A stretch of DNA of 63,843 nt, counting the filler, from Collodictyon triciliatum (Eukaryota), in NCBI GenBank assembly GCA_043381765.1. It is 14 parts of 14 records of this genome, joined end to end, with 100 filler letters (N's around TTAATTAATTAA, not from the genome) between each part and the next. Parts side by side here need not be neighbours in the genome. Positions count along the whole stretch, not along the records: positions 4,344 to 8,574 come from JBHJMP010006350.1; positions 8,675 to 12,905 come from JBHJMP010006351.1; positions 13,006 to 17,239 come from JBHJMP010006352.1; positions 17,340 to 21,569 come from JBHJMP010006353.1; positions 21,670 to 25,899 come from JBHJMP010006354.1; positions 26,000 to 30,228 come from JBHJMP010006355.1; positions 30,329 to 34,554 come from JBHJMP010006356.1; positions 34,655 to 38,881 come from JBHJMP010006357.1; 6 more parts are not named here. One strand, written 5' to 3'. The notes below the pieces were generated by a model. That model was given only the letters and a program-made list of their open reading frames with translations, had not been told where the DNA came from and searched no databases. Below, one piece after another: positions 1 to 63,843 of the stretch. The position numbers and the translations under genes were made by a program. How positions within the stretch are numbered: position 1 is the stretch's first letter; each line of letters starts with the position of its first letter.

Positions 1-39
<39 letters not shown>

Positions 40-49
40 AATTTTAAAT

Positions 50-92
<43 letters not shown>

Positions 93-766
93 CTCTCATA
101 TTATCTTTCCACTCTTGAAAAAATAAATAAATAATACAGTGGTTACAGATAATCAACGCCCCGTCAAGAGTGATCCCCACCGCACAAATCTCATCAAAAT
201 CACCGCTCACGCCCTACCATAAACCTTTGGACCACATCTCGAAACACTCCTGAAAGAATTCAACCTTTATGTGATTTAATTATTTTTACATAATAATGTA
301 TTCAACTCAGAAGATAGAGCGAAAATCAAACAAACAAACAAACAAACAAACAAACAAACAAACAAACAAACAAACAAACAATTAGCATAAAACCCAACAT
401 AACATTACTACAAAAAATATAAATGGAGTAGCAATTATATCAACAACAGACAATTAAAATAATTGAAAGAATTAAATATAATATTACCTTATTCCAACTG
501 TTTAGAATAATGCAATATCAAAATAAATAATCAAAATAAATAATCAAAATAAATAATCAAAATAATAAAATGTAACCAGAATAAAGAAACCTAGTCATCG
601 AATGTTGGCATGCCATCATCTATCGAGTGCCTTATCAACAAGCTATTTACCCTGATGAATAGATAAACAATAAATATGTACACAAAGTAGGGTGTGTGTG
701 TGGACAAAAACAAAAGAGAAAGAAGAAAAAAAACTTTGGTATTTTGTTACAAACAGTTACGCAATC

Positions 767-3700
767 ATGTCGCAAAACAGCCTGCCATGGCTCGGACTTG
801 GACAACCGCATGTGGTTTACATGACACAGCAAATGCCACAACCACAAACTCAGCCACAACCACAAACTCAGCCACAAACCCATACCCCATCGTTCCCTTC
901 GCTCTCACTGGCCACCATGTCCTGGGTGCATACCCCTATGCCGTCCGTCTCGAGTGTGCCACCTGCTTTTCTGGCTCAATCTGCGCCGATGCATTCTCCA
1001 GCCACAACCACAGCCACAACCACAGCCACAACCGCTCTCTTGCCACAGACTCTGCCACAATCTCAACCACAAAGACACCCACAACCACATCGAATATCGG
1101 CTGTTTCTGTGTCTGCATCATCGTCTTCATCGCCGCCGTTGTTGGTCAAATCAAAGACAGCACATAACCAGGTCCTTTTTTCTGTGGTGTATTCTTTATT
1201 TTATTTTTAATATGTTTTTTTTTTAACTTTTTAATTTTTGACATTTGTTGTGATGAAAGTTGATTGGCTCAAAACGGGCATGTTTCATGTTTTCTCCTCT
1301 CTTGATTACCTTGTTGGTATCCTTTCTTCCCGCTTCTTTGTTTCCTTCATGATAAGATAGTAATGATCAAGGAATCATTTTTTCTCTTTGTGCATATATA
1401 TCTTACCCATCGATATGTAATATATTCATCCATCCTTCATTGTTTTTGATAAATTTTTGATAAATTTTTATTTCTTTACTTTACTTCACTTTACTTTTTT
1501 TTATGTCTTGTATTCTTTGACAAATCACTCACGCCAGTAAATCCTATCCTCTGCAGGCGTGGATCTCGCCATTTCTAACGTCCCAGATGTATGCAATATA
1601 TTCTTTAAAATCAATCACTTAAATTCCCTTTTCTTCATGATGAGTTAAACAAGAGCTTGAAATTAGGGTAAAGATGACAGCTGATTTAGAACTGAAATGG
1701 CCGATTCATCTAAAATCAAACCACTTATCATTTCGTTGCCCCCTGCCACACCCTTTTCAGATAATCTCAGCTTTTGTGAGCTATTTGATTTAAAATAGCC
1801 AAGATCTATTCCTCTTCTTCGTTTTAACACTATTCACGCATGATAATCATTTGCAAATCTTATCACACAAATACAGACACCCAGAATCGCCCCATTCTCA
1901 ATCTGAGTCTTCTCTTCATTCTCTAAAAACTACTTTGCATTTGGGACATAGTGCATCGCGATTGAATATATCGAAGGAAATCCAGCGATTCAATTGAAAA
2001 GCTTCATCGAGGCCAATATGTTCGACAGATACTTTGTTTATGAAATGGGTATTATATCACTTGGCTATTTTTACAACGATTGGTTCATAACCTTATACTA
2101 TCTCCTCCTTTTACTCGAGGTTGACAACCTTAGATATTTGGGTAAATACGTTTTCAATACCCAGTGTCAATCAAAATAGGGGTCATATGAAAATTTTAAT
2201 TATTATACCACAAATAACAAAACTTATACATATAACCGACATTTGTAGACGTTCCCCGTGCAAAGTCTTCTGAACCTGATGCAAAGATTGTCCGCGTTGT
2301 AAAAGATCGCCTTTTGCCTCCTCGGAAGATGTTTGGAATTAGTCAACCGATCAGATGTGTTCTGGCTTTAAATGTCATAGTAAGCAACTTAAATCGTGAT
2401 TACCTCAAGACACAATTTTCTCAAAAGTAGAGATGATGAACATATTATACATTAGCTCTCTAGATTTAAAGGCAATTATTTCTAACAGATGGTAATATCC
2501 TCTCTGTTCTAGTTTTTTTTTTTTTTGTGCTATGCGATTTGTAAAGGAAATATTTAAAATACACCCAGGACCAAAATACCAGCGAGACGGGATGGTCGTT
2601 CCTCGACACACCAACCTTTGTTGTAGTTACCCACATAGACGATGCTGTACAAGGACTCTTCGGAATAGGCTCTGTTGTACATGGCTATACAGATGAGGTT
2701 TTCATCTTTTTATTGAAACAAACATACCGTTACTGAAGAACAAAACACTTCGAATTGAAATAGTTTACATGAAAATTGATACCAAACAACAACACATGTA
2801 GCGTTCGCTGATAGACTTTGCACTTGTGAACATGGTTCTTGGCTCAAAATCTAGTCTAAGTGATAGCCTTATTACTCCGAGGGACATTCCATTTCTTTCT
2901 TGTGTATCATCTCAGATACTAGGCACAGGTATGTGTCTCAGTAGTCTAACTTTAGCACTAATAGGGTGTGTATCCAGTGACTGCGACAATTTACTCCTTT
3001 ACCAAGATTTACTAACTAATTTTGGCTCTATATGAATCACAATAGGTTCAGTCACATTATCACAAATAGTCGCTTCCAAGCAGTTCAGTTTGCTAAGTCG
3101 ATTAAGTGCATGGTTTGGCAAACTATTTGTCATCATACGAGAGCATGTTATCTTCGATATGTGGAGAAGCAAAAGGTATTTCGTATCGAACAAATACATT
3201 CTTTTCTTCTTCTTTAAACTCGTACACATTGTCCCAATATATCCATCAACAAACAAATAGAGAAATTAAACATATGTAACTTTATTCCATTAGTTGGATT
3301 TATTGCTAAAATAAAATATACAATCCCAATATATGCTCAAAGAATCCAAGGGTTCATGCTTGCCGAGGAAGCAGAGAGCATCTTGACGTCGTGTCCGGTG
3401 GGGTCTTTTCTGCTTCGATTTAGCGAGGATATGAACTACCCAGGTCATCTCGTCCTATCGTACAGAGAAAATGACAAAGATTCGAGAGTCTGTCATGAAG
3501 TTATCAAGATAACGCGACACTCAGAGAGTAAGCCAAAGGGAGGGAAGGAAACACCCGGGCGCATATCCTTTTCTTATATAAGTCCGTCACTCCTGGAGAC
3601 TGGGTATTTATTTTGTCCTCGTTATTGTCTTTTTTTTTTTAAAAAAATAAAATAAAATAAAATAAACTCTACTTCAAGAGGCGACCTATTCGAAAGGCAC

Positions 3701-4058
3701 TAACATTTTTTTTTTATCTTTACAACAGTGTGTCATATCCATCAGTTTTTGATTTAATCCGATGTTCTCGGCCAAGAACATGTGATGCCCCCTCAGAATT
3801 TGCGTGGAAGCAACTTTCACAGTAGATTGCCATCACCTACTCTGCCGAGGGAAATCATCGCAACTAATTATGATTATAATTATGTATGCTCTTTTGCATA
3901 GAACTTATTATATATCCAAAGCCACCTTTCCCTTCCTTCCAACTTGTCAAGCATATTGCCATATTCACAAATATTTGTCGTTGGTCTGCAAGAGGTTTTT
4001 CTTCTACCAATCTCGCCATAAAGTGATTGTCAACAAATTGACCCCTTCTCCAGTTTAA
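767..4058 (+). CDS. STAT-like protein (low-complexity N-terminus, putative DNA-binding fold, linker, SH2), about 11 exons
   Basis: Hand-spliced with GT-AG introns. Q/P/T-rich N-terminus, then TPTFVVVTHIDD (like the STAT S.PF.VITNE motif), then LSAWFGKLFVIIREHVIFDMWRSKRIQGFMLAEEAESILTSCPVGSFLLRFSEDMNYPGHLVLSY. This matches the linker-SH2 of Dictyostelium STATa as I recall it (WFGK...LW..G.I.GY...GTFIIRFSERNPGQF). Stop TAA at 4058. Confidence 0.8.
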
Positions 4059-4343
4059 TTTGAAAATACATTTTTGGTATATTATGGTCAATTGAAAGAG
4101 AAAATAGTTTCTAAAGAATCCCAGATTAAGATGATGGCATGAAATATGTGTATGTATGTATGTATGTATGTATGTATGTATGTATGTATGTATGTATGTA
4201 TGTATGTATGTATGTATGTATGTATGTATGTATGTATGTATGTNNNNNNNNNNNNNNNNNNNNNNNNNNNNNNNNNNNNNNNNNNNNTTAATTAATTAAN
4301 NNNNNNNNNNNNNNNNNNNNNNNNNNNNNNNNNNNNNNNNNNN

Positions 4344-4430
<87 letters not shown>

Positions 4431-4480
4431 GCCCGATCACTTTGAATCGAATAAAGATAAAATAAAATATATAGCCCGAT
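4431..4480 (+). mobile_element. 36-bp micro-copy of non-LTR element 3' end with 7-bp TSD
   Basis: GCCCGAT (4431-4437), then CACTTTGAATCGAATAAAGATAAAATAAAATATATA, then GCCCGAT (4474-4480). Confidence 0.8.
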
Positions 4481-4540
4481 AAAAGAAGCCTGCCCATAAA
4501 ATCCCAGCCACTTTCATAGCGCCAAGCCAAGACAGCCGGG

Positions 4541-7500
4541 ATGGATCCGCTGCCCCCAGAAATCTTCCTTCGGGCAGGACTCACAGAGGAGGTGCGACGG
4601 GACATGGCGACCGTCCAGCAGGCGATGCAGCAGCGCCGCACCGAACAGCAGCAGCGCCACCGCACCGAGCTGCAGCGGATTCTGGACCGGCCGCTCTCGT
4701 CCATGGTGCAGACGAGGCCAGCCGCACCGCCGCCCACCGCACCGCGGCCCGCACAAAAGCCTCTGCCGCGCTCGCAGTCCGCACCCCGGCTGGCCTCGTC
4801 GCCGCTGGCAGGCACAAAAGGCCCGGCCCCGACCGCCCCGCGCCTGCCCCACGGTCCCGCGCCTGCCGCCCGCAGGAACGGCCCGGCACACGGCCCCGAC
4901 CACGCCGACCACGCCGACCACGCCGAGCTGTCTGGCCTGCGTGTGACCGGACACACCCGCGAGATAATCCCGCATCCGAATCCGCAGCCGCTGGTCCCCC
5001 GTGCGGGCCACGCCTTTGCAACCAAGGATGACGCGCAGGACTTGCATGTCCGCTTTGTGCATCCGGGCCCGATTCTCCCGGTCGATGCCATCGAAGCGTC
5101 GGCTCCACTTGTGCACAGGCGCATCCGCTTTGATACCGAGGGTAGTCCACAGCCAGGGAGCGATAATGTCTCCGAAAACCATCCCCGTCCGGATCCGTCA
5201 CCTGGAATGGAGAGCGTGTATCTTTCATCATTTTCTTCTTCTTCATCTTTCCTTATCGCACTTTATTCTGCCCCTTTGTCTCGTGACATGCGGGCTCTGC
5301 TCCATAAGCACTTCTCTTGCTACATTCACCCATGCACCCATGCACCCATGCACCCATGCACCCATGCACCCATGCACCCATCCATCCATCCATCCATCCA
5401 TCCATCCATCCATGAAAGCAAATGAGAAAAATCCCCTATTCATCCTTCTAATTTACGTGTTTCCTTCAGGGGGTCATTTACTTCATTCAAGCTCCACTCG
5501 GTAGCCCCAGACGGGATTGCGTCACTGAGGTCAAGTTCACCTCTGCTTGTCTCCGAGAGCACATTGCATCCACAAAAGACAACCACATCCTCACATAGTC
5601 CTATAGCCAATAAGACAGATAAAAATGCAAAGCATTCTATTAGCACTGCGCCAGCTCAATCGGTGACTACTCAAAGGCCACCATCAACACAAGAATCATC
5701 TATATTTCGTTCAAAGTCACATTCTCCAACATCAAAATATTCTGATCAAGTAGCACATAGCCAGGGAAACAAAGACAGGGTAAAGACGAATCTATCTAGA
5801 GTTCCGTCCAAGGATTTTCCTAAAGATATTCCAAAGGCACCTAAATCTGCATATTCGAAACCACATTCCGCCAGTTTATCAAAAAGCCAAGACATCCACC
5901 AGGAAATAAAGAAAATGGAGAGTTCTACAAACAGAGTTGTTTACCTTGAGACGGAGTTGAAGAGTAGCCACATTGAGAATGCCAAACCAACCCAAAAGAA
6001 ACTCAGAAAAGTAATTTTATACAATACAAAAGGATAAAGGAAACATCATCCCGATTTCATCGCCTCTTCACCTTAAATTCATATCAATAAGCAAATTACA
6101 GCATCCCGCTCTCCTATATAGAAATTGTATGTAGTGTATGTAATGAAATTGATATACTATTTTACCTAATTGCATGCGCAACTAGACTCAAAAACATAAA
6201 GTAGAGCTCCCCACGGAGATACTGGACGAAATAATGGTTTTTTCTTTTGTAAATGAATCTATAGATCATTAATCATATTTCAAAGATAATATGAATCATA
6301 CCAAAGAACTTTGAATCGAATAAAGGAAAAAAAATGAAATACCAAAGAAAAAAAAGAAGTAAAAGTAAAATAAAAACCAAATTCATCGACAATACGAAAA
6401 CAGGATATACCTGAGGAAATTATTCTGAGCCCAGCTATGAAGAGATCAATGAAAATCGATGATTTATGCGGCAAAACAAAATGTAAAACTATTACATCCC
6501 AAATATCGGTCCTTCAGATTCAAGCGACAGCTTAACATATCATCCTTTCTTCGATTTATTTTTAATTTTTGATCATAGTCTCAAGGGACGAAATAATATT
6601 GGTCATTAATCATTTCGAGCAGCAACTCGGGAAGCTAAACGTAAACCTTACAAACAAAAATGAATTTCCTGGAGAGGTATATAGACATATATCCATCTGC
6701 ATATATTTTTTTATAGAAAGGAGAAAAAAAACAAAGGAAAAATGAAGTTTACTTTTTTTTTATTTATTATTTAAAAAAAAAATAGGGTATTTGGATTAGC
6801 GATGAATCAAATACCATACGATTTGGGCATCTTAATCACAATGTCGACACATTCTTTCCCTTAATTTTTTAATTTAATCCATGATTTACTAATACATACA
6901 CTGATAGGAATCTGAATTACTATTGGATAGGGAAAAACTCATGGATATGATGACAAAATTCTTTGGGATAAATGATCAATACTTCCTAAAATCCTTATAT
7001 CACCTCGCCTTGAGATGGGTATTTTCATCAACCAAAAAGAGATGCTTATCCATATACAGCACAATTACATGCTCAGCTGGACTATCAATAACAACATACC
7101 CATTCTCCGCTTCTCGTTCTTCATGCTATCTTTATTGTATTTCCATCCATCTAACACTTCCCAGCTCTCAAAAAATGAAAGCAAAGCTTTATAAAAATAG
7201 TTACTAAAAACACTGAATGCTGGCTAAATAAAAAAAAAAAAAACATTTAATAGGACTATGTCCATAGCATGGCCAACAACCCACACTTGAGCTCTCATAA
7301 TGTTATCCACGAAAATATTGCGTCGAATGTTGGTCGCAGATCCTCAATTCCTTATGTTGTCTATCAAACACCAGCTACTTCGATGTTAGATGCCACAATC
7401 AAGGATGAAAAAGACATAGGCGTCGATTTATTTTGCCGAATTATGGTTCATTTTCCTTTCTTTTGTGCCCCTTTCAATTTTTTTTTCAAATTATTACCTC

Positions 7501-8398
7501 TCTTATGTCTTTTATGGTCTGTATTTGCATCCTTTTTCAATCCCCTATCGCTGAAAAAATATCTTGGTTGTAATATTTCGTGAAATAACAGAATTCAGTG
7601 GTCCATGGATCGAATTTGGAGAGAAACGAATTTTCATTTGAGTTAATGGACACGAGTTTGAAGGGATTCTTAACAAACGATGATATTTGCCGAATGATGA
7701 TGTGCTTTTTAAGGTATGAAATAATTTTCAAATCAACTATGTATAAAGTATTAGAAAATAATAGAATAATATAGCTATATAGCTTATTTTGTGCCAAACA
7801 ATCAACCATACCCCTAAATAACATCATCTCCATTCAAGCGCAGTAATTTTTTCCAATATATTCTATAATGAAAATCAGGGAGGCAGAATTAAGAGATATG
7901 ATGCCCATCATTGAAAAATATTTTCCTTTCGGAGACAGAGTTGATAAAGCATCTTATCAAAGAATCTGCGCAAGGTACTCTCAAATTACAGGGAAGATAG
8001 TTGACTGTATTAGTCAACCCTTTCAATTGTACATCGAGGAAGTAGATGGTCTTGACTCTGAGGAAGTGACGGAGGCACATGTCGTTTCATTGGATGATGA
8101 TTTCAGTGACGTGCATTATGAAATACATAGAGAACTATTGGTCAAAAAGAAGGATAATCAAGTGAAGGCACTAGTATGTATTACTCTCATACACTTTTGA
8201 ATATTTCAAATATCCTTTTCCCAGGTTGAAACTTCAGTACATATTTTTCTTTTTCTTGCAACACTGTAAAGATAGGAGAGTTTCGATTCGGGGAGACATC
8301 TACAAACGATTTTGGGATCTTTCATCTGCAAAACCCAGATCTATTCCACTCTGAAAGGTTCAGAAAAGCATGCGTTCTTGACGGCGTTCGTCATCGAG
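4541..8398 (+). CDS. Multi-exon protein with Pro/Ser-rich N-terminus and degenerate NCS/calcineurin-B-like EF-hand region, 3' truncated
   Basis: GC-rich first exon from ATG 4541. Exon near 7592-7713 reads [39 protein letters not shown] (EF-hand-like). Further exons run to a donor after 8398. Confidence 0.55.
6298..6349 (+). mobile_element. 30-bp micro-copy of non-LTR element 3' end with 11-bp TSD (intronic)
   Basis: ATACCAAAGAA (6298-6308), then CTTTGAATCGAATAAAGGAAAAAAAATGAA, then ATACCAAAGAA (6339-6349). Confidence 0.88.
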
Positions 8399-9053
8399 GT
8401 ATGAAACATTTTGCAAACCACTTGGCTATGCCACTCCAATTACGAAAATTTATGCTTTCTCCTTTTTCCCTTTTTCCCTTTTTCCCTTTTTCCCTTTTTC
8501 CCTTTTTCCCTTTTTCCCTTTTTCCCTTTTTCCCTTTTTCCCTTTTTCCCTTTTTCCCTTTTTCCCTTTTTCCCNNNNNNNNNNNNNNNNNNNNNNNNNN
8601 NNNNNNNNNNNNNNNNNNTTAATTAATTAANNNNNNNNNNNNNNNNNNNNNNNNNNNNNNNNNNNNNNNNNNNNTCTATGTTCTATGTTCTATGTTCTAT
8701 GTTCTATGTTCTATGTTCTATGTTCTATGTTCTATGTTCTATGTTCTATGTTCTATGTTCTATGTTCTATGTTCTATGTTCTATGTTCTTTGTTTTTTGT
8801 TCTTTGTTTTTTGTTCTTTGTTTTTTGTTCTTTGTTTTTTGTTCTTTGTTTTTTGTTTTTTGTTCTATGTGATTTGTGATTTGTGATTTGTGATTTGTGA
8901 TTTGTGACTATCTTATTTTTTTTCTTGTTCATGAGGCAATATGTTTAATTATTCGACTGGTATAGCTATACCGTTCCCCTCTGACCCACGAGAAGAAACT
9001 CGATAATCCCACTCATTGCTAGAACTTACACTTTTATATTTGCACACGGTTAG

Positions 9054-10565
9054 ATCGAGTACAAGGGCGATGTAGATTTGGTTACCGAAACTGACAAGTA
9101 TCCATTTTCTCTCGTTTTTTACTTTATTTTTTGTGAAGTTTTACTATCCTAAAAACGAATGAGTGTATTTACAAGTGAACTAAGTACGATAATGTGTTCC
9201 CCTTGGAAAATATACTTTCGTCCCCAAGAAATTCAAGGAGCTCACAGTTTCTTGTTGGAGAAGAGTTATAATTAGGCGATAGGGTTCACCCTTGACTACC
9301 TTTGATATTTTCTCTCTCTAAGATATGCCATTTAGAACCGAATAAAGCGGGGGAAACTCATAAATATGTAAAACGCTCCTATTTTAGGAAGTGCGAGGAT
9401 GCTATTCACGAAATTATCTTTTCAAAGTATCCAACCCATTCGTAAGTTTCATAAGCATCACTCGTATTTTCTCTTACATATTTGATGGCAGCTTTCCTTG
9501 TCTTGATATTCTCTTACTGATATATACTTATGTTTTAGTGTAAATTTTCATGTCTCTTTCCTGCTTTCATATAACATAATTTTTCATATTTCCGCTCATC
9601 GATTGCAAAGTTGCTCCCTATTGAATAGTAAATATTGAGAATAAGTACTAAATAATTGGCAGTTTTATTGGCGAGGAAACGACACCTCTAGAATCCCACG
9701 TAAATGGGCTTTTGACTGATGCGGCAACCTGGATTGTTGACCCTGTGTGTTGTTCTTTCTTGTTTGCTTGTTTTGTTTGTTTTGTTTGTTTTGTTTTGTT
9801 TTGTTTTGTTTTGTTTTGTTTTGTTTTGTTTTGTTTTGTTTTGTTTTGTTTTGTTTTGTTTTGTTTTGTTTTTCCTTTATTCGATTCAAAGGAAGGAAGG
9901 GGGTTTAGATTATTCAAGAGTTTAAGTTCAATATTTTCCCATTTTTTGATATTCGTCTTAATTACTTCTCGTCACCATAGGTTGATGGGACTACAAATTT
10001 CAGTCATTCTTATCCTTTTGTTGCTGTTTCGATTGCATTGGCCATAAATAAGGAGGTGAACATTCTTCTTTTTTTTATAAAATAAGTGCAACTTTTATAT
10101 CTCCTTTATCATCCTTTTGACACTTGCGCACGTCCTACAAAAGACATGCATTCCTTAAGAGAAAAAATGTGTCAATTATCGGGTTTATCATACACCTGAC
10201 CTGGTCACTAAGTATAAATATTAATTGGTTAGATAGTTATTGGTGTCGTGTACAACCCAATCATGGAGGAATTGTTCACTGCAATCAAGGGACGCGGTGC
10301 ATTTTTGAATGGGAAGCAGATATTCTCTAGCAAAACCTCGGAGCCCATCAAATCACTCGCCGCAACAGGCTTTCCCTATGACCGTAAAACCCGAATGCCT
10401 TTGGTTATGAGTCATTTGGAGGCTGTGCTGTTGAATGCCCAGTATGACTCAGTTTTAATCGCATATCTATTCCATTCGTCAAATACCTCTCGTTCTCTCT
10501 TATTTAAATCGATAATTTTCATCTTCTCTTTACTCATGGTGAAGCAACGCCTAAACTACCATTAC

Positions 10566-10662
<97 letters not shown>

Positions 10663-10917
10663 ATTCCCCATTAAAGATGTGTTCGACGCAGTGGCAGTGC
10701 AGCGCTAGACATGTGCTCGGTTGCTTGTGGGAGAGTTGATTTTTACTACGAATTCGGCCCCAAAGTTTGGGACATTGCGGCGGGTTTGTTGTGTGTGTAT
10801 GAAGCTGGTGCTACTGCAAAGGACACCAGTGGCGCGCCGATCGATATTTTCAGCCAAAGAATCATCGCAGGGAACGATGTGTTGATTGATAAGATTATCC
10901 AATTGTTCCCAAAGTGA
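9054..10917 (+). CDS. IMPA: Inositol monophosphatase (IMPA/SuhB family), 5' truncated
   Basis: Six exons give [51 protein letters not shown] and WDIAAG. Stop TGA at 10917. Confidence 0.95.
9770..9900 (-). mobile_element. Micro-copy of non-LTR 3' end whose tail is an (AAAAC)n microsatellite (IMPase intron)
   Basis: Minus strand reads TTCCTTTGAATCGAATAAAGGAAAAAC followed by (AAAAC)n. No TSD visible. Confidence 0.7.
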
Positions 10918-11579
10918 GCATGGTGTTGGGCATGAGTCGTATGGCCTTTTCTGCTTTTTGTTGGTCCCCGTCACCCTCGCGAATGGACCAAGCACAGCAA
11001 CACATCAGACTCATAAACCGCAGTTACACAAGCCACCTTACTTTTCAGTATCGCAGGCACCAAGCATAAGGGTTTTTTGAATCCTTTCTCTTCAATTATA
11101 TATACATAGGCCTCTCTGATTGGAAGGATGTTTCTTCGTAAGTCAACGCAAAGTGGCTGAGCTGGAGAGAAAAGAAAAGAAGAGCAACATCTCTTAATAA
11201 TAAGAGGTATATCTGAATTTATCATGGAAAGGAAAATGAGATAAAGATGGGTTTACAAATATCTGTTGATAACACTTAAATATTCATCGACACCACATCA
11301 AACTGTGTTCTTTTTTTTTCTTTTTTGATTCCTTGAGTCTAATCGAGATAGGCAGAAAGTACTGTACTCTTTCGAGGTATATTAAATTGCTTCGTGTTAA
11401 CAAGTACGCAGGTCTTTCATAAACTTAGATTTATTAGCTTGAATAACTGATACGACACTTAATTGTTGCCATGTCTGAAAAGGAGAATTTTTGGAAGGGG
11501 TTCAAGTTTGGTGCAAGATCCAAAGCGAGAGCCTTTAAGAAAGGGAAAGGAGTTTAATCATGAAAATATTAAATCTTGA

Positions 11580-12629
11580 CTATGATGTATATCCGGCTCT
11601 ATATCCAGCGTAGTACCATGAAAGACACAAAGCAGAAAGTCGGTCATCCATATCTGGCAGTTTAGGGAGGACAGCTGCTGGAAAAAATGAGAAAGAAGAG
11701 CATGGTAAACATCTTGTTTGTTTTTTGTTTTTTTCCTCGTACCAAATAAAAATAAAATAAAAAGACCAAATCTGTGTCAAGATAAATAATTTTATTCCGA
11801 GGTAAGCTTATATCTCCGCCGCTTTTCTTTAGACAGATTATGTTGAATCAAGCATATATTTTGGAGTAGCTATATGAATGTTGAGGATAAACAGCAGAAT
11901 AAATCTACCAAACAAACCATTGGGGAGACCGTCATTCGTCTTTCCGCTCGTACTAGACAGTGCCGCACTTGATTGAATGGTGGACTCAGGGTCAATGCTT
12001 TCATGTCCATGACCATCACTTTTAGTTGACTCATGTGGCCTCTTTCTTGATTCTGGGTCTTCTTGGCTACCATCCCTCACGTGAGACTCATTATCAATCG
12101 TGAGTGGTTCGCAATCTTGCGAGACCCTCTTATGCTTCTTTCTTCTAGAGCCCCTCTCCTTTGCTGGGTTTAGGTCACCGGTTACAAGTACTTTTGGATT
12201 TGATGATAAAGTCACTTGCTCATGACTATGTCTTTTTTCTGGCAGCTCATTAACAACCTCTGGCGGCTGGGAGTGAATTATAGGTATTTTGTAAAAACTT
12301 TAGAAAAATGATAAACTACCATCGGACCATATGCTACTTGTAATAAATAAGAAAATGATGAAATATTTGATTGAATTTTTTGAGATAAATATTGATGCAG
12401 AAAGAATGTCATGTCATAAGAAACCGCGCATTATGAGTATCAGATGAGATTAAAAGGTGAACTATTCTTCCACTATCATGTATAAAATTGAAAGTAATAA
12501 TAAAAGAACCAAAATAAAAAAAGTCAAATATCCATTTAGAAAGTGCGAAACCTTTTTGGTTGGTTGTATATTAGCTTTTTCATCATTTTGATGAGGGTGT
12601 GTCGCTTCAACAATTTTGGAAACTTGATT
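11580..12629 (-). CDS. SMN: SMN (survival motor neuron)-like protein, C-terminal YG box, 5' truncated
   Basis: Last exon LPKLPDMDDRLSALCLSWYYAGYRAGYTS* resembles the SMN L..ML.SWY.SGY.TGY motif. Two upstream in-frame exons (about 12629-12552 and 12266-11918) are hydrophilic and low complexity. Confidence 0.75.
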
Positions 12630-12661
12630 CTACATAGGTGAGAGAAGGAAGATTAAATAAG

Positions 12662-12711
12662 AATGTGAAGGAAAATTTTTTCCTTTATTCGATTCAAAGG
12701 GAACAATGTGA
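12662..12711 (-). mobile_element. 36-bp micro-copy of non-LTR 3' end with 7-bp TSD
   Basis: AATGTGA at 12662-12668 and 12705-12711 flank minus-strand GTTCCCTTTGAATCGAATAAAGGAAAAAATTTTCCT. Confidence 0.75.
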
Positions 12712-13329
12712 TAAGTAAAAGTAAGTCTCATAAAAGTCTCCAAAGTCATCAGAGAAGTTTCTTTAAGTAATTTTTTATTTGTTATGTTTTCGTTTTTTCT
12801 TTTCTTTCTTTTTTCTTTTTCTTTTTTCTTTTTCTTTTTTCTTTTTCTTTTTTCTTTTTCTTTTTTCTTTTTCTTTTTTCTTTTTCTTTTTTCTTTTTCT
12901 TTTTTNNNNNNNNNNNNNNNNNNNNNNNNNNNNNNNNNNNNNNNNNNNNTTAATTAATTAANNNNNNNNNNNNNNNNNNNNNNNNNNNNNNNNNNNNNNN
13001 NNNNNCTTTTTTCTTTTCTTTTTTCTTTTCTTATTTCTTTTCTTATTTCTTTTCTTATTTCTTTTCTTTTTTCTTTTCTTTTTTCTTTTCTTTTTTCTTT
13101 TCTTATTTCTTTTTTCTTTTCTTTTTCCTTTTCTTTTTCCTTTTTTTATTTTCTTTCCATTCTTTCTATTCTTTCTATTCTTTCTATTCTTTCTATTCTT
13201 TCTATTCTTTCTATTCTTTCTATTCTTTTTTCATTTTAAAATTTTATTTTTGCAAATTACCACATCCTGAATGGATTGACTATGTCCGAATGATGAAATC
13301 TTAACACCTGCTTTCCAACTTTCTTTCAG

Positions 13330-15008
13330 GAGTACATAAAAGAGCGATTTCCCCAAGGTACCATAGGTAATGCAGAGCATATAATGAAAGTTATTCATGG
13401 TGTTGAGATATTATCCTCTGAAGATCACATGAAAGCAACTTTTGTCCACCAGAAATCTACAGTCGAACCGGTTTAGCTCATTTTTTTTATGATTTTGTTT
13501 TAATGGATTGGTTATTCAGTTAGTTGCTTTCTTATTATTTCTGTTTATATATTAGTATTGTTATTATGATTGACAGTTTTGGTGCCGCTGCATCCCATGA
13601 TTCTGTAAAACATTATTGTCTTTGAGTGAATCAAGTGGGTATCATCTAAAAAAAAAAAAAAAAAACTAAATTGCCACAGTTTATCGAACACGGAAACGGA
13701 AAAATAAACTCGTTTCGGTGCACTTGCGTGAACAGCCGGATCTCGAAGCAGTTGTGCACTCACATCGCCGTTCTTTTGAAACTTTATCTAAAGCAAATAG
13801 AGCAAATCGTAAGGGATAATTACTAGGCTAGAACTTAATTTTTCAAACCAGCTACAATATATAACACATCTCTTAGCGTTTACGAGATAAAAAAAAGAAG
13901 TTAATAATAAATTGACATAACACGGCCGAAAAGTAATTGTTCATAACTCTTAGAAACTTTAACGCTTATCTTAAAATAGTCATTATTGACCTCATCATTT
14001 CTAATTACCAACATTACAACCCATAAAAGAGGCCACTTAGCAAATCGGGCGACCCCAGAGCTCTCACAATCAGTAATTAATTTTAATATATTTATCAATT
14101 CTGGCTTCCTTTTGATAAGTCCTATTTTTTTTTATTTTCGGTCTTTCATAATAAACCCTTTGAGAGAAAACGATATATTTGCAATTGTATAGATTCGTCC
14201 AGCGAGGAAAACCGTATTGGACTGGGGCCTCTATCAAACTCCCTGGAGTATATGCACACACCTGAAATCAAGGCTGAGCAAACTGTCCTCGAAAACCCAC
14301 GTAAACGAGCTCATGCTGATTTAAGTGCGCCTGTATCTCCAGTATGTACTAAAAATATCCCATTATTTATTTTCTTTTTTTCTTTTCTATTATATTATAT
14401 AATATAATGTTATATTATATTCTTTTTTCTTTTCTTTGTTTTTAGAAATTCAGGATACAGATTAAAAACGTGGAAATTGCCCCACGTCATCATCTCACTC
14501 ATCTTTTTCGTGGCATTATTGTAGATCTTGATCACTCCATCAGCAGAATCAAACGAAGTTAGCCTTCTTGAATCAACACCTGATCAAAAGGACAAGATCA
14601 TCGCCAATCTGAAGCAACAAATTGAGAACTTGGAAGCCCAGTAATTAGTGTATTAATCTGTTTCCGTTCATTTTTCTTTAGTGAGCGTATTTCCTTCCTC
14701 TATCATGATACCACTGACTAGATCCTGCTTCACTTTCCATGTTCGTTGTGCTGAGTGCAAATGTTTTTTTACATGCATATCTGAAGTTGGTTAATATACT
14801 ATATCGTCATGCTGGAGAAATGAGAGGCTACGGTTCGAAATGGAACTCAAGGAGTCACAATTACGAGCTGTAACAGAGAGACTTGTTTGCTTACAAAAGG
14901 TTCCCATAATCAACATTTTAACTGAATTTCATGTGTTCACATAATATTTTTTAGATATGCCAAATAGTCGAAAATAGAAAAATCTTTTATAATAATAATA
15001 TTAATTAA
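13330..15008 (+). CDS. SWIM zinc-finger protein with C-terminal coiled coil, probably 5' partial
   Basis: Exon from 13681 encodes SFRCTCVNSRISKQLCTHIAVLL (CxC-x8-CxH SWIM). Later exons encode KDKIIANLKQQIENLEAQNERLRFEMELKESQLRAVTERL. Stop TAA at 15008. Confidence 0.75.
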
Positions 15009-15473
15009 GATTTAATCGATGAAATAGGCACAGGACTCTCAAGTTCAAAATACAAGGTTTTTTTTTGTGGATTCTAGGGTTTATATTGGAATTTCTTCCT
15101 TGTATATTTTACCTCATTGGTTGTATGTCTGTTTTTTAAAAAAAAAAAAATCTTGAAATTTTTGTCAAGGAATCGCAAAAGCATATTGTCTGACCGTGTG
15201 GACTCTTTTGAGGTTTTTTCATCCTTTTCATCTTTTTCATCTTTTTCATCTTTTTCATCTTTATCTTCTTTATCTTCTTTATCTTCTTTATCTTCTTTAT
15301 CTTCTTTATCTTCTTTATCTTCTTTATCTTCTTTATCTTCTTTATCTTCTTTATCTTCTTGTAGATCGCTATATAATATAATTCGATGTAATACAAGACA
15401 TAAATCATAATAATACAAGTATATTAAAAACATTTGAAACACTTACTATTTATCAGTTTGACCAAATACCTAA

Positions 15474-16781
15474 GAACGGGTCATTGAAACCACTCAACAC
15501 GATGGTACTTTGGCTATATTTCATACTTTCGATCCCGTGTAATATATCTCCTCGTTTCTTACATCCCTGATTCAAGGTACCAACTGAGATGTCGTCTCCA
15601 TCCATAAAACCGTTGTAAGCTTAATGCTTCATTTACTTTCTTTGAAATCACATGTATTTGGTTGGTAAAATTTCACCGAGGAAGATTTTGTTCAAAACTG
15701 AAAAAAGTGTCTTTTGTAGCCAAACGCCAAGGAAAGACGATGATGTGGTTTGTCCTTTCGTTTGCGTACAATTCGGGATGCTTATGAAAAAGTTTTTTTT
15801 GTAAATGATGAATAATGTTGTCGCATCTTATTTGATTATTACGTCCATGTGTAGGGAACCCCGCCAAGACAAATCGCTAGGCAGATTGATGACTCTCCTG
15901 ACTGGCTTCCTGATGACGTACAAATGAATGTGAAATCTGGAACGCTTAATGGGTAGAAAATATATTGGGAAAGACTGTATTTATAATTCTGATTAAACAT
16001 TATTAGATAAGGCTTTCCCTTAACCACGATCCATTCAATATCAGTTGATTCAATTTATATTTATAGCTCTCGAGCTGGTGAAATACAACAATCAATTAGG
16101 TGATTTTTCTTTTTCTTTTTCTGCTTACCAACTATCAATGTCGATGGAATCATATTAAAATAATTATTATTTTTTTTTGGCTTTTATGCACATGCGAATC
16201 CTTGTTGCCTCGCTCCACCCACTATATGTTTGCGAATGAATGACGGCAACATTCCCACTGTTATTCTTTATTGTCATGCAAATCAAAGCTTCCGAAGCGT
16301 TAATGAAAGTGATGTGACTATCGACCCCGACGATTTCAAGATAATGGAAAAGGCTCGCCGAAATTCAAATCCAGTAATGCTTGCCGATTAGAACTAGAGC
16401 ATTCAACCATTCACATTACTGTCTTACATCGTACTACTAAACAACTGCATTACACTATCGAAATACCCCTTTATTAGACCAAAATGTCACGTAAATCGTG
16501 GAAAATATTTTACTTGCTGACAATTTATCAAAATACAAGGCTCGTGTGTCGAATGAACACAAGACCCATGAAAGACCAGCCTTACGACGGACTCCAGTAC
16601 GCATTTGAATCGCTTATTTTGTACAATAATTATATTGTTTTGTCGGGTGTCTCACTTAACTATTTCAGGCAGTTTTGGTAGATGGAATCTTTAATTGATA
16701 AACCCTAGACTTTGTATATTTGCATATTACCTAACATCGATTATATATTGATAGCCGAGGCGAACTTATGATGAGGCATAG
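15474..16781 (+). CDS. Hypothetical multi-microexon gene, no recognised domain
   Basis: Several AG..GT-bounded open segments (GTPPRQIARQIDDSPDWLPDD, IRLSLNHDPFNI, FRSVNESDVTIDPDDFKIMEKARRNSNP). Full phase chain not resolved. Confidence 0.3.
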
Positions 16782-17339
16782 AGAATACCCCGAGTTCAGT
16801 TAGGTGACTTTGGTCTCAACTCCAAGTGCCACACATTCGGTATTGGATTCAACGCCTCACTGGCAGAGTCTATACAATAAATTCATATCGAATAGTAGAA
16901 ATAATTTAACTGCAGTAAAAACTGGAGTCGTGCTTGCGTCAGTGTTGATTATGAAGGGAAATACCCCGGAGGATGAAAAGGAGTTGGAATCCTTAACTAT
17001 TAATTTGATTTTGGTGTCACCCCGGTGACTGTCTGTATACAAAAAGCCATTGGCGTAGACCTTTACGACTATATGACAATAAGAGCCAAATGAAACCAAC
17101 CCCATGGTCGAAATGAACCCTGTTATTCCCCGATTCTATTTTCACCCATTGCCCGTTTTATCTTTTTTTATCTTTTTTTTATCTTTTTTTTATCTTTTTT
17201 TTATCTTTTTTTTATCTTTTTTTTATCTTTTTTTTTTTTNNNNNNNNNNNNNNNNNNNNNNNNNNNNNNNNNNNNNNNNNNNNTTAATTAATTAANNNNN
17301 NNNNNNNNNNNNNNNNNNNNNNNNNNNNNNNNNNNNNNN

Positions 17340-17418
<79 letters not shown>

Positions 17419-17448
17419 AAGAGAAAAAAAATATGGAGGGGGTACGCT

Positions 17449-19270
17449 TCACTCGATAAATGGTGTTGGCTGGGCAGCGGTTTGAGAACGCAAGTATTTG
17501 ACGAGCTCTTTGTGAAAGTCTCTTGCGAACGAGACTGTTAACTCCCGCATTGTGATGTGTGTCAGTTGCGTTGGTGACAATTTGATAGTGATGGTTAAGC
17601 AGCCGGGATAAGGATGTTCGCTGGGCGGATGAATGAGTGTAATTATGGTTGTTGGTGAAGAGGACAGCGCGGTACACAACAGCAACAAATATAAAATAAA
17701 ATAATAAGATAAAATAGAATAGAATAGGAAGGCACCTGAAACGCACGATGTAAATACCGTCTGCCTGGGATCTCAGAATCTTTTCACATTGCTTTGAACC
17801 ATAGAATCCATGTAGCTGGTGCTTTCTGTATGTGATTTGATTCATAATTTACAGTGGGCTTCGTTTTGCAACTACAAAAACTGGGCCATAGAGATTCATA
17901 TTGGCGAATGTGCACATAGACAAGAACAAAGACAAAATTATTACCGCCACATCTCCAAGTACAAAGGAGGTGCCTTGGTTACGGTGTTATACACCCATTC
18001 AATGAGCTCGTGAGCTTTCTCTGTTGTTACTTTTTGACTAGCGGATAACATTTCTTGAAAGCAACCAAACGAATACATATTCAAGGAGCGGGCTCTATGT
18101 GAGCATGACCCGTAGAGAAGATTTTCAAGATAGACACAAAACACAGGAAGAAAGGCAGACCATGGCTTTCCCTAGATTAAACAAACGTACAAGACGTAAG
18201 AGATTATCGGTGAGAATGGTAAACAGAAATGATGCGATTAAATTTTTGTTCGGCCAAGCAAAATACAACTTAGTAAATACTTGGAGAATAATGACTGCAA
18301 GATTATAGGGACCAGATAATCTGCCTTTGCATTAAATTAATCTGATATATGATTGAAGGCGTGATAAAATGAAGCAAACATCTTGAACTAGTCCGTCAAT
18401 CATTTCCCACACAATATCCTTGTAAGACGCTAATTCATCTCCCTCGTGCATCACCCCATAGACAAACTGGCATGTTTCATTGGTTACTTGGGAATCCTAA
18501 ATGAGGATAAAGTATATCAGCTATATTCAAATTCAAGGGACGAACTCGACGAGAATATAGAGGAAACGACCCCCACATTCCCTTTTGTATTATCATGAAT
18601 ACATCGACATATTTCTGATATGACACAACATGTTAGAGCACAATAATCACGAGAATGAAATAAAAAAGAAAAAGAAAAAGAAAACCATCACTTTTATGAT
18701 TTCATAGTAATCAGTAACCTTTTCTAGGTTAAGAGAACAACATATTCGAACAATTCCTTTGCAATTTTGGAGGGAAATTCCATAAAATCCAAGTATTCCT
18801 GTCTGGGATTTGGCGACGCATTCAATCGGGACATCATAAAATAGTTCTAATGTAAAGGGTTTCTGTTTAGAAATTGCGTTGAATAAATCGAGAAAAAAAG
18901 AAGCAACCCAGGTTTACAATAGGGAATAACAAAAATGGATGTTCTTAGAATATAACATGAATATATTTTGAATACCTTGCTGGTAAAAAATCTTGGCTGA
19001 TATGATTTGTTTGATATTGTATCCTTGACATAAAGTTATGGGTGGCTGCAATAATAAATTCTGGTTCCCCTAATAAAAAAGGACACACAGCCATCATAAC
19101 CAAAAAAAAAAAAAAAGGATATAAAATATGGTAAGTATTCAAGTTCAAAAACTGGATTCCTGAATGAAGATAATATCTAAGGCTTGACTCTATTTCCACC
19201 ACAACATATTCTTACATGTTCTTTACTAGTCACAATTATCGGTAAGCCTAGACCTCCACCACTAGTGAAT
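17449..19270 (-). CDS. Second, divergent STAT-like linker-SH2 protein (ends uncertain)
   Basis: Spliced frame: TCQFVYGVMHEGDELASYKDIVWEMIDG...KPWSAFLPVF...RARSLNMYSFGCFQEML...ELIEWVYNTV...LEMWRKHQLHGFYGSKQCEKILRSQADGIYIVRFSEHPYPGCLTITI. Same order of motifs as the STAT linker plus SH2. Confidence 0.75.
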
Positions 19271-21274
19271 CTTTTACAATAAAAAGGTAGGTGACTAATA
19301 TGTTTCCCATCGGACTTACAAGAATAAATATAAAAGTGAACTTGATTAACATGCATCATATTTAAGATATACAAATACGAAACTGTATTTTTTTCTTCCT
19401 TATTTGATTGAATAGGGGATTTCCCACAATTATTATTTAAACCCTACTGTTCCAATAAATTATCTCCAGAACGTATGCGTGGTGGTTGACCACTTAGTCT
19501 ACAAATAGAGAGCGATTAAGTAGCCAGTTGGGGTCGAGAGAGAAAAAAAATGCGAAAAAAATGAAGAGAGCAGCGCTAGGGGAGGCTCTCTGAAATACTT
19601 GGAAGAGTGGAAGCATGGAAACGGTCCAAAAAAAAAAAGTTAGAGGTGTCAAAAAAAAGTGTGAAGAGTAGCGTACATCTTTGGAGGGGGTTTCGAAGGG
19701 ATCGACGATTCCAGATTTAAGAGAGGAAAGTAAGAAGAAAAAAAACCAAAGAAACAAAACAGAAAAACAGAAGCGAAGAAAAGGAGACACGAAAACGGGA
19801 CAAACTTGTTGGTGCTCCCATGGGCTTCGTGGTAAGACATCTCCTTATCCCTTCTCCCTAAAGCAAGACTATTACAACCCAACCCCACAGCAGGTTCCTA
19901 AAATGCGTCACGTTTCGGTGCTCTTAACTAGATTCCCTGGTTTCCACAAAGTATCTTCGCTAAGTGTTCCACGAGACCTCGCCGAATATCCCACTATAAG
20001 CGCAGCACGATCCATGCCGGCCGTTGCGGTGGAAGATATGGCATCACTGAGCGGCTAAAACTGATTTAGATTCTGTGGATTATAAACACAGCCACCGACT
20101 GCATTATCTACAACCCACGCATCTTTTTTTTTTGTCCTTCCACGCCACAAAATACTCTCTTCCTCCACTATGAAGGTTATTTTCATCACCGAACTTGCCA
20201 TTCGTCATATTTCTCAAGGAAAGTAATCTACGGGAATGATGAAAAAGATTTCAAATACTTCGATAACAACATCGGAAAGATTATACAGAAAACATCATGC
20301 AAGTATGCTTGCTAGTGGAGAGTGAAATATGCTCACATAATATAAAGAAATACTAACATATGTGAGATGCTTCTTACGAATTTTAGAGCCACCTAAGCAA
20401 GGGGGCTGTGCGTATTAGATGGGAAAAAAAAAATGAAATCAAGATTCAGAGTCTTTCTGAATGGACGAGAGGACGACGCATACGCCCCTCATCCACATTT
20501 GTCCTTACACATATGTGGAATTCCAATTATCAGGAAGGTTGGAGGCATTACTTCCGCTTCGAGGCGACAATGACCATTCAAACATTCAAAAAATTAAACA
20601 ATCGTTGGCGTGGTCACACCCAAGACAAATCCCCATTTATGTACATATTCCGGTTCCATTCAGTGTGAACTATGTCATTTGGATAAATGTTCCAGATATT
20701 CCCTGCTTGGAATGAGGCGAGAAAAAAAGGGAAAAAAAGGGAGCCGCATAAAGGCATCAAGCTATATCCAATCAGTGGGTGGTCGGATGTCAACTGCAGA
20801 GGTACAAATAATCAGAACCAAGCGAACAAGCAGCACGCACGAGCAGCAAAAGGAGAGAGCAAAATGAAGCGCCTTCCAAGCGCCCGGAGAGCGATTCAAT
20901 GCGCGTGAGGCGTATGGCACAAAATGATAGTCAACTCGGCGTCCAAACAGACCCAAGCCATGGTGCAAAGTCTTGTCCGCCAGACGAAGCAATTGGAGTC
21001 ATTGGCAAAACCCAGAAGCCGTCGAATTGCCAGCCAAACATAGCCTTGCCACCGACTAAGGATCCTCTTCGCTCCCGATTGATATCAGCCTCCTTCGCTG
21101 ACTCACAAAGTTCAGACAAACAATGGCCTGAAGCCGTTTTCGAAAACGAGTAGTATTTCGGAGTGACACACACAAAGGAGAGGATGGTATCTCAGTAACT
21201 AACAACAAGTAAAACAAATAGACACCGGCTCCTCGAACGCACAAAAAAAGCAGGAAAGGAAGCAAGAAGAGCGG

Positions 21275-21569
21275 ATGGCCATGGACGTAGCAACCCTGCA
21301 ACGCCGGGGCATGTGGCTCAGTGTGATCGGAGTTGCGCTCGTCGTCTTGGGCGTCGGTATCTCGCAAGGCATCCGCATGAAGTTGCAGGACGGCGTGGAA
21401 AAGGCTGTGGTTGTGGACTCTGTGGACTCGGCCGGGTACGACTCGTGGCTGCGTACAAACGACGGGACTGACCCTTTCTACAGCTACAACATCTACGTCT
21501 TCAACATCACAAACATCGACAAGGTGGTTGCAGATGGCGATCAGCCGATTGTCCAGCAGATTGGTCCGT
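21275..21569 (+). CDS. CD36/LIMP-II/croquemort-family scavenger receptor, N-terminal part
   Basis: N-terminal TM helix, then DSVDSAGYDSW...YNIYVFNITNIDKVVADGDQPIVQQIGP (CD36 signature FN.TN...G..P...GPY). Cut by spacer. Confidence 0.88.
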
Positions 21570-21988
21570 NNNNNNNNNNNNNNNNNNNNNNNNNNNNNNN
21601 NNNNNNNNNNNNNTTAATTAATTAANNNNNNNNNNNNNNNNNNNNNNNNNNNNNNNNNNNNNNNNNNNNAAAGAAAAAAGAAAAAGAAAAAGAAAAAAGA
21701 AAAATAGAAAAATAGAAAAAAAAGAAAAGAAAAAAGAAAGAAGAAAAAAAGAAAGAAGAAAAAAGAAAGAAGAAAAAAAGAAAGAAGAAAAAAAGAAAGA
21801 AGAAAAAAAGAAAGAAGAAAAAAAGAAAGAAGAAAAAAAGAAAAAAGAAAAAAAGAAAGAAGAAAAAAAGAAAAAAGAAAATCTATAGTGCTCGCGTTGC
21901 AATTCCTGGTGGTAGTATTGTTAACTAGCGAGCCCATACAAAATTAAGTCCTTTGTATTATGGTATTATTTCACCAAACAGGCAAGAT

Positions 21989-23552
21989 ATGGGTTTGATC
22001 TACAGATATATTCGCTTGGAGAGGCTCTTTTTTGGTGGAATGCGGGTTTCTAAACGCTCTGTTTCTACGGGCAACGTTATCCTTACCAGTGTTGAGCTTA
22101 ACTACCTTAAAACAGCATCACCCGAGCCTACGTCAAAACCACCTCTGTTTATTTTGCACGGGCTTTTTGGTCACTCTGGAAATTGGTTGGGCTTCTCATT
22201 TTATTTTACCAGATAGCCTCTTTATTTCCTGCCATTGTCATTTCTTCGGGAAACATAATTTTAGTATCCATGTTGCCTTCTCGGTATATTTCGGGGAAGT
22301 ATTATTGCTCCTTCTGAAGGACTTTTCACTCACTCACTCACTCACTCACTCACTCACTCACTCACTCACTCACTCACTCACTCACTCACTCACTCACTCA
22401 CTCACTCACTCACTCACTCACTCACTCACTCACATACCATCAATCCCATCCAATCAGTACAAATACACCAAATCCAGTTTCATCCTTCTGGCTTTGATTA
22501 TATGGGAAATTACAAAGATAATATAATTCAATAAAAAAAAAAAACCCCACCCCCAGGCGGTCGCTCTCCCAAAAGCTCGCGATGACTAATCGCGATGTCT
22601 ATGCCATCGACATTCGAAACCATGGCTCCAGTCCACATGCAGATGATATGGACTATGCAACCCTTGCGCGTGACATTGTGAGGTTACAAAGTAGACTTCA
22701 GATACCTGTTTTTGACTTAATCGGCCATAGCATGGGTGAGAAAATATGAACTTCTTACTTGGACATTCATACATCTCTTTGTTGGATTCAATTTTCCTTG
22801 AAAATTTTGAGCTGTTAGTTGACGGAAGCCTTTAAAGATCAACACTCATCTTTCTAGGTGGGAAAGTTGCGATGATGACGGCACTGTTATATCCTGATTC
22901 TGTTGAGCGAGCCGTGATCATGGACATTTCTCCAGTATCATACTCTACAAAAGAACTTCTAGAAACCTGGTCGACTGTTAACTATGTTATCGACGTCATG
23001 TCAAAGTTTCCATTGGATAAGATTAATAATCGTAAAGACGCAGATGAAAAGATGGAGTCCGTCGTCCCAGTAATAATGATGTACTTTTGGAATGCAGCTT
23101 TGTACAAGAAATAAATGAATAAATCCTTACTCACAAAATAAATCAATTAATGACTAAATTATATTTTTCTTTAATTTTTACATACAAAACCATAGGGCTA
23201 TGTTTTGAGACAGTTCATTCTTCAAAATCTTGTAAATGATGACCTTGGTAATGGACAAAAGAAGTGGAAGTGGAGAGTTAACTTGGATGCTATCCGGAAA
23301 AATAGACACGATATTGCTGACTTCACCATTCCCACTACCTACCGCATTTTTGAGAAGCCAACGTTATTTATTCGTGGCACAAAATCTGATTTCATTCTAG
23401 AGTCACACAAACAAATAATAGCAAAGTTCTTCCCAAGGTCTCACATACTTGATATTGAAGGAGCAGGACATTGGATCCATATGGAACAACCGGATACTTT
23501 TTTGAGTATCACAACTCATTTTCTTGATAACGATTCCCATTTTGAACTCTGA
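21989..23552 (+). CDS. ABHD11: ABHD11/YbfF-like alpha/beta hydrolase, paralogue 1
   Basis: Exons 21989-22185, 22557-22735, 22858-23069, 23196-23552. Motifs LHGLFG..NW, DIRNHGSSPH, GHSMGGKVAM, DISP, AGHWIH.E.P. Arg-rich presequence-like N-terminus. Confidence 0.93.
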
Positions 23553-24087
23553 CATCAATTTAACTGAGGAAGAGAAACCCTTTGATACCATCGAGAGCAA
23601 CACTATTGATCTTTTCACTCATAAAATGACATCGTGATGGCATATCCATGATTTTGATGTATAAGTTAGTCAAAATAACCAAACATAATATAAAAAAATT
23701 TAACTTTAAGCAATATAGAGTTTCTTTGCAGCACGTATACAAATGACCTTTTAATTACTTTCCCTACTTTTTTTAGACAGACAAGAGTCATTCCTCTGAC
23801 CATGTCCTTCCTTCCTTCTTTTTTCCTTTCTCCTCTCTTTTTTCATTTCTAATAATACTAATTATAAACAACGAAAAATGAGAAATGAATAATGAATGAG
23901 AAATGAATAATGAATGAGAAATGAGAAATGAGAAATGAGAAATGAGAAATGAGAAATGAGAAATGGAAAATGAGAAATGAATAATGAATAATGAATGAGT
24001 TATGAGTAATGAGTAATGAGTAATGAGTTATGAGATAACAAAAATTAATTGCCATTTGCTCCTACTACGACTTATTTCAGAGGTAAA

Positions 24088-25697
24088 ATGACAGCACTCT
24101 TCAATAACCGTGTCAAGGCTGCATGTCAACACCGACTTTGGGGTTTCTATTCCACATCACCTTTAGCCTCTAGCGACAAGCCGGCACAACTGAATTACTT
24201 ATTCAAACCGGCTGCCACGAGATTGGTTACAAAACCACCATTGCTCGTCTTGCACGGGTTATTTGGAAATGCGACGAACTGGTACCTCGTCTAATCTGAA
24301 AATAAAATTACAATATATTCTGACCTTAGAAGATAAATCCAAGGATATAAAAATATTTTTTGTTTTGTTTTTAGAGCCATCAGAAAATGATGACGAGTAC
24401 TGTCTTGTTATCAAATCAGCATAAACAATCTCTAAATAATAGGCGAACCATTTCATCTAAATTTGCAGAGGAGGGTTCAAGCGTGTACTCTGTGGATTTA
24501 AGAAATCACGGTACCAGCGAGCACAGAGATGAGATGAACTATGTAGGTATGGCGAACGATATTTTACACTTCTTGCAAGAGAGACAACTCGATTCAATTG
24601 ACATCTTGGCTCATAGCATGGGTAAATGTCTCGATTCAAATTCTTATATGCATCCCCTTACAATATCATCTGAAGATATAAAAAAATATTTCCAAAACTT
24701 TTTCCAATTAATTCATATTAAAGCTATTTTAATGTTATCATTTTCATTCTTATGGTTAATGTTGATGTTATTTATATTTGTTTATCCTTTTTTTTTTCTA
24801 CTCACAAAGATGCTCATCAATGCAACAATAAATTGATTCGCCTTTCCTTTGCATCATAGGAGGAAAAGTGGCAATGGCATTTACCTTGCTCAACCCTCAC
24901 ATGGTTCGCAAGCTATGTGTTGTGGATATTGCACCTGTTCTTTATGGAAGCTCAGAGACCTCGACAACAAGATCAACTATGATGAAGGTTCTGAAAGCCA
25001 TCGATTCATTCTCAACATCGGGGTTGAAGTCTCGTAAAGATGCTGATTCGAGGATGCAGCAATATATTCCCGTAATTGAAATTTTGATTCATTCATTACA
25101 TTCTCCAAATAAAAAATCATATATTTCCATAAAAAATTCCACTATTCTCTATTTAACGAGTAGGTTCTCAATTCGATATTCTTTCCCAATAATGATTCAT
25201 CCAACTCATCATAATTAGTTACAATTTTCTAGTCTGAGGGACTAGTTAATCAGTTTTATCATTTTTGAATTTCACCACACGCGACCTGGTTGGAGTTGAA
25301 TGCGATATTAACAACAAATACATCGCTTTTCAATCAGGAATTAGGACTACGACAGTTTATTCTTCAAAATCTAGTTCGTAATGAGGAGCTTGGGTTTGAT
25401 GAATGGAAATGGCGCATGAACACGTCTGCCATTCGCAACAACATGGCTAATCTGACGGATTTTGCCGTTCCGATGCCCCCAGGACAGCCCTTTTCAGGCT
25501 CAACGCTCTTTATGAAGGGAGAGAAGTCAAATTATATTCGAGATGAGCATATCCCGACCATCACAGGATTTTTTCCAAGCGCTCGTGTTCAAGTGATACC
25601 CGGAGCAGGCCATTGGATTCACGCTGAACAGCCTGCTCTGTTCATTGAACATGCTACAGAGTTCTTTAACACTTTAACGAAATTTACTGTTCGTTAA
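24088..25697 (+). CDS. ABHD11: ABHD11/YbfF-like alpha/beta hydrolase, paralogue 2
   Basis: Exons 24088-24281, 24443-24621, 24860-25071, 25338-25697. Motifs LHGLFGNATNW, DLRNHG, AHSMGGKVAM, DIAP, AGHWIHAEQP. Confidence 0.93.
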
Positions 25698-27261
25698 CGA
25701 TAAAACCCTATCCTCCTCTTCTTTTCAAGCGCAAGAGATGCCGCATAATGAAAATCGCAAAAACAGATTCAGATAACGTTTTTTCTTCTTAACATAATAA
25801 TAACAATAACAATAACAATAACAATAACAATAACAATAACAATAACAATAACAATAACAATAACAATAACAATAACAATAACAATAATAATAACAATAAN
25901 NNNNNNNNNNNNNNNNNNNNNNNNNNNNNNNNNNNNNNNNNNNTTAATTAATTAANNNNNNNNNNNNNNNNNNNNNNNNNNNNNNNNNNNNNNNNNNNNA
26001 GAGAAAAAAGAGAGAAAAAAGAGAGAAAAAAGAGAGAAAAAAGAGAGAAAAAAGAGAGAAAAAAGAGAGAAAAAAGAGAGAAAAAAGAGAGAAAAGAGAG
26101 AGAAAAGAGAAAAGATAAATGAATCAGAGCAACTAATACTGAACACTATAATCATAATTATCTTGCTCCCCGTGGGTCGATGGCCAGAGCTCGATCGGTC
26201 TTTTTTTTATTCCTCTTTATTCTTATTATCATTTGTTTCAAAGAGCTCGCTCCGTTTTATTAGTAGCTTGTTGTACACACGGGTCGGAGGCGGCTGGCGT
26301 CTTGATCTTCGGAGGTGTCTCTGTGCATAACCTGTGTTGCAAAGGCATGTGCAGTAAAGTAACCTTTTCACTCTCTGCGTTGGCTGCGTCGGCCTTCCCG
26401 GTTTGCGAACAATCAGTAGGCATTCATGGGCACAGGGCTGTGGCGCCGGTCTCGTCCTTCTCGGGATCGCTCTTTCCGATCGCTTGCGTGTTTTTTTTTT
26501 TCCGGCTTCAGAGTGTGGTGGGTTGGGAGAAAGAAGGAAAGAATGCCAGTGTAATAATATTATTTTCTGAAGAATGTCATTTGTCTCTGCCAGCGTTTAT
26601 TATCTCTCATAAGAGAGACTTCTTATTCATAATGTTTTTTCTTTATTGCTCTTCTCAATTATGTCTCGTGTATCACAACATTATTCACATTGCAAGGTTA
26701 AGAATAGATCGATCGATCTTGATAAAAATTTTTACACACACAAAGAAGCAAAGAAACAAATGAACCCACAGATATAAGAACAAATAAGCAGTTAATATTT
26801 AACTATATTTCGTATGATGCAAGCAAAATGGTGCCCATATTCAGTATCAAAATATTTAAGAAAATATTCTCCACAGATGGATAATCTATACCGATTAAGT
26901 AAAGATGGGGTTATCCATATAAGTTTACAGATTGATCCTTCTTCCAAAACAAAACCGGTTTGTGCACAAAAGCCAGAAAGTCCAGCAAACCAAAGCCAAA
27001 AGGCAGGAAAGAAAAAGAAAAAAAAAAAGAAAAAGAAGCTGCTCTGCGTAGAACACAAACGAGCTGCTTGGGTGTCCTCTCTTTCTTTTCTTTTCTTTTT
27101 CCCCTCTTTCTCTTTCTCTTTCTCTTTTCTTTCTCCATTCTCCATTTTCTTCCTCATTTCCTTCTTCACTTACCTATACTATACTCCGAAAATAATCAAC
27201 TTAATTGCCGTCATTGCGCTGCAGCGACGCTGACTCCAAAGTCGTGTGGTATATTTCGGAC

Positions 27262-28124
27262 ATGAGCCGCGCTTCACTTGGACTCACGCCAGAGCGATCG
27301 AAGAAGGAGGTGTGTAATTTTTTTCCCTTTTTTTTTCTTTGTTTCTTGTATTATATTTACCTCTTTTAAAAGGTTTCATGGCTTTGTAAAAAGAGTGGTT
27401 GAATGAATGTCAATCCAGTTTATCTGTATCTTGATTATTTTTTACCAGAAAAAAAATAGAAATTGTTAAAAAAGAGAAGTCTAAAAAAAAATATTACCAA
27501 AGATTCAGACTTGAGAAAAAGAATTAAAAGCACAATGGAAAAGCAAAAGGAAATGAACTAAATGAAAGAAATTAAAATACAAGAAAACAGCATTAAAAAG
27601 CAGGAAAAAAATTGGAAAGATGCACAACAGAGGAAAAATTAATTTTTTAAAAAAGAGCAAAATATTAAAAACGAAAGAAAAAAGGAAGAAAAATCAAGAT
27701 TTTTTTTCGACTTAACAACTCTCACCTACTTTGCAGACACCAATGCAAAACTTGGGGCAAGGAAAATATCAAAGAATTCAGCAGGCTATCGATGAAGAGA
27801 ACGATAACTTTATAGACTCCCAGATGAACCGTCAGGAGGTATGGTGGGACCAGAATCCATTCTGGAGTAATCATCAGACACTCCCCCTTATTTTTTACTT
27901 TTCAAACAAATATTGATGAAAGACTGATATTCACTACGAACATTAAAAGAAAGACTGATATTCACTACGAACATTAAAAAAAAACAATGATATAAATACG
28001 TACATTTCAATAATATGAAAAAAAAAGACTTACAAGCAACAATGCTATCTATTTTACTGTGGTTCCTTCTCCTCTTTTCCTTTCATAGTTTCCTTGTATA
28101 ACTTTCTCAGCAGAACTCGGCGAT

Positions 28125-28189
<65 letters not shown>

Positions 28190-28218
28190 CTCTCTCTCTT
28201 TCTTTCTTTTTTTTTTCT

Positions 28219-28311
<93 letters not shown>

Positions 28312-28744
28312 TCTCTCCGTAATCGGTTTGTTGAATTTTTTAATAGCAAATAATGAAGCAACAAGACCTTGCACTTGATGAGCTTGGAAGGGTTGTGGGA
28401 AGAATAAGTGACATGAGCCTGGCCATCAATAAGGAGCTCAAAGATCAAAATGAATTGATTGACCAGGTGGAGCAAGGCGTGGATCATACGGAAGGGAATC
28501 TAGCCGTAGGACTCGAGCGCGTAAACAAGTTCCTCAAGGAGTCGGGTATGTCGATGCATATTTCGAATCATCATGTTATTCTTTGTACTCTGTATATCCT
28601 TTGTTAAATAAAAAAAAAGAAGAGGAAAATGCCATACTATTTTGATGACAATTTTTTTCTTTTCATACAGACAAAGGCTCACTGTGGATTATATGCGTCC
28701 TCTTTGTTATATTAGTAATACTGATTGTTCTTGTCCTGTTATAA
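27262..28744 (+). CDS. Qc-SNARE (syntaxin-6/SYP61-like) with C-terminal TM anchor
   Basis: Four exons: ...ENDNFIDSQMNRQE|QIMKQQDLALDELGRVVGRISDMSLAINKELKDQNELIDQVEQGVDHTEGNL...|KGSLWIICVLFVILVILIVLVLL*. Start codon uncertain. Confidence 0.88.
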
Positions 28745-29187
28745 TTATCATTGCACAATCACCTATCCATCATCCAAACTCTGACCCACAACATCTACTC
28801 TAATGGGCTGACAATATCACATTTTTTTCTTCAAATCGGAAATAAAATATTCCAAGTCGACCAATTTTCAACTAAAAGTACCTTTGTGATCTCATTCATA
28901 CAAGAATTTACTTGAAATGCGCCTATTTACAAACTAAAGCAGTTAATTTATCCTTCCTGGAATGCCGAAAGTCAACAGAACAATCTAGTATTTTTTTTAA
29001 AAAAAGTGCTTTGATGTGTTTCATAATAAACTTAACCAAAGTTAAAGCTTTTTTTTGGAAATAAAAACCAAATTATTTTCATTCAGATAATAAAATTATG
29101 TGTTCTTTTCTTTTGTAAGCAGCTAACCCCATTTTATTTGAACGGTATAATGCAGGAAAATATGAAAGAACAAAAAAGGCAAAATAT

Positions 29188-29224
<37 letters not shown>

Positions 29225-29358
29225 AAAAAAAAATAAAAAAAAAAAAAAAAGAAAAAAGAAAGTAAAGGTGGAGTTTAGGTTAAACTAGAAGTGAAGACAC
29301 ATCCCCTTCTTTTCACCAGGGTCGCACTCTTTCATTTTTCCACCAAGCTATATGCCAA

Positions 29359-29923
29359 CTAGAATCGCGGGGAATGTAAATCCTGAATCTGAAGCTCTTG
29401 TGTGTGGAGGACCGAAGAGACTTTTGCAACGGAAAGCAGAGGGTTTCTCACGTCGTTCTGAAAAGCCGATGATGCGCTATTGTTTTCTGAATCTGCGCTC
29501 TGCTCAGTTTGGAGAGTTTCTGCCTGGTTCGATGGTTTTGGTGCGTTGGAGTCTGTGGTTTGCGTTTGATTCTGTGGAGATGGTTTGGGAGTCGCTCTGT
29601 GATGTTCTGATGCGGCTGCAGCCTGAATACAATTGAGTCGGGGGTTTTTACTGCCTTTATTATATAGACGCATACACAATACAACGGAAGACTTGTTGGC
29701 GCGCAACACTATCACATGTACTGAAATCAATTACAAGAAACAATATGTAGATGAAAACCCAATCCATCTGGTATATTCTCCATTATCCTATTCTGAATAC
29801 CTTGACGTGTCTTGGGTCAGAATCCAGAACGCTTATCAGGCGATTATTCATTTGTTCCTGGATGTTGGGCAGAGGAAGGTCGTTCAAGTCAAATCCAAAG
29901 GGTTGTTCCAGTTGTACAGCAAC
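29359..29923 (-). CDS. Bestrophin-family (UPF0187/VCCN-like) anion channel, C-terminal part
   Basis: Exon starting at 29923 reads VAVQLEQPFGFDLNDLPLPNI (bestrophin E.PFG.D.NDLPL motif). Splices in frame to a low-complexity last exon ending at 29359. Confidence 0.8.
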
Positions 29924-30152
29924 CTTTAACACATTAAAACATTTTTTTATTTGGGTCTTTTTAGATGAATTATTATTGTTTTCGAAAAAAAACAACCCTC
30001 GAATGGATATCGACAAAATTACAAAAAAAAATTACAAAAAAAAAATTACAAAACAAAATTACAAAACAAAATTACAAAACAAAATTACAAAACAAAATTA
30101 CAAAACAAAAAAAACTAAAGAAAAAAAGAAAAAAAGAAAAAAAGAAAAAAAG

Positions 30153-30200
<48 letters not shown>

Positions 30201-30770
30201 AAAAAGAAAAAAAGAAAAAAAGAAAAAANNNNNNNNNNNNNNNNNNNNNNNNNNNNNNNNNNNNNNNNNNNNTTAATTAATTAANNNNNNNNNNNNNNNN
30301 NNNNNNNNNNNNNNNNNNNNNNNNNNNNAAAGAAAAGAAAAGAAAAGAAAAGAAAAGAAAAGAAAAGAAAAGAAAAGAAAAGAAAAGAAAAGAAAAGAAA
30401 AGAAAAGAAAAGAAAAGAAAAGAAAAACCAAAACTGAATCGGTAATCGCATGAAGCTTCCCCTTTTCCCTTTTCCCTTTTCCCTTTTCCCTTTTCCCTTT
30501 TCCCTTTTCCCTTTTCCCTTTTCCCTTTTCCCTTTATCCTTTTCCCTTTTCCCTTTTCCCTTTTCCCTTTATCCTTTTCCCTTTTCCCTTTTCCCTTTTC
30601 CCCTATCTTATTCCTTTTTCACTCCGTTTCTTTCCCTCAAAGAAGTCTTCATACATATATCAAATCCTGCCATTTCCCCACCTGTGTTCCTCTATAGATT
30701 TCAAATATCAAGCACACTGTTGTTCCATTTCTAAAACAGGCTCCTTTGCAGTTCGGTCGCTCATTGCAAA

Positions 30771-33700
30771 ATGCAGCACACTTTTCAAACAAACCCTAAG
30801 CAGATACCCGGGAGGGTTGTGTCAACTGCAAATCCTTCAAAGCCACCTGTTTTTGGTTCAATGCCTATGCCCACTACATTCAATCAAGCGTCGACATCTC
30901 CATTCCCTGTTCACAAAGTGGCAGAACCGATCACACGCCAGCAAAATCACACCTCCACAGCACAACCACTCCCATACACTAACTGGATGAACCCTGCAGA
31001 GCAATTTACTGCAAACTTCAATGAGCAACGTTTTCAGTAAGAAGCAATAAATGCATAGAACTTAACAAGCATCCTAATACTTTTTCTTTTTACAAAATAA
31101 AATACCTTTGCTCTCTGTAAATGTAGATTCATAAACTTAATGCTTTTCTCATCTAGTTTAGTGGGCTCAACATATATACTCTTATCTTTCTAATGCTATT
31201 TTTACATCATGAAGCTAGTATGTGTTTGCTCTTTACTTTTTTCGTTTATTCCATTCTGTGTACTAATATCCATACCTTATTTATGATTCTCAACATATAA
31301 AATATCATTTAGAGGAAATCCTACATCTCCAACGCCCCAGGTGATTCCAAATCGAACAGTTCAAACACAACCAAAAACACCAGCACACCACGCATCAGAG
31401 GTGCAAAATCAAGATGAGATTTACCCTCAGCCACAAGTACAACATAAACCAAGGTCACAATCGCAAGGACAGACCCAAGTCATATACACACAACCTGTTC
31501 CACCTACAATAAAACCCGATACATTCTTATCTCAGGGCAGTGGATTTGACTCAAATGGATTTCCTGTCCTGAGGCATCGAAAGGATTCAAACCCCCGCGA
31601 TGAAAAAGTCGGGCTCATTACTCCTGAATCATCAAGAGACAATCATGAATCTAATTATGTCAGCCAACTCCAGGTATATAATTTTAAATCATATCCTATT
31701 AATTAAACGATACCTCAAAATTCGAACCATTTATGAAAACAATACAAAAACAAAAAAAAGCAAACAAAAAATTCTTGCTTATTTAATTTACGTCCAGCGA
31801 ACAATTTCAGTGATTCAAGACTTCCCAGAGGATGCTTTGTATCCCCCAAACGGGAAAATAATAAAGAACTATAAGCTCATTAAGACCCTTGGGACTGGTG
31901 GATTCGCTCTTGTTAAAAAGGCCATCGATATCGAAACAAAAAAATATGTTGCCATCAAGATATTTTCAAAAAAAGGAGAAGCGTTCAACTCCCGATTAAT
32001 CTCGTATATTCTCATTCTTCACATCTAATTTACTTTCATACTTTTCATAAAACTATGTTTTTTTGGGCTCAAAATATGAAAATATATCGATATTTTCCTC
32101 ATAGGAATGAAGTTATGGTCATGAAGAAAATATCTCATCCAAACATTATTTCTTTCATCTGCGCATTGGAGGATACAAATTATATATACATCGTCATGGA
32201 GTATGCAGACGGGGGCGACCTTTTGCGCCTCGCTATGAAAATGGGGCGTGTTCCAGACGATATGTCCAGACAAATATTTTCTCAACTGGTATCAGGTAAA
32301 TCAAATGTCATCGGCATGTATTAACAAACAAACAAACAAACAAACAAACAAACAAACAAACAAACAAACAAACAAACAAACAAACAAACAAACAAACAAA
32401 CAAACAAACAAACAAACAAACAAACCTCCACAAGGAAATCATATACATAAATGTAATGTGAGTAAAACTCAACAGATGCTCTGTCCTAGAAATCATAAGA
32501 AAATTATCCTATCATAAAATAAAAATCATTCCTTGGTCTCCAAGAGTCCCTAACTTAGGCTTTCATCCATCCCTTACAAATACAATAGCACTTTCTTACC
32601 TCAAGAAGCTTAAAATCACTCATCGGGATTTGAAGCTGGAGAATATTCTCTTGTCTAGTACGCCACACTTAACCGTGAAGTTAAGTGATTTTGGAATGGT
32701 AGGGATTAGTGACCCAAGCATAATGCTTAGGACTATATGCGGGACACCTGTATATAATCCGCCGGAAGTATTGGACCAAAAACCATATCTCGGACCACCA
32801 GTAGATATTTGGTCATTGGGTGTTATATTATACTCTATGTTATGCGGCAACTTCCCTTTTGACGACTTAGAAAATATTCAGCTTCTGTATAGAAAAATTA
32901 AACAGGGAATATATCCTGCTCCAACGTGTGACCGCCTCGCAAAAGACCTGATTTCAAAAATGTTAGTGGTTAATCCATCTAGTAGATTGACCGTTGAACA
33001 AGTGGAGGTACATCCTTGGATGCAAGTCGGAGAAAAGACTTCAATCACAAGAGAAGTTGTCTTGCAAAAGATTAGAGATTCATACAATTCTCCATTTTAT
33101 CAGAAGCCATCTCTTTACAAGCCCATTCCAACTCCTTTACTTAACAAACGTCCAAAAGACGCATCTTTACGCAAGGAGGCACAAACACAGCCCAAGTCAA
33201 ATAGAATAGGAAACAAATCTGGGATGGATAAAGGAAAAAATACCACTCCCCTCCCACCTGAGGCCAAAAGAGTCGGAGATAGTACCCAAACCCCTTCAGC
33301 AGATTTAGTACCCACCAGAACTGATGAATTCCTATCTCCTTCGCCAATACCCAAAGCCTCACAATCAACAGCTATCTTATTAGTAAGTCAGTCCGTTACT
33401 TCTCCCAGGTTTATTCCCCAGCAAGGTCCATATCAGGAACAGCAATTATATCAGGGACAAAACCGAAAATTGCAAGACGAAGTAGCAGAACAAATACAAG
33501 ATAATCAAGAGTTCAAAATAATTCAACCGCAAACGCAAATTCAAACACAAACACAAACACAAACGCAAACGCAAGCACAAACGCAAGCACAAACGCAAGC
33601 ACAAGCACAAGCACAAGCACAAGCACAAACGCAAGCACAAACGCGAGCACAAACGCAAGCACAAGCACAAGCACAAGCACAAGCACAAGCACAAGCACAA

Positions 33701-34554
33701 GCACAAGCACAAGCACAAGCACAAGCACAAGCACAAGCACAAGCAAAAAACCATATTCCTAACGTCGCAGCCAATCCATTAGACGGAGTCATTGCACATG
33801 ATAGCAATCGATATTGGGTATGGTCTTCGCAACAAGTCAGTTTTGAAGAGGATGAGATTTTCTCTGAAAGCAGCGAAGAAGAAAGGGAATCGGAAGCACA
33901 CAACCAAGATCCTCAAGTCGATGCAGTTCCATTTTGCTCGGACGATTCAGACCAAATAATAACTATCCAGGAAACGAGAATCATCACATCAGAATCTATA
34001 ATCACAGATGCTCCTACTCATGTTCCTTTGGTTAGCCCGCCCCTTCGCGTAATCGACCACACAACACCAAAATTTGAATGGAAGCTCCTTAAGCCTGTGG
34101 ATGATGTATTCTATTCATCTTTTCGAATTATAGTGTAAGCACACTGGTTTTAGTTTAAAATAAATAAATAAAATTTCTTTTTTCTTCTCATTAGCTTCCA
34201 GGGAGAGACAAAACTTCTCGATCAAACTCAAGCGAAGGAACGTCCACCGTGTCAAATAGTTCATCTGCAGATATTTCGCCCTCGACCACGCGCACAGGAA
34301 GAACGATAAGCAATGATTATTTACCACAAAATTTCTTTCGGGAAGGGTCTCACTCTAGTCCAAGTTCGATACATATATCTAGTGGAACTACTTCACTCAT
34401 TTATGTATGCTTTATTCCAATATTTTTTTTATGCATTTATGTCGACAAAAAATGATTTACATATATTGACATGTGTTTTCCAAAACTAATTACTGTTATT
34501 ATAATATCCCATAACATATAAATCTAGGAATCAAATCTTGGGAAAGAGTTTGGC
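30771..34554 (+). CDS. SNF1/AMPK/MARK-related (CAMKL) Ser/Thr kinase with (AQ)n tract, 3' truncated
   Basis: [66 protein letters not shown]. Introns splice in phase. Confidence 0.93.
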
Positions 34555-37500
34555 NNNNNNNNNNNNNNNNNNNNNNNNNNNNNNNNNNNNNNNNNNNNTT
34601 AATTAATTAANNNNNNNNNNNNNNNNNNNNNNNNNNNNNNNNNNNNNNNNNNNNCGCCGACCCTCAAACACTGGGCCCACTCCCCCAACACCCACGCAGC
34701 CCACCCAGACGGCGATCCTTTCCACCGCAACCAACGCCATCTCGCTCACACACTGGCACACTCGCTCGCCGCAACATTCTCCCCAACAAAACACATTCTC
34801 TATATACTGTCCGCTTATAGATAAAACTGCACCACAACAAAAAAATTATTTTATCCATCTTGGGAATATGGAGCATTCGTCCTGTTCGGTCTATTTCCGT
34901 GAATAGCGGCATCGTAGCGCTCCTGCTATCTTCACACCATGGCAATCAAAACACACACAGATGCATCACGTTGCCCAGTCGATGCAGAGTCAGCTCGCAG
35001 ATACATATCCTTCCAGCTTGTCTCATGGAACTAGTAAATTGGCATGCTATAGTGAATGTGCTTTTCTTCCCGTTTGATAGCGGTGACTTGCAAAAAAGAA
35101 AAAACGTCAATGATAAACTAACTGTTAAAATGGTTTCCCCTATATTCAATTCAAAATGCATCTTGCTGTTGTAATGCTAATGTCCTCGCTTGGATTGTGA
35201 TTTCTTTTGCAATATGTCTTTATTTCATATGGATTATAGAGCATTTAGTTTATGGTTTGCATCAAATAATCTAACTGCATCGCACGATGAATTTTAAAAA
35301 AAATACAAAGATATAATCCATATCGAAATATATATAAATGTTTTATTAAATCGTACATTTCGCACATATCGATTTATTTATGTTTCACATGCCTAATCGC
35401 TACATCTTATCATAAAACCTCATTGATGATATCACTATTGCGACGATATCGAGTCTTGGAAGTATTGTTTTCTATTACAAAGTCCTCAAGAATACAACTC
35501 AATTGCATAATGATAGAAATTCTACCTCCAATATTAATACAAATAGATAGTCTGCACAAAATTGAAAGGAAGAAAAAATACAAATAGATAATAGAATACA
35601 CCATTCATATCAGCCGTAAAGAAAAGAATACGACATGAAAATAAAGAATCACTGGCGACAAATCATATTAACGATGAATGATAGAATCACACTATCTTCG
35701 CATCGCGACTATTTTCTCAATATCAATACCGCTTGACAGATTGTAACATGATGAATATTTCTAAATATAGAATGATGTTATCCATGCCATTCAGAATCGA
35801 TTCATACAAAGCCTTACTTAAAGCTTCAAGTGACCATCAATAAGTGTTTTTATTCTATCATACTATATTACAGGGTATATGTAACATCCATCAGATAAGG
35901 CTTCCAAATAACTATTAACTATTACACAATATTAGAGATGAAAAATTAAATGAGAAATCGATATCATATAACTATGTACAGCGCATCGTTTCATAAGGTA
36001 CACAGTAATGACACTGTAAGATATTCGGTACATATGAGCTTATCCAAGAATTATGTCGGCGTCAATTTGAGCTGTTGTTCGAAGCTTCTTTATGAGCAAT
36101 TTGTTTATTTGTTGGTAGGGTCATTAATATAAAGTAAATGTGAGTGGACCACATGTTTACTTATAAAACAGTTTAATATATATCAAATGTGAATGGAATA
36201 ATCGATGGTTCAAATTTTATCAGATGTGAATCATATGGTATAGAATTCAACATTAGATTCCATTAATATACAATCATGTCTTTGAATGTTGAAAAATGAT
36301 TTTTACAAGACAAGTAGCAAATGGACGATTACACTTTTAACGCATAATTGAATTTTCGGGTTTTATATGGTTTAAAATACAATCAAAAGAAAATGTTTCG
36401 TATGATTTGTCATTTGAATGCTTTAAATCAAAGGTATGAGAAATGAAAAAAAACGCTCTTATTATAAAAGTGAAAATTATAAGAAAAAGAGTTAAAATGA
36501 CTAATGAAATAATTAATATTAAATGAAACGTTCTGGATTAATAATATTTTAGTTACTCAAAATCTAATAAAAATGTGCATTAAATAAAAAGCAAGCGATT
36601 CACAAAAATAAAAATAAACCCGAGAGTACTTGAATAATGTCTCGAAATCTTCATCGACATATTTCAATGGCTTCGGTTTTGTATGAGTTTTGTACCAATT
36701 AAAAAAATCTTATTTTTTGAAATACAAATAAATGATATGTATATATTATAAAGTGATATTTAATGTAATTATATCTCTTGATTATAAATTGCATGCTTCA
36801 CTTCAATTAAAATATTACCAAATTAATCTTTTGTGCTGTCATTCTGTATGTGTGGAGTGATATTTGCTTGTTGGAGGCGTCAAAGGCGATGGATAGCATT
36901 TCAGGTGTATTTCAATTGAATTGATGAAAAAAAAGCCGAATTAAAGAAGCCAATATATTTTTATCGATTCATGATACATTTAAAGTTTCATCAAAAATCA
37001 AATTTATGATTTAAGAATCGAAGTATTAATGAAGTGAGATTAACTTGAGTAAGACGTTAATTTTAATAATCGAGTAAATACATCAACTAATAACAAAAAA
37101 ATTATATAATTATTCGTTTCTCAAGTCTAAATTTATATAATCAATAAATTCTATAGTGTTCAGCTTTTTTTCTCTCCTACTTAAGGTAAGAATCGATTTT
37201 ATTATAAATTCAGATATTATTTTAAATAGGTCGGTTCATAAACGAGTGCTATGTATTTTTATCAATCCTTGAAATAATAAACCAAAGTGAATATATTATG
37301 ATAATTAATTACAAAATAAATTTTTTATTAAATTTCAAACATAAGAAAATATAACAAAACAGATTAATAGAAAAAAGTTAAAGTTCACCTTTTTAGCATA
37401 ATGCAATATTAATTAATAGCTTAACATTGCCTTCCCAAATTTATTATATTTTATTATAGATATAATATCGATTACAGAGAATAAATAAATGCAATATAAT

Positions 37501-38099
37501 GATCTAAATGAAAATAAACTTGTTTTACATTTACATTATAATTTTTAATTAATATTAACAAAAATGTTATTCCTAGTCTTCAACTACAAGTTGATATTTT
37601 GAATTTGTTTTATGCGATTAGTTTGCCTTTATGTTTATCAAAATCCTAGTAATTTATTTTTCAAATTGATAATTAAGATAATAATTAATCTTATTTTTAT
37701 ACAGTTTCAAATAATAAATTTTGTCAAAACGCTTATATTATTAATTCAATAAAATTTAAAAAAGACTTTATTAGATTGCATTTAATAACGAAATTTTATA
37801 ATCAACATATTTTGAATTCTATATGTAATTTTATTTATATCCAGTAAGGAATTGTTTTTATGTCATCGGATTCTTTTTTTATCATTCCTTTTAATTTTGT
37901 GCAGGATGGTGAAGATGTTGGCTTTGGGATATATGTCATCGAATTCGTAATTAAAATTACAATCTCCGTTTTTCAAATTTTCCTTTCCTTAAATAGTTCC
38001 GTTCAGTTTTTAATTATATTCCACATTACGCATATATATGTACTTTACGTATATTTTGATAAAAGTGTAAAATTATTTTTTTAATTCTATTTCATATCA

Positions 38100-38881
38100 T
38101 TTTTTATTTGATTTTGATTTTGATTTTATTTTTGATTTTGATTTTGATTTTGATTTTGATTTTGATTTTGATTTTGATTTTGATTCTGATTTTGATTTTG
38201 ATTTTGATTTTGATTTTGATTTTGATTTTGATTTTGATTTTTGTTTTGATTTTGATTTTGATTTTGATTTTGATTTTGATTTTGATTTTGATTTTGATTT
38301 TGATTTTGACTTTGATTTTGATTTTGATTTTGATTTTGATTTTGATTTTGATTTTGACTTTGACTTTGATTTTGATTTTGATTGTCATTTTAATTGTCAT
38401 TTTAATTGTCATTTTAATTGTCATTTTAATTGTCATTTTAATTGTCATTTTAATTGTCATCTTCATTTTTTCCTTTTTTTCGATTCAAAGTGAAGCGAGG
38501 TTATGCCATACAAAGGGGCGGGATGGGAGCGCATGGGAGAGAGCAAACGCGAGAGGGAACACAATACCGTGGAGAGGGTAGAACCGGAAAGAAATCAGTG
38601 ATAGTGAGTTGGTCAGGTGGGCTTCCTAAATGGTTGATTGGTTGCGTGTGTAGCGAGGGTTGGATATGCTGTGGGTGATATCGCACGACACATTCCCACA
38701 TCTCTCTTCGCTTGTGGTCAGAGTAGCGAAGAATGCGAGCGTGTTTCAGCAGACTGTTCAGGAAGCTGTATTGCACGAGGCTCTCAAGCCTGGATACATT
38801 GATTTCTCGTTCGGGTGAATCATTGGAGCGAGAGAATGCGCGCACACTCCATAAGGCCCACAGCATATGTCCCCTTGTGAC
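38100..38881 (-). mobile_element. 3' end of a non-LTR retrotransposon (ORF C-terminus, 3' hairpin, microsatellite tail), cut by contig end
   Basis: Intronless minus-strand frame open from the contig edge to 38501: HMLWALWSVR (like the W..W..R motif late in L1/Tx1 ORF2)...DQLTITDFFPV...*. Then CACTTTGAATCGAAAAAAAGGAAAAAATGAAG, (ATGACAATTAAA)n and (ATCAAA)n. Homologous to the TSD-flanked insertion at 57937-58144. Confidence 0.75.
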
Positions 38882-39398
38882 NNNNNNNNNNNNNNNNNNN
38901 NNNNNNNNNNNNNNNNNNNNNNNNNTTAATTAATTAANNNNNNNNNNNNNNNNNNNNNNNNNNNNNNNNNNNNNNNNNNNNTCTTTTGTTTTCTTTTGTT
39001 TTCTTTTGTTTTCTTTTGTTTTCTTTTGTTTTCTTTTGTTTTCTTTTGTTTTCTTTTGTTTTCTTTTGTTTTCTTTTGTTATTATCGTTGGTTAAGATAA
39101 AGGGGTAAATAGTCTCGTGACAAGGTGGAATAAAGGGGGGAAAAAGAGAGAAATAGATAGCTTTGAGAAGGAGCAAGGACGTGTGAAACAGAAGGCAAAC
39201 TGGTGAATCCATGCCGCGTGCGAAAAGGGTGGGTCTTGTCGCAGTTTGAAAGAAATGATCGGCCGCAGCAGCAGATGCCTGTCTTTGTTTGTTTGTTGTT
39301 TATTAGTCAGCGTCTTTGTTTGTTGGGAGGATTTGTTGAAGGAGTGGGTGTTTCGGAGTCGTGTTTGCATCAAACGGCCCCTTACTTTTCATCTGTGC

Positions 39399-39490
<92 letters not shown>

Positions 39491-40046
39491 CGTTTTTTTT
39501 TATTACTGTTGTTGATATTTTTGGATTCTGTCAGGTCGAGATTCATTTTGGAAAACATCGCAAGTGGTAGAGTTGAAGACATTAGCGAACTGGGAAAAGA
39601 GATTCAAGAAGAGGAAAGGATTCGCACAGAGTTCGGCAGGCGTTAGTAAGTACGGAAACGCAAACAAAGAAAAATATAGAAAGAATGAACGACAGGAAGA
39701 AAGGGAAGTGATATGTTTGTGATCGTGTTAAGGCGATTCTATCACAATCGCCCTCGCCCTTCGCATTGGTCTGGCATCTCACTACAAAGCTTGAAGAAGG
39801 AAGACGACTTTGTCTGCGTTATTGCGGGTTTGGGAAGTGGAGCATGGACTCTACGTCTAGAAGAAAAGAAAAAAAGGATGGAATGAAGTATTATGCACAT
39901 TAATACTATATTTAAAGCCATCTTGACTCTGCGGTAGAAATGTTGCACAAAGGAGTCTGCGTGCGTGACTGATTAGATTTAGAAGGGGTCTAACTGTGTT
40001 GTGTGGGGGATAAAAGGGAATAAAACTGTGGTATAATTATTTACTG

Positions 40047-41925
40047 CTGCGACATATAGGACATTTTTGAGTTTTCTTTCTGAAATCGAATGAACATGCG
40101 AGGCAAAAGCAGACATGGCGGCAGGGCAAAACCACTGTGTCCTTTTCGCACGACATGCAAATGATACAGTAATCCTCGATTAACTACGTTGTGCACATTC
40201 ATTTGTTGATTGTAAGTGGGGTGTAAAATTCTTTCCTCGTACATCGTTTGAGGCTGTATATTTGATTGTCTTTCCCGAATATTATATTGTTTACTTCAAT
40301 GTTATCTTTCCCTTCCTCAAGCGCTGAGTTTGATTGTTCTTTAGTGGCTCTGTCTTGAAATCCATAAATATCAATCAAGTCATACTTTTGCCCTTGTATC
40401 TGATTTAATTAATATTGTTATTTTGCAAAGCTACTCTTGTATTAATTCCGTTGTTTTTTTTTTTTGAATACATTTTATAAATATCATATAGGTTTCAAAG
40501 ATATCAATTTCTCTATTCTTTTCTTTTTTTCTTTTTTGTTCAAATATTACCATAATTTCCTGTCGTACGCTTTTAATTCCTGTTTCACCGTTTTCATTGA
40601 CAGCAAAGCTACAAAAAATTGTCGAAGAACTGTTCAAATCCCTTTCCCCATCTTACATAAAAAAGAAAATTGTCATGAAGAAAGAATAATTTTGGATGCT
40701 GCAATATTTGCTGACATGAATAAATGAGCTTTTGGGATGCAAACATTTCAAAGATGGCCCACTTATGAAAAGAAAATGGTATACTTATGCATTGTATTAC
40801 TAAACCTACCTTTTATATCAGTACTATCTGGTTCTATGTGAATAACTATCGGGTAATTTTGACTATCCTCACACATGAAAATATCTGATAGCTTGTAGGT
40901 GGAGAGTTTGATTGCAAATTCTTCTGATTGTGTATAAACCTGTGATTACAGCGAAAGTAAATAAAGTGTTACTAAAATTTTTAACTGAAAATATATTAGA
41001 TCTACGTCAAGAAAAAAAATGAGAGCATTCAAATCACTGCATCCAAGCCAACGTGACTTACTTGTCCAACTCCTTCACCTAGCCGAACCACGTCTGTCGT
41101 TAGATTTGCGTGTATACTTTTGAATGTTCTTTTTAATCCTTTCGGGGAATCTCTTGGAATGCATATTGAATCGAAAAATTAGTAAAAACAAAAACATAAA
41201 ATATTGACTTCTGAAAAAAAGTGAATATATGAATTGAAATCATTCGCAGTTATTTAATCTAAAAAATAGAGAAATATTCCCTCAAAATAATCTTGTTTGA
41301 AATTTTACATTGAATCATCTGTGACTTCGTGTGCAATATATGCTACTTGGGCAATACAGCTAACCAAACAATCCACACGAAACTGAATAACATATGTTGC
41401 ATCTTTGGATGGTACAGGAACTAGCTTCAAGGAGTCTTTTTGGATGTGGACAAGGTTTTGTATCCGAGAAGCTTTGGTAATGGTAGGTATCTATTGGGAT
41501 ATCAGGGAAAAGTTCATAATACGAATCTTTACTACTTTTATTTGGATATTCAATCAAATACCTTTGATTTCGTGGCTGTTGTGTTGATGGAACTCAGTGA
41601 GGCTGTTTGATTAAGAATTGGATTCTAAAAAAAAAAACGTTGTTTAACTTTTACTTTTGGTCTATTCTACTATTCCTCTTGTAGGAGCTATGTCTTCACC
41701 AACTCTCGAAAGTAAGCAGTTGAGAAATGTGGTGTTGTGACAAACCCTCCTGTTCTCATTTCTGTTTGGCATGTTAAGTGGAGCTACGGATTCAGTAGGG
41801 TGAGTAGGCGTGTCTACTACAAGTGCTACGCTGGAGGAATTAGAACTAGAAATGGACACCCTCCCGCTCAACCCTTCTTGAGTTACAAGTATTTGTCTGG
41901 ATTGCTGAGAATCTGGTGTGGTCAT
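40047..41925 (-). CDS. LOG2/LUL/MGRN1(RNF157)-family RING E3 ubiquitin ligase
   Basis: IQNLVHIQKDSLKLVP...YVIQFRVDC, GEGVGQVYTQ...YPIVIHIE, KYDLIDIYG, and RING CIICMSCEKDTVVLPCRHVCFCLACSFDFRKKTQKCPICR. Last exon and start uncertain. Confidence 0.88.
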
Positions 41926-42772
41926 TATTGTGTGTTAATGTAGCAAATAAGATGGGTGAAATGGCATCAATGCTCTAGAGAGTTATATGCCCTTATTTGA
42001 ACGAGAATAAAATCTTGAAACGACACCCTTCAATCCCTACCTCTAGAACTTCTTCTGTAATTCTGACGAGCGAAAACACTCTGGTTCTTTCCCATTTTTT
42101 ATTTCAAGGTATCTAATATGATTTGCATTCGTCAATATGAGTCTGGAAAATATTGTCAGTAAGAAGCACTTTTGAATAGAAGTTTCGCTTTGGTAGAGAT
42201 TTGACGATTCTGCAATTCAGCTTTTGACACGAAACTAGAGACAGTATTGCCCTTTTCGCAAACAATACGATGACTCCAGTAGAACTTAAGCCATCTTTGC
42301 TCAATCGGATGATAACTTTAAAGTAAACACTTTTCATTTCGTCGACGAGGGAATTCGCCAACCAACCAAAGAAAAAAAAACCTAGTCTTTAGAATGTATC
42401 TCGCATGCAGTTTACCGATGTATCACAATTTCTTCGAGCCTCGTGCTCAATTTATATTGAAAGTATTCGATAAAACCTGCTAACCGATGCATCAAGAAAG
42501 GAAAGACACAGACCCTTGCGTTCCAAAGTAAATCCAAGTAAATCCAAGTAAATCCAAATTAATTCAAGTAAATCCAAGTAAATCCAAATCTAAATAAATC
42601 AAAAATGTGTCATAAAATGGCTGAAGTGGGGCACACATCATCAAAATCAGCCACATCGCAGCACTTTTTCTGACAGATCCTTGGTTATCTGAGTTGCTTT
42701 TACCGCTTATTCGGTGGGATTGACTGGAGCTGGGGAAAACTTTTGCTAAGCAGTAGGTCACGAACGGCTTGA

Positions 42773-43018
42773 ATGCTTCGCCTCTTTCGCACACACACCG
42801 CCCCATACTTTTCAAGGGGAACTGCTTTGCGGCGCAGCACCGGGTCAGCAGATCGAGCCAAAGAGGCTGAGCAGCAAGTCGCTGATGCGCCGCCGTTCAT
42901 GCTTGGCCGTGACTGGACTCGTACCGCGAATCCAAAGGGTTGGTGGGCAAGTGAGAAGCTTGAAGGAATCCGCGCTTGGTGGGATGGGCAGCGGTTTGTC
43001 ACGCGCAAAGGAACTGTG
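42773..43018 (+). CDS. Bacterial-type (LigE-like) ATP-dependent DNA ligase, first exon, with mitochondrial-type presequence
   Basis: PPFMLGRDW...PKGWWASEKLEGIRAWWDGQRFVTRKG matches the SEKLDG.RA.WDG..SR.G pattern. N-terminus MLRLFRTHTAPYFSRGTALRRS. Confidence 0.8.
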
Positions 43019-43307
43019 GTGGGTGCTGTATGAAAATAAGGATATCTTGTTTCCTTTTTATTTTCTTTCCTTCCTTTTCTCTTGTTTTGGTATTTTTTGT
43101 TATGTTTTGTTATGTTTTGTTATGTTTTGTTATGTTTTGTTATGTTTTGTTATGTTTTGTTATGTTTTGTTATGTTTTGTTATGTTTTGTTATGTTTTGT
43201 TATGTTTNNNNNNNNNNNNNNNNNNNNNNNNNNNNNNNNNNNNNNNNNNNNTTAATTAATTAANNNNNNNNNNNNNNNNNNNNNNNNNNNNNNNNNNNNN
43301 NNNNNNN

Positions 43308-43478
<171 letters not shown>

Positions 43479-43630
43479 CTAAGTAGCATCTTTACAACAT
43501 AGACTTCCTACTTACACTGATGCTTTAAGAATATCAAACTGACAAACTAAACAAACCAAACAAACCAAGAAAAGGAGCAGGGGTAACATAAGGAAAATGA
43601 TAGTTTCTTATATACTCTCGATATACATAG

Positions 43631-46437
43631 CCAATCCAAATCGATACTCGGCCAGCTTTGGACAAACGCCACGGTTTCCCAAACCACCACAACACAATGA
43701 TGCCGATTACGATGCGGAGCAAGGAATTAAACTGCCGCTTGCCAAAAGAATCCAAGGTCATACACAATATATACCATCGAATTAATTCAACACATCTCAT
43801 CCGTTTTATTGTGATGCCCGTTTCCCATATGCTTTCCGTAATGATGAAACGATTTCTAACATGGTCATTCATCAAACAGAAAAACGGAATGGGTTATTTC
43901 CCACCGCGCCCAGAGAACCGCGTCCCCCAAAAGACATCACCCCTCTGACATACGACCCTGATTGGGTACCAACTCTTATTCGAGAATGTCTTTCTCTCTC
44001 AATAGACTATATACACGTATCCTTCAAAATATCAATCAAAGCATGTCTGAGCTGAACCACAAACTTACACAATTCCAACTATCCCAAGGGAACAAAATCA
44101 TCTATCGCTCGATCCGTTGAGTGTATGGTTCAACCTATTACATATCCCCTGATATTTGATGATATTTACCGCTCATACGAATGAATCTTTCGACTAAAGT
44201 CAAATATTTGTAATTGTGTATGCCTTATCGTGATGATGGATTCTGCTTTAGTGTCCCCTAATAAAGTTAGCCGAATGAAGCTCAACACCCCACGATTTAT
44301 CCAACACCTACCTCCACACGAAACTGTTCTGGACCCGGATTGTGGAATCAAGATGAGCATCGCAAAAGAAGTTGAAAGTAAGTAACACACATATGGCCAA
44401 TATCTCCACATACTGGGCAAATTGAAACGAAGAAGAGAAGAAGCGGATATGTGCCACTCACTTATCTATTCTTCTTCTCAATATCCATTGTGATAGGCTC
44501 TCCCAAATAAACTTTTTACGCGTGGAATCAAATATACCCATCGCTTTTTATTCATCCTTCAGATTCATCCATGAAATACACAAATGCATTCGCCGGGACT
44601 CCAAGACATTTCGTAATTATATCACCTAATTATCCCAAAAAACAAAGACCAACAGTCACCTTATCAAGAAATACAAATTGGGATTGCTTTTACACAAATG
44701 GGTAGATAAATCATTATATTCAAAATGTATATGTAAGGACATTGCCATCCCTGGGGCAGAAGACCCCTTCAGCCATCACGACAGAGCTGACTATGGTTAC
44801 AGGTCTTCGATTGTTAGGGCAGTCAAAGGTGGGATTCATATGCCATTCTGCCAACTTCTTCAAGATTTCGTTTGATTTTGCATTTTTAAGAGACGAGAAA
44901 AGAGAAACAATAATAAAAGAGACAGTTCCGGTGGGATTAATTCATGGTCATCCCAAATCAATTAGAGTCTCCGATGACGTATGACTCAATCATGAAGGGG
45001 ACACCGCGACCCTCACCAAGAGCACCGCCTGCATATGACTCAAACTACGACACCCAATTAGATGATATAGCACGTCGAGCAAACTGTATGGAGTACCTTT
45101 ATGCAGTCTGAACATGTCGATTCATAATCAACTTATTCCTAAGAGAAAGGCTATTATAACCATGATTAATCGTGTAGTTAGCCTTTAGCGATAAGTTAGA
45201 AGAAAGAAACTCAACCAATTATTGAAATATTTATGTATTCTAGCTACACCAAGAAGGTACGGGGTCATGAAAAGTCAAACAGCGAGATTCAAAGATACGA
45301 AGCCATATTCTGTGGGTGAGCATGGTGACCTCCACTTGGATTACGGTCGGATGGAAACTCTTGCTACCCACGCAAAGTCTTCTCCGATAAGCTACGGCAG
45401 TGCTTTCAGCTCCACACCACGATTCAAGGAAAAAGTGCCGGATTATACACCAAAATTCTACGATATTGATGGTGGTCCAAAGCGTCCTTTGGCGAAGTCA
45501 TTAGACGACTCGCCAGTTACATACTCAGTTATGCGGTCTAATGCGCCGCGGTTTCCAAAGCCACAGCCACCAAATGCCCCCGACTTGGGTTCCTACGATG
45601 CCAGCAAAGGACCGGCTGCAGATATGGTTCACAGCGTTCTAGGTGAGCTCTTGTTTATTCTATTTATTTATTTATAAAAAAAAGGGATGAGGGGATGGAG
45701 TTATAATACAACAGTAAATCAGTATTTTTTTTAATCATGTTGTCTCTAACAAATCCACATTTATACATATGCATATTTATATAGTTAAATATAAAACGAA
45801 AAGGAAAACAATAGCAAAAACACACGGCAGTTTGATGCGTCGCGCTGAACACTCATTTACATAGATTCGGCCGTATCGTGCAGTGCCATGAAAAGCAATG
45901 TCCCAAGATTTTCAAGTCATGTTGACAACCCCAAGGTTGGACCTGCGACGTATACACCACAGTTCCCGGCCCAGCTAGCTCTGCCGGACAGTGCATTCGC
46001 AAGTAAATCACCCCGCACAAACTTTGTTTCTCGCAGGGAAAACAACCAATCAGAGGGTATTGATGTGGTGATTGATAACCGCGAATGGTTTCGGAAAGGA
46101 TGGACAATGTCAAAGACGCCCCGAGAGAAGGTTGCAAAGGTCGGATTTGAGCCTCATTCAAAGAACATCCTTGAAATGGACCGCAAAGTACGTCAACTAA
46201 CATTTAGAACTCCCCGAAATTCATTTTTTTTCTCTAAACACGCTATTATTACTTCTTCGAACTATTTTTTTCGTTCTCTTGTTGGCGAGAGATTCTTTTA
46301 CCACTCAAGACTTTTCAAAGAACCAGGTATCACTCATACAAATATTACAATAGACCTGGACAAGTAAAGGATTTGCAGTCCCTCATACTGCGCGTTTCCC
46401 AGAGGACGAGATTGTTTCAAGTGCACGCAAAATGTAG
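43631..46437 (+). CDS. Repetitive protein with ~40-aa S..PRF/YD repeats, ODF3/SHIPPO-repeat-like (putative flagellar), 5' truncated
   Basis: Repeated units such as SPISYGSAFSSTPRF...FYDIDGG, SPVTYSVMRSNAPRF...SYDASKG, AMKSNVPRF...VGPATYTP. Final exon ends HTARFPEDEIVSSARKM* at 46437. Confidence 0.55.
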
Positions 46438-46914
46438 ATTCCTGTCCAACCAACCAAAAAAATCACGTGAAACGTGCCACGACCCATTTCAACAGTGGGT
46501 CAAAGGTGCTTTTTTCGATCTCTCTGGGTTGACTGTTGGCTTTTTGTTTTCTTCTTATGCTGACTCTGCTATTTCATGTGGGTTAGCTTTCTATTTACTT
46601 ATGTATGTATGGTTGGGTTGGTCTACACTCAACCCTGGAGAAGGAAAAGGTTGCAATCATTTATTCCCATATCCGCCTTTCTACCACCGAAAAATCAAAA
46701 GCCCACAGACTTTACGAAATAAAAACAAAAACAAAAACAAAAACAAAAAAGGACTCTTGAACACGTTGTTTGAAAACTTACATACCAGCACATCATACAA
46801 GCATGCTCTGAATCCATCCATTTGTCAAGTTTGAGTTTATATACTTCCTTTTACTTCGTCTTTGAAGAATCCTGACTGAACTTAAAGCGCGAGGCTCTTC
46901 TCTTTTGGCCTAGT

Positions 46915-47400
46915 TCAAACAAGTCTTTGGAAAACCCTGTTCGCCTGGATGCAATTGATGTATGATTCAAGGGACGAAAAAAAATAATAATAAAAGCTTG
47001 TGAGCACACTATATGTTTGCATGACTGCGATAATTGAGATTTATTCATTTACAAACCTTCTCGTTATGCACATGTATATGTAATAAACTGCGACGCATAC
47101 AACTAAGATGGATGCAACAACCATGTAAAGTCTATCCATGTAGTTTGTTTTCTAATGGAAGACAGATGGGTAGAAACAAATACATAAACGAGCAGGGGAA
47201 AATAAAAGATTAAGACATAAATTCAATTCTAGACCATGAAGTATTTCCATAAGAGCAAATCAAAAAAGTATGGATTGTAAGGAAATTTGTTATCATCAGA
47301 TGTTCTTGAAAACTGCGCTGGACCTTTGGGAGATGCTTGACACCCTTTTGTGTTGGGGCAGAGCAGTTCATCGGCATGCAAAACTCTTGATTGAACATGC
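46915..47400 (-). CDS. 3' exons of a hypothetical gene
   Basis: Three phase-consistent exons: ...NPYFFDLLLWKYFM|KTNYMDRLYMVVASIL|ANRVFQRLV*. Confidence 0.35.
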
Positions 47401-47633
47401 CTATCCCGTGAAGAGTTATAATAAAAAAAGAGAAAAAAGAGAAAAAAGAGAAAAAAGAGAAAAAAGAGAAAAAAGAGAAAAAAGAGAAAAAAGAGAAAAA
47501 AGAGAAAAAAGAGAAAAAAGAGAAAAAAGAGAANNNNNNNNNNNNNNNNNNNNNNNNNNNNNNNNNNNNNNNNNNNNTTAATTAATTAANNNNNNNNNNN
47601 NNNNNNNNNNNNNNNNNNNNNNNNNNNNNNNNN

Positions 47634-50600
47634 CGACAATGGCCTTGTTTTCACAATCCCTTCTCTTTTTTCCTTGGCTAAGAACAAAATATGCCAGCGT
47701 CAGTTTTTTTTTTTTTTTTTTGTTAATATCCTCTCATAATTTTTCTTTTGTCTTTTTATTTTCATTTTCTTCATTATTAACCGAAATAACTGGGTTTATT
47801 AGTTACTCTTGGCAATCCTTTTTGACCTTATATATCTGATTATCATCAGTAGTAGTGCTCAAATACAAAGTGGTAATTTTCAGCATTTATAATAGTCATA
47901 TATCTTGCAAACCACAAATGATATACATATCCATAATTACACTTTCATTTCGGAGGCTGTAAGATTTTTTTCATTTAATTTTATTAAACATGTATCCTCA
48001 ATTATGCAGATAACTCTCTCCAGATAATATGTGTTTTACTGGGTTCTCTTGTTCTTGTCATGAAGACAAAAGATGTGAACGATTTTGGAAATATCTTCGA
48101 AGTTGAATATGAGAAACTCATAGAATCATCCAAGTAACAGTCGTTTGAGCCTTTTAAGGAACACTTCTTTCATTTTTTGATATAAATTACTTTAAAGAAA
48201 CATGAAATTTGTATTTACTTGATAAAATTAGGCAAACCAAGGTTATAATTAAGAGGTTAGTTCGACAAGCTTCTGTGGCAACAGAGATGATATCCCCTCT
48301 TGAAGTTGCAATCAGGCGAATCAATGAAATAAGATCTATGTTGGAAGGTACTTGAGCCTAAACATAATTTATTTAATTATCTGGAATGGATGAATGAATG
48401 TCCAATTTGGCGGGTTTGTTTAAATGTGCAAATATATGAATGGCAGTTTTATTCACAATCTAAAAACAATTTTGATTAATTCATTTGCCCGATTCAATAG
48501 ACAAACAAATATCTGATAAAATTGAGGACATCTTAAGGCTTTTGGGCAAAGTAGATCTTTTTGCACCGGCTGCATTTCTGGATAAGCAAGCAATACAAAA
48601 TGTTGACGAACAAACTCGTGATTGGTTGATGACAGAGTTTCGAAATCCTAATACCCTTCAGGATAATTACGAGATGATGAACAAAAGGTATTTAAAATAA
48701 AAACAAATGAATGTAAGTTAATAATCAACGCTTCGATATTCATCCTGCTGTACTAAAAAAAAATGTTGAATCATTCTCATATTATTATGTTCCGTGGACT
48801 TTGGTGATAGGAGAGATAGAGCAAAGTCTTTCTCTTTGAATACTTCTACTCTAATCCGGATAAATGACTTCAGTGATTTTATCAAGTATGCATTACCGTC
48901 ATAATGTAAAATAACTAACTTAATGGTGTGTTTAAGCATCCATTCTGTGATTTATTTGGTTTATATTTGTTTTTTGTATATAAAAATCCATCACAAAGTT
49001 AACATCGACCGGAATTAATTGCAAGTACAAAATTCACATTCTTTTTTAATTCATAATTGGATCCAATCCAGGGAAGCCAATCCGCTTATCATCTCTTCCT
49101 TGGACGATGTGATGAATGATTGGAACGGAGATGTATTTAATTTAGATTTTGTATCAAAAGGTTGGCTGAATTTAGGCTTCAATCACAATACGATTTCAAT
49201 TGGTGAAATAATTCATTACTCTCATCATATTTTCTTTATTTATCGATGACTGGCTTATTAACAATATGATAACTGAAGGTCATCCCCTGCTGTACGCGGC
49301 TGCAGCTGTATTTGAAAGATTCCAAATATCGACCCATGTTGGGTTTAATGTGCAAAAATTCCTAGCATTTGTTCGTGAGATTGAATCAGGATACATGCCT
49401 AATCCATATCATTCAAAAATACACGCTACTGATGTTCTTCTCAATGTGATGCACTTGCTCAGCACCGAAAGGATACAAATGTAAGTCATCTACCACAGAT
49501 GGACACTATAAACGCATGCCTCTTTATTTTGCTTAATTGAAAAAAAGGTATTAGTTTTGTTCATTTCTTTGGAAAAATTGTGATATGACGGGCTAATTAA
49601 TTCCATTTCCAAGGCACCTTACAAAAATTGACCTACTTTGCGTCTTTTTTGCTGCCATAATTCATGACTATGCACACCCTGTGAGTTTGTGTATATGATT
49701 TTTTTAAAAATCCTTGTGATACAGTACCATAATGCCTTACGTCACTAATAAAAATCACACCTGGCACACAATTGGTTACAGGCCACTACAAACAACTTCC
49801 ACATACAGTCCCAGTCCTTGTTCGCCTTGATTTACAACGATAAATCAGTATAATTACACGCCTCCCTATTAGCTCTCATATGTATTATAAAAATAAAATG
49901 TGGATAATACTTTTTTAGTATATTTCATGAGGATTTTTTAAAACGCCTATAGCTGATATCCCATTTCTCATTTGCAGATTTTAGAAAACTATCATGTATC
50001 CAAAGCTTATCAACTTCTAATGTCAGAGAATTCCAACTTTCTTGGTGACTTGCATCCAACAGAGTATGGATTACAAACAATCTCCTTTTATTGAACCGAT
50101 CTGTTGAGTTATCAAATNNNNNNNNNNNNNNNNNNNNNNNNNNNNNNNNNNNNNNNNNNNNNNNNNNNNNNNNNNNNNNNNNNNNNNNNNNNNNNNNNNN
50201 NNNNNNNNNNNNNNNNNNNNNNNNNNNNNNNNNNNNNNNNNNNNNNNNNNNNNNNNNNNNNNNNNNNNNNNNNNNNNNNNNNNNNNNNNNNNNNNNNNNN
50301 NNNNNNNNNNNNNNNNNNNNNNNNNNNNNNNNNNNNNNNNNNNNNNNNNNNNNNNNNNNNNNNNNNNNNNNNNNNNNNNNNNNNNNNNNNNNNNNNNNNN
50401 NNNNNNNNNNNNNNNNNNNNNNNNNNNNNNNNNNNNNNNNNNNNNNNNNNNNNNNNNNNNNNNNNNNNNNNNNNNNNNNNNNNNNNNNNNNNNNNNNNNN
50501 NNNNNNNNNNNNNNNNNNNNNNNNNNNNNNNNNNNNNNNNNNNNNNNNNNNNNNNNNNNNNNNNNNNNNNNNNNNNNNNNNNNNNNNNNNNNNNNNNNNN

Positions 50601-51317
50601 NNNNNNNNNNNNNNNNNNNNNNNNNAGTTTTATAATCAAGTACGTCTTAGTTTATCAGGGGTTGGTGTCTCGTTCATGGTTAACGTTTCGACACTTACCC
50701 ATTTCACAGGGAGATGAGGAGGAGAAGCTGGGACTTCCAAAGTCTCCGTTCATGAATCGCCAGGATGAACAACTCCCTCGAAGTCAAATAGGGTATTCCA
50801 ACAAACGAGATTCTTTTGCGCATAGTATATATTAAAATGAATTATTTGTATATGATTGTCTAACCACACCTTCGTGTCATAAAACACAACAAGGTTTTTG
50901 ACATTCATCGTGCATCCAATCTTTAAAGCGTGGATATCCTTTGCTGGGGATTCCATGTCTTTGATGGCCTCGTTGCAATCCAACATGAACCAATGGAAAG
51001 AATTGCAGCAACAAGGAAAGTTCACTTTAGGGGATGCAGAAAGTAACAAATCTAATTCATGCCTTTTATTTTACTTAATTTTATCGTATTCTTGTTACAA
51101 GTATTCCTTTTTATTCGCTCAAAGTGGGAGGTTGACAGCGAATCGCTCTATCAAGATGTCATGACAGAACGACTGTATTAGTGTCTAATAGTATATCACT
51201 GCCTTTGCAGAGCTCGCAAATACTCTCCCGACCGAGACCCGAATACCAAAAGACCTTCAGCCCACACCATCCTTTGTAAACCTGTCTGAGTTCCACGAAG
51301 CCAACCGCCGCCACTGA
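47634..51317 (+). CDS. Class I cyclic-nucleotide phosphodiesterase with N-terminal transmembrane segments, 5' truncated, internal N gap
   Basis: NPYHSKIHATDV, AAIIHDYAHP, YNDKSILENYH, QGDEEEKLGLPKSPFMNR, SQIGFLTFIVHPIF. Hydrophobic exons LLLAILFDLIYLIII and LQIICVLLGSLVLVM lie upstream. Stop TGA at 51317. Confidence 0.93.
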
Positions 51318-51464
51318 GAAATCAATGTTCCTCGGATGGAACCCACCTCTTTAAATTATTACCTCGTCTATCCATTCTGGAAAAAGAATGATATATTTAC
51401 GGGCGATATCTAATCAAAAAATAACCGAAAAGGGACCTTAAAGAAATTGAAAACCAAAGCCTAT

Positions 51465-51565
<101 letters not shown>

Positions 51566-52019
51566 NNNNNNNNNNNNNNNNNNNNNNNNNNNNNNNNNNN
51601 NNNNNNNNNNNNNNNNNNNNNNNNNNNNNNNNNNNNNNNNNNNNNNNNNNNNNNNNNNNNNNNNNNNNNNNNNNNNNNNNNNNNNNNNNNNNNNNNNNNN
51701 NNNNNNNNNNNNNNNNNNNNNNNNNNNNNNNNNNNNNNNNNNNNNNNNNNNNNNNNNNNNNNNNNNNNNNNNNNNNNNNNNNNNNNNNNNNNNNNNNNNN
51801 NNNNNNNNNNNNNNNNNNNNNNNNNNNNNNNNNNNNNNNNNNNNNNNNNNNNNNNNNNNNNNNNNNNNNNNNNNNNNNNNNNNNAGGCAAGTTGTGTCCT
51901 TTTGCTGCGGTTTCTGATCGAGCGCATCCACATGAACTTTTCTCGCTATTCGACCCCTTTTGACCCAGAAGGAACGCTCCTGAAGAATTGTAACAGAGCA
52001 CTAAACTCTACAGTCCGTT

Positions 52020-52099
<80 letters not shown>

Positions 52100-52314
52100 T
52101 CCTTCTTTCCTTCTTTCTTTCCTTCTTTCTTTCCTTCTTTCCTTCTTTCTTTTTTCCCGATAGTCTTTTTTTTTTCTTCTTCTTCCAAGCTAACGGTCCG
52201 CCAATACAGCCCCCAAGGGAGACAAAGCGCCACCCATAGCGAGAAGCAAGCAAAGCCCAAGAAAGCGAAAAAGGGAGAAACCAGAGCGCGTGGTCGCAAA
52301 TCGGAGCCGCAGAG

Positions 52315-53211
52315 ATGAACAAGCTGACGAATGTGGAGGCGCAGCGCATTATGGCTGTCATGAACGAGACGATTGAGAAGCTGGAATATCTTTCTCTGAT
52401 CGACATGATCACGGCAGCCGCAGCATTGACAGACCGCGATGTGGACCGCCTCAGAGGCCTTGTTGGCGCTGAACTGGCCCACGCCATAGCCGATCTGCAG
52501 CGCACAGAGGCCCGCTTCGACTCGCAGGTTGGACGCCACTCTGCCCTCAACTTGCACGGCAATGTGGGAGGCTCGGCTTCTCGTGAGTCGTATTCGGCTG
52601 GCCGGGACGAAGCAGCAAAGTCGCGGGTGCGTGTTGTTTCCTCATTTATAAGTCGTGTGCTTTTTTTTTTATAATTATTATTACTATTAAAATAATACGT
52701 TCTGTTCATTATTTTGTCTATGCTGGTTACTTACAAATACCATGATTTTTCCATTCTGTTACTTCGTCTACCTCATATATACAATTTAATATCTGACTGC
52801 ACATTTTTTTTCTCTTTCTTTCGAATGATCATCAGGTTTTCTCACTCGTCTATCATATTCTATCATGCATTTATTTAACATTCTTCCCTACATTTGTTTC
52901 AGTGCTTTCTTTTAATTCGCCATTTTTCCTATTGTATCAGGAAAAGTTTGTAATTGCTGCTCACATCCCATTTCCATCTTCTGCATTTTCAGACAGTTGT
53001 TCTTCCACCCATTCAGCCCGATAATTCAGCCAATGAGTTGAAAGAGATGACAAAGAGTCTGAGGCAAGCAAGCAGGAATGTGTGCAGGCTCATTAAAGTG
53101 AGCAATTAACCATAGACATGATCCATTTCAAATGCCCTTTTTCTTTCTTTCTCTTTTTCCGAGCAGTCTTAAAGTTTTCACCATCCTACATCTATATGAA
53201 GAATAGTGTCT

Positions 53212-53287
<76 letters not shown>

Positions 53288-55350
53288 CCCCCCCCCCCCC
53301 CCCAACTCTCATTTACTAAGGTCCTTTGTACTTCAAATATAGGAAACGCCCGGCGCATATGAGAATCTCAAGCGACACTTCCGGCCATCGCAGCCGATTT
53401 CTTCCTTTGTCAACTATTTGAAGGAATTGAAAGGGCTGACACACGAAAAGCTTCTCACAACGGTTGAAGAAGAGAAATCAAGACAGGATCATCTATCAGA
53501 CATAATGCTTAAGGAGAAAAGAGTATTTATATTATTAGAACAAAGGATATATGTATATGTCGCTTGATATTCTAAAATTTTCCCCCATGTAAATGCTTTC
53601 ATTATGACCTCACTATATGAATCAGATTCATCACATGAATACCTGATACAATAGGCATCTAGTGAAAAGAAGTCGCTCGAGAAAGAGCTTTTTGAAGAAC
53701 GAAGTGCCAGAGAAAAGGAAGTATCTGCCAGACAGAGGCAAATAGAGAATCTGCAAAGTATGCATATACTATCTTGTGATAACCATCCTCTTTATTTATA
53801 TGTTGAAAATCTGCTGGTTGTGTAGAAGGAAACTTATCCGTGAGACTTTACGTCATAATTGAACGAGACAAATTAATATGAAAACTCACATCAATACTTT
53901 TGAATCCAGGGGAAATATCGAGCATAAAGCAAAAGAACAAAGATGAGGCTGCAAATTTAGAGAAAGAAAGTAAAGCACGCGAAACGTCGGATGAAAAGTC
54001 ATTTCAAGAGAAGGAAGCAACACTACGGCAAGAAATCAAAAAGATGGAGCTGCTTCTTGAAGAGAAAGTGGCCAAACACAAAGAAAACGAGTTGCAGATG
54101 AGAAAGAAGGCGCATAAGAGCGAGCAGGAAGTGGAGACATGGATATCAAAGTACGACCAAGAGATGACAGAGAAAGAGACTGATATTCAGTCAGCACAGG
54201 TGATAGCACATTCTTTAATGTGATTATATTAAGTCCTTTACTCACTAACATATATAACTAAGTGTCACGATCAGCATATTTTATATATTTAATATTTTCA
54301 GTTGATTGTTAAATCATGAACGTCTTACATTTGGGGCTTGACATAATATATTGGTCAATTTTCTATGAACGTTAATTCTAATGCTATCTTATTCTTTCTT
54401 TCTTCCTTTTTTATAATGTTTTACAGGAAGCCTACGACAAAGAAAAAAAAGAGCTGGAGGAAATGGAAAAGAAGTATACCGAGGTCAATTCGGATTGGGA
54501 ACTTCTAACGGCTGAAAAACAAAAGATAGAACAAGCAAAAGAGGTAAGAGATTCATATAATTTATTTTTTTTTCAAGAAAATTTCAATACTTCTATACTG
54601 TCTTGTTGCTTCATCTATTGATTTTTTTCTGGCAATCGATCTCCTCCAGCATCAGTATCATATTGTTTTCATTTGGTGTAGTATTATTTCATTTTTCTCT
54701 AATATGATAGATTTAATAGTGATATTACATGTGCTTATTTTCTCCGATTTCTGCACATTTTATTTGACGACATATGTATGACATTTCTAAATGAATATTG
54801 ATTGAATATGGGTCATATCGCGATGCAGAGAGAGAAGGCACGTTTGTTGGAGCTGAACAAAGCCGCCACTGTCATCCAAGCAGCATGGAAAGGATATCGT
54901 GAGCGCATGAAGTTTGCAAAAAAGAAGCTAACAAAGAAGCCCACAAAAACATCAAAAGTAATTGAACCACTTTTTTTTTGTCTTTATTTCATTTCGTTCA
55001 ATTATTTTTATATTTTATTGTGAGGAGATATTCGTTTGGTGTGGTTGAAAAATTCGAAGGCTCTTGAAATACATTTTCAAGCTTGCGACACAAAAAATTT
55101 TTCAGAACATATATATTTTTACTTTTGCTTTTTGTATCTGAACGAGTCGTTTGCACACACATAATCCGTGTTTGTGGGAATGCAGTCAAAGTCACCAAAG
55201 AGTCGGTCTGCTGGAAGGGCCGGCCAGTCTGGTGGGAGCATGGGCGTGTCGAAGCCAGGAACCGCATCGTCTAAACCAACATCGCCTGGGACGGTTGGCA
55301 AAGGCCCCACAAGGCCAACCACAAAATCGTCAACCCGAGAAAACAAGTGA
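52315..55350 (+). CDS. DRC10: Dynein regulatory complex subunit 10 (IQ domain-containing protein D)
   Basis: MNKLTNVEAQRIMAVMNETIEKL, KLLTTVEEEKSRQDHL, SEQEVETWISKYDQEMTEK, IQ motif AATVIQAAWKGYRER, Lys-rich tail. Confidence 0.88.
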
Positions 55351-56207
55351 TAAATGCTATTATAACGCGCATTTGCGCACAAGATTATCCTGCACCAACA
55401 TCGCTGTCTTTCTGTCCGCAACGGCTGTTTCGCCATGTCCCTTTGATTCTTTTTCTTTTCCTTCTTCATTAACAACCGGCAATTCATGCATCTGCTCTTT
55501 ATTTCATACAAATATACGAGACAAAAGGCAGAAAGATAAAATTATCCACATATGGAATTTTAACAGAGGATAATATACGATACTTAAATAACGATACTAA
55601 TGTCAACTGAACCCATCGCATCATCCTTTCTGATTATTGTCCATACCCGAGCAAAGTGTGGCAGGCCACATGTCCCACATTCATAAATGGATGTATAACG
55701 TCGATAGCACCAATACGGCTCATTTCATTTAATCTCCACAGGTCATATTTGCTTCAGGACGCAGCAACGAATGATTCTGAGAAAAAGAAAACACATACAT
55801 ACACACACTCACTTTTGCGCGGGCATTGCAAACAACACGCAAACACTCGTCCTTGTCATTTGATTTCTCGGGGAATATAAATGGGCCGACCAAAGCAGGC
55901 TATGATGGTTTTTGATGGACAGCCACTCAGGGATTGGGTCGCACCAGAATCAACACACACAATCGCCCACACCCGCATAATGCGCCGTGGAGAAAAAGAG
56001 TGAGAACGAAAAAGAAAGAAAAAAAGAAAGAAAAAAAGAAAGAAAAAAAGAAAGAAAAAAAGAAAGAAAAAAAGAAAGAAAAAAAGAAAGAAAAAAAGAA
56101 AGAAAAANNNNNNNNNNNNNNNNNNNNNNNNNNNNNNNNNNNNNNNNNNNNTTAATTAATTAANNNNNNNNNNNNNNNNNNNNNNNNNNNNNNNNNNNNN
56201 NNNNNNN

Positions 56208-56487
56208 AACACAAGTCAGGATATATTTTGCGTCTTCTGACTCCAGGCCGTCGACATCAATTGTGTCTATTTGAATGTACCCTGGTTTGAATCGCATCAT
56301 GGTTGCTTGTTTGCGTTCTGACTTTCTCGCTTGGAGAGTTTGGTAGTCGGGTTGTTGTTTGAGAAATTCCTCGACAGTCTTTTTTTTTAATTCCAAATTC
56401 TTTTACGAGCGCCCAGAGTCCGGCAACTGAATTGGTGTGCTTGGGTGCATTGTGATACTTGTTCAATATATCCATTTCGTCATCCAT
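56208..56487 (-). mobile_element. N-terminal part of a Polinton/Maverick- or mavirus-type retroviral-like (rve) integrase, frameshifted, cut by contig end
   Basis: Joining two frames across the T9 run (56380-56388) gives MDDEMDILNKYHNAPKHTNSVAGLWALVKEFGIKKKTVEEFLKQQPDYQTLQARK...GYIQIDTIDVDGLESEDAKYILTCV. This fits the c-integrase pattern V..(W/F)L..Q..Y...Q.D..D....KYILT.ID. No introns. Confidence 0.8.
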
Positions 56488-56496
56488 ATATTGAAT

Positions 56497-56590
56497 TAGA
56501 TATAATAATAAGTAAAAAACGCAGAAAACAATTGAGGATGAAATAATCTGATATTTATTTATTCTATATATCTAGAATAAATAAATATCA
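56497..56590 (-). promoter_or_regulatory. TCTA motif in AT-rich context at -13..-10 of the integrase ATG, and perfect 18-bp inverted repeat
   Basis: Minus strand: tattattataTCTAattcaatatATG. Hairpin arms TGATATTTATTTATTCTA (56549-56566) and TAGAATAAATAAATATCA (56573-56590) with a 6-nt loop. Confidence 0.55.
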
Positions 56591-57039
56591 ATCAGAGACA
56601 TTGCAAAGACATTATTCAACAAACTCGCGAACTTTTTTAGCTTGAGATATCGACAATCTTTTCACTCTTTTGGCAGAACTTGTTTTGCGTCTTTTTTTTA
56701 CGCACCGGCTTTCTGATACCATGTAAAGTAATATTGACAAATATGAATAATAGACATCAAATAGACCCACATTCATCTATATATGAAATCCACAATAGGG
56801 AATGCACCTTGGTCATTCCCCGATTCACCTCTATAAATGCATTTTACCTTTCCTTCTTGTCATTTTTATTATTGCACTCTCATCGCACCAGAATCCGCCT
56901 GCAGCAAGGACGCAACACAACAGAAAAACCAAAACAAAAAAACAAAAAAACAAGAAACAAAAAATGGAATGAAAAACCGTAGAAATTGTTGTAATACAAA
57001 ATCCACGCTAAAAACTCGACACAACAGAGAAGGCAGCGG

Positions 57040-57834
57040 ATGGCGCAGTTTATCAAACTCCAAAGCTCTGACATTACACCAGGTCCTCTTGTATTCGGCA
57101 CAGAAGATTACCGTATTATCCAAGCTCGAGATAAAAGAACAGGACAGACGGTCGCTGTCAAAGAATATCAAAAATCACAGCTCCACAAACCTGAATATGT
57201 CGAGCCCATCATGGAAGAAGTCGGTAAGCTTGTCGCTTTGCCTCGACACAGCGGGGTTTTATCCTACCTTGGTGCTTATGTCGAAGAGGGCACTTTAAAT
57301 ATCGTCCGCGAGTTTGGTGAAGGACGTACCCTCGAGGAAATCATTCCCACGCATAACTTCGACCTTGAAAAGATCAAAGAATTAGTTGAAATGATCTGCG
57401 ACGGCGTTTCATTTTTACACTCTCATGGATTGTTTCATTACAACATCAAGCCCGACAATATAATACTGAAGGCTGATGGAAGTGTCGCTCTTTGTGATTT
57501 TGGGATGCTCGAGCTCCGTGATAGTATTCAACGTAGAGGCACATCTAGAAGACTAGACATTGCGGTAGCTCCGCCAGAATTGTTCCGCGATGGCTCTTAT
57601 GTGGGAGAGAAGAGCGATGTTTTCTCAGTCGGGCTTATTTTATGGATGTTTCTCTTCAAAAAGATTCCCAAAGTCCGCTACTTTGACACGAGAAAAATTA
57701 CCGATCCAAAAATGAAAGAGCTGCTGACCAAGACATTTAACCAAACACCTGAGGAGCGCCCGACACTGGACGAGTTTCGTCGCAGTATATTAACTGATTG
57801 CGTATGTGGCTTTTCTTCACAAGTGATCTCCTAA
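57040..57834 (+). CDS. Protein-kinase-fold pseudokinase (HRD replaced by HYN, no Gly-rich loop)
   Basis: VAVK and DFG are intact, but the catalytic loop is LFHYNIKPDN and GxGxxG is absent. Possible phase-1 donor at 57785. Confidence 0.85.
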   Translation: MAQFIKLQSSDITPGPLVFGTEDYRIIQARDKRTGQTVAVKEYQKSQLHKPEYVEPIMEEVGKLVALPRHSGVLSYLGAYVEEGTLNIVREFGEGRTLEEIIPTHNFDLEKIKELVEMICDGVSFLHSHGLFHYNIKPDNIILKADGSVALCDFGMLELRDSIQRRGTSRRLDIAVAPPELFRDGSYVGEKSDVFSVGLILWMFLFKKIPKVRYFDTRKITDPKMKELLTKTFNQTPEERPTLDEFRRSILTDCVCGFSSQVIS

Positions 57835-57919
57835 TGCATATCTGATACTCATGAGATTTATTCAGAATTAAGTATTCGACCGGAAACGTACCTTTCTACC
57901 TATTAATGTACTATACAAT

Positions 57920-58161
57920 ACAAAGACCGACAAAGCTTTTGGGCCGCCCACCTGACCAACTCGCTATCACTGATTTCTTTCCAGTGCTGGCCTCTCCACG
58001 GTAGTGTCTTCTCTTACCCGCGTTTGCTCTCTACTATGCACACCTACCTCGCTCTTTTATGGCATTAACTCACAGCGCTGAATCGAATAAAGGGAAAAAA
58101 CAAACAAAAGAACAAACAAAAGAACAAACAAAAAACAAACATAAACAAAGATCGACAAAGC
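57920..58161 (+). mobile_element. ~208-bp 5'-truncated non-LTR retrotransposon copy with 17-bp TSD
   Basis: ACAAAGACCGACAAAGC (57920-57936) and ACAAAGATCGACAAAGC (58145-58161) flank it. 57946-58003 matches the reverse complement of 38565-38622 at 53/58 by hand alignment. Ends CTGAATCGAATAAAGGGAAAAAA plus a CAAA-rich tail. Confidence 0.9.
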
Positions 58162-58202
58162 CGAATTAGTGCGAAATGCGAAAGGAGCTGGTTAACCTGT
58201 AG

Positions 58203-59392
58203 AAGCTCGCAAAGCTGAAGAAGTCCGCAAAGCTAGAGCAGCAAGTAAGTGAGAACATTGTCCTCTTCCTTTGCAGTCACTGATACTCCTATAAGGCGGC
58301 CTCTGACATCAAACCAAATCAGCCCCTAGCCGCCTGACCCTGGGCAAGTATGCAGACCTGCTAACCACGGACTTTGAGAGGAGGGAAAACTTCCTGGGCA
58401 AGGGCGGCTTCGGGATGGCGTACAAGGTGCAGCTAAAGGAGGGCGTCTTTGCTATCAAGAAGATCCCTGATGCTATGGTCTCATCATCCCCAAACGGTGC
58501 AGACCCCGAGACCGAGGGCAAGTTGATGCTCGAACTACAGCACCCAAACATCCTGAGACTCTATGACTTTGGGTACCACAACAAGGACCTGCTCTTTGTC
58601 ATGGAGTTTGCGGACGGTAGAGACCTGCACACACTCATCGAAAGGTGCAAAGCGCTAGGAAACGATCTGACCCTCAAATACGGGCTGCACATCATCCATG
58701 GACTTGCCTATCTCCACTCTCGCGTGCCGGCCATCCAGCACCGCGACCTGAAGACAGAGAATGTCCTCCTTGTGGACGGCGTCGCCAAGCTGACTGACTT
58801 CGGGCTTGCAAAGAGTGGTGTCTCTGTCAACTCGGTGAGCAAGTTCGGTGGCTCGATGAAATGGTCCCCACCCGAGGTTTTTGACGGGGGCAAGGGTGTG
58901 GGCCTGCCTAGCGATGTCTACTCGTATGGCCTTGTCCTCTGGTCCATGCTAAGCGGCAAGTATCCGTACGAGGGAATGATTGACAGTCAGGTCAGTTTGA
59001 GGGTCCTTCGTGGGGAAAGGCTTCCTCTCCCTGCTACCTGTCCTTCTAACCTCGCAGCTCTTATCCACAAGTGCTGGGAGGGAGACTATGAAAAAAGAAT
59101 AACCGCGGTTCAAGTCAGGACATATATGGACGAGCTCATGCGCAACCCAAACACCGTGATTGAGAAGACATCAAGGGATTCAGTAAAGGGAATGAGCAAC
59201 GCGCAGCTTGTCAAGTACCTGGAGGATGAGCATGTCATTAAAAAGTTTATTGATATCGTAAAGAGCGCCAATGTGACAGGTGATGACTTCCTTGAGCTTG
59301 ATAAAGACAATTTAAAATCCAGACCATTCAAACTCAACGAATTCGACGCCAAAACGATTATCAAGTTGATTGAAGAAGCCAAGCACAAATAG
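58203..59392 (+). CDS. TKL-group protein kinase with C-terminal SAM domain (5' end unresolved)
   Basis: LGKGGFG, AIK, HRDLKTEN, DFG, GSMKWSPPE, SDVYSYG, CW...R. SAM-like tail MSNAQLVKYL...NVTGDDFLELDKDNLK. Intron 58245-58322 (GTAAGT...CTGAC...CAG) links an upstream exon EARKAEEVRKARAA. Confidence 0.9.
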
Positions 59393-59525
59393 GCAACCTC
59401 TGAATCTTCTGCTATCGGTATTTTCTCTCACCTCTCTCTTTCTGTTGCAGAGAAGCCGACAGACAATAAAACATAAACGATTAAAAACATGCGCTTACGA
59501 CTTCATATGCCTTTTTTTTTATACA

Positions 59526-59573
59526 CACGAAAAGTTTTTTCCCTTTATTCGAATCAAAGGTTATAGGCACGAA
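59526..59573 (-). mobile_element. 36-bp micro-copy of non-LTR 3' end with 6-bp TSD
   Basis: CACGAA at 59526-59531 and 59568-59573 flank minus-strand CCTATAACCTTTGATTCGAATAAAGGGAAAAAACTT. Confidence 0.7.
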
Positions 59574-59985
59574 TATAGTTTTTGGAATTTCTTTTGTGAG
59601 ATGTTATTGCACTTGCACGCAGCTGTTTTTGATTTTATTTCAACTGTTTAATCGAGAAAACAAAGCCGAGGAAACCGCCTTCACTCCAGGACAAGAAATG
59701 AGCTGTGAACAAGACAGTGGAAAGCCCCGGATTGTGTGGTTGGAGTTTTTGTGTTTTGGGTGGAAGGAAGGAAAGAAAAAAATAGAAACGAGGGAAAGTG
59801 TTCTCACGTGCAGACTATTCTACCCGAGGTGAATCAGCTCCAACACGGTTTCTTGCTGTATTCGACACTTGTAAAAGAGCGGATAAAGTTGTCGGGTCGA
59901 TGAAAGTACACATGGCAATCTTTTCTCAAATTGATCCCGACGAGTCCTTTCAACCGTCTATCTCAGACAAGATTTACATCCTATT

Positions 59986-60278
59986 TCATTTCACTGGATG
60001 AGTCTTTTGAGGGGACAACGGGTCACTTTCGTTGCGTTTCTTGCTGGGCGACTCAGACAAAAAGCGATGCATCGTTATTTGTCTGGTATTCACGGAACTG
60101 GCGCTTGACCGTCCCCTGGTTTCGGAACTATGCGTAGTTGGCAATGGACTTTGCTTAACTGGATTATGGATACGCGTTTGTGGTTTTAGAAACATACGCT
60201 CCTGCTTGCTCGGACTGTCTTTGGTGAGTGAAATTCCAAGCTTGGATTCGACTTGTGGTGTTTGCTCTTGCTCCTTCG
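59986..60278 (-). CDS. Terminal exon of an unknown gene with a PIP-box-like motif
   Basis: Open ~97-codon exon after an AG at 60279-60280. Contains RQITMHRFL near the C-terminus. Confidence 0.4.
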
Positions 60279-60372
60279 CTTAAACAAGGGGTACTCGTAT
60301 AAATAGTAAGAGCATTGGCTGTATTTGAAAAGTAATAATAACAATAACAATAACAATAACAATAACAATAAC

Positions 60373-60430
<58 letters not shown>

Positions 60431-60711
60431 NNNNNNNNNNNNNNNNNNNNNNNNNNNNNNNNNNNNNNNNNNNNTTAATTAATTAANNNNNNNNNNNNNN
60501 NNNNNNNNNNNNNNNNNNNNNNNNNNNNNNCTTTTTTCTTTTTTCTTTTTTCTTTTCTCTTTCTCTTTCTCTTTCTCTTTCTCTTTCTCTTTCTCTTTCT
60601 CTTTCTCTTTCTCTTTCTCTTTCTCTTTCTCTTTCTCTTTTTCAACTATAGTCTTATTCCTTTTTTAATTTTTGATATCTCACACTCAATAATCGTGCTA
60701 TAAACATATCA

Positions 60712-63660
60712 GAACAAAGTGTTATTCGCTGCCATAAGCTCGAAAGAGAACTTGCTACGTATAGACCTCCTGGGGACAAAACACCTTTATTTAAAGTGTG
60801 TAGATGCCTTTAAAATCCTCATCAGTTCGACTCAATTAACTTCCTAGACACAACATACTAACATCGTCATGTATACAGGATGAACCTGAAGTGAAGAAAG
60901 TCGCAAATGCTACAGAAACTCTGGTTATAATTTCTTGATCGCTATTTTTCCTTTCAAGCTGTATGAATTATAATTATGCTTCTTTTATTAAATTATAATG
61001 GCATTTTATCTTATCATTTGCTCTACTTCCATCATCCAGACTGCACCGCAACCTGAGAAACCAGTCGATCAACCAGCTGCCCCTCAAGTGGAAAAGGCCA
61101 ATACATCAACCACTTCTAATACTCCTATCGTTAATCCTATCAACATCGAAAATGTCCCACCACAGTCCTCCAGTCTCTCCCCTGCTGAAAAGGTGAAATA
61201 CTGTCGTAAAATTTTGATTTTTTTTTTTTTTACAATCTCAGATAAATGTGCAGTAGGATTTTTATTTACTCATTTTCTTGCGTAGAGTCCAGAAACTGTC
61301 GCTAATGGGAATACCAAACCAACATCATCGGAATCTCCAGACAAAGTATTTTAATACACTACATCATCTGCATGTTCTTTTGTTTTAAATAAGAGAGAGT
61401 CCTATCATAGCAAGGTAACGAACCTTTTATACACGACAGGAACAGCCAAAAGCCAAAAAAATGCTTGGCAAGAAACGTAAGAAACACTAAAATGACATAT
61501 TGCTTATATATAAACTCAGTTATTTAATGGTTGGTAAATCCCATATATTTTAAAATATTATAGAAAGACCCTTCGCCTCAGTATTTGCTGATATACGGGA
61601 TGATTATCGCTCTCTCCCGATGGAAGAAGTTCAGTATCGAATCAATCGTCTTCAACCCCTTGGACATATTGATTGTAAGATAAATTTGCATTGATATTGT
61701 TTTTACATGCACGGAAATTTTATTTACTCCAGTATTATATAAAATTGTGACAAGAAATGAATATATTTTTATGAATTTTTTTTTTTTGATAATTGTCAAA
61801 TTTTGGTAGTATATGGCGATGTTACTCAGAAGCTGCTTATCATCACTGAGCGATTAGCAACCCTCGAAATCCAAGCAGGAAAAAAACCCTATCAAACATT
61901 GACAGACCCTGTACGAATAAAAATCCCTCACATTTTTATTTCGTATGTCCTTTCTTCTTTTACTAATCATTACAATCAAGAAATTGTGTATAGTTATGCG
62001 ATATTCATATTTTAAATAATAGATCAACCGAGCAGGGATTGTTATCAGCACGAAGAGGTATATACCCTTCTATGATGACATCGATCGCGATACGACTCTG
62101 CACAAGAGACCCATCAGGTTTTTTTTTAAAAAAAAAAAGCCCATTATTAATGTAGTTGGGTAATCACTATCAGCAGCAGCATCCCCACTATCTTTCGCTA
62201 TGATTTAGGGGTATAGAATGGCTCTCTATTATGATTGAACAAATGTATGACGAAAAGTATAAGCAAGATTCGTTGGATTTGGATCTGAGTAATTGCCTGC
62301 TTTTAACAAAGAAATTCTTTCAAAAAAAAAACACGCATTTCATATGCAGTATGATGTATTTTTATCTTATTGTAAACGTCAAATATCCACCATCCTGCAC
62401 AAAATTTAAAGGAAGAATAAAATAAATAAAAAATTAATTGTAAACGTCAAATCAATTCGAGAGCCTGAATTCATATAAATCGCCTGCTTTAGACCTCCCC
62501 GTGGACTGTTTCCCAGAGTTTCTTATAACATGGGCTTTGGATAAGAAGGAGACCAAGAAAATGGCCAGACAGGTTTCTATGTGATTGAAGAATTTTGAGT
62601 ACAGCTTTGATATTGATCTCATATTACCTGGACTTTATTATGAATCTTACCTTCCCTCTTAACTGTTTAGTTCATATGGGACTTATTTGTAAGTTCAAGG
62701 AAATTCCGAAAAGATAACAAAATGGTCAGTTATTTTGCTGATTTCCTAGAGGAGAGATATTCTGTTGAGGATTTGACATATTATGTGTATCCTTTTCCAT
62801 AAAATAATTCTAATACAATTGAAAACTTGAAAAGTGTCGTGTGCGTAATGAAGGTGTACTTTGGTGTCACGGCATTTGATATGAGCTTCAATTTGAAATA
62901 TTGGAATTAAATTTCTTAATATGAAAATAACCAAAGTCGTTGTCGTCGGTTGTTAAGAGATGGAGGTCGTATCACCACCATGAAACCCATGGATTCTGGA
63001 CCGAGTGTTTGTTATTTTGCATATATTGACACGTTTCGGATGACCTAGTTTTCACATCATTTTCTATGTAATCAGATACACGAACATCCTACAATCGAGC
63101 AAGTGAAGATTGGTGCTGTCCATTCCAAAAGTATGCATCCATCAGTTCGTACACCACAACCAATTATTTTTTCCTCATTTGAAGTAATATATAACTCGAC
63201 CCCCATTTTGGTATTACTATTATCGGTTTACTATTTTATTATTTGTATAATTTGATTTGATGATTTATCTTTCATAATCATCTCGATGTAGATTCCCTGC
63301 ATTTGATATTGAGGAATCGAAGCGAAGATATTATTGAAGGGATATTATATAAGGCCCAGGCATCTCACGGTCACCATCATGACAAGGAACACGACGGTCG
63401 TGGGGCTCAAACTAATCTGCAAGGTAATATTAATATATGTTTTGACAGCAAGAGAAAACGTATCCCCTTATCTTTTCTGTCTACTGGGTGCAGTAATTAA
63501 GCTGAGTTAAGTAACTAAATTCATGCTCTTGTAGTCCTTCATACCAGTAACCAGATGTCTACATTTCAATCATCTACTCCCATACCAACTATCGAACTCT
63601 ACACATTGCTGTCCTATATAATGGAGGAGTACTTTTCTGAAAAGAGCAAAATATCTGATA
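60712..63660 (+). CDS. Multi-microexon protein with TSNAXIP1-like helical domain, both ends truncated
   Basis: Spliced WLSIMIEQMYDEKYKQDSLD...FPEFLITWALDKK...ARQFIWDLF...VSYFADFLEE resembles the TSNAXIP1-like domain of ciliated eukaryotes (from memory). Confidence 0.45.
62369..62452 (+). mobile_element. 52-bp A-tailed insertion with perfect 16-bp TSD (different short retro-insert)
   Basis: ATTGTAAACGTCAAAT at 62369-62384 and 62437-62452 flank ATCCACCATCCTGCACAAAATTTAAAGGAAGAATAAAATAAATAAAAAATTA. Confidence 0.7.
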
Positions 63661-63843
63661 AGGTTTTTATCTTTTATCTATCTTTTATCTATCTTTTATC
63701 TATCTTTTATCTATCTTTTATCTATCTTTTATCTATCTTTTATCTATCTTTTATCTATCTTTTATCTATCTTTTATCTATCTTTTATCTATCTTTTATCT
63801 ATCTTTTATCTATCTTTTATCTATCTTTTATCTATCTTTTATC

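What the first reader, a model, noticed from the sequence alone, without database searches (positions are those of the whole stretch)
4431..59573. Family of ultra-short (30-36 bp) retro-insertions: 3' hairpin plus A-tail with target-site duplications
Seen: the motif (C)CTTTGAATCGAATAAAGG(A)n occurs at least 7 times on five independent contigs (4438, 6309, 9871, 12680, 38470, 58078, 59540). Five copies have direct repeats of different lengths (7, 11, 7, 17 and 6 bp). Four of these inserts are only 30-36 bp. The motif folds as CTTTG-AATCGAA-TAAAG, extended to an 8-bp stem in the 9871 copy. Known: variable-length TSDs with an A-rich 3' tail are the signature of target-primed reverse transcription, and some LINE clades recognise a 3' stem-loop. 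Inference: reverse transcription stalls repeatedly just past the hairpin, or a tiny hairpin RNA is mobilised in trans. Either would scatter about one copy per 9 kb that repeat annotators would miss.
Basis: partly seen in the sequence, partly recalled or inferred. Interest (0 to 1): 0.85.

Follow-up and report, generated by a model that had tools for sequence, protein, structure and literature searches.

The report
Ultra-short dead copies of a LINE tail
The repeated 18-base motif is the very end of a jumping gene (a LINE retrotransposon), and most of its copies in this unidentified eukaryote are tiny 30-base stubs, a real but extreme form of an ordinary process.

Summary
The motif is real. There are 7 copies with at most 2 mismatches, against 0.03 expected. 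They lie on 4 contigs, not 5.

Two copies (38473-, 58076+) continue upstream into the C-terminal coding end of a LINE ORF2. Database relatives of that ORF carry Pfam zf-RVT. The motif is therefore the last 18 nt of a LINE 3' UTR.

Five copies have no LINE sequence upstream. Four of them are 29-36 bp inserts between direct repeats. The 58076 copy is a 208-bp insert between 16/17 repeats.

A database protein (P0007) carries the antisense motif plus A8 as a 14-residue insertion with duplicated flanks, while its near-identical relative P0006 has the empty site.

The hairpin is not supported: folding energy is marginal, there is no covariation, and it is broken in one copy. A second, unrelated 3' tail family makes 27-63 bp inserts with 10-16 bp repeats.

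Verdict: target-primed retro-insertions, yes; a hairpin-specific mechanism, no. This is extreme 5' truncation of LINEs. No genome-wide check was possible.

The parts
4431..4480 (+). Family 1 short copy. TSD GCCCGAT (4431-4437). 36-bp insert (4438-4473), made of CA + the motif with 1 mismatch + tail TAAAATAAAATATATA. TSD again at 4474-4480.
6298..6349 (+). Family 1 short copy. TSD ATACCAAAGAA (6298-6308). 30-bp insert (6309-6338), made of the exact motif + A8TGAA. TSD again at 6339-6349. It lies 272 nt downstream of the stop of the + strand ORF 5426-6037.
9768..9891 (-). Family 1 short copy. Exact motif (9874-9891) followed by a tail grown into (AAAAC)n (9768-9872). No LINE sequence upstream and no TSD found.
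12662..12711 (-). Family 1 short copy. TSD TCACATT (12705-12711). 36-bp insert, made of GTTCC + the exact motif (12682-12699) + A6TTTTCCT. TSD again at 12662-12668.
38107..38881 (-). Family 1 long copy, which runs off the contig end at 38881. It holds the 3' end of the LINE ORF2 (open frame 38881 to 38504, matching P0005 at E=1e-19), the 3' UTR, the motif with 2 mismatches (38473-38490), and a tail grown into 12-mer and 6-mer microsatellites (38107-38455).
57920..58161 (+). Family 1 5'-truncated copy. TSD ACAAAGACCGACAAAGC (57920-57936). 208-bp insert (57937-58144), made of the last ~22 ORF2 codons with the stop, the 3' UTR, the motif with 2 mismatches (58076-58093), and an A-rich 12-mer repeat tail. 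TSD with 1 mismatch at 58145-58161. It lies 242 nt downstream of the stop of the kinase gene 56995-57834.
59519..59573 (-). Family 1 short copy. TSD TTCGTGCCTATAA (59561-59573). Insert made of C + the motif with 1 mismatch (59542-59559) + GAAAAAACTT. The second TSD copy is TTCGTGTGTATAA (59519-59531), 11/13. The copy is antisense and lies 150 nt downstream of the stop of the kinase gene 58307-59392.
35536..35590 (+). Family 2 short copy. 14-bp direct repeat AATACAAATAGATA flanking a 27-bp insert, GTCTGCACAAAATTGAAAGGAAGAAAA.
37859..37941 (-). Family 2 short copy. 10-bp direct repeat flanking a 63-bp insert that ends ...CACCATCCTGCACAAAATTAAAAGGAATGATAAAAAAAGAATC.
62369..62452 (+). Family 2 short copy. 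16-bp exact direct repeat (18/19 when extended) flanking a 52-bp insert, ATCCACCATCCTGCACAAAATTTAAAGGAAGAATAAAATAAATAAAAAATTA.

Best explanation
The motif is the last 18 nt of the 3' UTR of an L1-like LINE. Relatives of its ORF2 carry the zf-RVT zinc-binding domain.

All copies are dead-on-arrival products of target-primed reverse transcription. The element's endonuclease nicks the target. Reverse transcription starts on the A-rich tail of the LINE RNA and copies the 3' end. In most events it ends after only about 18-50 nt. The short cDNA is then joined to the other side of a staggered break, which leaves target-site duplications of 6-17 bp.

SHOWN:
- the 3'-terminal identity with a LINE;
- the variable duplications;
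- the A-rich tails, some grown into microsatellites;
- the nested 5' ends;
- one filled/empty pair.

INFERRED:
- that the element's own reverse transcriptase and endonuclease did it (neither domain is in the window);
- the reason for early termination.

I think early termination is a general property of retro-insertion in this genome. Candidate causes are low processivity, early second-strand processing, or a cleaved template. I do not think the hairpin causes it.
For: - The ORF upstream of the 38473 copy has 9 hits at E<=1e-3 in 1.84 billion representatives. In 4 of the 7 scanned, Pfam zf-RVT lies just N-terminal of the aligned part.
- tblastn places the same C-terminus at 38881-38570(-) with E=1e-19, and at 57924-58001(+) with E=3.6e-10.
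- The two long copies share 167 bp at 79% identity, ending at the motif.
- Target-site duplications occur in 5 of the 7 family 1 copies and in 3 of 3 family 2 copies.
- Against a tandem-masked control the duplications are enriched, p=1e-4 to 5e-3.
- Exact direct repeats of 10 bp or more that flank 15-150 bp have the A-rich tail on the expected side in 6 cases and on the mirror side in 0. For 9 bp or more the count is 9 against 3.
- P0007 differs from P0006 by one 14-residue insertion...EREINI-FFSFIQFK-EREINIF.... The antisense translation of the motif plus A8 is FFSFIRFK.
- The five short copies have no LINE similarity upstream, with scores within the shuffle range.
Against: - No reverse transcriptase or endonuclease domain was seen, either in the window or in longer relatives (searches found none). 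The parent element is therefore inferred from its C-terminal end only.
- Without masking tandem repeats, the enrichment of short duplications is not significant, p=0.17-0.23.
- The 9874 copy has no duplication.
- The 5' ends of family 1 pile up within 5 nt of the motif edge. Plain random truncation does not predict that.
- The sample is small: 10 copies in 62 kb. No genome-wide check was possible.
Confidence: 0.8

Rival explanations
1. The template is not whole LINE RNA but a defined short 3' fragment of it: the motif plus the tail, about 18-23 nt of body. The fragment could come from cleavage (for example small-RNA-guided slicing) or from protection by the bound LINE protein. It is then reverse-transcribed to its end (run-off).
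For: - 4 of 6 measurable family 1 copies end 0-5 nt upstream of the motif. A constant termination rate gives p=1e-4.
- No copy truncated inside the motif was found.
- The insert deduced from P0007 also starts at the motif edge.
Against: - The 5' ends are ragged, with 0, 1, 2 and 5 extra nt.
- Family 2 copies have nested 5' ends, with inserts of 27, 52 and 63 bp.
- Copies shorter than about 14 nt of body would be hard to detect at all.
- There are no RNA data.
Confidence: 0.12
2. An independent tiny non-autonomous element (a hairpin RNA with an A tail) is transcribed on its own and mobilised in trans. It shares only its tail with the LINE, as a SINE does with its partner LINE.
For: - Short copies are close to the consensus, with 2 mismatches in 90 nt. 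The two LINE-linked copies have 2 mismatches each in 18 nt.
- LINE/SINE pairs that share a 3' tail are an established pattern (passages of PMC3747384).
Against: - A 26-36 bp insert has no room for a promoter.
- No tRNA was found and no Rfam family matched.
- The hairpin is marginal and shows no covariation.
- The extra 5' nucleotides partly match the LINE 3' UTR (CA in the 4440 copy against ...TTCA in the 38473 copy).
Confidence: 0.05
3. The motif is a host 3'-end signal (it contains AATAAA) that sits at mRNA ends and was not inserted.
For: - The motif contains AATAAA.
- The 6309 and 58076 copies lie in the sense orientation, 272 and 242 nt downstream of ORF stops.
Against: - Only 1 of 6 Pfam-supported gene 3' ends has a sense copy downstream (stops at 10914, 23549, 25694, 34138, 57834 and 59392).
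- The 59542 copy is antisense to the gene it follows, and the 4440 copy lies upstream of an ORF.
- 18-nt identity, flanking duplications and continuity with a LINE ORF are not properties of a poly(A) signal.
- A secondary use of inserted copies as poly(A) sites is not excluded.
Confidence: 0.02
4. The copies belong to a DNA-level element, either a miniature palindromic transposon (CCTTT...AAAGG as short terminal inverted repeats) or a Helitron 3' end.
For: The motif is partly palindromic.
Against: - The duplications vary from 6 to 17 bp instead of having a fixed length.
- There is a one-sided A-rich tail.
- The motif is continuous with a LINE coding end.
- The presence of duplications at all is against a Helitron. 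That Helitrons make none is recalled, not tested.
Confidence: 0.01

Closest known systems
L1-clade LINEs with a C-terminal zinc-binding domain (Pfam zf-RVT, PF13966), and their 5'-truncated dead-on-arrival copies
   Same: - An A-rich 3' tail, variable target-site duplications, and copies that share the 3' end and differ at the 5' end.
- Relatives of the ORF carry zf-RVT.
   Different: - A review states that truncated LINE members usually range from 100 to 1,000 bp (passage of PMC3747384). Here 8 of 10 copies from two families are 27-63 bp inserts.
- The reverse transcriptase and endonuclease domains were not seen, so the clade assignment rests on one domain in relatives.
Stringent-type LINEs, whose conserved 3' stem-loop is needed for reverse transcription, and LINEs with repeat tails (UnaL2 with TGTAA repeats, I element with TAA repeats, plant L1 lineages with a conserved 3' hairpin)
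   Same: A conserved 3'-terminal sequence directly before the tail, and tails that are microsatellites rather than pure poly(A) (passages of PMC3747384).
   Different: The hairpins described for those elements are supported by compensatory changes (passage of PMC3747384). Here the stem is 5-6 weak pairs, shows no covariation, and is broken in one copy.
Avian CR1 elements (recalled, not looked up): heavily 5'-truncated copies with a 3' hairpin and an 8-bp microsatellite tail
   Same: Strong 5' truncation, and a 3' end made of a short motif plus a microsatellite.
   Different: As recalled, CR1 copies are mostly hundreds of bp long, and CR1 belongs to another clade. Nothing here was compared with CR1 sequences.
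Very short L1-mediated insertions in human disease genes and cell-culture assays (recalled, not looked up)
   Same: Inserts of tens of bp with target-site duplications and an A tail.
   Different: As recalled, these are rare exceptions in humans. Here they are the majority class in two families.
SINEs that share their 3' tail with a partner LINE
   Same: The tail is shared with a LINE.
   Different: There is no promoter-bearing head. There is no tRNA, 5S or 7SL part. The copies are far shorter than any SINE.

Membership tests
Non-LTR retrotransposon (LINE) insertions made by target-primed reverse transcription | Target-site duplications of variable length flanking each insertion | tested here: met
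   - 5 of 7 family 1 copies have them (7, 11, 7, 6-13 and 17 bp), and 3 of 3 family 2 copies do (14, 10 and 16 bp).
- They are enriched over a tandem-masked control but not over an unmasked A-rich control.
Non-LTR retrotransposon (LINE) insertions made by target-primed reverse transcription | A-rich or simple-repeat 3' tail on one side only, in a fixed orientation relative to the body | tested here: met
   - All 7 family 1 copies and all 3 family 2 copies have it.
- The mirror control gives 6 against 0 for repeats of 10 bp or more.
Non-LTR retrotransposon (LINE) insertions made by target-primed reverse transcription | Copies share the 3' end and differ by 5' truncation | tested here: met
   - Family 1 bodies are 18, 19, 20, 23, 157 and at least 409 nt.
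- Family 2 inserts are 27, 52 and 63 bp.
Non-LTR retrotransposon (LINE) insertions made by target-primed reverse transcription | Parent element encodes a reverse transcriptase | tested here: inconclusive
   - Only the ORF2 C-terminal end is present.
- Relatives carry zf-RVT, 'zinc-binding in reverse transcriptase'.
- No RT domain was found in window ORFs, and searches for longer relatives found none.
L1 clade | APE-type endonuclease, L1-type RT and C-terminal zinc-binding domain in ORF2 | not testable with these tools
   - Only the zinc-binding domain was seen, and only in relatives.
- No full-length element is available.
- phmmer against solved structures gave only unrelated hits at E>0.2.
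Stringent-type LINE 3' stem-loop | Stable hairpin kept by compensatory changes | tested here: not met
   - MFE is -0.3 to -6.2 kcal/mol, and 14 to 130 of 200 shuffles fold as well.
- 71.4% of cells are paired, against a shuffled mean of 71.6%.
- One pair has a change on both sides, which is no more than in shuffles.
SINE | Internal pol III promoter head (tRNA, 5S or 7SL derived) | tested here: not met
   - ARAGORN found 0 genes and Rfam gave 0 matches.
- The short inserts hold nothing 5' of the motif except 0-5 nt.
Host polyadenylation signal | Sense orientation just downstream of host genes in general | tested here: not met
   - 1 of 6 Pfam-supported gene ends has a sense copy downstream.
- One has an antisense copy.
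MITE | Terminal inverted repeats and a target-site duplication of fixed length | tested here: not met
   The duplications are 6-17 bp long and the tail is on one side only.

The most novel reading that the evidence does not exclude
In this genome most retro-insertion events use, or end on, a small-RNA-sized 3' tag of LINE RNA: 18-50 nt plus the tail. The tag could be produced by slicing of the LINE transcript or by the footprint of the bound LINE protein.

These stubs would land about once per 4-9 kb and go unseen by repeat annotators. Their A-rich tails would seed the microsatellites that fragment the assembly. Sense copies would hand AATAAA signals to neighbouring genes.
Probability: 0.15. 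Interest if true: 0.7.

Novelty: new variant of a known kind. Interest (0 to 1): 0.42.

Why it matters
- If the window is representative, this genome holds very many LINE-derived stubs that are too short for standard repeat annotation. Repeat content and insertion rates would then be underestimated.
- Three of the seven tails have grown into 47-349 bp microsatellites. This ties retro-insertion to the simple repeats that end almost every contig here.
- The sharp pile-up of 5' ends offers a natural system for asking why LINE reverse transcription stops early.
- For the scan itself, the finding is a correct reading of the retrotransposition signature, but the proposed cause (the hairpin) is not supported.

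Tried and rejected
SEARCHES THAT FOUND NOTHING USEFUL
- Pfam on 162 window ORFs found no transposon domain.
- Pfam on the 126-residue ORF found nothing, even at E<=10.
- Word-index searches for longer relatives of the ORF and of P0005 found none.
- A kinase search, meant to place the organism, gave at best 40% identity to transcriptome-assembly proteins. The organism stays unidentified.
- The protein atlas gave only zf-RVT look-alikes for P0005.
- phmmer of P0005 against solved structures gave only two phosphodiesterase chains at E>0.2.
- An exact scan of bacterial and archaeal genomes for the motif plus AAAA gave 2 hits. Both lie inside bacterial coding sequence (reading ...[12 protein letters not shown]...) and are unrelated.
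- A literature search for a 13-nt piece of the motif gave 0 papers.
- Searches for reports of extremely short LINE insertions gave 0, 0 and no relevant papers (listings only). I therefore found no description in print, but these are narrow keyword searches.
- A search on one candidate organism gave nothing usable (listing only).

WEAK CANDIDATES LEFT OUT
- Possible extra motif copies at 35139(-) with 3 mismatches, 9331(+) with 4, and 31243(-) have no tail or no duplication.
- No duplication was found for the 9874 copy.

NOT SIGNIFICANT
- Clustering of the copies on a few contigs, p=0.07.

STAYED UNCHECKED
No genome-wide census was possible, and no DNA could be had for P0004-P0012.

Full report
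WHAT THE WINDOW IS

The window is not one locus. It is 16 short contigs, mostly about 4.2 kb, joined by N44-TTAATTAATTAA-N44 linkers. The DNA is eukaryotic. It holds protein kinase, SH2, inositol monophosphatase and alpha/beta-hydrolase exons. It has no tRNA and no Rfam match.

GC content is about 30-43% per contig. Tandem repeats cover about 11% of the bases: 14.3% is masked, of which 3.1% is N. Nearly every contig ends in a microsatellite. The best outside relative of a kinase is only 40% identical, from a transcriptome assembly. I could not name the organism.

THE OBSERVATION

The motif CTTTGAATCGAATAAAGG occurs 7 times with at most 2 mismatches, against 0.03 expected. The copies are at 4440+, 6309+, 9874-, 12682-, 38473-, 58076+ and 59542-. 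They lie on four contigs, not five. This clustering is not significant (p=0.07). Each copy is followed by an A-rich tail. Three tails are now microsatellites:
- (AAAAC)n at 9768-9872;
- 12-mer and 6-mer repeats at 38107-38455;
- a 12-mer repeat at 58095-58141.

- 4440: 7 bp flanking a 36-bp insert.
- 6309: 11 bp flanking a 30-bp insert.
- 12682: 7 bp flanking a 36-bp insert.
- 59542: 6 bp exact, or 11/13, flanking a 29-36 bp insert.
- 58076: 16/17 flanking a 208-bp insert.

ARE THE REPEATS MORE THAN CHANCE?

This genome is full of simple repeats, so the choice of control matters.
- Against all positions, or against positions followed by an A-rich stretch, without masking tandem repeats, adjacent repeats of 7 bp or more are common. 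They occur at 7-24% of positions, and the enrichment is weak or absent (p=0.01-0.23).
- With tandem repeats masked for real and control sites alike, 3 of 5 testable copies have such a repeat against a background of 2.3-8.3% (p=1e-4 to 5e-3).
- The 16/17 pair is one of only two such pairs at a spacing of 40-400 in the whole masked window.
- An orientation control supports real insertion. Among exact, non-simple direct repeats of 10 bp or more flanking 15-150 bp, 6 have the A-rich tail on the side that retro-insertion predicts and 0 on the mirror side. For 9 bp or more the count is 9 against 3, and for 8 bp or more it is 12 against 8.

WHAT THE MOTIF BELONGS TO

Self-comparison shows that 38466-38630(-) and 57938-58100(+) share 167 bp at 79% identity, ending at the motif. 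Upstream of the 38473 copy, one frame is open from the contig end (38881) to 13 nt before the motif.

That 126-residue peptide has no Pfam match. An exhaustive phmmer search of 1.84 billion representatives found 9 proteins at E<=1e-3, five of them at E<=1e-10. In 4 of the 7 that I scanned (P0005, P0006, P0009, P0012), Pfam zf-RVT lies just N-terminal of the part that aligns with the window. Pfam describes zf-RVT as 'zinc-binding in reverse transcriptase'.

tblastn places this C-terminus at 38881-38570(-) with E=1e-19, and at 57924-58001(+) with E=3.6e-10. In the 58076 copy the frame stops after ...FFPVLASPR, as P0004 does after ...FFPVLPSPR. That leaves a 3' UTR of about 90 nt, whose last 18 nt are the motif.

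So the motif is the 3' terminus of a LINE. The 58076 copy is a 208-bp 5'-truncated insertion. The 38473 copy is a longer one that is cut by the contig end.

THE SHORT COPIES

For the other five copies, the 120 nt upstream show no similarity to the LINE 3' region beyond shuffled controls. What precedes the motif inside the duplications is 0, 1, 2 or 5 nt. The CA of the 4440 copy matches the ...TTCA of the 38473 copy. No copy truncated inside the motif was found when I searched for its last 8-14 nt, although very short bodies would be hard to see.

With bodies of 18, 19, 20, 23, 157 and at least 409 nt, a single constant termination rate is rejected (p=1e-4). That test is post hoc, has n=6, and leaves out the 9874 copy because its 5' end is undefined.

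AN INDEPENDENT CASE OUTSIDE THE WINDOW

P0006 and P0007 are nearly identical over the ORF2 C-terminal region: 84 identities over 106 alignment columns, with a single 14-residue gap. P0007 reads ...SPEREINI-FFSFIQFK-EREINIF-RLES..., where P0006 and the window copy read ...SPEREINVS(M/R)LES....

The antisense translation of the motif plus A8 is FFSFIRFK. The one difference, R to Q, is what a CGA-to-CAA change would give. The repeated EREINI marks a duplication of about 16 nt.

This is deduced from protein only, because the DNA could not be fetched. It is nonetheless a filled site next to two empty ones, and it is again an insert of about 26 nt that starts at the motif edge.

THE HAIRPIN

The pairing CTTTG/TAAAG exists on paper. 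Folding gives -0.3 to -3.6 kcal/mol for six copies and -6.2 for the 9874 copy, whose flank happens to extend the stem. Between 14 and 130 of 200 shuffles fold as well. The whole 3' UTRs fold no better than shuffles, with z=+2.0 and -0.5.

On the alignment of the seven copies, 71.4% of cells pair, against 71.6% in column shuffles. Every departure but one breaks a pair. The hairpin is not supported as a functional structure.

A SECOND FAMILY

The other repeat found by self-comparison turned out to be of the same kind with a different tail. The sequence CTGCACAAAATTNAAAGGAA followed by A-rich sequence occurs 3 times, against 0.09 expected. The inserts are 27, 52 and 63 bp, between exact direct repeats of 14, 16 and 10 bp. 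The two longer copies share further upstream sequence (...CACCATC...).

These nested 5' ends are what truncation of a longer template gives. Very short retro-insertions are therefore a property of this genome, or of its LINEs in general, and not of one hairpin. Both tails end in AAAGGAA, which may or may not mean that the families are related.

MECHANISM AND RIVALS

The best reading is target-primed reverse transcription of LINE RNA that mostly ends after 18-50 nt (confidence 0.8).
- Shown: the LINE identity of the 3' end, the duplications, the tails, the nested ends, and one filled/empty pair.
- Inferred: that the element's own enzymes did it, and why synthesis ends early.
- The pile-up at the motif edge in family 1 keeps alive a cleaved or protected 3' fragment as the template (0.12).
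- A self-transcribed tiny element is unlikely, because there is no room for a promoter (0.05).
- A plain host poly(A) signal is rejected. Only 1 of 6 Pfam-supported gene ends has a sense copy downstream, one copy is antisense to the gene it follows, and one lies upstream of an ORF. Secondary use of sense copies (6309, 58076) as poly(A) sites remains possible.
- A DNA transposon is rejected by the variable duplications and the one-sided tail.

COMPARISON WITH KNOWN ELEMENTS

In kind this is an L1-like LINE with ordinary hallmarks. A review that I read in passages says truncated LINE members usually range from 100 to 1,000 bp. It also describes 'stringent' LINEs with conserved, covarying 3' hairpins, and repeat tails explained by template slippage (PMC3747384).

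The present case differs in degree. 8 of 10 copies are 27-63 bp. It also lacks support for a hairpin. My keyword searches found no report of such a size class (listings only), which is weak evidence of absence. From memory, avian CR1 and rare very short human L1 insertions are the nearest parallels.

LIMITS

There are ten copies in 62 kb. No reverse transcriptase was seen. There was no genome-wide census and no RNA data.

The density of one family 1 copy per 8.8 kb should not be extrapolated without knowing how the window was chosen.

Noticed in passing
35536-35590(+), 37859-37941(-), 62369-62452(+): A second family of ultra-short retro-insertion-like copies. They share the tail CTGCACAAAATTNAAAGGAA(A)n, with inserts of 27, 63 and 52 bp and direct repeats of 14, 10 and 16 bp.
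   Followed up: yes
3232-3334, 37400-37497, 40615-40674, 23557-23705: Single-copy candidates with the same signature: a 9-11 bp exact direct repeat flanking a 42-131 bp insert that ends in an A-rich stretch. No family was identified for them.
   Followed up: partly
contig ends throughout, e.g. 4149-4243, 8456-8574, 12771-12905, 43083-43207, 63668-63843: Almost every contig begins or ends inside a microsatellite, most of them A-rich or T-rich. About 11% of the window is tandem repeat. The assembly appears to break at simple repeats.
   Followed up: partly
8908-8921(-), 30603-30618(-), 60648-60662(-): Three microsatellites are directly preceded by a similar short sequence, (A)nGGAATAAGATAG or a near variant. 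This may be another retroelement 3' end.
   Followed up: partly
4520-6037(+): Two long ORFs lie in the same frame, separated by a single TGA at 5423-5425 next to a CATGCACC/CCAT repeat. The protein is proline-rich and low-complexity and has no Pfam match. It may be an intron, a pseudogene or a chance open frame.
   Followed up: no
56995-57834(+) and 58307-59392(+); 21929-23549(+) and 24375-25694(+): There are two tandem pairs of paralogous genes: two protein kinases and two alpha/beta-hydrolases. The 208-bp LINE fragment sits between the two kinases.
   Followed up: no
L001 234-255(-), L002 2447-2468(+): The 22-mer (motif plus AAAA) occurs exactly in two Bacteroidota MAGs. There it lies inside coding sequence reading ...[12 protein letters not shown]..., a coincidence unrelated to the element.
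   Followed up: yes
53213-53300: A run of about 17 C (G on the minus strand) directly abuts a 70-base poly(T) tract.
   Followed up: no

Follow-up and report, generated by a model that had tools for sequence, protein, structure and literature searches.

Retrotransposition of human LINE-1 (L1) requires PCNA (PMC10830420, PMC7617806, PMC5381506), which is reported to bring RNase H2 to the process (PMC10830420). The PIP box of the human ORF2 protein (ORF2p) lies between the endonuclease and the reverse transcriptase. This was stated in an initial annotation of the DNA analyzed here, and as background it is dated: a 2025 cryo-EM report argues that PCNA docks on a motif of the ORF2p wrist domain termed 'PUB' and not on the PIP box at residues 407–415 (PMC7617806). 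The latter is described as a helix packed on the palm and fingers of the reverse transcriptase (PMC10830420, PMC7617806).

Proteins of other mobile elements also bind sliding clamps. The transposase of pogo has a PIP box, and a two-hybrid screen is reported to have identified this protein as a partner of PCNA (PMC5371812); the pogo PIP contributed to a high-affinity peptide termed 'PL' (PMC4103810, PMC4615156). In bacteria, transposases such as Tn7 TnsE and those of IS families are reported to bind the beta sliding clamp (PMC5371812, PMC4549789). A TD pair within the PIP box is described as something that few PCNA partners have and as a source of high affinity for PCNA; the pair is also part of the PIP degron of Cdt1, p21 and Set8, which has the form Q-x-x-psi-T-D-theta-theta-x-x-x-R/K (PMC3973308).

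Two L1-like 3′ ends from Collodictyon triciliatum are described here, and the protein tail that they encode carries a PIP-box-like motif with the TD pair. In searches of openly available full texts, human L1 is the only retroelement for which a PIP box was found described. No retroelement was found in that literature whose protein has a canonical PIP box of the TD type past its zinc knuckle and close to the C-terminus, and the motif presented below, as read from sequence, would be such a case.

Composition of the window

The window, by which is meant the whole stretch of DNA analyzed, is 63,843 bases long and consists of 14 contigs joined by identical linkers of the form N44-TTAATTAATTAA-N44 (e.g. 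at 38882–38981). Because the window is made of joined contigs, features on the two sides of a linker are not genomic neighbors. Twelve of the 14 contigs are between 4,223 and 4,243 bases in size. A Pfam scan of the open reading frames places eukaryotic genes on the contigs, among them protein kinases, an SH2 domain (carried by ORF 3218–3652, E 1e-6), a fragment of an inositol monophosphatase and alpha/beta hydrolases. The SH2 domain points to a eukaryotic host that has phosphotyrosine signaling. Two protein-kinase genes are in tandem on the plus strand, at 57040–57834 and at about 58200–59392 (Pkinase E 1e-32 and 2e-50), and the second of these apparently contains a short intron close to its beginning. 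A third kinase gene, at 31573–34135, occupies three or more frames, presumably because introns interrupt it, and its C-terminal extension is long.

One contig opens with a GC-rich block (4344–6034), which has 45–47% GC compared with about 35% elsewhere and displays long open frames on both strands, including a proline-rich frame of 301 aa. The block was considered as an ORF1 or other 5′ part of the retroelement and was set aside, as it has no Pfam match and no link to the family described below. Microsatellites are numerous across the window. Very long simple repeats, together with a T run of about 80 bases, are found at 38100–38460, 38983–39070 and about 39400–39480; such tracts abut contig ends and may therefore explain the assembly breaks at these places.

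Two copies of a retroelement 3′ end

The features of the two copies are listed in Table 1. No further copies were found in the window when it was searched by tblastn with all family proteins. The peptides QLTITDFF and QLAITDFF, which the initial annotation had read in copy 1 and copy 2, respectively, were both recovered on translation, the one from the minus strand and the other from the plus strand.

Table 1. Features of the two retroelement copies, with positions counted along the whole window
Feature	Position	Strand	Basis or remark
Copy 1, 3′-terminal 416 nt of retroelement, 5′ side cut by contig end	38466–38881	−	Comparison with copy 2
Copy 1 open frame, 126 aa + stop (P0001), C-terminal tail of ORF2-like protein	38501–38881	−	phmmer
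QLTITDFF, PIP-box-like with TD signature, P0001 residues 91–98	38588–38611	−	Translation, family alignment
TAT codon where copy 2 has TAG; probable stop loss	38564–38566	−	Copy comparison; P0002 ends at the same residue
Copy 1 3′ untranslated region, read through	38466–38563	−	Comparison with copy 2
A-rich simple repeats directly 3′ of copy 1, (TGACAATTAAAA)n then (AAAATC)n	38100–38465	−	Tail unlike that of copy 2; element share uncertain
Copy 2, 5′-truncated 208-nt insertion: last 21 codons, stop, 3′ UTR, A-rich tail	57937–58144	+	BLASTN, repeat analysis
QLAITDFF in copy 2	57957–57980	+	Translation
TAG stop, 7 codons after FF	58002–58004	+	Copy comparison
A-rich tail (CAAACAAAAGAA)n of copy 2	58101–58144	+	Repeat analysis, family D1
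Target-site duplication, left, 17 nt	57920–57936	.	Repeat analysis, family D2; 16/17 identical to right
Target-site duplication, right, 17 nt	58145–58161	.	Repeat analysis

Copy 2 is located in the 0.4-kb spacer between the two tandem kinase genes. It displays the hallmarks of a non-LTR insertion, i.e. 5′ truncation, a target-site duplication and an A-rich 3′ tail. With the truncation, the tail and the 17-nt duplication as its signature, copy 2 is a 5′-truncated, target-primed insertion.

Copy 1 is found at the very end of the contig that spans 34655–38881, and the contig that comes next in the window is unrelated. The end of the contig at 38881 cuts the copy off (the linker begins at 38882), and the window therefore holds nothing upstream of its open reading frame. 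Copy 1 had been designated the 'parent' element, a label that nothing in the window supports. On the 3′ side, the last bases common to the two copies, TGAATCGAA.AAAGG.AAAAAA, are at 38466–38487 in copy 1, and beyond them the two copies carry differing A-rich simple repeats.

The open frame of copy 1 continues for 28 residues past the FF of the motif, up to a stop codon at 38501–38503. As copy 1 has TAT in place of TAG, probably through loss of the stop, the frame runs on through the 3′ untranslated region to 38501. Copy 1 is likely a stop-loss derivative, and having lost the stop codon of the family it is probably dead. The proposal that the open reading frame ends in the motif does not hold for copy 1; the intact-looking copies of the family end 7–9 residues past FF.

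A family of ORF2-type protein tails

P0001, the protein encoded by copy 1, has no Pfam matches on its own. A phmmer search with P0001 against 1.84 billion representatives (E ≤ 1e-3) gave nine matches, eight of which are short members of one family; the ninth, the 2,629-aa VWA protein P0009, was discarded as spurious. P0001 and P0003 match with an E value of 8e-16 and are 47% identical over residues 1–104, and residues 1–104 are the part of P0001 that is matched by relatives. Identity with P0004 is 93% over residues 1–42, and with P0007 it is 36%. A profile search (E ≤ 1e-3) gave 12 proteins, and a search with residues 1–125 of P0011 added only P0017, which brings the relatives to 15 in total. 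All 15 are 45–345 aa in length and originate from contigs of at most 1.8 kb. The family gave no match in bacterial and archaeal genome contigs, and a profile search for longer proteins yielded no longer relatives.

The zinc knuckle zf-RVT (PF13966) is found above the gathering score in eight of the 12 relatives scanned with Pfam, and not within the window itself. In alignment A3, residues C174, C177, H186 and C191 are invariant and give the spacing CX2CX8HX4C, which is reported as the knuckle spacing of L1s outside mammals (PMC5381506). The position of the window sequence relative to this knuckle is provided by P0004, whose zf-RVT lies ∼40 residues upstream of its overlap with P0001. Given the 93% identity of the overlap and the knuckle upstream of it, the window open reading frame corresponds to the tail of an L1-like ORF2 protein, past its zinc knuckle. 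At the level of related sequence sets, 27 of the 30 Atlas clusters nearest to P0011 are eukaryotic zf-RVT sets; the Atlas look-alikes of P0017 have a best score of 0.79, which is the chance level. P0017 is the piece that reaches furthest upstream and is without a Pfam match. Searches of solved structures by sequence gave nothing relevant (two matches for the A3 profile, at E 0.15 and 1.7, and none for P0002), and a Foldseek comparison of the low-confidence P0011 model with the PDB gave no matches at E ≤ 0.001.

It is thus well supported, if indirectly, that the open reading frame encodes the C-terminus of a protein family of the non-LTR, L1-like ORF2 type. The initial annotation had also taken the element to be a non-LTR retroelement. 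The zf-RVT of the relatives and the target-primed marks of copy 2 support this, and the reverse transcriptase and endonuclease were not reached: neither is found in the window open reading frames (none of the 115 scanned matches) or in any relative, all of these being pieces within the size range given above. Both domains would presumably be present in the upstream part of the family protein.

The C-terminal motif and its conservation

The PIP consensus Q-x-x-[ILMV]-x-x-[FY]-[FY] is fitted by both window copies and by eight of the 11 family copies in which this position is covered. These eight have QLTITDFF, QLAITDFF (three copies), QTAITDFF (two copies), QTVITDFF and QSVITNFF, and the TD pair is present in seven of them. 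The three copies that depart from the consensus are P0008, with QFLITDFS, P0010, in which position 4 is not aliphatic, and P0006, with QTLLLISF. The last of these would be a decayed copy, as its sequence fits the loss of one nucleotide from the QTAITDFF of its closest relatives. In its loose form, Q..[ILMV]..[FY][FY], the consensus is found seven times in the 117,340 residues of the six-frame translation of the window, and five of these occurrences are outside both copies. The motif alone is not rare enough in 64 kb, and the weight of the argument therefore rests on its conservation in relatives.

This conservation was scored by column with one representative per subfamily, five in all, which are 24–47% identical to P0001. 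The scores along the motif are Q 1.0, x 0, x 0, I 0.6, T 0.6, D 0.3, F 0.6 and F 0.6, and the mean of the 28 columns that precede the motif is 0.113. With a window score of 0.617, the motif ranks first of the 36 windows of the tail (the next has 0.383) and fifth of 98 overall. Across subfamilies, therefore, Q, I, T, D/N, F and F are kept and the x positions vary.

The motif is also constant in its position. The protein ends seven residues past FF in P0002, P0007 and copy 2, and nine residues past FF in P0003, P0011 and P0013, where for database proteins the end may be a stop codon or the end of a contig, as the records do not distinguish the two. P0001 and P0016, the two read-through copies, continue in sequences that are unlike each other, and the stop after ..PSPR is therefore likely the native end. 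A C-terminal placement of the motif, proposed from the window alone, is thus seen in the intact-looking copies and is kept across diverged subfamilies.

In AlphaFold2 models built with the family alignments, the motif is in coil of pLDDT below 50 after the last helix (residues 77–126 of P0001 and 325–345 of P0011). The two models are low in confidence overall (mean pLDDT 54.8 and 47.6 for P0001 and P0011, respectively), and for this reason the predicted 'disordered tail' is weak evidence; the tail may be exposed. The motif is probably a functional peptide.

Residue +4 after the motif differs between subfamilies. It is P in the subfamily of the window (PVLP) and in P0007, H in P0003, and R only in P0011 and P0013. 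The combination that defines a PIP degron, TD with a basic residue at +4, is consequently not found family-wide: TD is present, and +4 is basic in P0011 and P0013 only. In these two members of subfamily B (P0011 ..ITDFFAVPR.. and P0013 ..ITDFFAVIR..), the R at +4 completes the PIP-degron signature as published (PMC3973308).

Constraint between the two copies

In a BLASTN alignment of 167 columns, copies 1 and 2 are 79% identical (E 2e-34). When the two-copy alignment is read in windows of 58 nt, identity is highest, with 53 positions, in a window that spans the motif; the initial annotation had pointed to this stretch as the best-conserved part, and the count was obtained again on recomputation. 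Within the motif itself, 23 of 24 nucleotides are identical. The 22 codons shared by the two copies show five synonymous and four non-synonymous differences, and one of the latter is the TAT/TAG pair. This gives a pN/pS of 0.29 (Fisher p 0.055), a borderline value that comes from 22 codons and two copies only. The coding part is identical at 57 of 66 positions and has no gaps, whereas the untranslated region is identical at 63 of 87 with six gap columns (p 0.047, again borderline and from two copies). Past the TAT/TAG codon, the copies differ by insertions and deletions that are not multiples of three. The statistics are thin, yet all of them point to constraint at the level of the peptide.

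A possible role of the motif in binding PCNA

With a consensus residue at every defined position, the TD pair and the PCNA requirement of human L1, a PCNA tether is proposed. On balance, it appears somewhat probable that both loci are L1-like 3′ ends and that the C-terminal motif is a canonical TD-type PIP box that tethers the ORF2 protein to PCNA. The ORF2-type protein would have a CCHC knuckle (zf-RVT), followed by a helical segment of ∼140 residues and a variable, probably unstructured linker, and would end 7–9 residues past Q-x-x-I-T-[D/N]-F-F. The motif would be a working short linear motif, i.e. a high-affinity TD-type PIP box on a flexible C-terminal tail, and by this tail the ORF2 protein would be tethered to DNA-loaded PCNA. 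Perhaps the tether brings the enzyme to primer-template junctions, or holds PCNA-bound helpers at the insertion site. A coupling to replication forks, as suggested in the initial annotation, is putative, like the PCNA binding itself. No PCNA gene is present among the window open reading frames scanned with Pfam.

Many LINEs recognize their own 3′ ends, and the 58-nt stretch with the highest identity between the two copies (53/58) spans the motif. This raises the question of whether the conservation is at the nucleotide level, with a 3′ RNA element that is recognized by the reverse transcriptase of the element and an amino acid motif that is its by-product. Such an explanation appears very improbable. 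The 3′ tails of the two copies fold no better than shuffled sequences (z +0.98 and +1.10), the consensus fold of the two copies (−10.55 kcal/mol) has no compensatory changes among its 26 pairs, and Rfam gives no matches, either for the whole window or for each copy; the RNA structure that the initial annotation had itself raised as an opposing explanation thus shows no such signal. Nor is there a notable hairpin downstream of the open reading frame, as had been reported: the sole perfect short inverted repeat in 38440–38881 is 8 nt in length and lies within the open reading frame. The differences beside the motif are mostly synonymous third-position changes (five synonymous in 22 codons), the x positions are free across subfamilies while the defined positions are kept, and the true untranslated region is less conserved and takes insertions and deletions. 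It is also improbable that the motif has no function and is a chance PIP match, arisen in a tail rich in F and I and kept by shared descent. Five other chance occurrences of the loose consensus in the six frames of the window would fit this explanation, as would the small sample of the family, 11 copies in about five subfamilies. Against it, the motif survives at 24–47% identity, where the 28 preceding columns have a mean score of only 0.113, and its distance from the protein end is fixed.

A more serious alternative is that the peptide is conserved but that its partner is not PCNA. PIP-like motifs are read by several partners. The motif could lie packed on the protein of the element itself, like the human L1 PIP helix on the palm and fingers, or could bind ORF1p or another FF-reader, for instance one with a pocket of the Rev1 or Mlh1 type. 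The computed conservation is at the protein level and points to no particular partner. In addition, the canonical-looking PIP box of human L1 is reported to be structural, with PCNA on the 'PUB' motif (PMC10830420, PMC7617806). Because that PIP box looks canonical and yet is a packed helix, a perfect consensus is no proof of a PCNA handle. An alternative partner is nevertheless judged rather unlikely. The motif is predicted past the last helix, in low-confidence coil that is followed by prolines, which would be more in keeping with a docking peptide than with a helix packed on the protein, and the preceding linker varies freely, with a mean column score of 0.113. All eight positions fit the PCNA consensus, with the rare TD pair included (PMC3973308). 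PCNA would be the best candidate for the partner.

Implications

Whether and how LINEs make use of PCNA is under active revision: for the classical PIP box inside human ORF2p a structural role is now argued, with PCNA assigned to the wrist motif (PMC7617806). If the PCNA-tether proposal is correct, an unambiguous, exposed C-terminal PIP box in a distant L1-like family would be independent evolutionary evidence for a general clamp requirement, and would provide a simple, peptide-sized system in which that requirement can be tested. A further suggestion, which is speculative and open to considerable doubt, is that an L1-like lineage evolved its own C-terminal TD-type PIP box independently of the surfaces used by mammalian L1, and that the motif of the R(+4) subfamily constitutes a full PIP degron. 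Were this the case, capture of the sliding clamp would be a convergent feature that target-primed reverse transcription has required repeatedly, and in the R(+4) subfamily host CRL4-Cdt2 could destroy the enzyme on chromatin-bound PCNA.

Comparison with known systems

Human L1 ORF2p and the window family are alike in that both are of the non-LTR ORF2 type, have a C-terminal CCHC knuckle and contain a sequence that fits the PCNA consensus. Both elements also have an A-rich 3′ tail, 5′-truncated insertions and target-site duplications. They differ in the location and setting of the motif. The PIP box of human L1 (residues 407–415) is between the endonuclease and the reverse transcriptase, in the tower/NTE, and forms a helix packed on the reverse transcriptase, and the 2025 study places PCNA on a helix of the wrist. 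In the window family, the motif comes past the zinc knuckle, in predicted coil that leaves it 7–9 residues short of the C-terminus, and has the TD pair. Neither the reverse transcriptase nor the endonuclease was found in the pieces of this family.

The PIP degrons of Cdt1, p21 and Set8 share the TD pair with the family, and P0011 and P0013 also share the R at +4. They are unlike the window's subfamily and P0007, which have P at this position, and P0003, which has H; a basic +4 residue is therefore not a feature of the family.

The transposases of pogo, Tigger and Lemi1 resemble the window protein in being mobile-element proteins with a canonical PIP box. In pogo, the PIP box contains the TD pair and lies close to the C-terminus. 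These proteins are cut-and-paste DDE transposases, however, and not products of retroelements, and they have no homology to the window protein. Bacterial clamp-binding transposases follow a similar logic, in that a short motif for the clamp gives them access to DNA under replication or repair, but they act on the bacterial clamp, belong to DNA transposons and have a different consensus. Recourse to the sliding clamp by mobile elements is thus already known from human L1, from pogo, Tigger and Lemi1, and from the bacterial transposases.

Follow-up and report, generated by a model that had tools for sequence, protein, structure and literature searches.

An rve-type integrase gene fragment, probably from a Polinton-like virus, in or beside the nuclear DNA of a freshwater protist

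Endogenous Polinton-like viruses (PLVs) and virophages fill the genomes of protists, where they may serve as heritable defences against giant viruses. The locus described here, a truncated integrase gene at the very edge of a contig, raises the question of which kind of element the gene came from and whether that element sits in host DNA. An earlier note, made by reading the DNA without database searches, had proposed an endogenous virophage or PLV, possibly dependent on a giant virus. In our analysis positions 56208-56487 are probably the start of the rve integrase of a freshwater-protist PLV, inserted in nuclear host DNA or assembled next to it. The element contributes only 280 nt here, and direct support exists for the identity of the fragment, its family, the gene neighbourhood of its relatives and the eukaryotic nature of its flank.

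The window, by which we mean the whole stretch of DNA analysed (63.8 kb, positions 1-63843), is a pseudo-molecule in which about 15 unplaced contigs, each roughly 4.2-4.3 kb long, follow one another in descending order of length, linked by N44-TTAATTAATTAA-N44 spacers; whatever appears to extend across a spacer is an artefact. The spacers also yield spurious 56-nt 'palindromes'. One such joiner (56108-56207) lies directly to the left of the contig that carries the integrase (56208-60430), and the gene, at the very start of this contig, runs off its edge at 56208. The contig break inside the gene had been pointed out before and is confirmed by the joiner that abuts the gene at this position. 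Long purine-rich microsatellites, (GAAAGAAAAAAA)n and alike, occupy contig ends at 55990-56107, 51900-52200 and many other places, so that most breaks in this assembly fall at simple repeats, unlike the one in the integrase gene. At the other end of the integrase contig, a stretch of about 620 bp (59654-60276) recurs at 90-95% identity and a contig depth of 20-360 in all four freshwater runs compared, which all part from the window exactly at 60276; it probably represents an element that is repeated or conserved widely, and it has no obvious ORF and belongs to no Rfam family. Rfam gave no match on the whole integrase contig either.

The integrase fragment itself (56208-56487, minus strand, about 93 codons), delimited by translations, phmmer and alignment, begins with an ATG at 56485-56487, continues for 36 codons, undergoes a +1 shift and then runs for 57 codons to 56208. 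When the frame is read through with an X at the break, the peptides QPDYQ, QIDTID and KYILTCV are all present in it, and the fragment comprises the N-terminal helical domain and the first catalytic Asp (in QIDTID). The window keeps only this first D of the catalytic triad, with the remainder of the gene beyond the contig end. Because the sequence stops right after this Asp, Pfam placed the 92-aa fragment alone in no family and returned no rve match. The proposal that this is the N-terminus of an rve-type integrase is nonetheless borne out by phmmer: among 1.84 billion representatives, the 92-residue read-through matched only three proteins of 403-433 aa (E 3.9e-24, 2.5e-11 and 1.7e-10), which are rve integrases, each aligned from its own N-terminus.

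The two reading frames meet in a run of nine A (T on the plus strand) at 56380-56388, minus strand. The relatives' proteins cross this homopolymer without a break (I-KKK-TVEEF in the alignment), and in 5/5 metagenome or metatranscriptome contigs that cover it (runs X1, X4 and X5) the run is one base shorter and the frame is restored. With the relatives in frame and all of these contigs shorter by one base, the +1 shift either arose in sequencing or assembly or is a true mutation, private to this copy and disabling. According to the excerpted text of PMC10120064, such frameshifts in endogenous viral regions often stem from the assembly, and an error would be our choice between the two here.

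Full-length relatives place the fragment in its family. Three of them (P0002, P0003 and P0004) score 42.5, 48.6 and 36.3 bits against Pfam rve (PF00665), all above the gathering cut-off of 32.6, and 23/23 relatives retrieved from JGI, ENA and Logan assemblies by a word-index search with P0002 are annotated with PF00665. The full-length relatives are free-standing rve integrases of 396-433 aa, not parts of Pol polyproteins, and occur on contigs of up to 17.2 kb, among them one of 17,215 bp with P0008 and one of 17,173 bp for the P0025 cluster. Closest to the window are the loci L001 and L003; identity of the closest integrases amounts to 93-95% at the protein level and about 90% at the DNA level, and L001 matches the window fragment at 95.5% amino acid identity over 89 aa and 90.4% nucleotide identity over 270 nt. 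Among full-length relatives P0008 (396 aa) is the nearest, with 89-91% identity to both parts of the interrupted reading frame. Integrase-like contigs of 90-99% identity are present in the same and in other freshwater runs. The family was found in metagenome and Logan assemblies only: phage records searched by tblastn with the fragment and P0008 yielded nothing better than chance or transposase-level matches, and IMG/VR contained no match to the fragment, the integrase alignment, the hairpin discussed below or the penton alignment. Since it is not found in IMG/VR, the family has no curated viral record as support.

The catalytic residues follow the D,D35E spacing: D81 is invariant and D140 and E175 are nearly so in 18 sequences (P0002 numbering), and in an alignment of 23 sequences all three triad residues D, D and E are invariant, the first Asp in Q-x-D and the second in QSDN. 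Retroviral integrases carry an HHCC zinc-binding N-terminal domain. This domain is absent from the present family, which has a single invariant His and no conserved Cys pair in either the 18- or the 23-sequence alignment. The earlier claim that the H..H half of the motif had been kept fails, since only the second His (in HTNS) is invariant in 18-23 relatives and the first is Y or F in close relatives. We accordingly rejected an HHCC remnant in the N-terminus, given one invariant His and no Cys pair anywhere in the family. AlphaFold models the N-terminal domain as four helices (pLDDT 83-90), and Pfam detected no chromodomain in the family.

An rve core of this sort is common to LTR retrotransposons, Ginger-type DNA transposons and capsid-less Polintons, and the gene could in principle belong to a non-viral mobile element of one of these kinds. 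Indeed, among PDB entries the family profile matches the integrase cores of retroviruses, foamy virus and Ty3 (E 1e-9 to 5e-5). The best viral fold matches of the integrase model in BFVD, at about 16-19% identity, are the integrase of MELD virus, foamy-virus Pol and, at rank 6, the mavirus rve integrase (E 4.8e-13). Since foamy and lentiviral integrases score equally with mavirus, the search fails to single out mavirus. It confirms an integrase fold for the modelled protein, and the model cannot place the family among Polinton, mavirus or retroelement integrases. Against a non-viral element stand the free-standing integrases of the relatives, which are not pieces of a Pol polyprotein, and the genes around them: no reverse transcriptase or other retroelement domain was seen in the 13 related loci, where the integrase has genes for a packaging ATPase, a penton-like protein and a primase-helicase in its vicinity. 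We consider a non-viral origin extremely improbable.

These 13 loci with related integrases come from one metagenome scan, and every one of them is partial. In 10/10 loci that reach past the integrase stop codon, the next gene is convergent and encodes an AT-hook-type protein of 161-199 aa, which usually ends in an RGRPKK-type AT-hook. Then comes a protein of 759-785 aa with DUF5906, a D5-like superfamily 3 helicase, in 3/3 loci scanned (L002, L003 and L009); the L002 and L009 versions, both of those scanned, match phage DNA-primase PHROGs, and that of L003 has a weak PriCT-2 match. Judged by eye, L007 and L010 have the same large ORF as the DUF5906 gene. A Pox_A32-type packaging ATPase of 240 aa was found in both loci scanned for it, at 50.2 bits in L002 and 37.4 bits in L009 (cut-off 22.8). 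The context genes are homologous between loci. In L005 an HNH_3/NUMOD4 homing-endonuclease-like ORF (132-467, minus strand) lies just upstream of the integrase; homing endonucleases are also drawn in published PLV insertions, according to a figure legend in PMC10120064.

L009 further encodes a protein of 254 aa followed by one of 807 aa. The former was modelled by AF2 with an 11-sequence alignment (pLDDT 65, pTM 0.50), and its model had 50 BFVD matches at E <= 0.001. The named matches, with Foldseek E values of 1e-11 to 1e-5 and TM scores of only 0.29-0.43, are penton or minor capsid proteins and include those of giant viruses, of the PLV Tetraselmis viridis virus S1 and of MELD virus, as well as the mavirus minor capsid protein (rank 28) and proteins of a lake virophage and of adinto- and adomaviruses. 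The Atlas lists DUF5901 and V18-19 clusters as leads for it. On this model, which is of middling quality and matches at TM <= 0.43, the 254-aa protein appears penton-like. Language-model features, together with weak structural matches, liken the 807-aa protein to the tail fibres of phages, and a phage-like fibre has likewise been described for cryptophyte PLVs in the available part of PMC12220804.

Taken by homology and by models, the relatives' gene set is that of PLVs with an rve integrase and a primase-helicase replication module. PLVs with this pair of genes are common in freshwater and in protist genomes, according to the portions available of PMC12220804, PMC10120064, PMC7805220 and a 2026 preprint by Bellas and Sommaruga, and in published PLV insertions with rve and primase-helicase the assemblies break at the element and contain frameshifts of artefactual origin (PMC10120064 and PMC12220804, in excerpt). 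It is because the relatives' contigs hold a Pox_A32 ATPase, a penton-like protein and a primase-helicase that the edge of an endogenous PLV is our best reading. Of the genes that the earlier note had suggested looking for, the packaging ATPase is present in relatives, and no protein-primed polymerase, protease or major capsid protein was seen in the partial loci. In detail, the scanned proteins of L002, L003, L005, L009 and L012 (partial loci) include no protein-primed polymerase, cysteine protease or virophage capsid family, and no capsid family, such as a double jelly-roll major capsid protein, was detected among the proteins scanned in any locus, all of them partial and that of L009 short of 3.7 kb of its contig. 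Because no major capsid gene appears in these partial loci, the word virus here draws on the ATPase, penton and fibre of distant relatives. The relatives that bear these three genes have integrases only 38-52% identical to P0008, and the closest ones, L001 and L003, show the AT-hook and primase-helicase genes only. In the remaining contigs of the window, searches with 21 context and 54 stored proteins as queries found no other PLV genes. Since the relatives' integrase precedes the AT-hook and helicase genes and then those for ATPase, penton and fibre, the remaining part of the provirus would be expected leftwards of 56208, past the end of the contig.

L001:1-70 is sequencing-adapter-like, and the ends of L003 carry duplicated pieces, namely integrase residues at the 5' end and primase-helicase residues at the 3' end. 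Because adapter and duplications are assembly artefacts, the ends of these two loci are uninformative on viral termini.

The PLV half of the earlier proposal thus stands on the relatives' gene set. Its virophage half, an endogenous virophage in the strict sense (mavirus-like, Maveriviricetes) with a CroV-type late promoter, does not. This reading has points in its favour: the mavirus integrase and minor capsid protein are among the fold matches given above (ranks 6 and 28), and TCTA, a published late motif of mavirus and CroV (PMC8547959, in the part available), lies in A+T-rich context at -13..-10 of the integrase gene and is kept at the same place in L004. However, the scanned proteins of the partial loci include no cysteine protease, protein-primed polymerase or virophage capsid family, replication is by a primase-helicase, foamy and lentiviral integrases score equally with mavirus in the fold search, and, as set out next, TCTA is not enriched. 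We regard a virophage in this sense as very unlikely.

The promoter-like leader of the integrase gene (56488-56525, minus strand) was delimited by comparison with the upstream regions of related loci. The 40 nt upstream of the gene are 82% A+T. TCTA occurs at 56497-56500, so that its position 10-13 nt before the ATG is as the earlier note gave it; as a mavirus-like promoter it does not hold up. The motif was counted in the 40 nt upstream of 36 ORFs from 11 related loci, which are related so that the counts are not fully independent. It is present in 4/36 upstream regions, against 4.19 expected from random 40-mers of the same loci and 7.29 from shuffled upstream regions, and its enrichment before linked ORFs, a prediction of the earlier note, is thus not found. 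Chance alone would put a TCTA within 40 nt upstream in 12-20% of regions of this kind. In the homologous position upstream of the integrase gene, TCTA is present in L004 and replaced in L005 and L008; among the four closest loci with upstream sequence, L004 is the only one to retain it. We therefore rejected TCTA as a promoter core, for want of enrichment and for its replacement in L005 and L008. For a 4-mer such as this in A+T-rich DNA, a promoter should not be called without an enrichment test.

Two other motifs are enriched. TGCGTTT, which the window's leader contains at 56517-56523 (-36..-30), precedes 7/36 ORFs against fewer than 0.5 expected, and its core CGTTT precedes 10/36 against about 1, with 0.1-1.2 expected over the forms of the motif, (T)GCGTTT and CGTTT; in related loci TGCGTTT or CGTTT stands at -29 to -38 before the integrase, AT-hook and primase-helicase genes. 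Transcription of the integrase would start from this conserved TGCGTTT-containing leader, not from TCTA. The octamer AAAATTGA occurs within 80 nt upstream of 5/36 ORFs, against 0.29 expected, with the five ORFs in L003, L004, L005, L008 and L009. Each of the 12 copies that the 13 loci contain is on the other strand from the integrase. In L004 and L008 the motif and the start codon of the integrase overlap, and the motif points towards a small divergent ORF. Within 56208-57040 of the window there is no exact AAAATTGA, only a degenerate version at the start codon, with no divergent ORF. Different genes follow these motifs, and the lineages concerned have integrases of only 38-60% identity. According to the portion available of bioRxiv 10.1101/2022.07.28.501842, AAAATTGA is the early promoter core of Mimivirus and mesomimiviruses and is present in PgVV/Gezel, where it is interpreted as dependence on mimivirid early transcription. 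The possible dependence on a giant virus that had been suggested is accordingly kept alive by AAAATTGA in the relatives, not by TCTA.

Some further motifs and repeats were observed upstream of genes in the related loci. A TGCGTTTGTTTTTAAA-like motif lies at about -30 to -40 of the AT-hook, primase-helicase and integrase genes (L002-L011), and its reverse complement TTAAAAACAA at about -40 of the primase-helicase genes of L009 and L010 and of a 99-aa ORF of L010; the motif may be a bidirectional promoter or a binding site specific to the virus lineage. Directly upstream of the integrase and near the contig ends, L009 (10-33) and L010 (about 70-120) carry repeated TTGCGGAAT-type units and a 10-bp perfect palindrome (GGAATATTCC), which could be terminal or operator sequences of the L009/L010 lineage.

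A perfect 18-bp inverted repeat, said in the earlier note to lie about 60 nt upstream of the gene, is confirmed at 56549-56590: it is A+T-rich, has a 6-nt loop and lies 61 nt upstream of the ATG. Its fold has a z-score of -3.5, with 0/200 shuffles folding as well, and no other short-loop inverted repeat was found in the 63.8-kb window once linker artefacts and three palindromes made of A/T runs are set aside. In Mimivirus and Sputnik, A+T-rich palindromes lie directly after most genes, and the hairpin had been likened to such transcript ends. The likeness does not extend to the relatives. Eight related loci have no counterpart, their best short-loop repeat being 14 nt at 93%, and their convergent genes abut with 0-7 nt between them, which leaves no room for hairpins. 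The ORF that precedes the hairpin in the window (54 codons, 56612-56776, minus strand, ending 21 nt before it) is unsupported as a gene: it has no Pfam family and no match in the related loci, and its exact sequence is absent from a collection of 15 billion proteins. We therefore rejected the idea that such a hairpin generally marks transcript ends in this virus family, as the best repeat in the relatives is of 14 nt at 93%. An imperfect palindrome of 17 nt is found in L009 immediately before the integrase gene.

One low-depth metagenome contig from run X4 shares the sequence to the right of 56526, including the hairpin, and differs to the left. Taken as no more than a lead, it may represent an unoccupied site, a variant, or the opposite end of an element that has terminal repeats. 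Because of this contig the hairpin's membership in the virus is in doubt, and the hairpin may lie outside the viral element.

To the right, and outside the element, lie two protein-kinase genes of the host with spliceosomal introns (57040-59392, plus strand), identified by Pkinase matches: one at 57040-57834 (E 1e-32) and one at 58415-59392 (E 1e-46). Freshwater metatranscriptome contigs align on this flank with few differences or none (0 for several), and RNA contigs skip the introns 57799-57926 and 58244-58323, the latter GT..AG in two runs. Since spliced kinase RNA contigs match it, the flank is expressed nuclear DNA of a freshwater eukaryote. Protein searches with the kinases matched unrelated organisms only, at 29-37% identity. 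Integrase and kinase gene are divergently oriented and about 550 nt apart. The interval 56488-57040 has no credible blastn or tblastx match in the 13 loci and no second copy in the window.

Integration of the element next to the spliced kinase genes is likely. A different account would be that the virus is not integrated and that the contig is a chimera, or mis-join, of a free or episomal PLV with the kinase locus at an A+T-rich stretch. No contig in the four public runs compared covers 56631-56912, and as a result the link between virus and host is carried by the window's own assembly alone. The X4 contig described above joins the sequence right of 56526 to a different left part, and the integrase-like contigs of run X5 are much deeper than the kinase region, although contig depth is not copy number. 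On the other hand, both parts stand together in a single 4.2-kb contig of the assembly itself, L009, L010, L006 and L004 have their integrase gene at the contig end or close to it, a terminal integrase being the expected place of a host junction, and endogenous PLVs with rve integrases are common in protists (PMC10120064 and PMC12220804, in excerpt). A chimera is in our view unlikely, and we prefer a PLV edge in host DNA.

For such an integrated PLV, the course of events can be sketched from knowledge of the family. The integrase would have inserted the viral DNA by the usual DDE strand transfer, and the assembler would have broken the contig at the element because it is repeated or variable; any reactivation by a giant virus would likewise follow from what is known of the family. 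A bolder picture can be drawn, in which this is a provirus of an unclassified freshwater PLV lineage (absent from IMG/VR, with 3 representative clusters among 1.84 billion) that lives as a virophage-like parasite of mimivirids, carries AAAATTGA and a lineage-specific bidirectional TGCGTTTGTTTTTAAA-like motif at its genes, and is kept by the host as an inducible defence, the hairpin being part of its terminus or an integrase-binding site. We offer it tentatively and think it rather improbable that all of these parts hold together.

What the fragment adds is a host-virus link for a PLV integrase lineage that has no named representative and is seen in several freshwater metagenomes and metatranscriptomes. 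It is also an entry point, as its relatives on 17-kb contigs together with leftward extension could give a complete genome, the capsid group, the termini and the host, and the two upstream motifs could reveal which transcription machinery the virus uses.

To place the element among known systems, Mavericks/Polintons have the same rve-type D,D35E integrase and belong to the same realm of capsid-encoding integrating elements. However, their defining protein-primed PolB is absent from the relatives' loci, which have the DUF5906 (S3H) helicase protein instead, and the N-terminal domain here is without HHCC and has no Pfam chromodomain alongside it. Mavirus and the EMALEs of Cafeteria share the rve integrase, integration into a protist nucleus and promoters copied from giant viruses (PMC8547959, in the part available); they differ in that the linked genes here show no TCTA enrichment and include no protein-primed polymerase or protease. 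What the present relatives have in common with giant viruses is the early AAAATTGA, as in PgVV/Gezel, and not the late TCTA. PgVV/Gezel-14T, a small PLV with a virophage lifestyle, also has a phage-fibre-like protein and AAAATTGA before several genes, whereas its AAAATTGA-preceded genes are Yrec and TVpol and not rve and primase-helicase, a comparison by description only, from the accessible part of bioRxiv 10.1101/2022.07.28.501842.

The endogenous PLVs of cryptophytes, chrysophytes and other protists differ from the present case in that no major capsid gene, terminal inverted repeats or target-site duplication are seen here and one element end only is in view. As the available portions of PMC12220804, PMC10120064 and PMC7805220 describe them, they have the same free-standing rve integrase, the same primase-helicase in place of a protein-primed polymerase, and the same Pox_A32-type ATPase, penton and phage-like fibre that we find in the relatives. 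They also show the same adjacency to host genes, the same break of the assembly at the element and frameshifts that were attributed there to errors of assembly. What we describe is thus a real, if very small, part of a PLV that is endogenous or at least adjacent to host DNA, and elements of this kind are well known.

Follow-up and report, generated by a model that had tools for sequence, protein, structure and literature searches.

We asked whether two neighbouring protein kinase-like reading frames of Collodictyon triciliatum belong to one gene or to two, and whether the assembled copy of the locus could still express them as one protein. The locus lies in the window, the whole stretch of 63,843 nucleotides (filler included) that was analysed, which consists of 15 short contigs chained by N44-TTAATTAATTAA-N44 linkers; the genuine neighbourhood around the kinases is limited to positions 56208–60430. 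An initial annotation had proposed a tandem pseudokinase-kinase-SAM gene in one frame, interrupted by a LINE insertion and a single TAA. Our preferred reading, held with moderate confidence, is a single three-exon tandem pseudokinase-kinase gene that is broken in the assembled copy, with related copies probably making the full fusion and with the kinase perhaps controlled in cis by the pseudokinase.

RNA evidence came from contigs of freshwater metatranscriptomes, four runs (X1, X2, X3 and X4), aligned to the window. Stretches lacking RNA cover (56600–57015 and 59408–59700) were given no weight as evidence. The repeat ahead of 58152 (58094–58151) was masked, and two joints and one loose end were dropped at repeats in RNA placement. 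The features discussed below are the following.

56208–56487, − strand: divergent ORF fragment, cut at the contig end, its frame shifted at a T9 run (56382–56390)
57040–57801, + strand: exon 1, predicted pseudokinase K1, 254 codons counted from the first ATG
57802–57925, + strand: intron 1, 124 nt, GTATGT...AG, phase 0, from one X1 contig
57920–57936, + strand: target-site duplication, left copy, 17 nt, matching 58145–58161 at 16 of 17 positions (offset 225)
57937–58144, + strand: retroelement copy, 208 nt, 5'-truncated, non-LTR type, from repeat homology and the target-site duplication
58145–58161, + strand: target-site duplication, right copy, with an AG re-created at 58149–58150
58162–58244, + strand: remainder of exon 2, a charged linker with TAA at 58193–58195 and an 18-nt in-frame repeat (58205–58240), from three RNA contigs
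58245–58322, + strand: intron 2, 78 nt, GTAAGT...AG, phase 1, from the joint 58244/58323 in X1, X2 and X3
58323–59392, + strand: exon 3, putative TKL-like kinase K2, a helical tail of ~75 aa (59141–59389) and the stop TAG (59390–59392), from Pfam and RNA contigs

A predicted pseudokinase and an active-looking kinase

The K1 reading frame (57040–57783, + strand) matches the Pfam family Pkinase (PF00069) with an E value of 1.4e-32 over profile positions 15–255 of 263, and an in-frame stop lies 15 codons ahead of its first ATG. K1 retains the β3 Lys and DFG, has HYN (57436–57444) in place of HRD, and is devoid of the Gly-rich loop. In the excerpted text of PMC13519141, a pseudokinase is defined by sequence as a kinase domain that has lost at least one of the β3 Lys, the HRD Asp and the DFG Asp. 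With the catalytic Asp of HRD missing, K1 is a predicted pseudokinase by that definition, in agreement with the initial annotation. An AlphaFold model of K1 (pLDDT 76, pTM 0.78) adopts a kinase fold, with best Foldseek TM scores of 0.76–0.78; its last helix stops at residue 252, and residues 255–264, reached by reading through the exon end, have pLDDT below 50. RNA contigs cover K1 from 57026 to 57719 at 90–99% identity.

The K2 reading frame (58325–59389, + strand) is open across 356 codons and matches the same Pfam family (PF00069) with an E value of 2e-50 over profile positions 4–257 of 263. Its motifs GKGGFG (58397–58414), FAIK, HRDLKTEN (58739–58762) and TDFG give a complete set of GxGxxG, β3 Lys, HRD, catalytic Asn and DFG, and K2 is thus an active-looking protein kinase. 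RNA contigs match it with 0 mismatches at 58726–58876, 58921–59080 and 59162–59347. As the initial annotation had pointed out, K2 has no in-frame ATG ahead of its Gly-loop: the first, at 58415, falls just past the loop, and neither exon 2 nor the preceding part of exon 3 contains one.

The solved natural kinases nearest to K2 are MLK1, ZAK, MLK4, Roco4 and TAK1 (E values of 5e-34 to 6e-33 for ZAK and MLK1), which suggests that K2 is TKL-like, of the MLK/ZAK kind. The top-scoring solved match, 9p9u_A, was set aside; it contains two EGFR kinase copies in one chain and hence has a doubled score. A protein search with K2 at near lengths gave no close relative (best identity 30–37%), and its top rows, P0001 and P0002, owe their rank to summed score, both being generic two-kinase proteins. 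Searching proteins with the 120 N-terminal residues of exon 3 gave no match at 1e-10. In metagenome contigs, none of 49 pattern matches to K2 was confirmed, and a 24-base stretch of exon 3, searched as an exact pattern, gave 0 matches.

The tail behind K2 had been labelled a SAM domain, a label that the searches do not establish. The best Pfam match, to SAM_KIDINS220, is non-significant (E 0.13). The single-sequence model of the tail (pLDDT 67) yielded no usable fold match: Foldseek returned none at E ≤ 0.001, and VIA gave a best Z of 5.2, with CARD/PYD rows at Z 3–4.6. In the ESM Atlas the best score (0.90) is to a SAM cluster, and that set accounts for 20 of the 30 hits. SAM identity is an unproven lead.

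The divergent ORF had been described as a virus-like integrase. It does lie on the same contig as the kinases and on the − strand, but neither Pfam nor PHROGs gave a match to the fragment, which ends before any core (DDE, PF00665). ESM Atlas scores reach 0.93 to unnamed eukaryotic clusters and only 0.82–0.83 to rve and Integrase_H2C2 clusters. The fragment is a possible, unproven N-terminus of a mobile-element integrase.

Splicing, a retroelement and a stop codon in the linker exon

Intron 1 is defined by one contig (X1 record 2), in which 57751–57799 is joined to 57926–58039 with the letters AC between; the genome has GC at 57800–57801. We read this joint as a clean GT..AG skip (57801/57926) preceded by a single mismatch, at 57800, and set aside a GC..AG reading in its favour. 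No X1 depth is left inside 57848–57925 after the listed records are accounted for. Intron 2, as initially annotated, is confirmed by the joint 58244/58323 in RNA contigs of three of the four runs, X1, X2 and X3, which come from two studies; X4 lacks cover at this site.

Between the kinases lies an A-tailed repeat copy, as had been claimed, but it had been placed in an intron, and it sits 11 bases inside exon 2. The left duplicate takes in the acceptor AG (57924–57925) and exon 2 as far as its eleventh base (57926–57936). The insert consists of a body, an AATAAA at 58086–58091 and then an A-rich tail, and it adds a TGA (57953–57955) in the K1 frame. It aligns to 38630–38466, on the other strand of the window, with 79% identity over 167 columns. 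That copy extends further 5' (38466–38925 in all), and its homology to the insert begins directly after the left duplicate; an RNA contig of a longer copy departs from the window at 57939. The insert has the target-site duplication, A-rich tail and 5' truncation of a non-LTR retroelement (LINE/SINE type). The name LINE is putative and is drawn from this anatomy: a 126-aa part of the open frame in the longer copy gave no Pfam match, and no full-length copy was found inside the window. X1 record 2 shows that the insert, within its exon, is transcribed.

The second interruption is the TAA at 58193–58195. Contigs of X1, X2 and X3 cover 58152–58244 and are spliced to 58323; 58193 is T>A in all three and 58195 is A>C in two, so that the codon reads AAA or AAC in each run with cover and T at 58193 occurs in no contig. 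The initial annotation had suggested checking whether the TAA is a sense codon in related copies, and in these contigs it is. Because they are 91–95% identical to the window in exon 2, differing at 5–8 of 93 positions, we take them to represent other copies or strains and not the assembled copy. Differences between copies are mostly non-synonymous. An altered genetic code was considered for the TAA and rejected: neither kinase ORF has an in-frame TAA or TAG, and the related contigs carry AAA/AAC, not CAA/CAG.

The same contigs hint at a K1-exon 2 joint in sister copies. Where they abut the masked repeat at 58152 they have 52, 52 and 29 unplaced letters, and X1 record 2 has exactly 51 letters of exon 1. 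In bin 57744–57847, the X2 depth of 4.11 is what 46 letters would contribute if covered as deeply as X2 record 12. Since the X1 depth in that bin has two numerical solutions, and X2 is compatible with one unlisted unspliced contig, the sister-copy joint is given as a hint only.

One gene or two

Once the insert is taken out together with one duplicate, exons 1–3 share one frame of 641 codons in which TAA 58193–58195 is the sole stop. The core of the initial proposal, a one-frame fusion broken by a retroelement and a TAA, thus stands by way of the RNA-supported introns and removal of the insert, whereas two of its three splice junctions do not. The link between K1 and K2 consists of two separate joints plus the presumed excision of the insert. 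The fusion reading is probably right for ancestral or sister copies, with the assembled copy broken.

The pre-insertion protein would comprise ~641 aa: the K1 pseudokinase, a charged linker of ~45 aa, the TKL-like kinase K2 and, at the C-terminus, a small helical domain. The assembled copy would be broken twice within the 94-nt linker exon (exon 2), by the 5'-truncated, A-tailed retroelement with its in-frame TGA, 11 bases behind the acceptor, and, further downstream, by the TAA. Translation of such a copy would yield the pseudokinase alone (254 aa and a short tail), K2 having no start codon of its own. Related expressed copies, with a sense codon at the TAA site, would probably make the full fusion, in which the N-terminal pseudokinase would restrain the C-terminal kinase in cis, by analogy with Pyk3 and the JAKs.

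K1 and K2 could instead be two separate neighbouring genes, K1 ending at TAA 58193 before the insertion or at TGA 57953 now, and K2 having its first exon and ATG elsewhere or having lost them. We regard this as unlikely, though the relatives of K1 speak for it. Among the 150 best matches out of 1.84 billion representative proteins, three are close to K1, and all are single-domain proteins of 253–291 aa. They are P0123 and P0125, EukProt transcript ORFs of Diphylleia rotans that end near the position of the K1 exon 1 boundary, and P0122. Over nearly the full length of K1 they are 32–39% identical to it in the alignment (36–41% in the search). The Gly-rich loop is missing from K1 and from all three, the conserved C-lobe motifs are common to all, and the HRD site reads NYS, NYN or HHD, the Asp thus being kept in one of the three. 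No K2-like part was found attached to these three, and a search of K1 against longer proteins gave no match at 1e-15, a rather strict threshold. A free-standing K1, as judged from these single-domain ORFs, therefore exists in other organisms. (The many multi-kinase proteins among the 150 best matches are only 23–33% identical to K1, rank high by summed score and are uninformative about a K1-K2 family.) Two genes would also fit the difference in GC3 (0.45 in K1 vs 0.68 in K2) and the finding that no RNA contig among those shown from the four runs joins K1 and K2 in one piece.

Against two genes stands, first, the exon structure: the exon into which K1 splices is, with the insert removed, the same 94-nt exon that is spliced to K2, a layout with no space for a terminator plus a promoter. 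In addition, K2 has no ATG of its own ahead of the Gly-loop, in exon 2 or in exon 3, and the TAA at which K1 would have ended is a sense codon in all three runs with cover.

Frame agreement would arise by chance in one case in three, and exon 2 is short, a point counted against a fusion. Also counted against it were the single-domain K1 relatives, the GC3 gap, transcription of the insert and the origin of the sense-codon contigs from other copies.

It is equally doubtful that the assembled copy is still a working fusion, in which the insert would be spliced out through the AG at 58149–58150 (intron 1 being 57802–58150) and the TAA would come from a rare allele or from faulty assembly. The duplicated AG is present, and joining donor 57802 to 58151 keeps the frame with one residue changed; the lack of T at 58193 in any RNA contig, the intact K2 ORF with its 0-mismatch contigs and the two joints dropped at repeats would fit as well. 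However, the sole contig at the junction (X1 record 2) takes the upstream AG and continues into the insert, no branch-point-like motif was seen by eye in the A-rich tail before 58150, and the exon 2 contigs differ too much from the window to be this copy.

Least probable by far is the phase-1 intron of the initial annotation, which starts at 57785 and ends at 58160 or, in a stop-skipping isoform, at 58202. The sites of that annotation (GT 57785, AG 58159–58160, TAA 58193–58195, GT 58245, AG 58321–58322) are all present, both joined readings are in frame as described, and ELVRN would be separated from the kinase end by about the distance seen for ELMRN in K2, but neither 57784/58161 nor 57784/58203 is reported in any of the four runs, one X1 contig reads across the donor to 57799–57801, three contigs run colinearly from 58152 to 58244 across both acceptors, and with the RNA-supported splice the two distances are no longer equal.

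Relation to known tandem kinases

The tandem pseudokinase-kinase design is already known, for example from Dictyostelium Pyk3 and the JAKs. In Dictyostelium discoideum Pyk3 a pseudokinase lies N-terminal to a TKL kinase and reportedly represses it, as in JAKs (PMC4196871, in part). Set side by side by description, Pyk3 and the proposed K1-K2 fusion are both protist proteins whose pseudokinase precedes a kinase, of the TKL group in Pyk3 and putatively so in K2. Unlike K1, which starts at residue 1, Pyk3 is much longer, its pseudokinase Lys being K754, and the passages of PMC4196871 that describe it include no counterpart of the C-terminal helical domain of K2.

Metazoan Janus kinases have the order JH2-JH1, a pseudokinase followed by a kinase, with inhibition in cis (PMC4196871 and PMC6170490, in the sections drawn on here). 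The proposed K1-K2 gene shares the order of the two domains in one chain, and cis-inhibition is proposed for both. JAKs have FERM and SH2 domains ahead of JH2-JH1. The K1-K2 gene has neither, with Pfam matches to kinase families only and K1 at the first ATG, and the solved kinases nearest to K2 are TKL kinases (MLK, ZAK, TAK1); by these sequence features it would fall outside the JAK family.

Plant tandem kinase proteins such as WTK1/Yr15 and RPG1 arose by gene fusion or duplication from plant RLK/RLCK families; WTK1 is a kinase followed by a pseudokinase, and the plant proteins have no other domain, according to the sections of PMC6170490 that treat them. The proposed K1-K2 gene is like these in having two kinase-fold domains in tandem, one of them degenerate, and in copy differences that are mostly non-synonymous, as expected of a fast-evolving family. 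Unlike them, it has the pseudokinase first, an extra C-terminal helical domain and, as nearest relatives of K1, protist ORFs, which would place it outside the plant family.

The Diphylleia rotans ORFs P0123 and P0125, and P0122, share with K1 the lost Gly-loop and the altered HRD site but, unlike the proposed K1-K2 protein, are single-domain. For K2 the best natural solved matches are ZAK/MLTK (MAP3K20) and MLK1 (MAP3K9). ZAK carries a SAM domain behind its kinase, a placement that K2 would share if the putative SAM identity of its tail held.

The position of the insert recalls Introners, transposon insertions, mostly of DNA transposons, whose target-site duplication supplies a splice site and creates a new intron (PMC9860276, as excerpted). 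Here, too, the duplicated target holds a 3' splice-site AG, and in principle the intron could expand to take in the insert. Unlike Introners, it is a retroelement beside a pre-existing intron, and the sole contig there ignores the new AG.

A broader scenario, which we consider rather improbable, is a fast-changing family of pseudokinase-TKL-kinase genes in which fused and split forms exist side by side. The acceptor re-created by the duplication would then mark an exonic insertion being absorbed into an intron, or a gene un-fusing to a free pseudokinase like that of Diphylleia, and the mostly non-synonymous differences would point to proteins that, like plant tandem kinases, work in a decoy- or sensor-like way.

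For annotation, gene finders would predict two genes, or a wrong intron, at K1-K2, and an exonic retroelement with a duplicated acceptor is easily mistaken for intron content. General principles are unchanged by the finding. Should intact copies indeed encode the fusion, C. triciliatum would be the second protist lineage, and one beyond the Amoebozoa, in which a pseudokinase precedes a TKL kinase, and the way the fusion relates to the free-standing Diphylleia pseudokinases would offer a datable case of gene fusion and un-fusion.

Window composition and the K1 and K2 kinases

The window comprises 15 contigs of ~4.3 kb each, sorted by falling length and chained by linkers, each made of TTAATTAATTAA with 44 N on either side (N runs 4244-4343, 8575-8674 and so on, up to 60431-60530). 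It is not a single piece of chromosome, and gene neighbourhoods across linkers are artefacts; the locus of K1 (pseudokinase ORF) and K2 (active-looking TKL-like kinase ORF) sits in contig 56208-60430, and therefore only this contig counts as its neighbourhood.

57040-57783, + strand: K1, protein kinase profile match (Pfam Pkinase, E 1.4e-32)
58325-59389, + strand: K2, protein kinase profile match (Pfam Pkinase, E 2e-50)

By their motifs, K1 would be a pseudokinase and K2 an active kinase, in agreement with the initial annotation: K1 has HYN at the site of the K2 HRD and lacks a Gly-rich loop, and it retains the β3 Lys and DFG. The K1 structure model (from an alignment of four sequences) has a kinase fold (pLDDT 76, pTM 0.78); its last helix stops at residue 252, and read-through residues 255-264 are unstructured. 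The solved natural kinases nearest to K2 are MLK1, ZAK, MLK4, Roco4 and TAK1. As also annotated, K2 has no in-frame ATG ahead of its Gly-loop; the first (58415) immediately follows GKGGFG, and exon 2 has none in the K2 frame. GC3 rises from 0.45 in K1 to 0.68 in the kinase part of K2 and falls to 0.54 in the C-terminal helical tail, an unexplained codon-usage jump inside one putative gene (57040-59389).

Splice junctions and the retroelement insert

A sequencing-run search gave eight metatranscriptome runs with part of the stretch. Assembled RNA contigs from four of these (X1 and X2 from one study, X3 and X4 from two others) were compared with the window over 56600-59700 at 90% likeness; being assembled contigs, they show joins, not RNA ends or levels.

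The initial annotation placed a first intron from the donor at 57785 to an acceptor at 58160 or 58202, and a second intron with junction 58244/58323. All the splice signals and the stop that it named are present (GT 57785, AG 58159-60, TAA 58193-95, GT 58245, AG 58321-22), and both joined readings translate as it described. The second junction (GT..AG, 78 nt) was found in X1, X2 and X3; the X4 contigs do not cover this place. The first intron was not borne out: none of the contigs of the four runs was reported to join 57784 to 58161 or to 58203, and donor and acceptors are read through. The same X1, X2 and X3 contigs are colinear over 58152-58244, passing both acceptors; they begin at 58152 only because 58094-58151 was masked as repeat, and they carry 52, 52 and 29 unplaced letters upstream of this point. 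One X1 contig reads through the donor at 57785 and links 57751-57799 to 57926-58039, with no other differences. The alignment output for this joint gave 126 skipped bases, GC..AG, with AC between. The simpler reading is a mismatch at 57800 and an intron at 57802-57925 (124 nt, donor GTATGT) with regular GT..AG ends; the GC..AG reading was set aside, since the genomic GC at 57800-01 allows one mismatch plus GT..AG. The resulting gene model is:

57040-57801, + strand: exon 1
57926-57936 and 58162-58244, + strand: exon 2 (94 nt), insert and one duplicate removed
58323-59392, + strand: exon 3

With the insert removed, the exons form one frame of 641 codons in which the TAA at 58193-95 is the sole internal stop; the annotated reading of one frame, interrupted by a retroelement and a single TAA, is probably right, with a different first intron. 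The TAA is a sense codon in related copies, a point that the annotation had proposed to check: X1 and X3 carry AAC here and X2 carries AAA, and none of the RNA contigs from these three covering runs has T at 58193. The linker also contains an 18-nt in-frame tandem repeat (58205-58240), and one X1 contig departs from the window at 58234, fitting an additional repeat unit.

The insert (208 nt, 57937-58144) starts 11 bases past the RNA-supported acceptor, and therefore lies in exon 2 rather than in an intron as annotated. Its anatomy is that of a 5'-truncated non-LTR retroelement: AATAAA (58086-58091) precedes an A-rich tail, and a direct repeat of 17 bases, 16 of them alike, flanks it (57920-57936 and 58145-58161). 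Over an alignment of 167 columns, 57938-58100 shares 79% identity with 38630-38466, which lies on a different contig and on the opposite strand; there the element extends further 5'.

38466-38925, - strand: longer element copy, truncated at the contig end, with an open frame of at least 126 aa

The LINE label rests on anatomy, because these 126 aa gave no Pfam match and no reverse-transcriptase match. An X2 contig of a longer element copy departs from the window at 57939. If the insert is retained, as it is in the X1 contig, TGA 57953-55 ends the K1 frame. The duplication re-creates an acceptor AG at 58149-50, and splicing from 57802 to 58151 would keep the frame with one residue changed; the sole contig seen uses the upstream AG. 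Splice sites supplied by target-site duplication are also described for Introners (PMC9860276).

Possible joining of K1 to K2 in sister copies

Among the differences listed, most codon changes between window and RNA contigs are non-synonymous (X1, 9/11; X2, 18/26; X3, 3/4). At 59080, contigs of all four runs diverge from the window and continue with related kinase-end sequence, after stretches without mismatch of 160 bases in X1 and 197 in X2. This shared divergence suggests several mosaic copies, with mosaic paralogues or gene conversion as possible sources.

Three pointers, all from RNA contigs, hint that K1 is joined to K2 in sister copies. The contig alignment reported two joints and one loose end dropped at masked repeats, which appear to match the three contigs abutting 58152. 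The 52 unplaced letters may be base 58151 plus the same 51 exon 1 letters held by the X1 contig. X2 depth is 4.11 in bin 57744-57847 and zero in the preceding bin, a value that 46 letters at depth 9.28 of the X2 exon 2-exon 3 contig would give; this depth could also stem from an unspliced contig that was not listed. The X1 depth figures admit two solutions.

Single-domain K1 relatives and the GC3 difference between K1 and K2 count against fusion. In a HMMER search of K1 against 1.84 billion representatives, three of the best 150 matches were close relatives (36-41% identity; all other listed matches ≤33%), all single-domain proteins (253, 255 and 291 aa). Two of the three come from Diphylleia rotans as EukProt transcript ORFs, possibly incomplete, and end within 3 residues of the position of the K1 exon 1 boundary. 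K1-type pseudokinases thus occur as separate proteins in a related lineage, which would make the fusion, if it is real, lineage-specific. In alignment K1 is 32-39% identical to these relatives vs 25% to K2 (31% locally), and thus is not a recent duplicate of K2. Our literature search turned up no study of kinases in Diphylleia-like protists.

Flanking elements and known tandem kinases

The C-terminal 84 aa (the helical tail) gave no significant Pfam match (SAM_KIDINS220 at E 0.13). A single-sequence model (pLDDT 67) has six to seven helices; Foldseek found no match to it, and VIA gave a best Z of 5.2, with death-fold matches at Z 3-4.6, within noise for helical bundles. In the ESM Atlas the tail is nearest to SAM clusters (0.90; 20/30 matches), and a SAM domain is a fair guess.

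56208-56487, - strand: divergent ORF, a fragment with a frame shift that runs off the contig

The divergent ORF matched no family in Pfam or PHROGs, leaving its annotation as a virus-like integrase unproven. A 42-nt inverted repeat (95%, 56549-56590) lies in the AT-rich spacer between it and K1.

Other contigs of the window carry:

3218-3655, + strand: SH2-domain ORF (Pfam E 1.3e-6)
10233-10500, + strand: exon fragments, inositol monophosphatase
21203-21568, + strand: exon fragments, CD36-family protein
24375-25697, + strand: exon fragments, alpha/beta hydrolase
31573-34138, + strand: second multi-exon kinase gene, unrelated to K1/K2 (Pkinase 1e-38 for the last exon); its tail is a long Q/T/A repeat

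The SH2 ORF and the TKL kinases may hint at phosphotyrosine signalling in this protist.

Plant tandem kinases are described as kinase-pseudokinase pairs with no further domains, from fusion or duplication (PMC6170490). In Dictyostelium Pyk3, a pseudokinase N-terminal to a TKL kinase is described as repressing it, and is likened to JAK JH2-JH1 (PMC4196871). The K1-K2 model, here derived from sequence, likewise places a pseudokinase ahead of a TKL-type kinase. We consider it rather probable that the locus is a tandem pseudokinase-kinase gene built on this known plan, and that an exonic retroelement and a nonsense codon disrupt the present copy; by analogy with Pyk3 and JAK, K1 may have a regulatory role.
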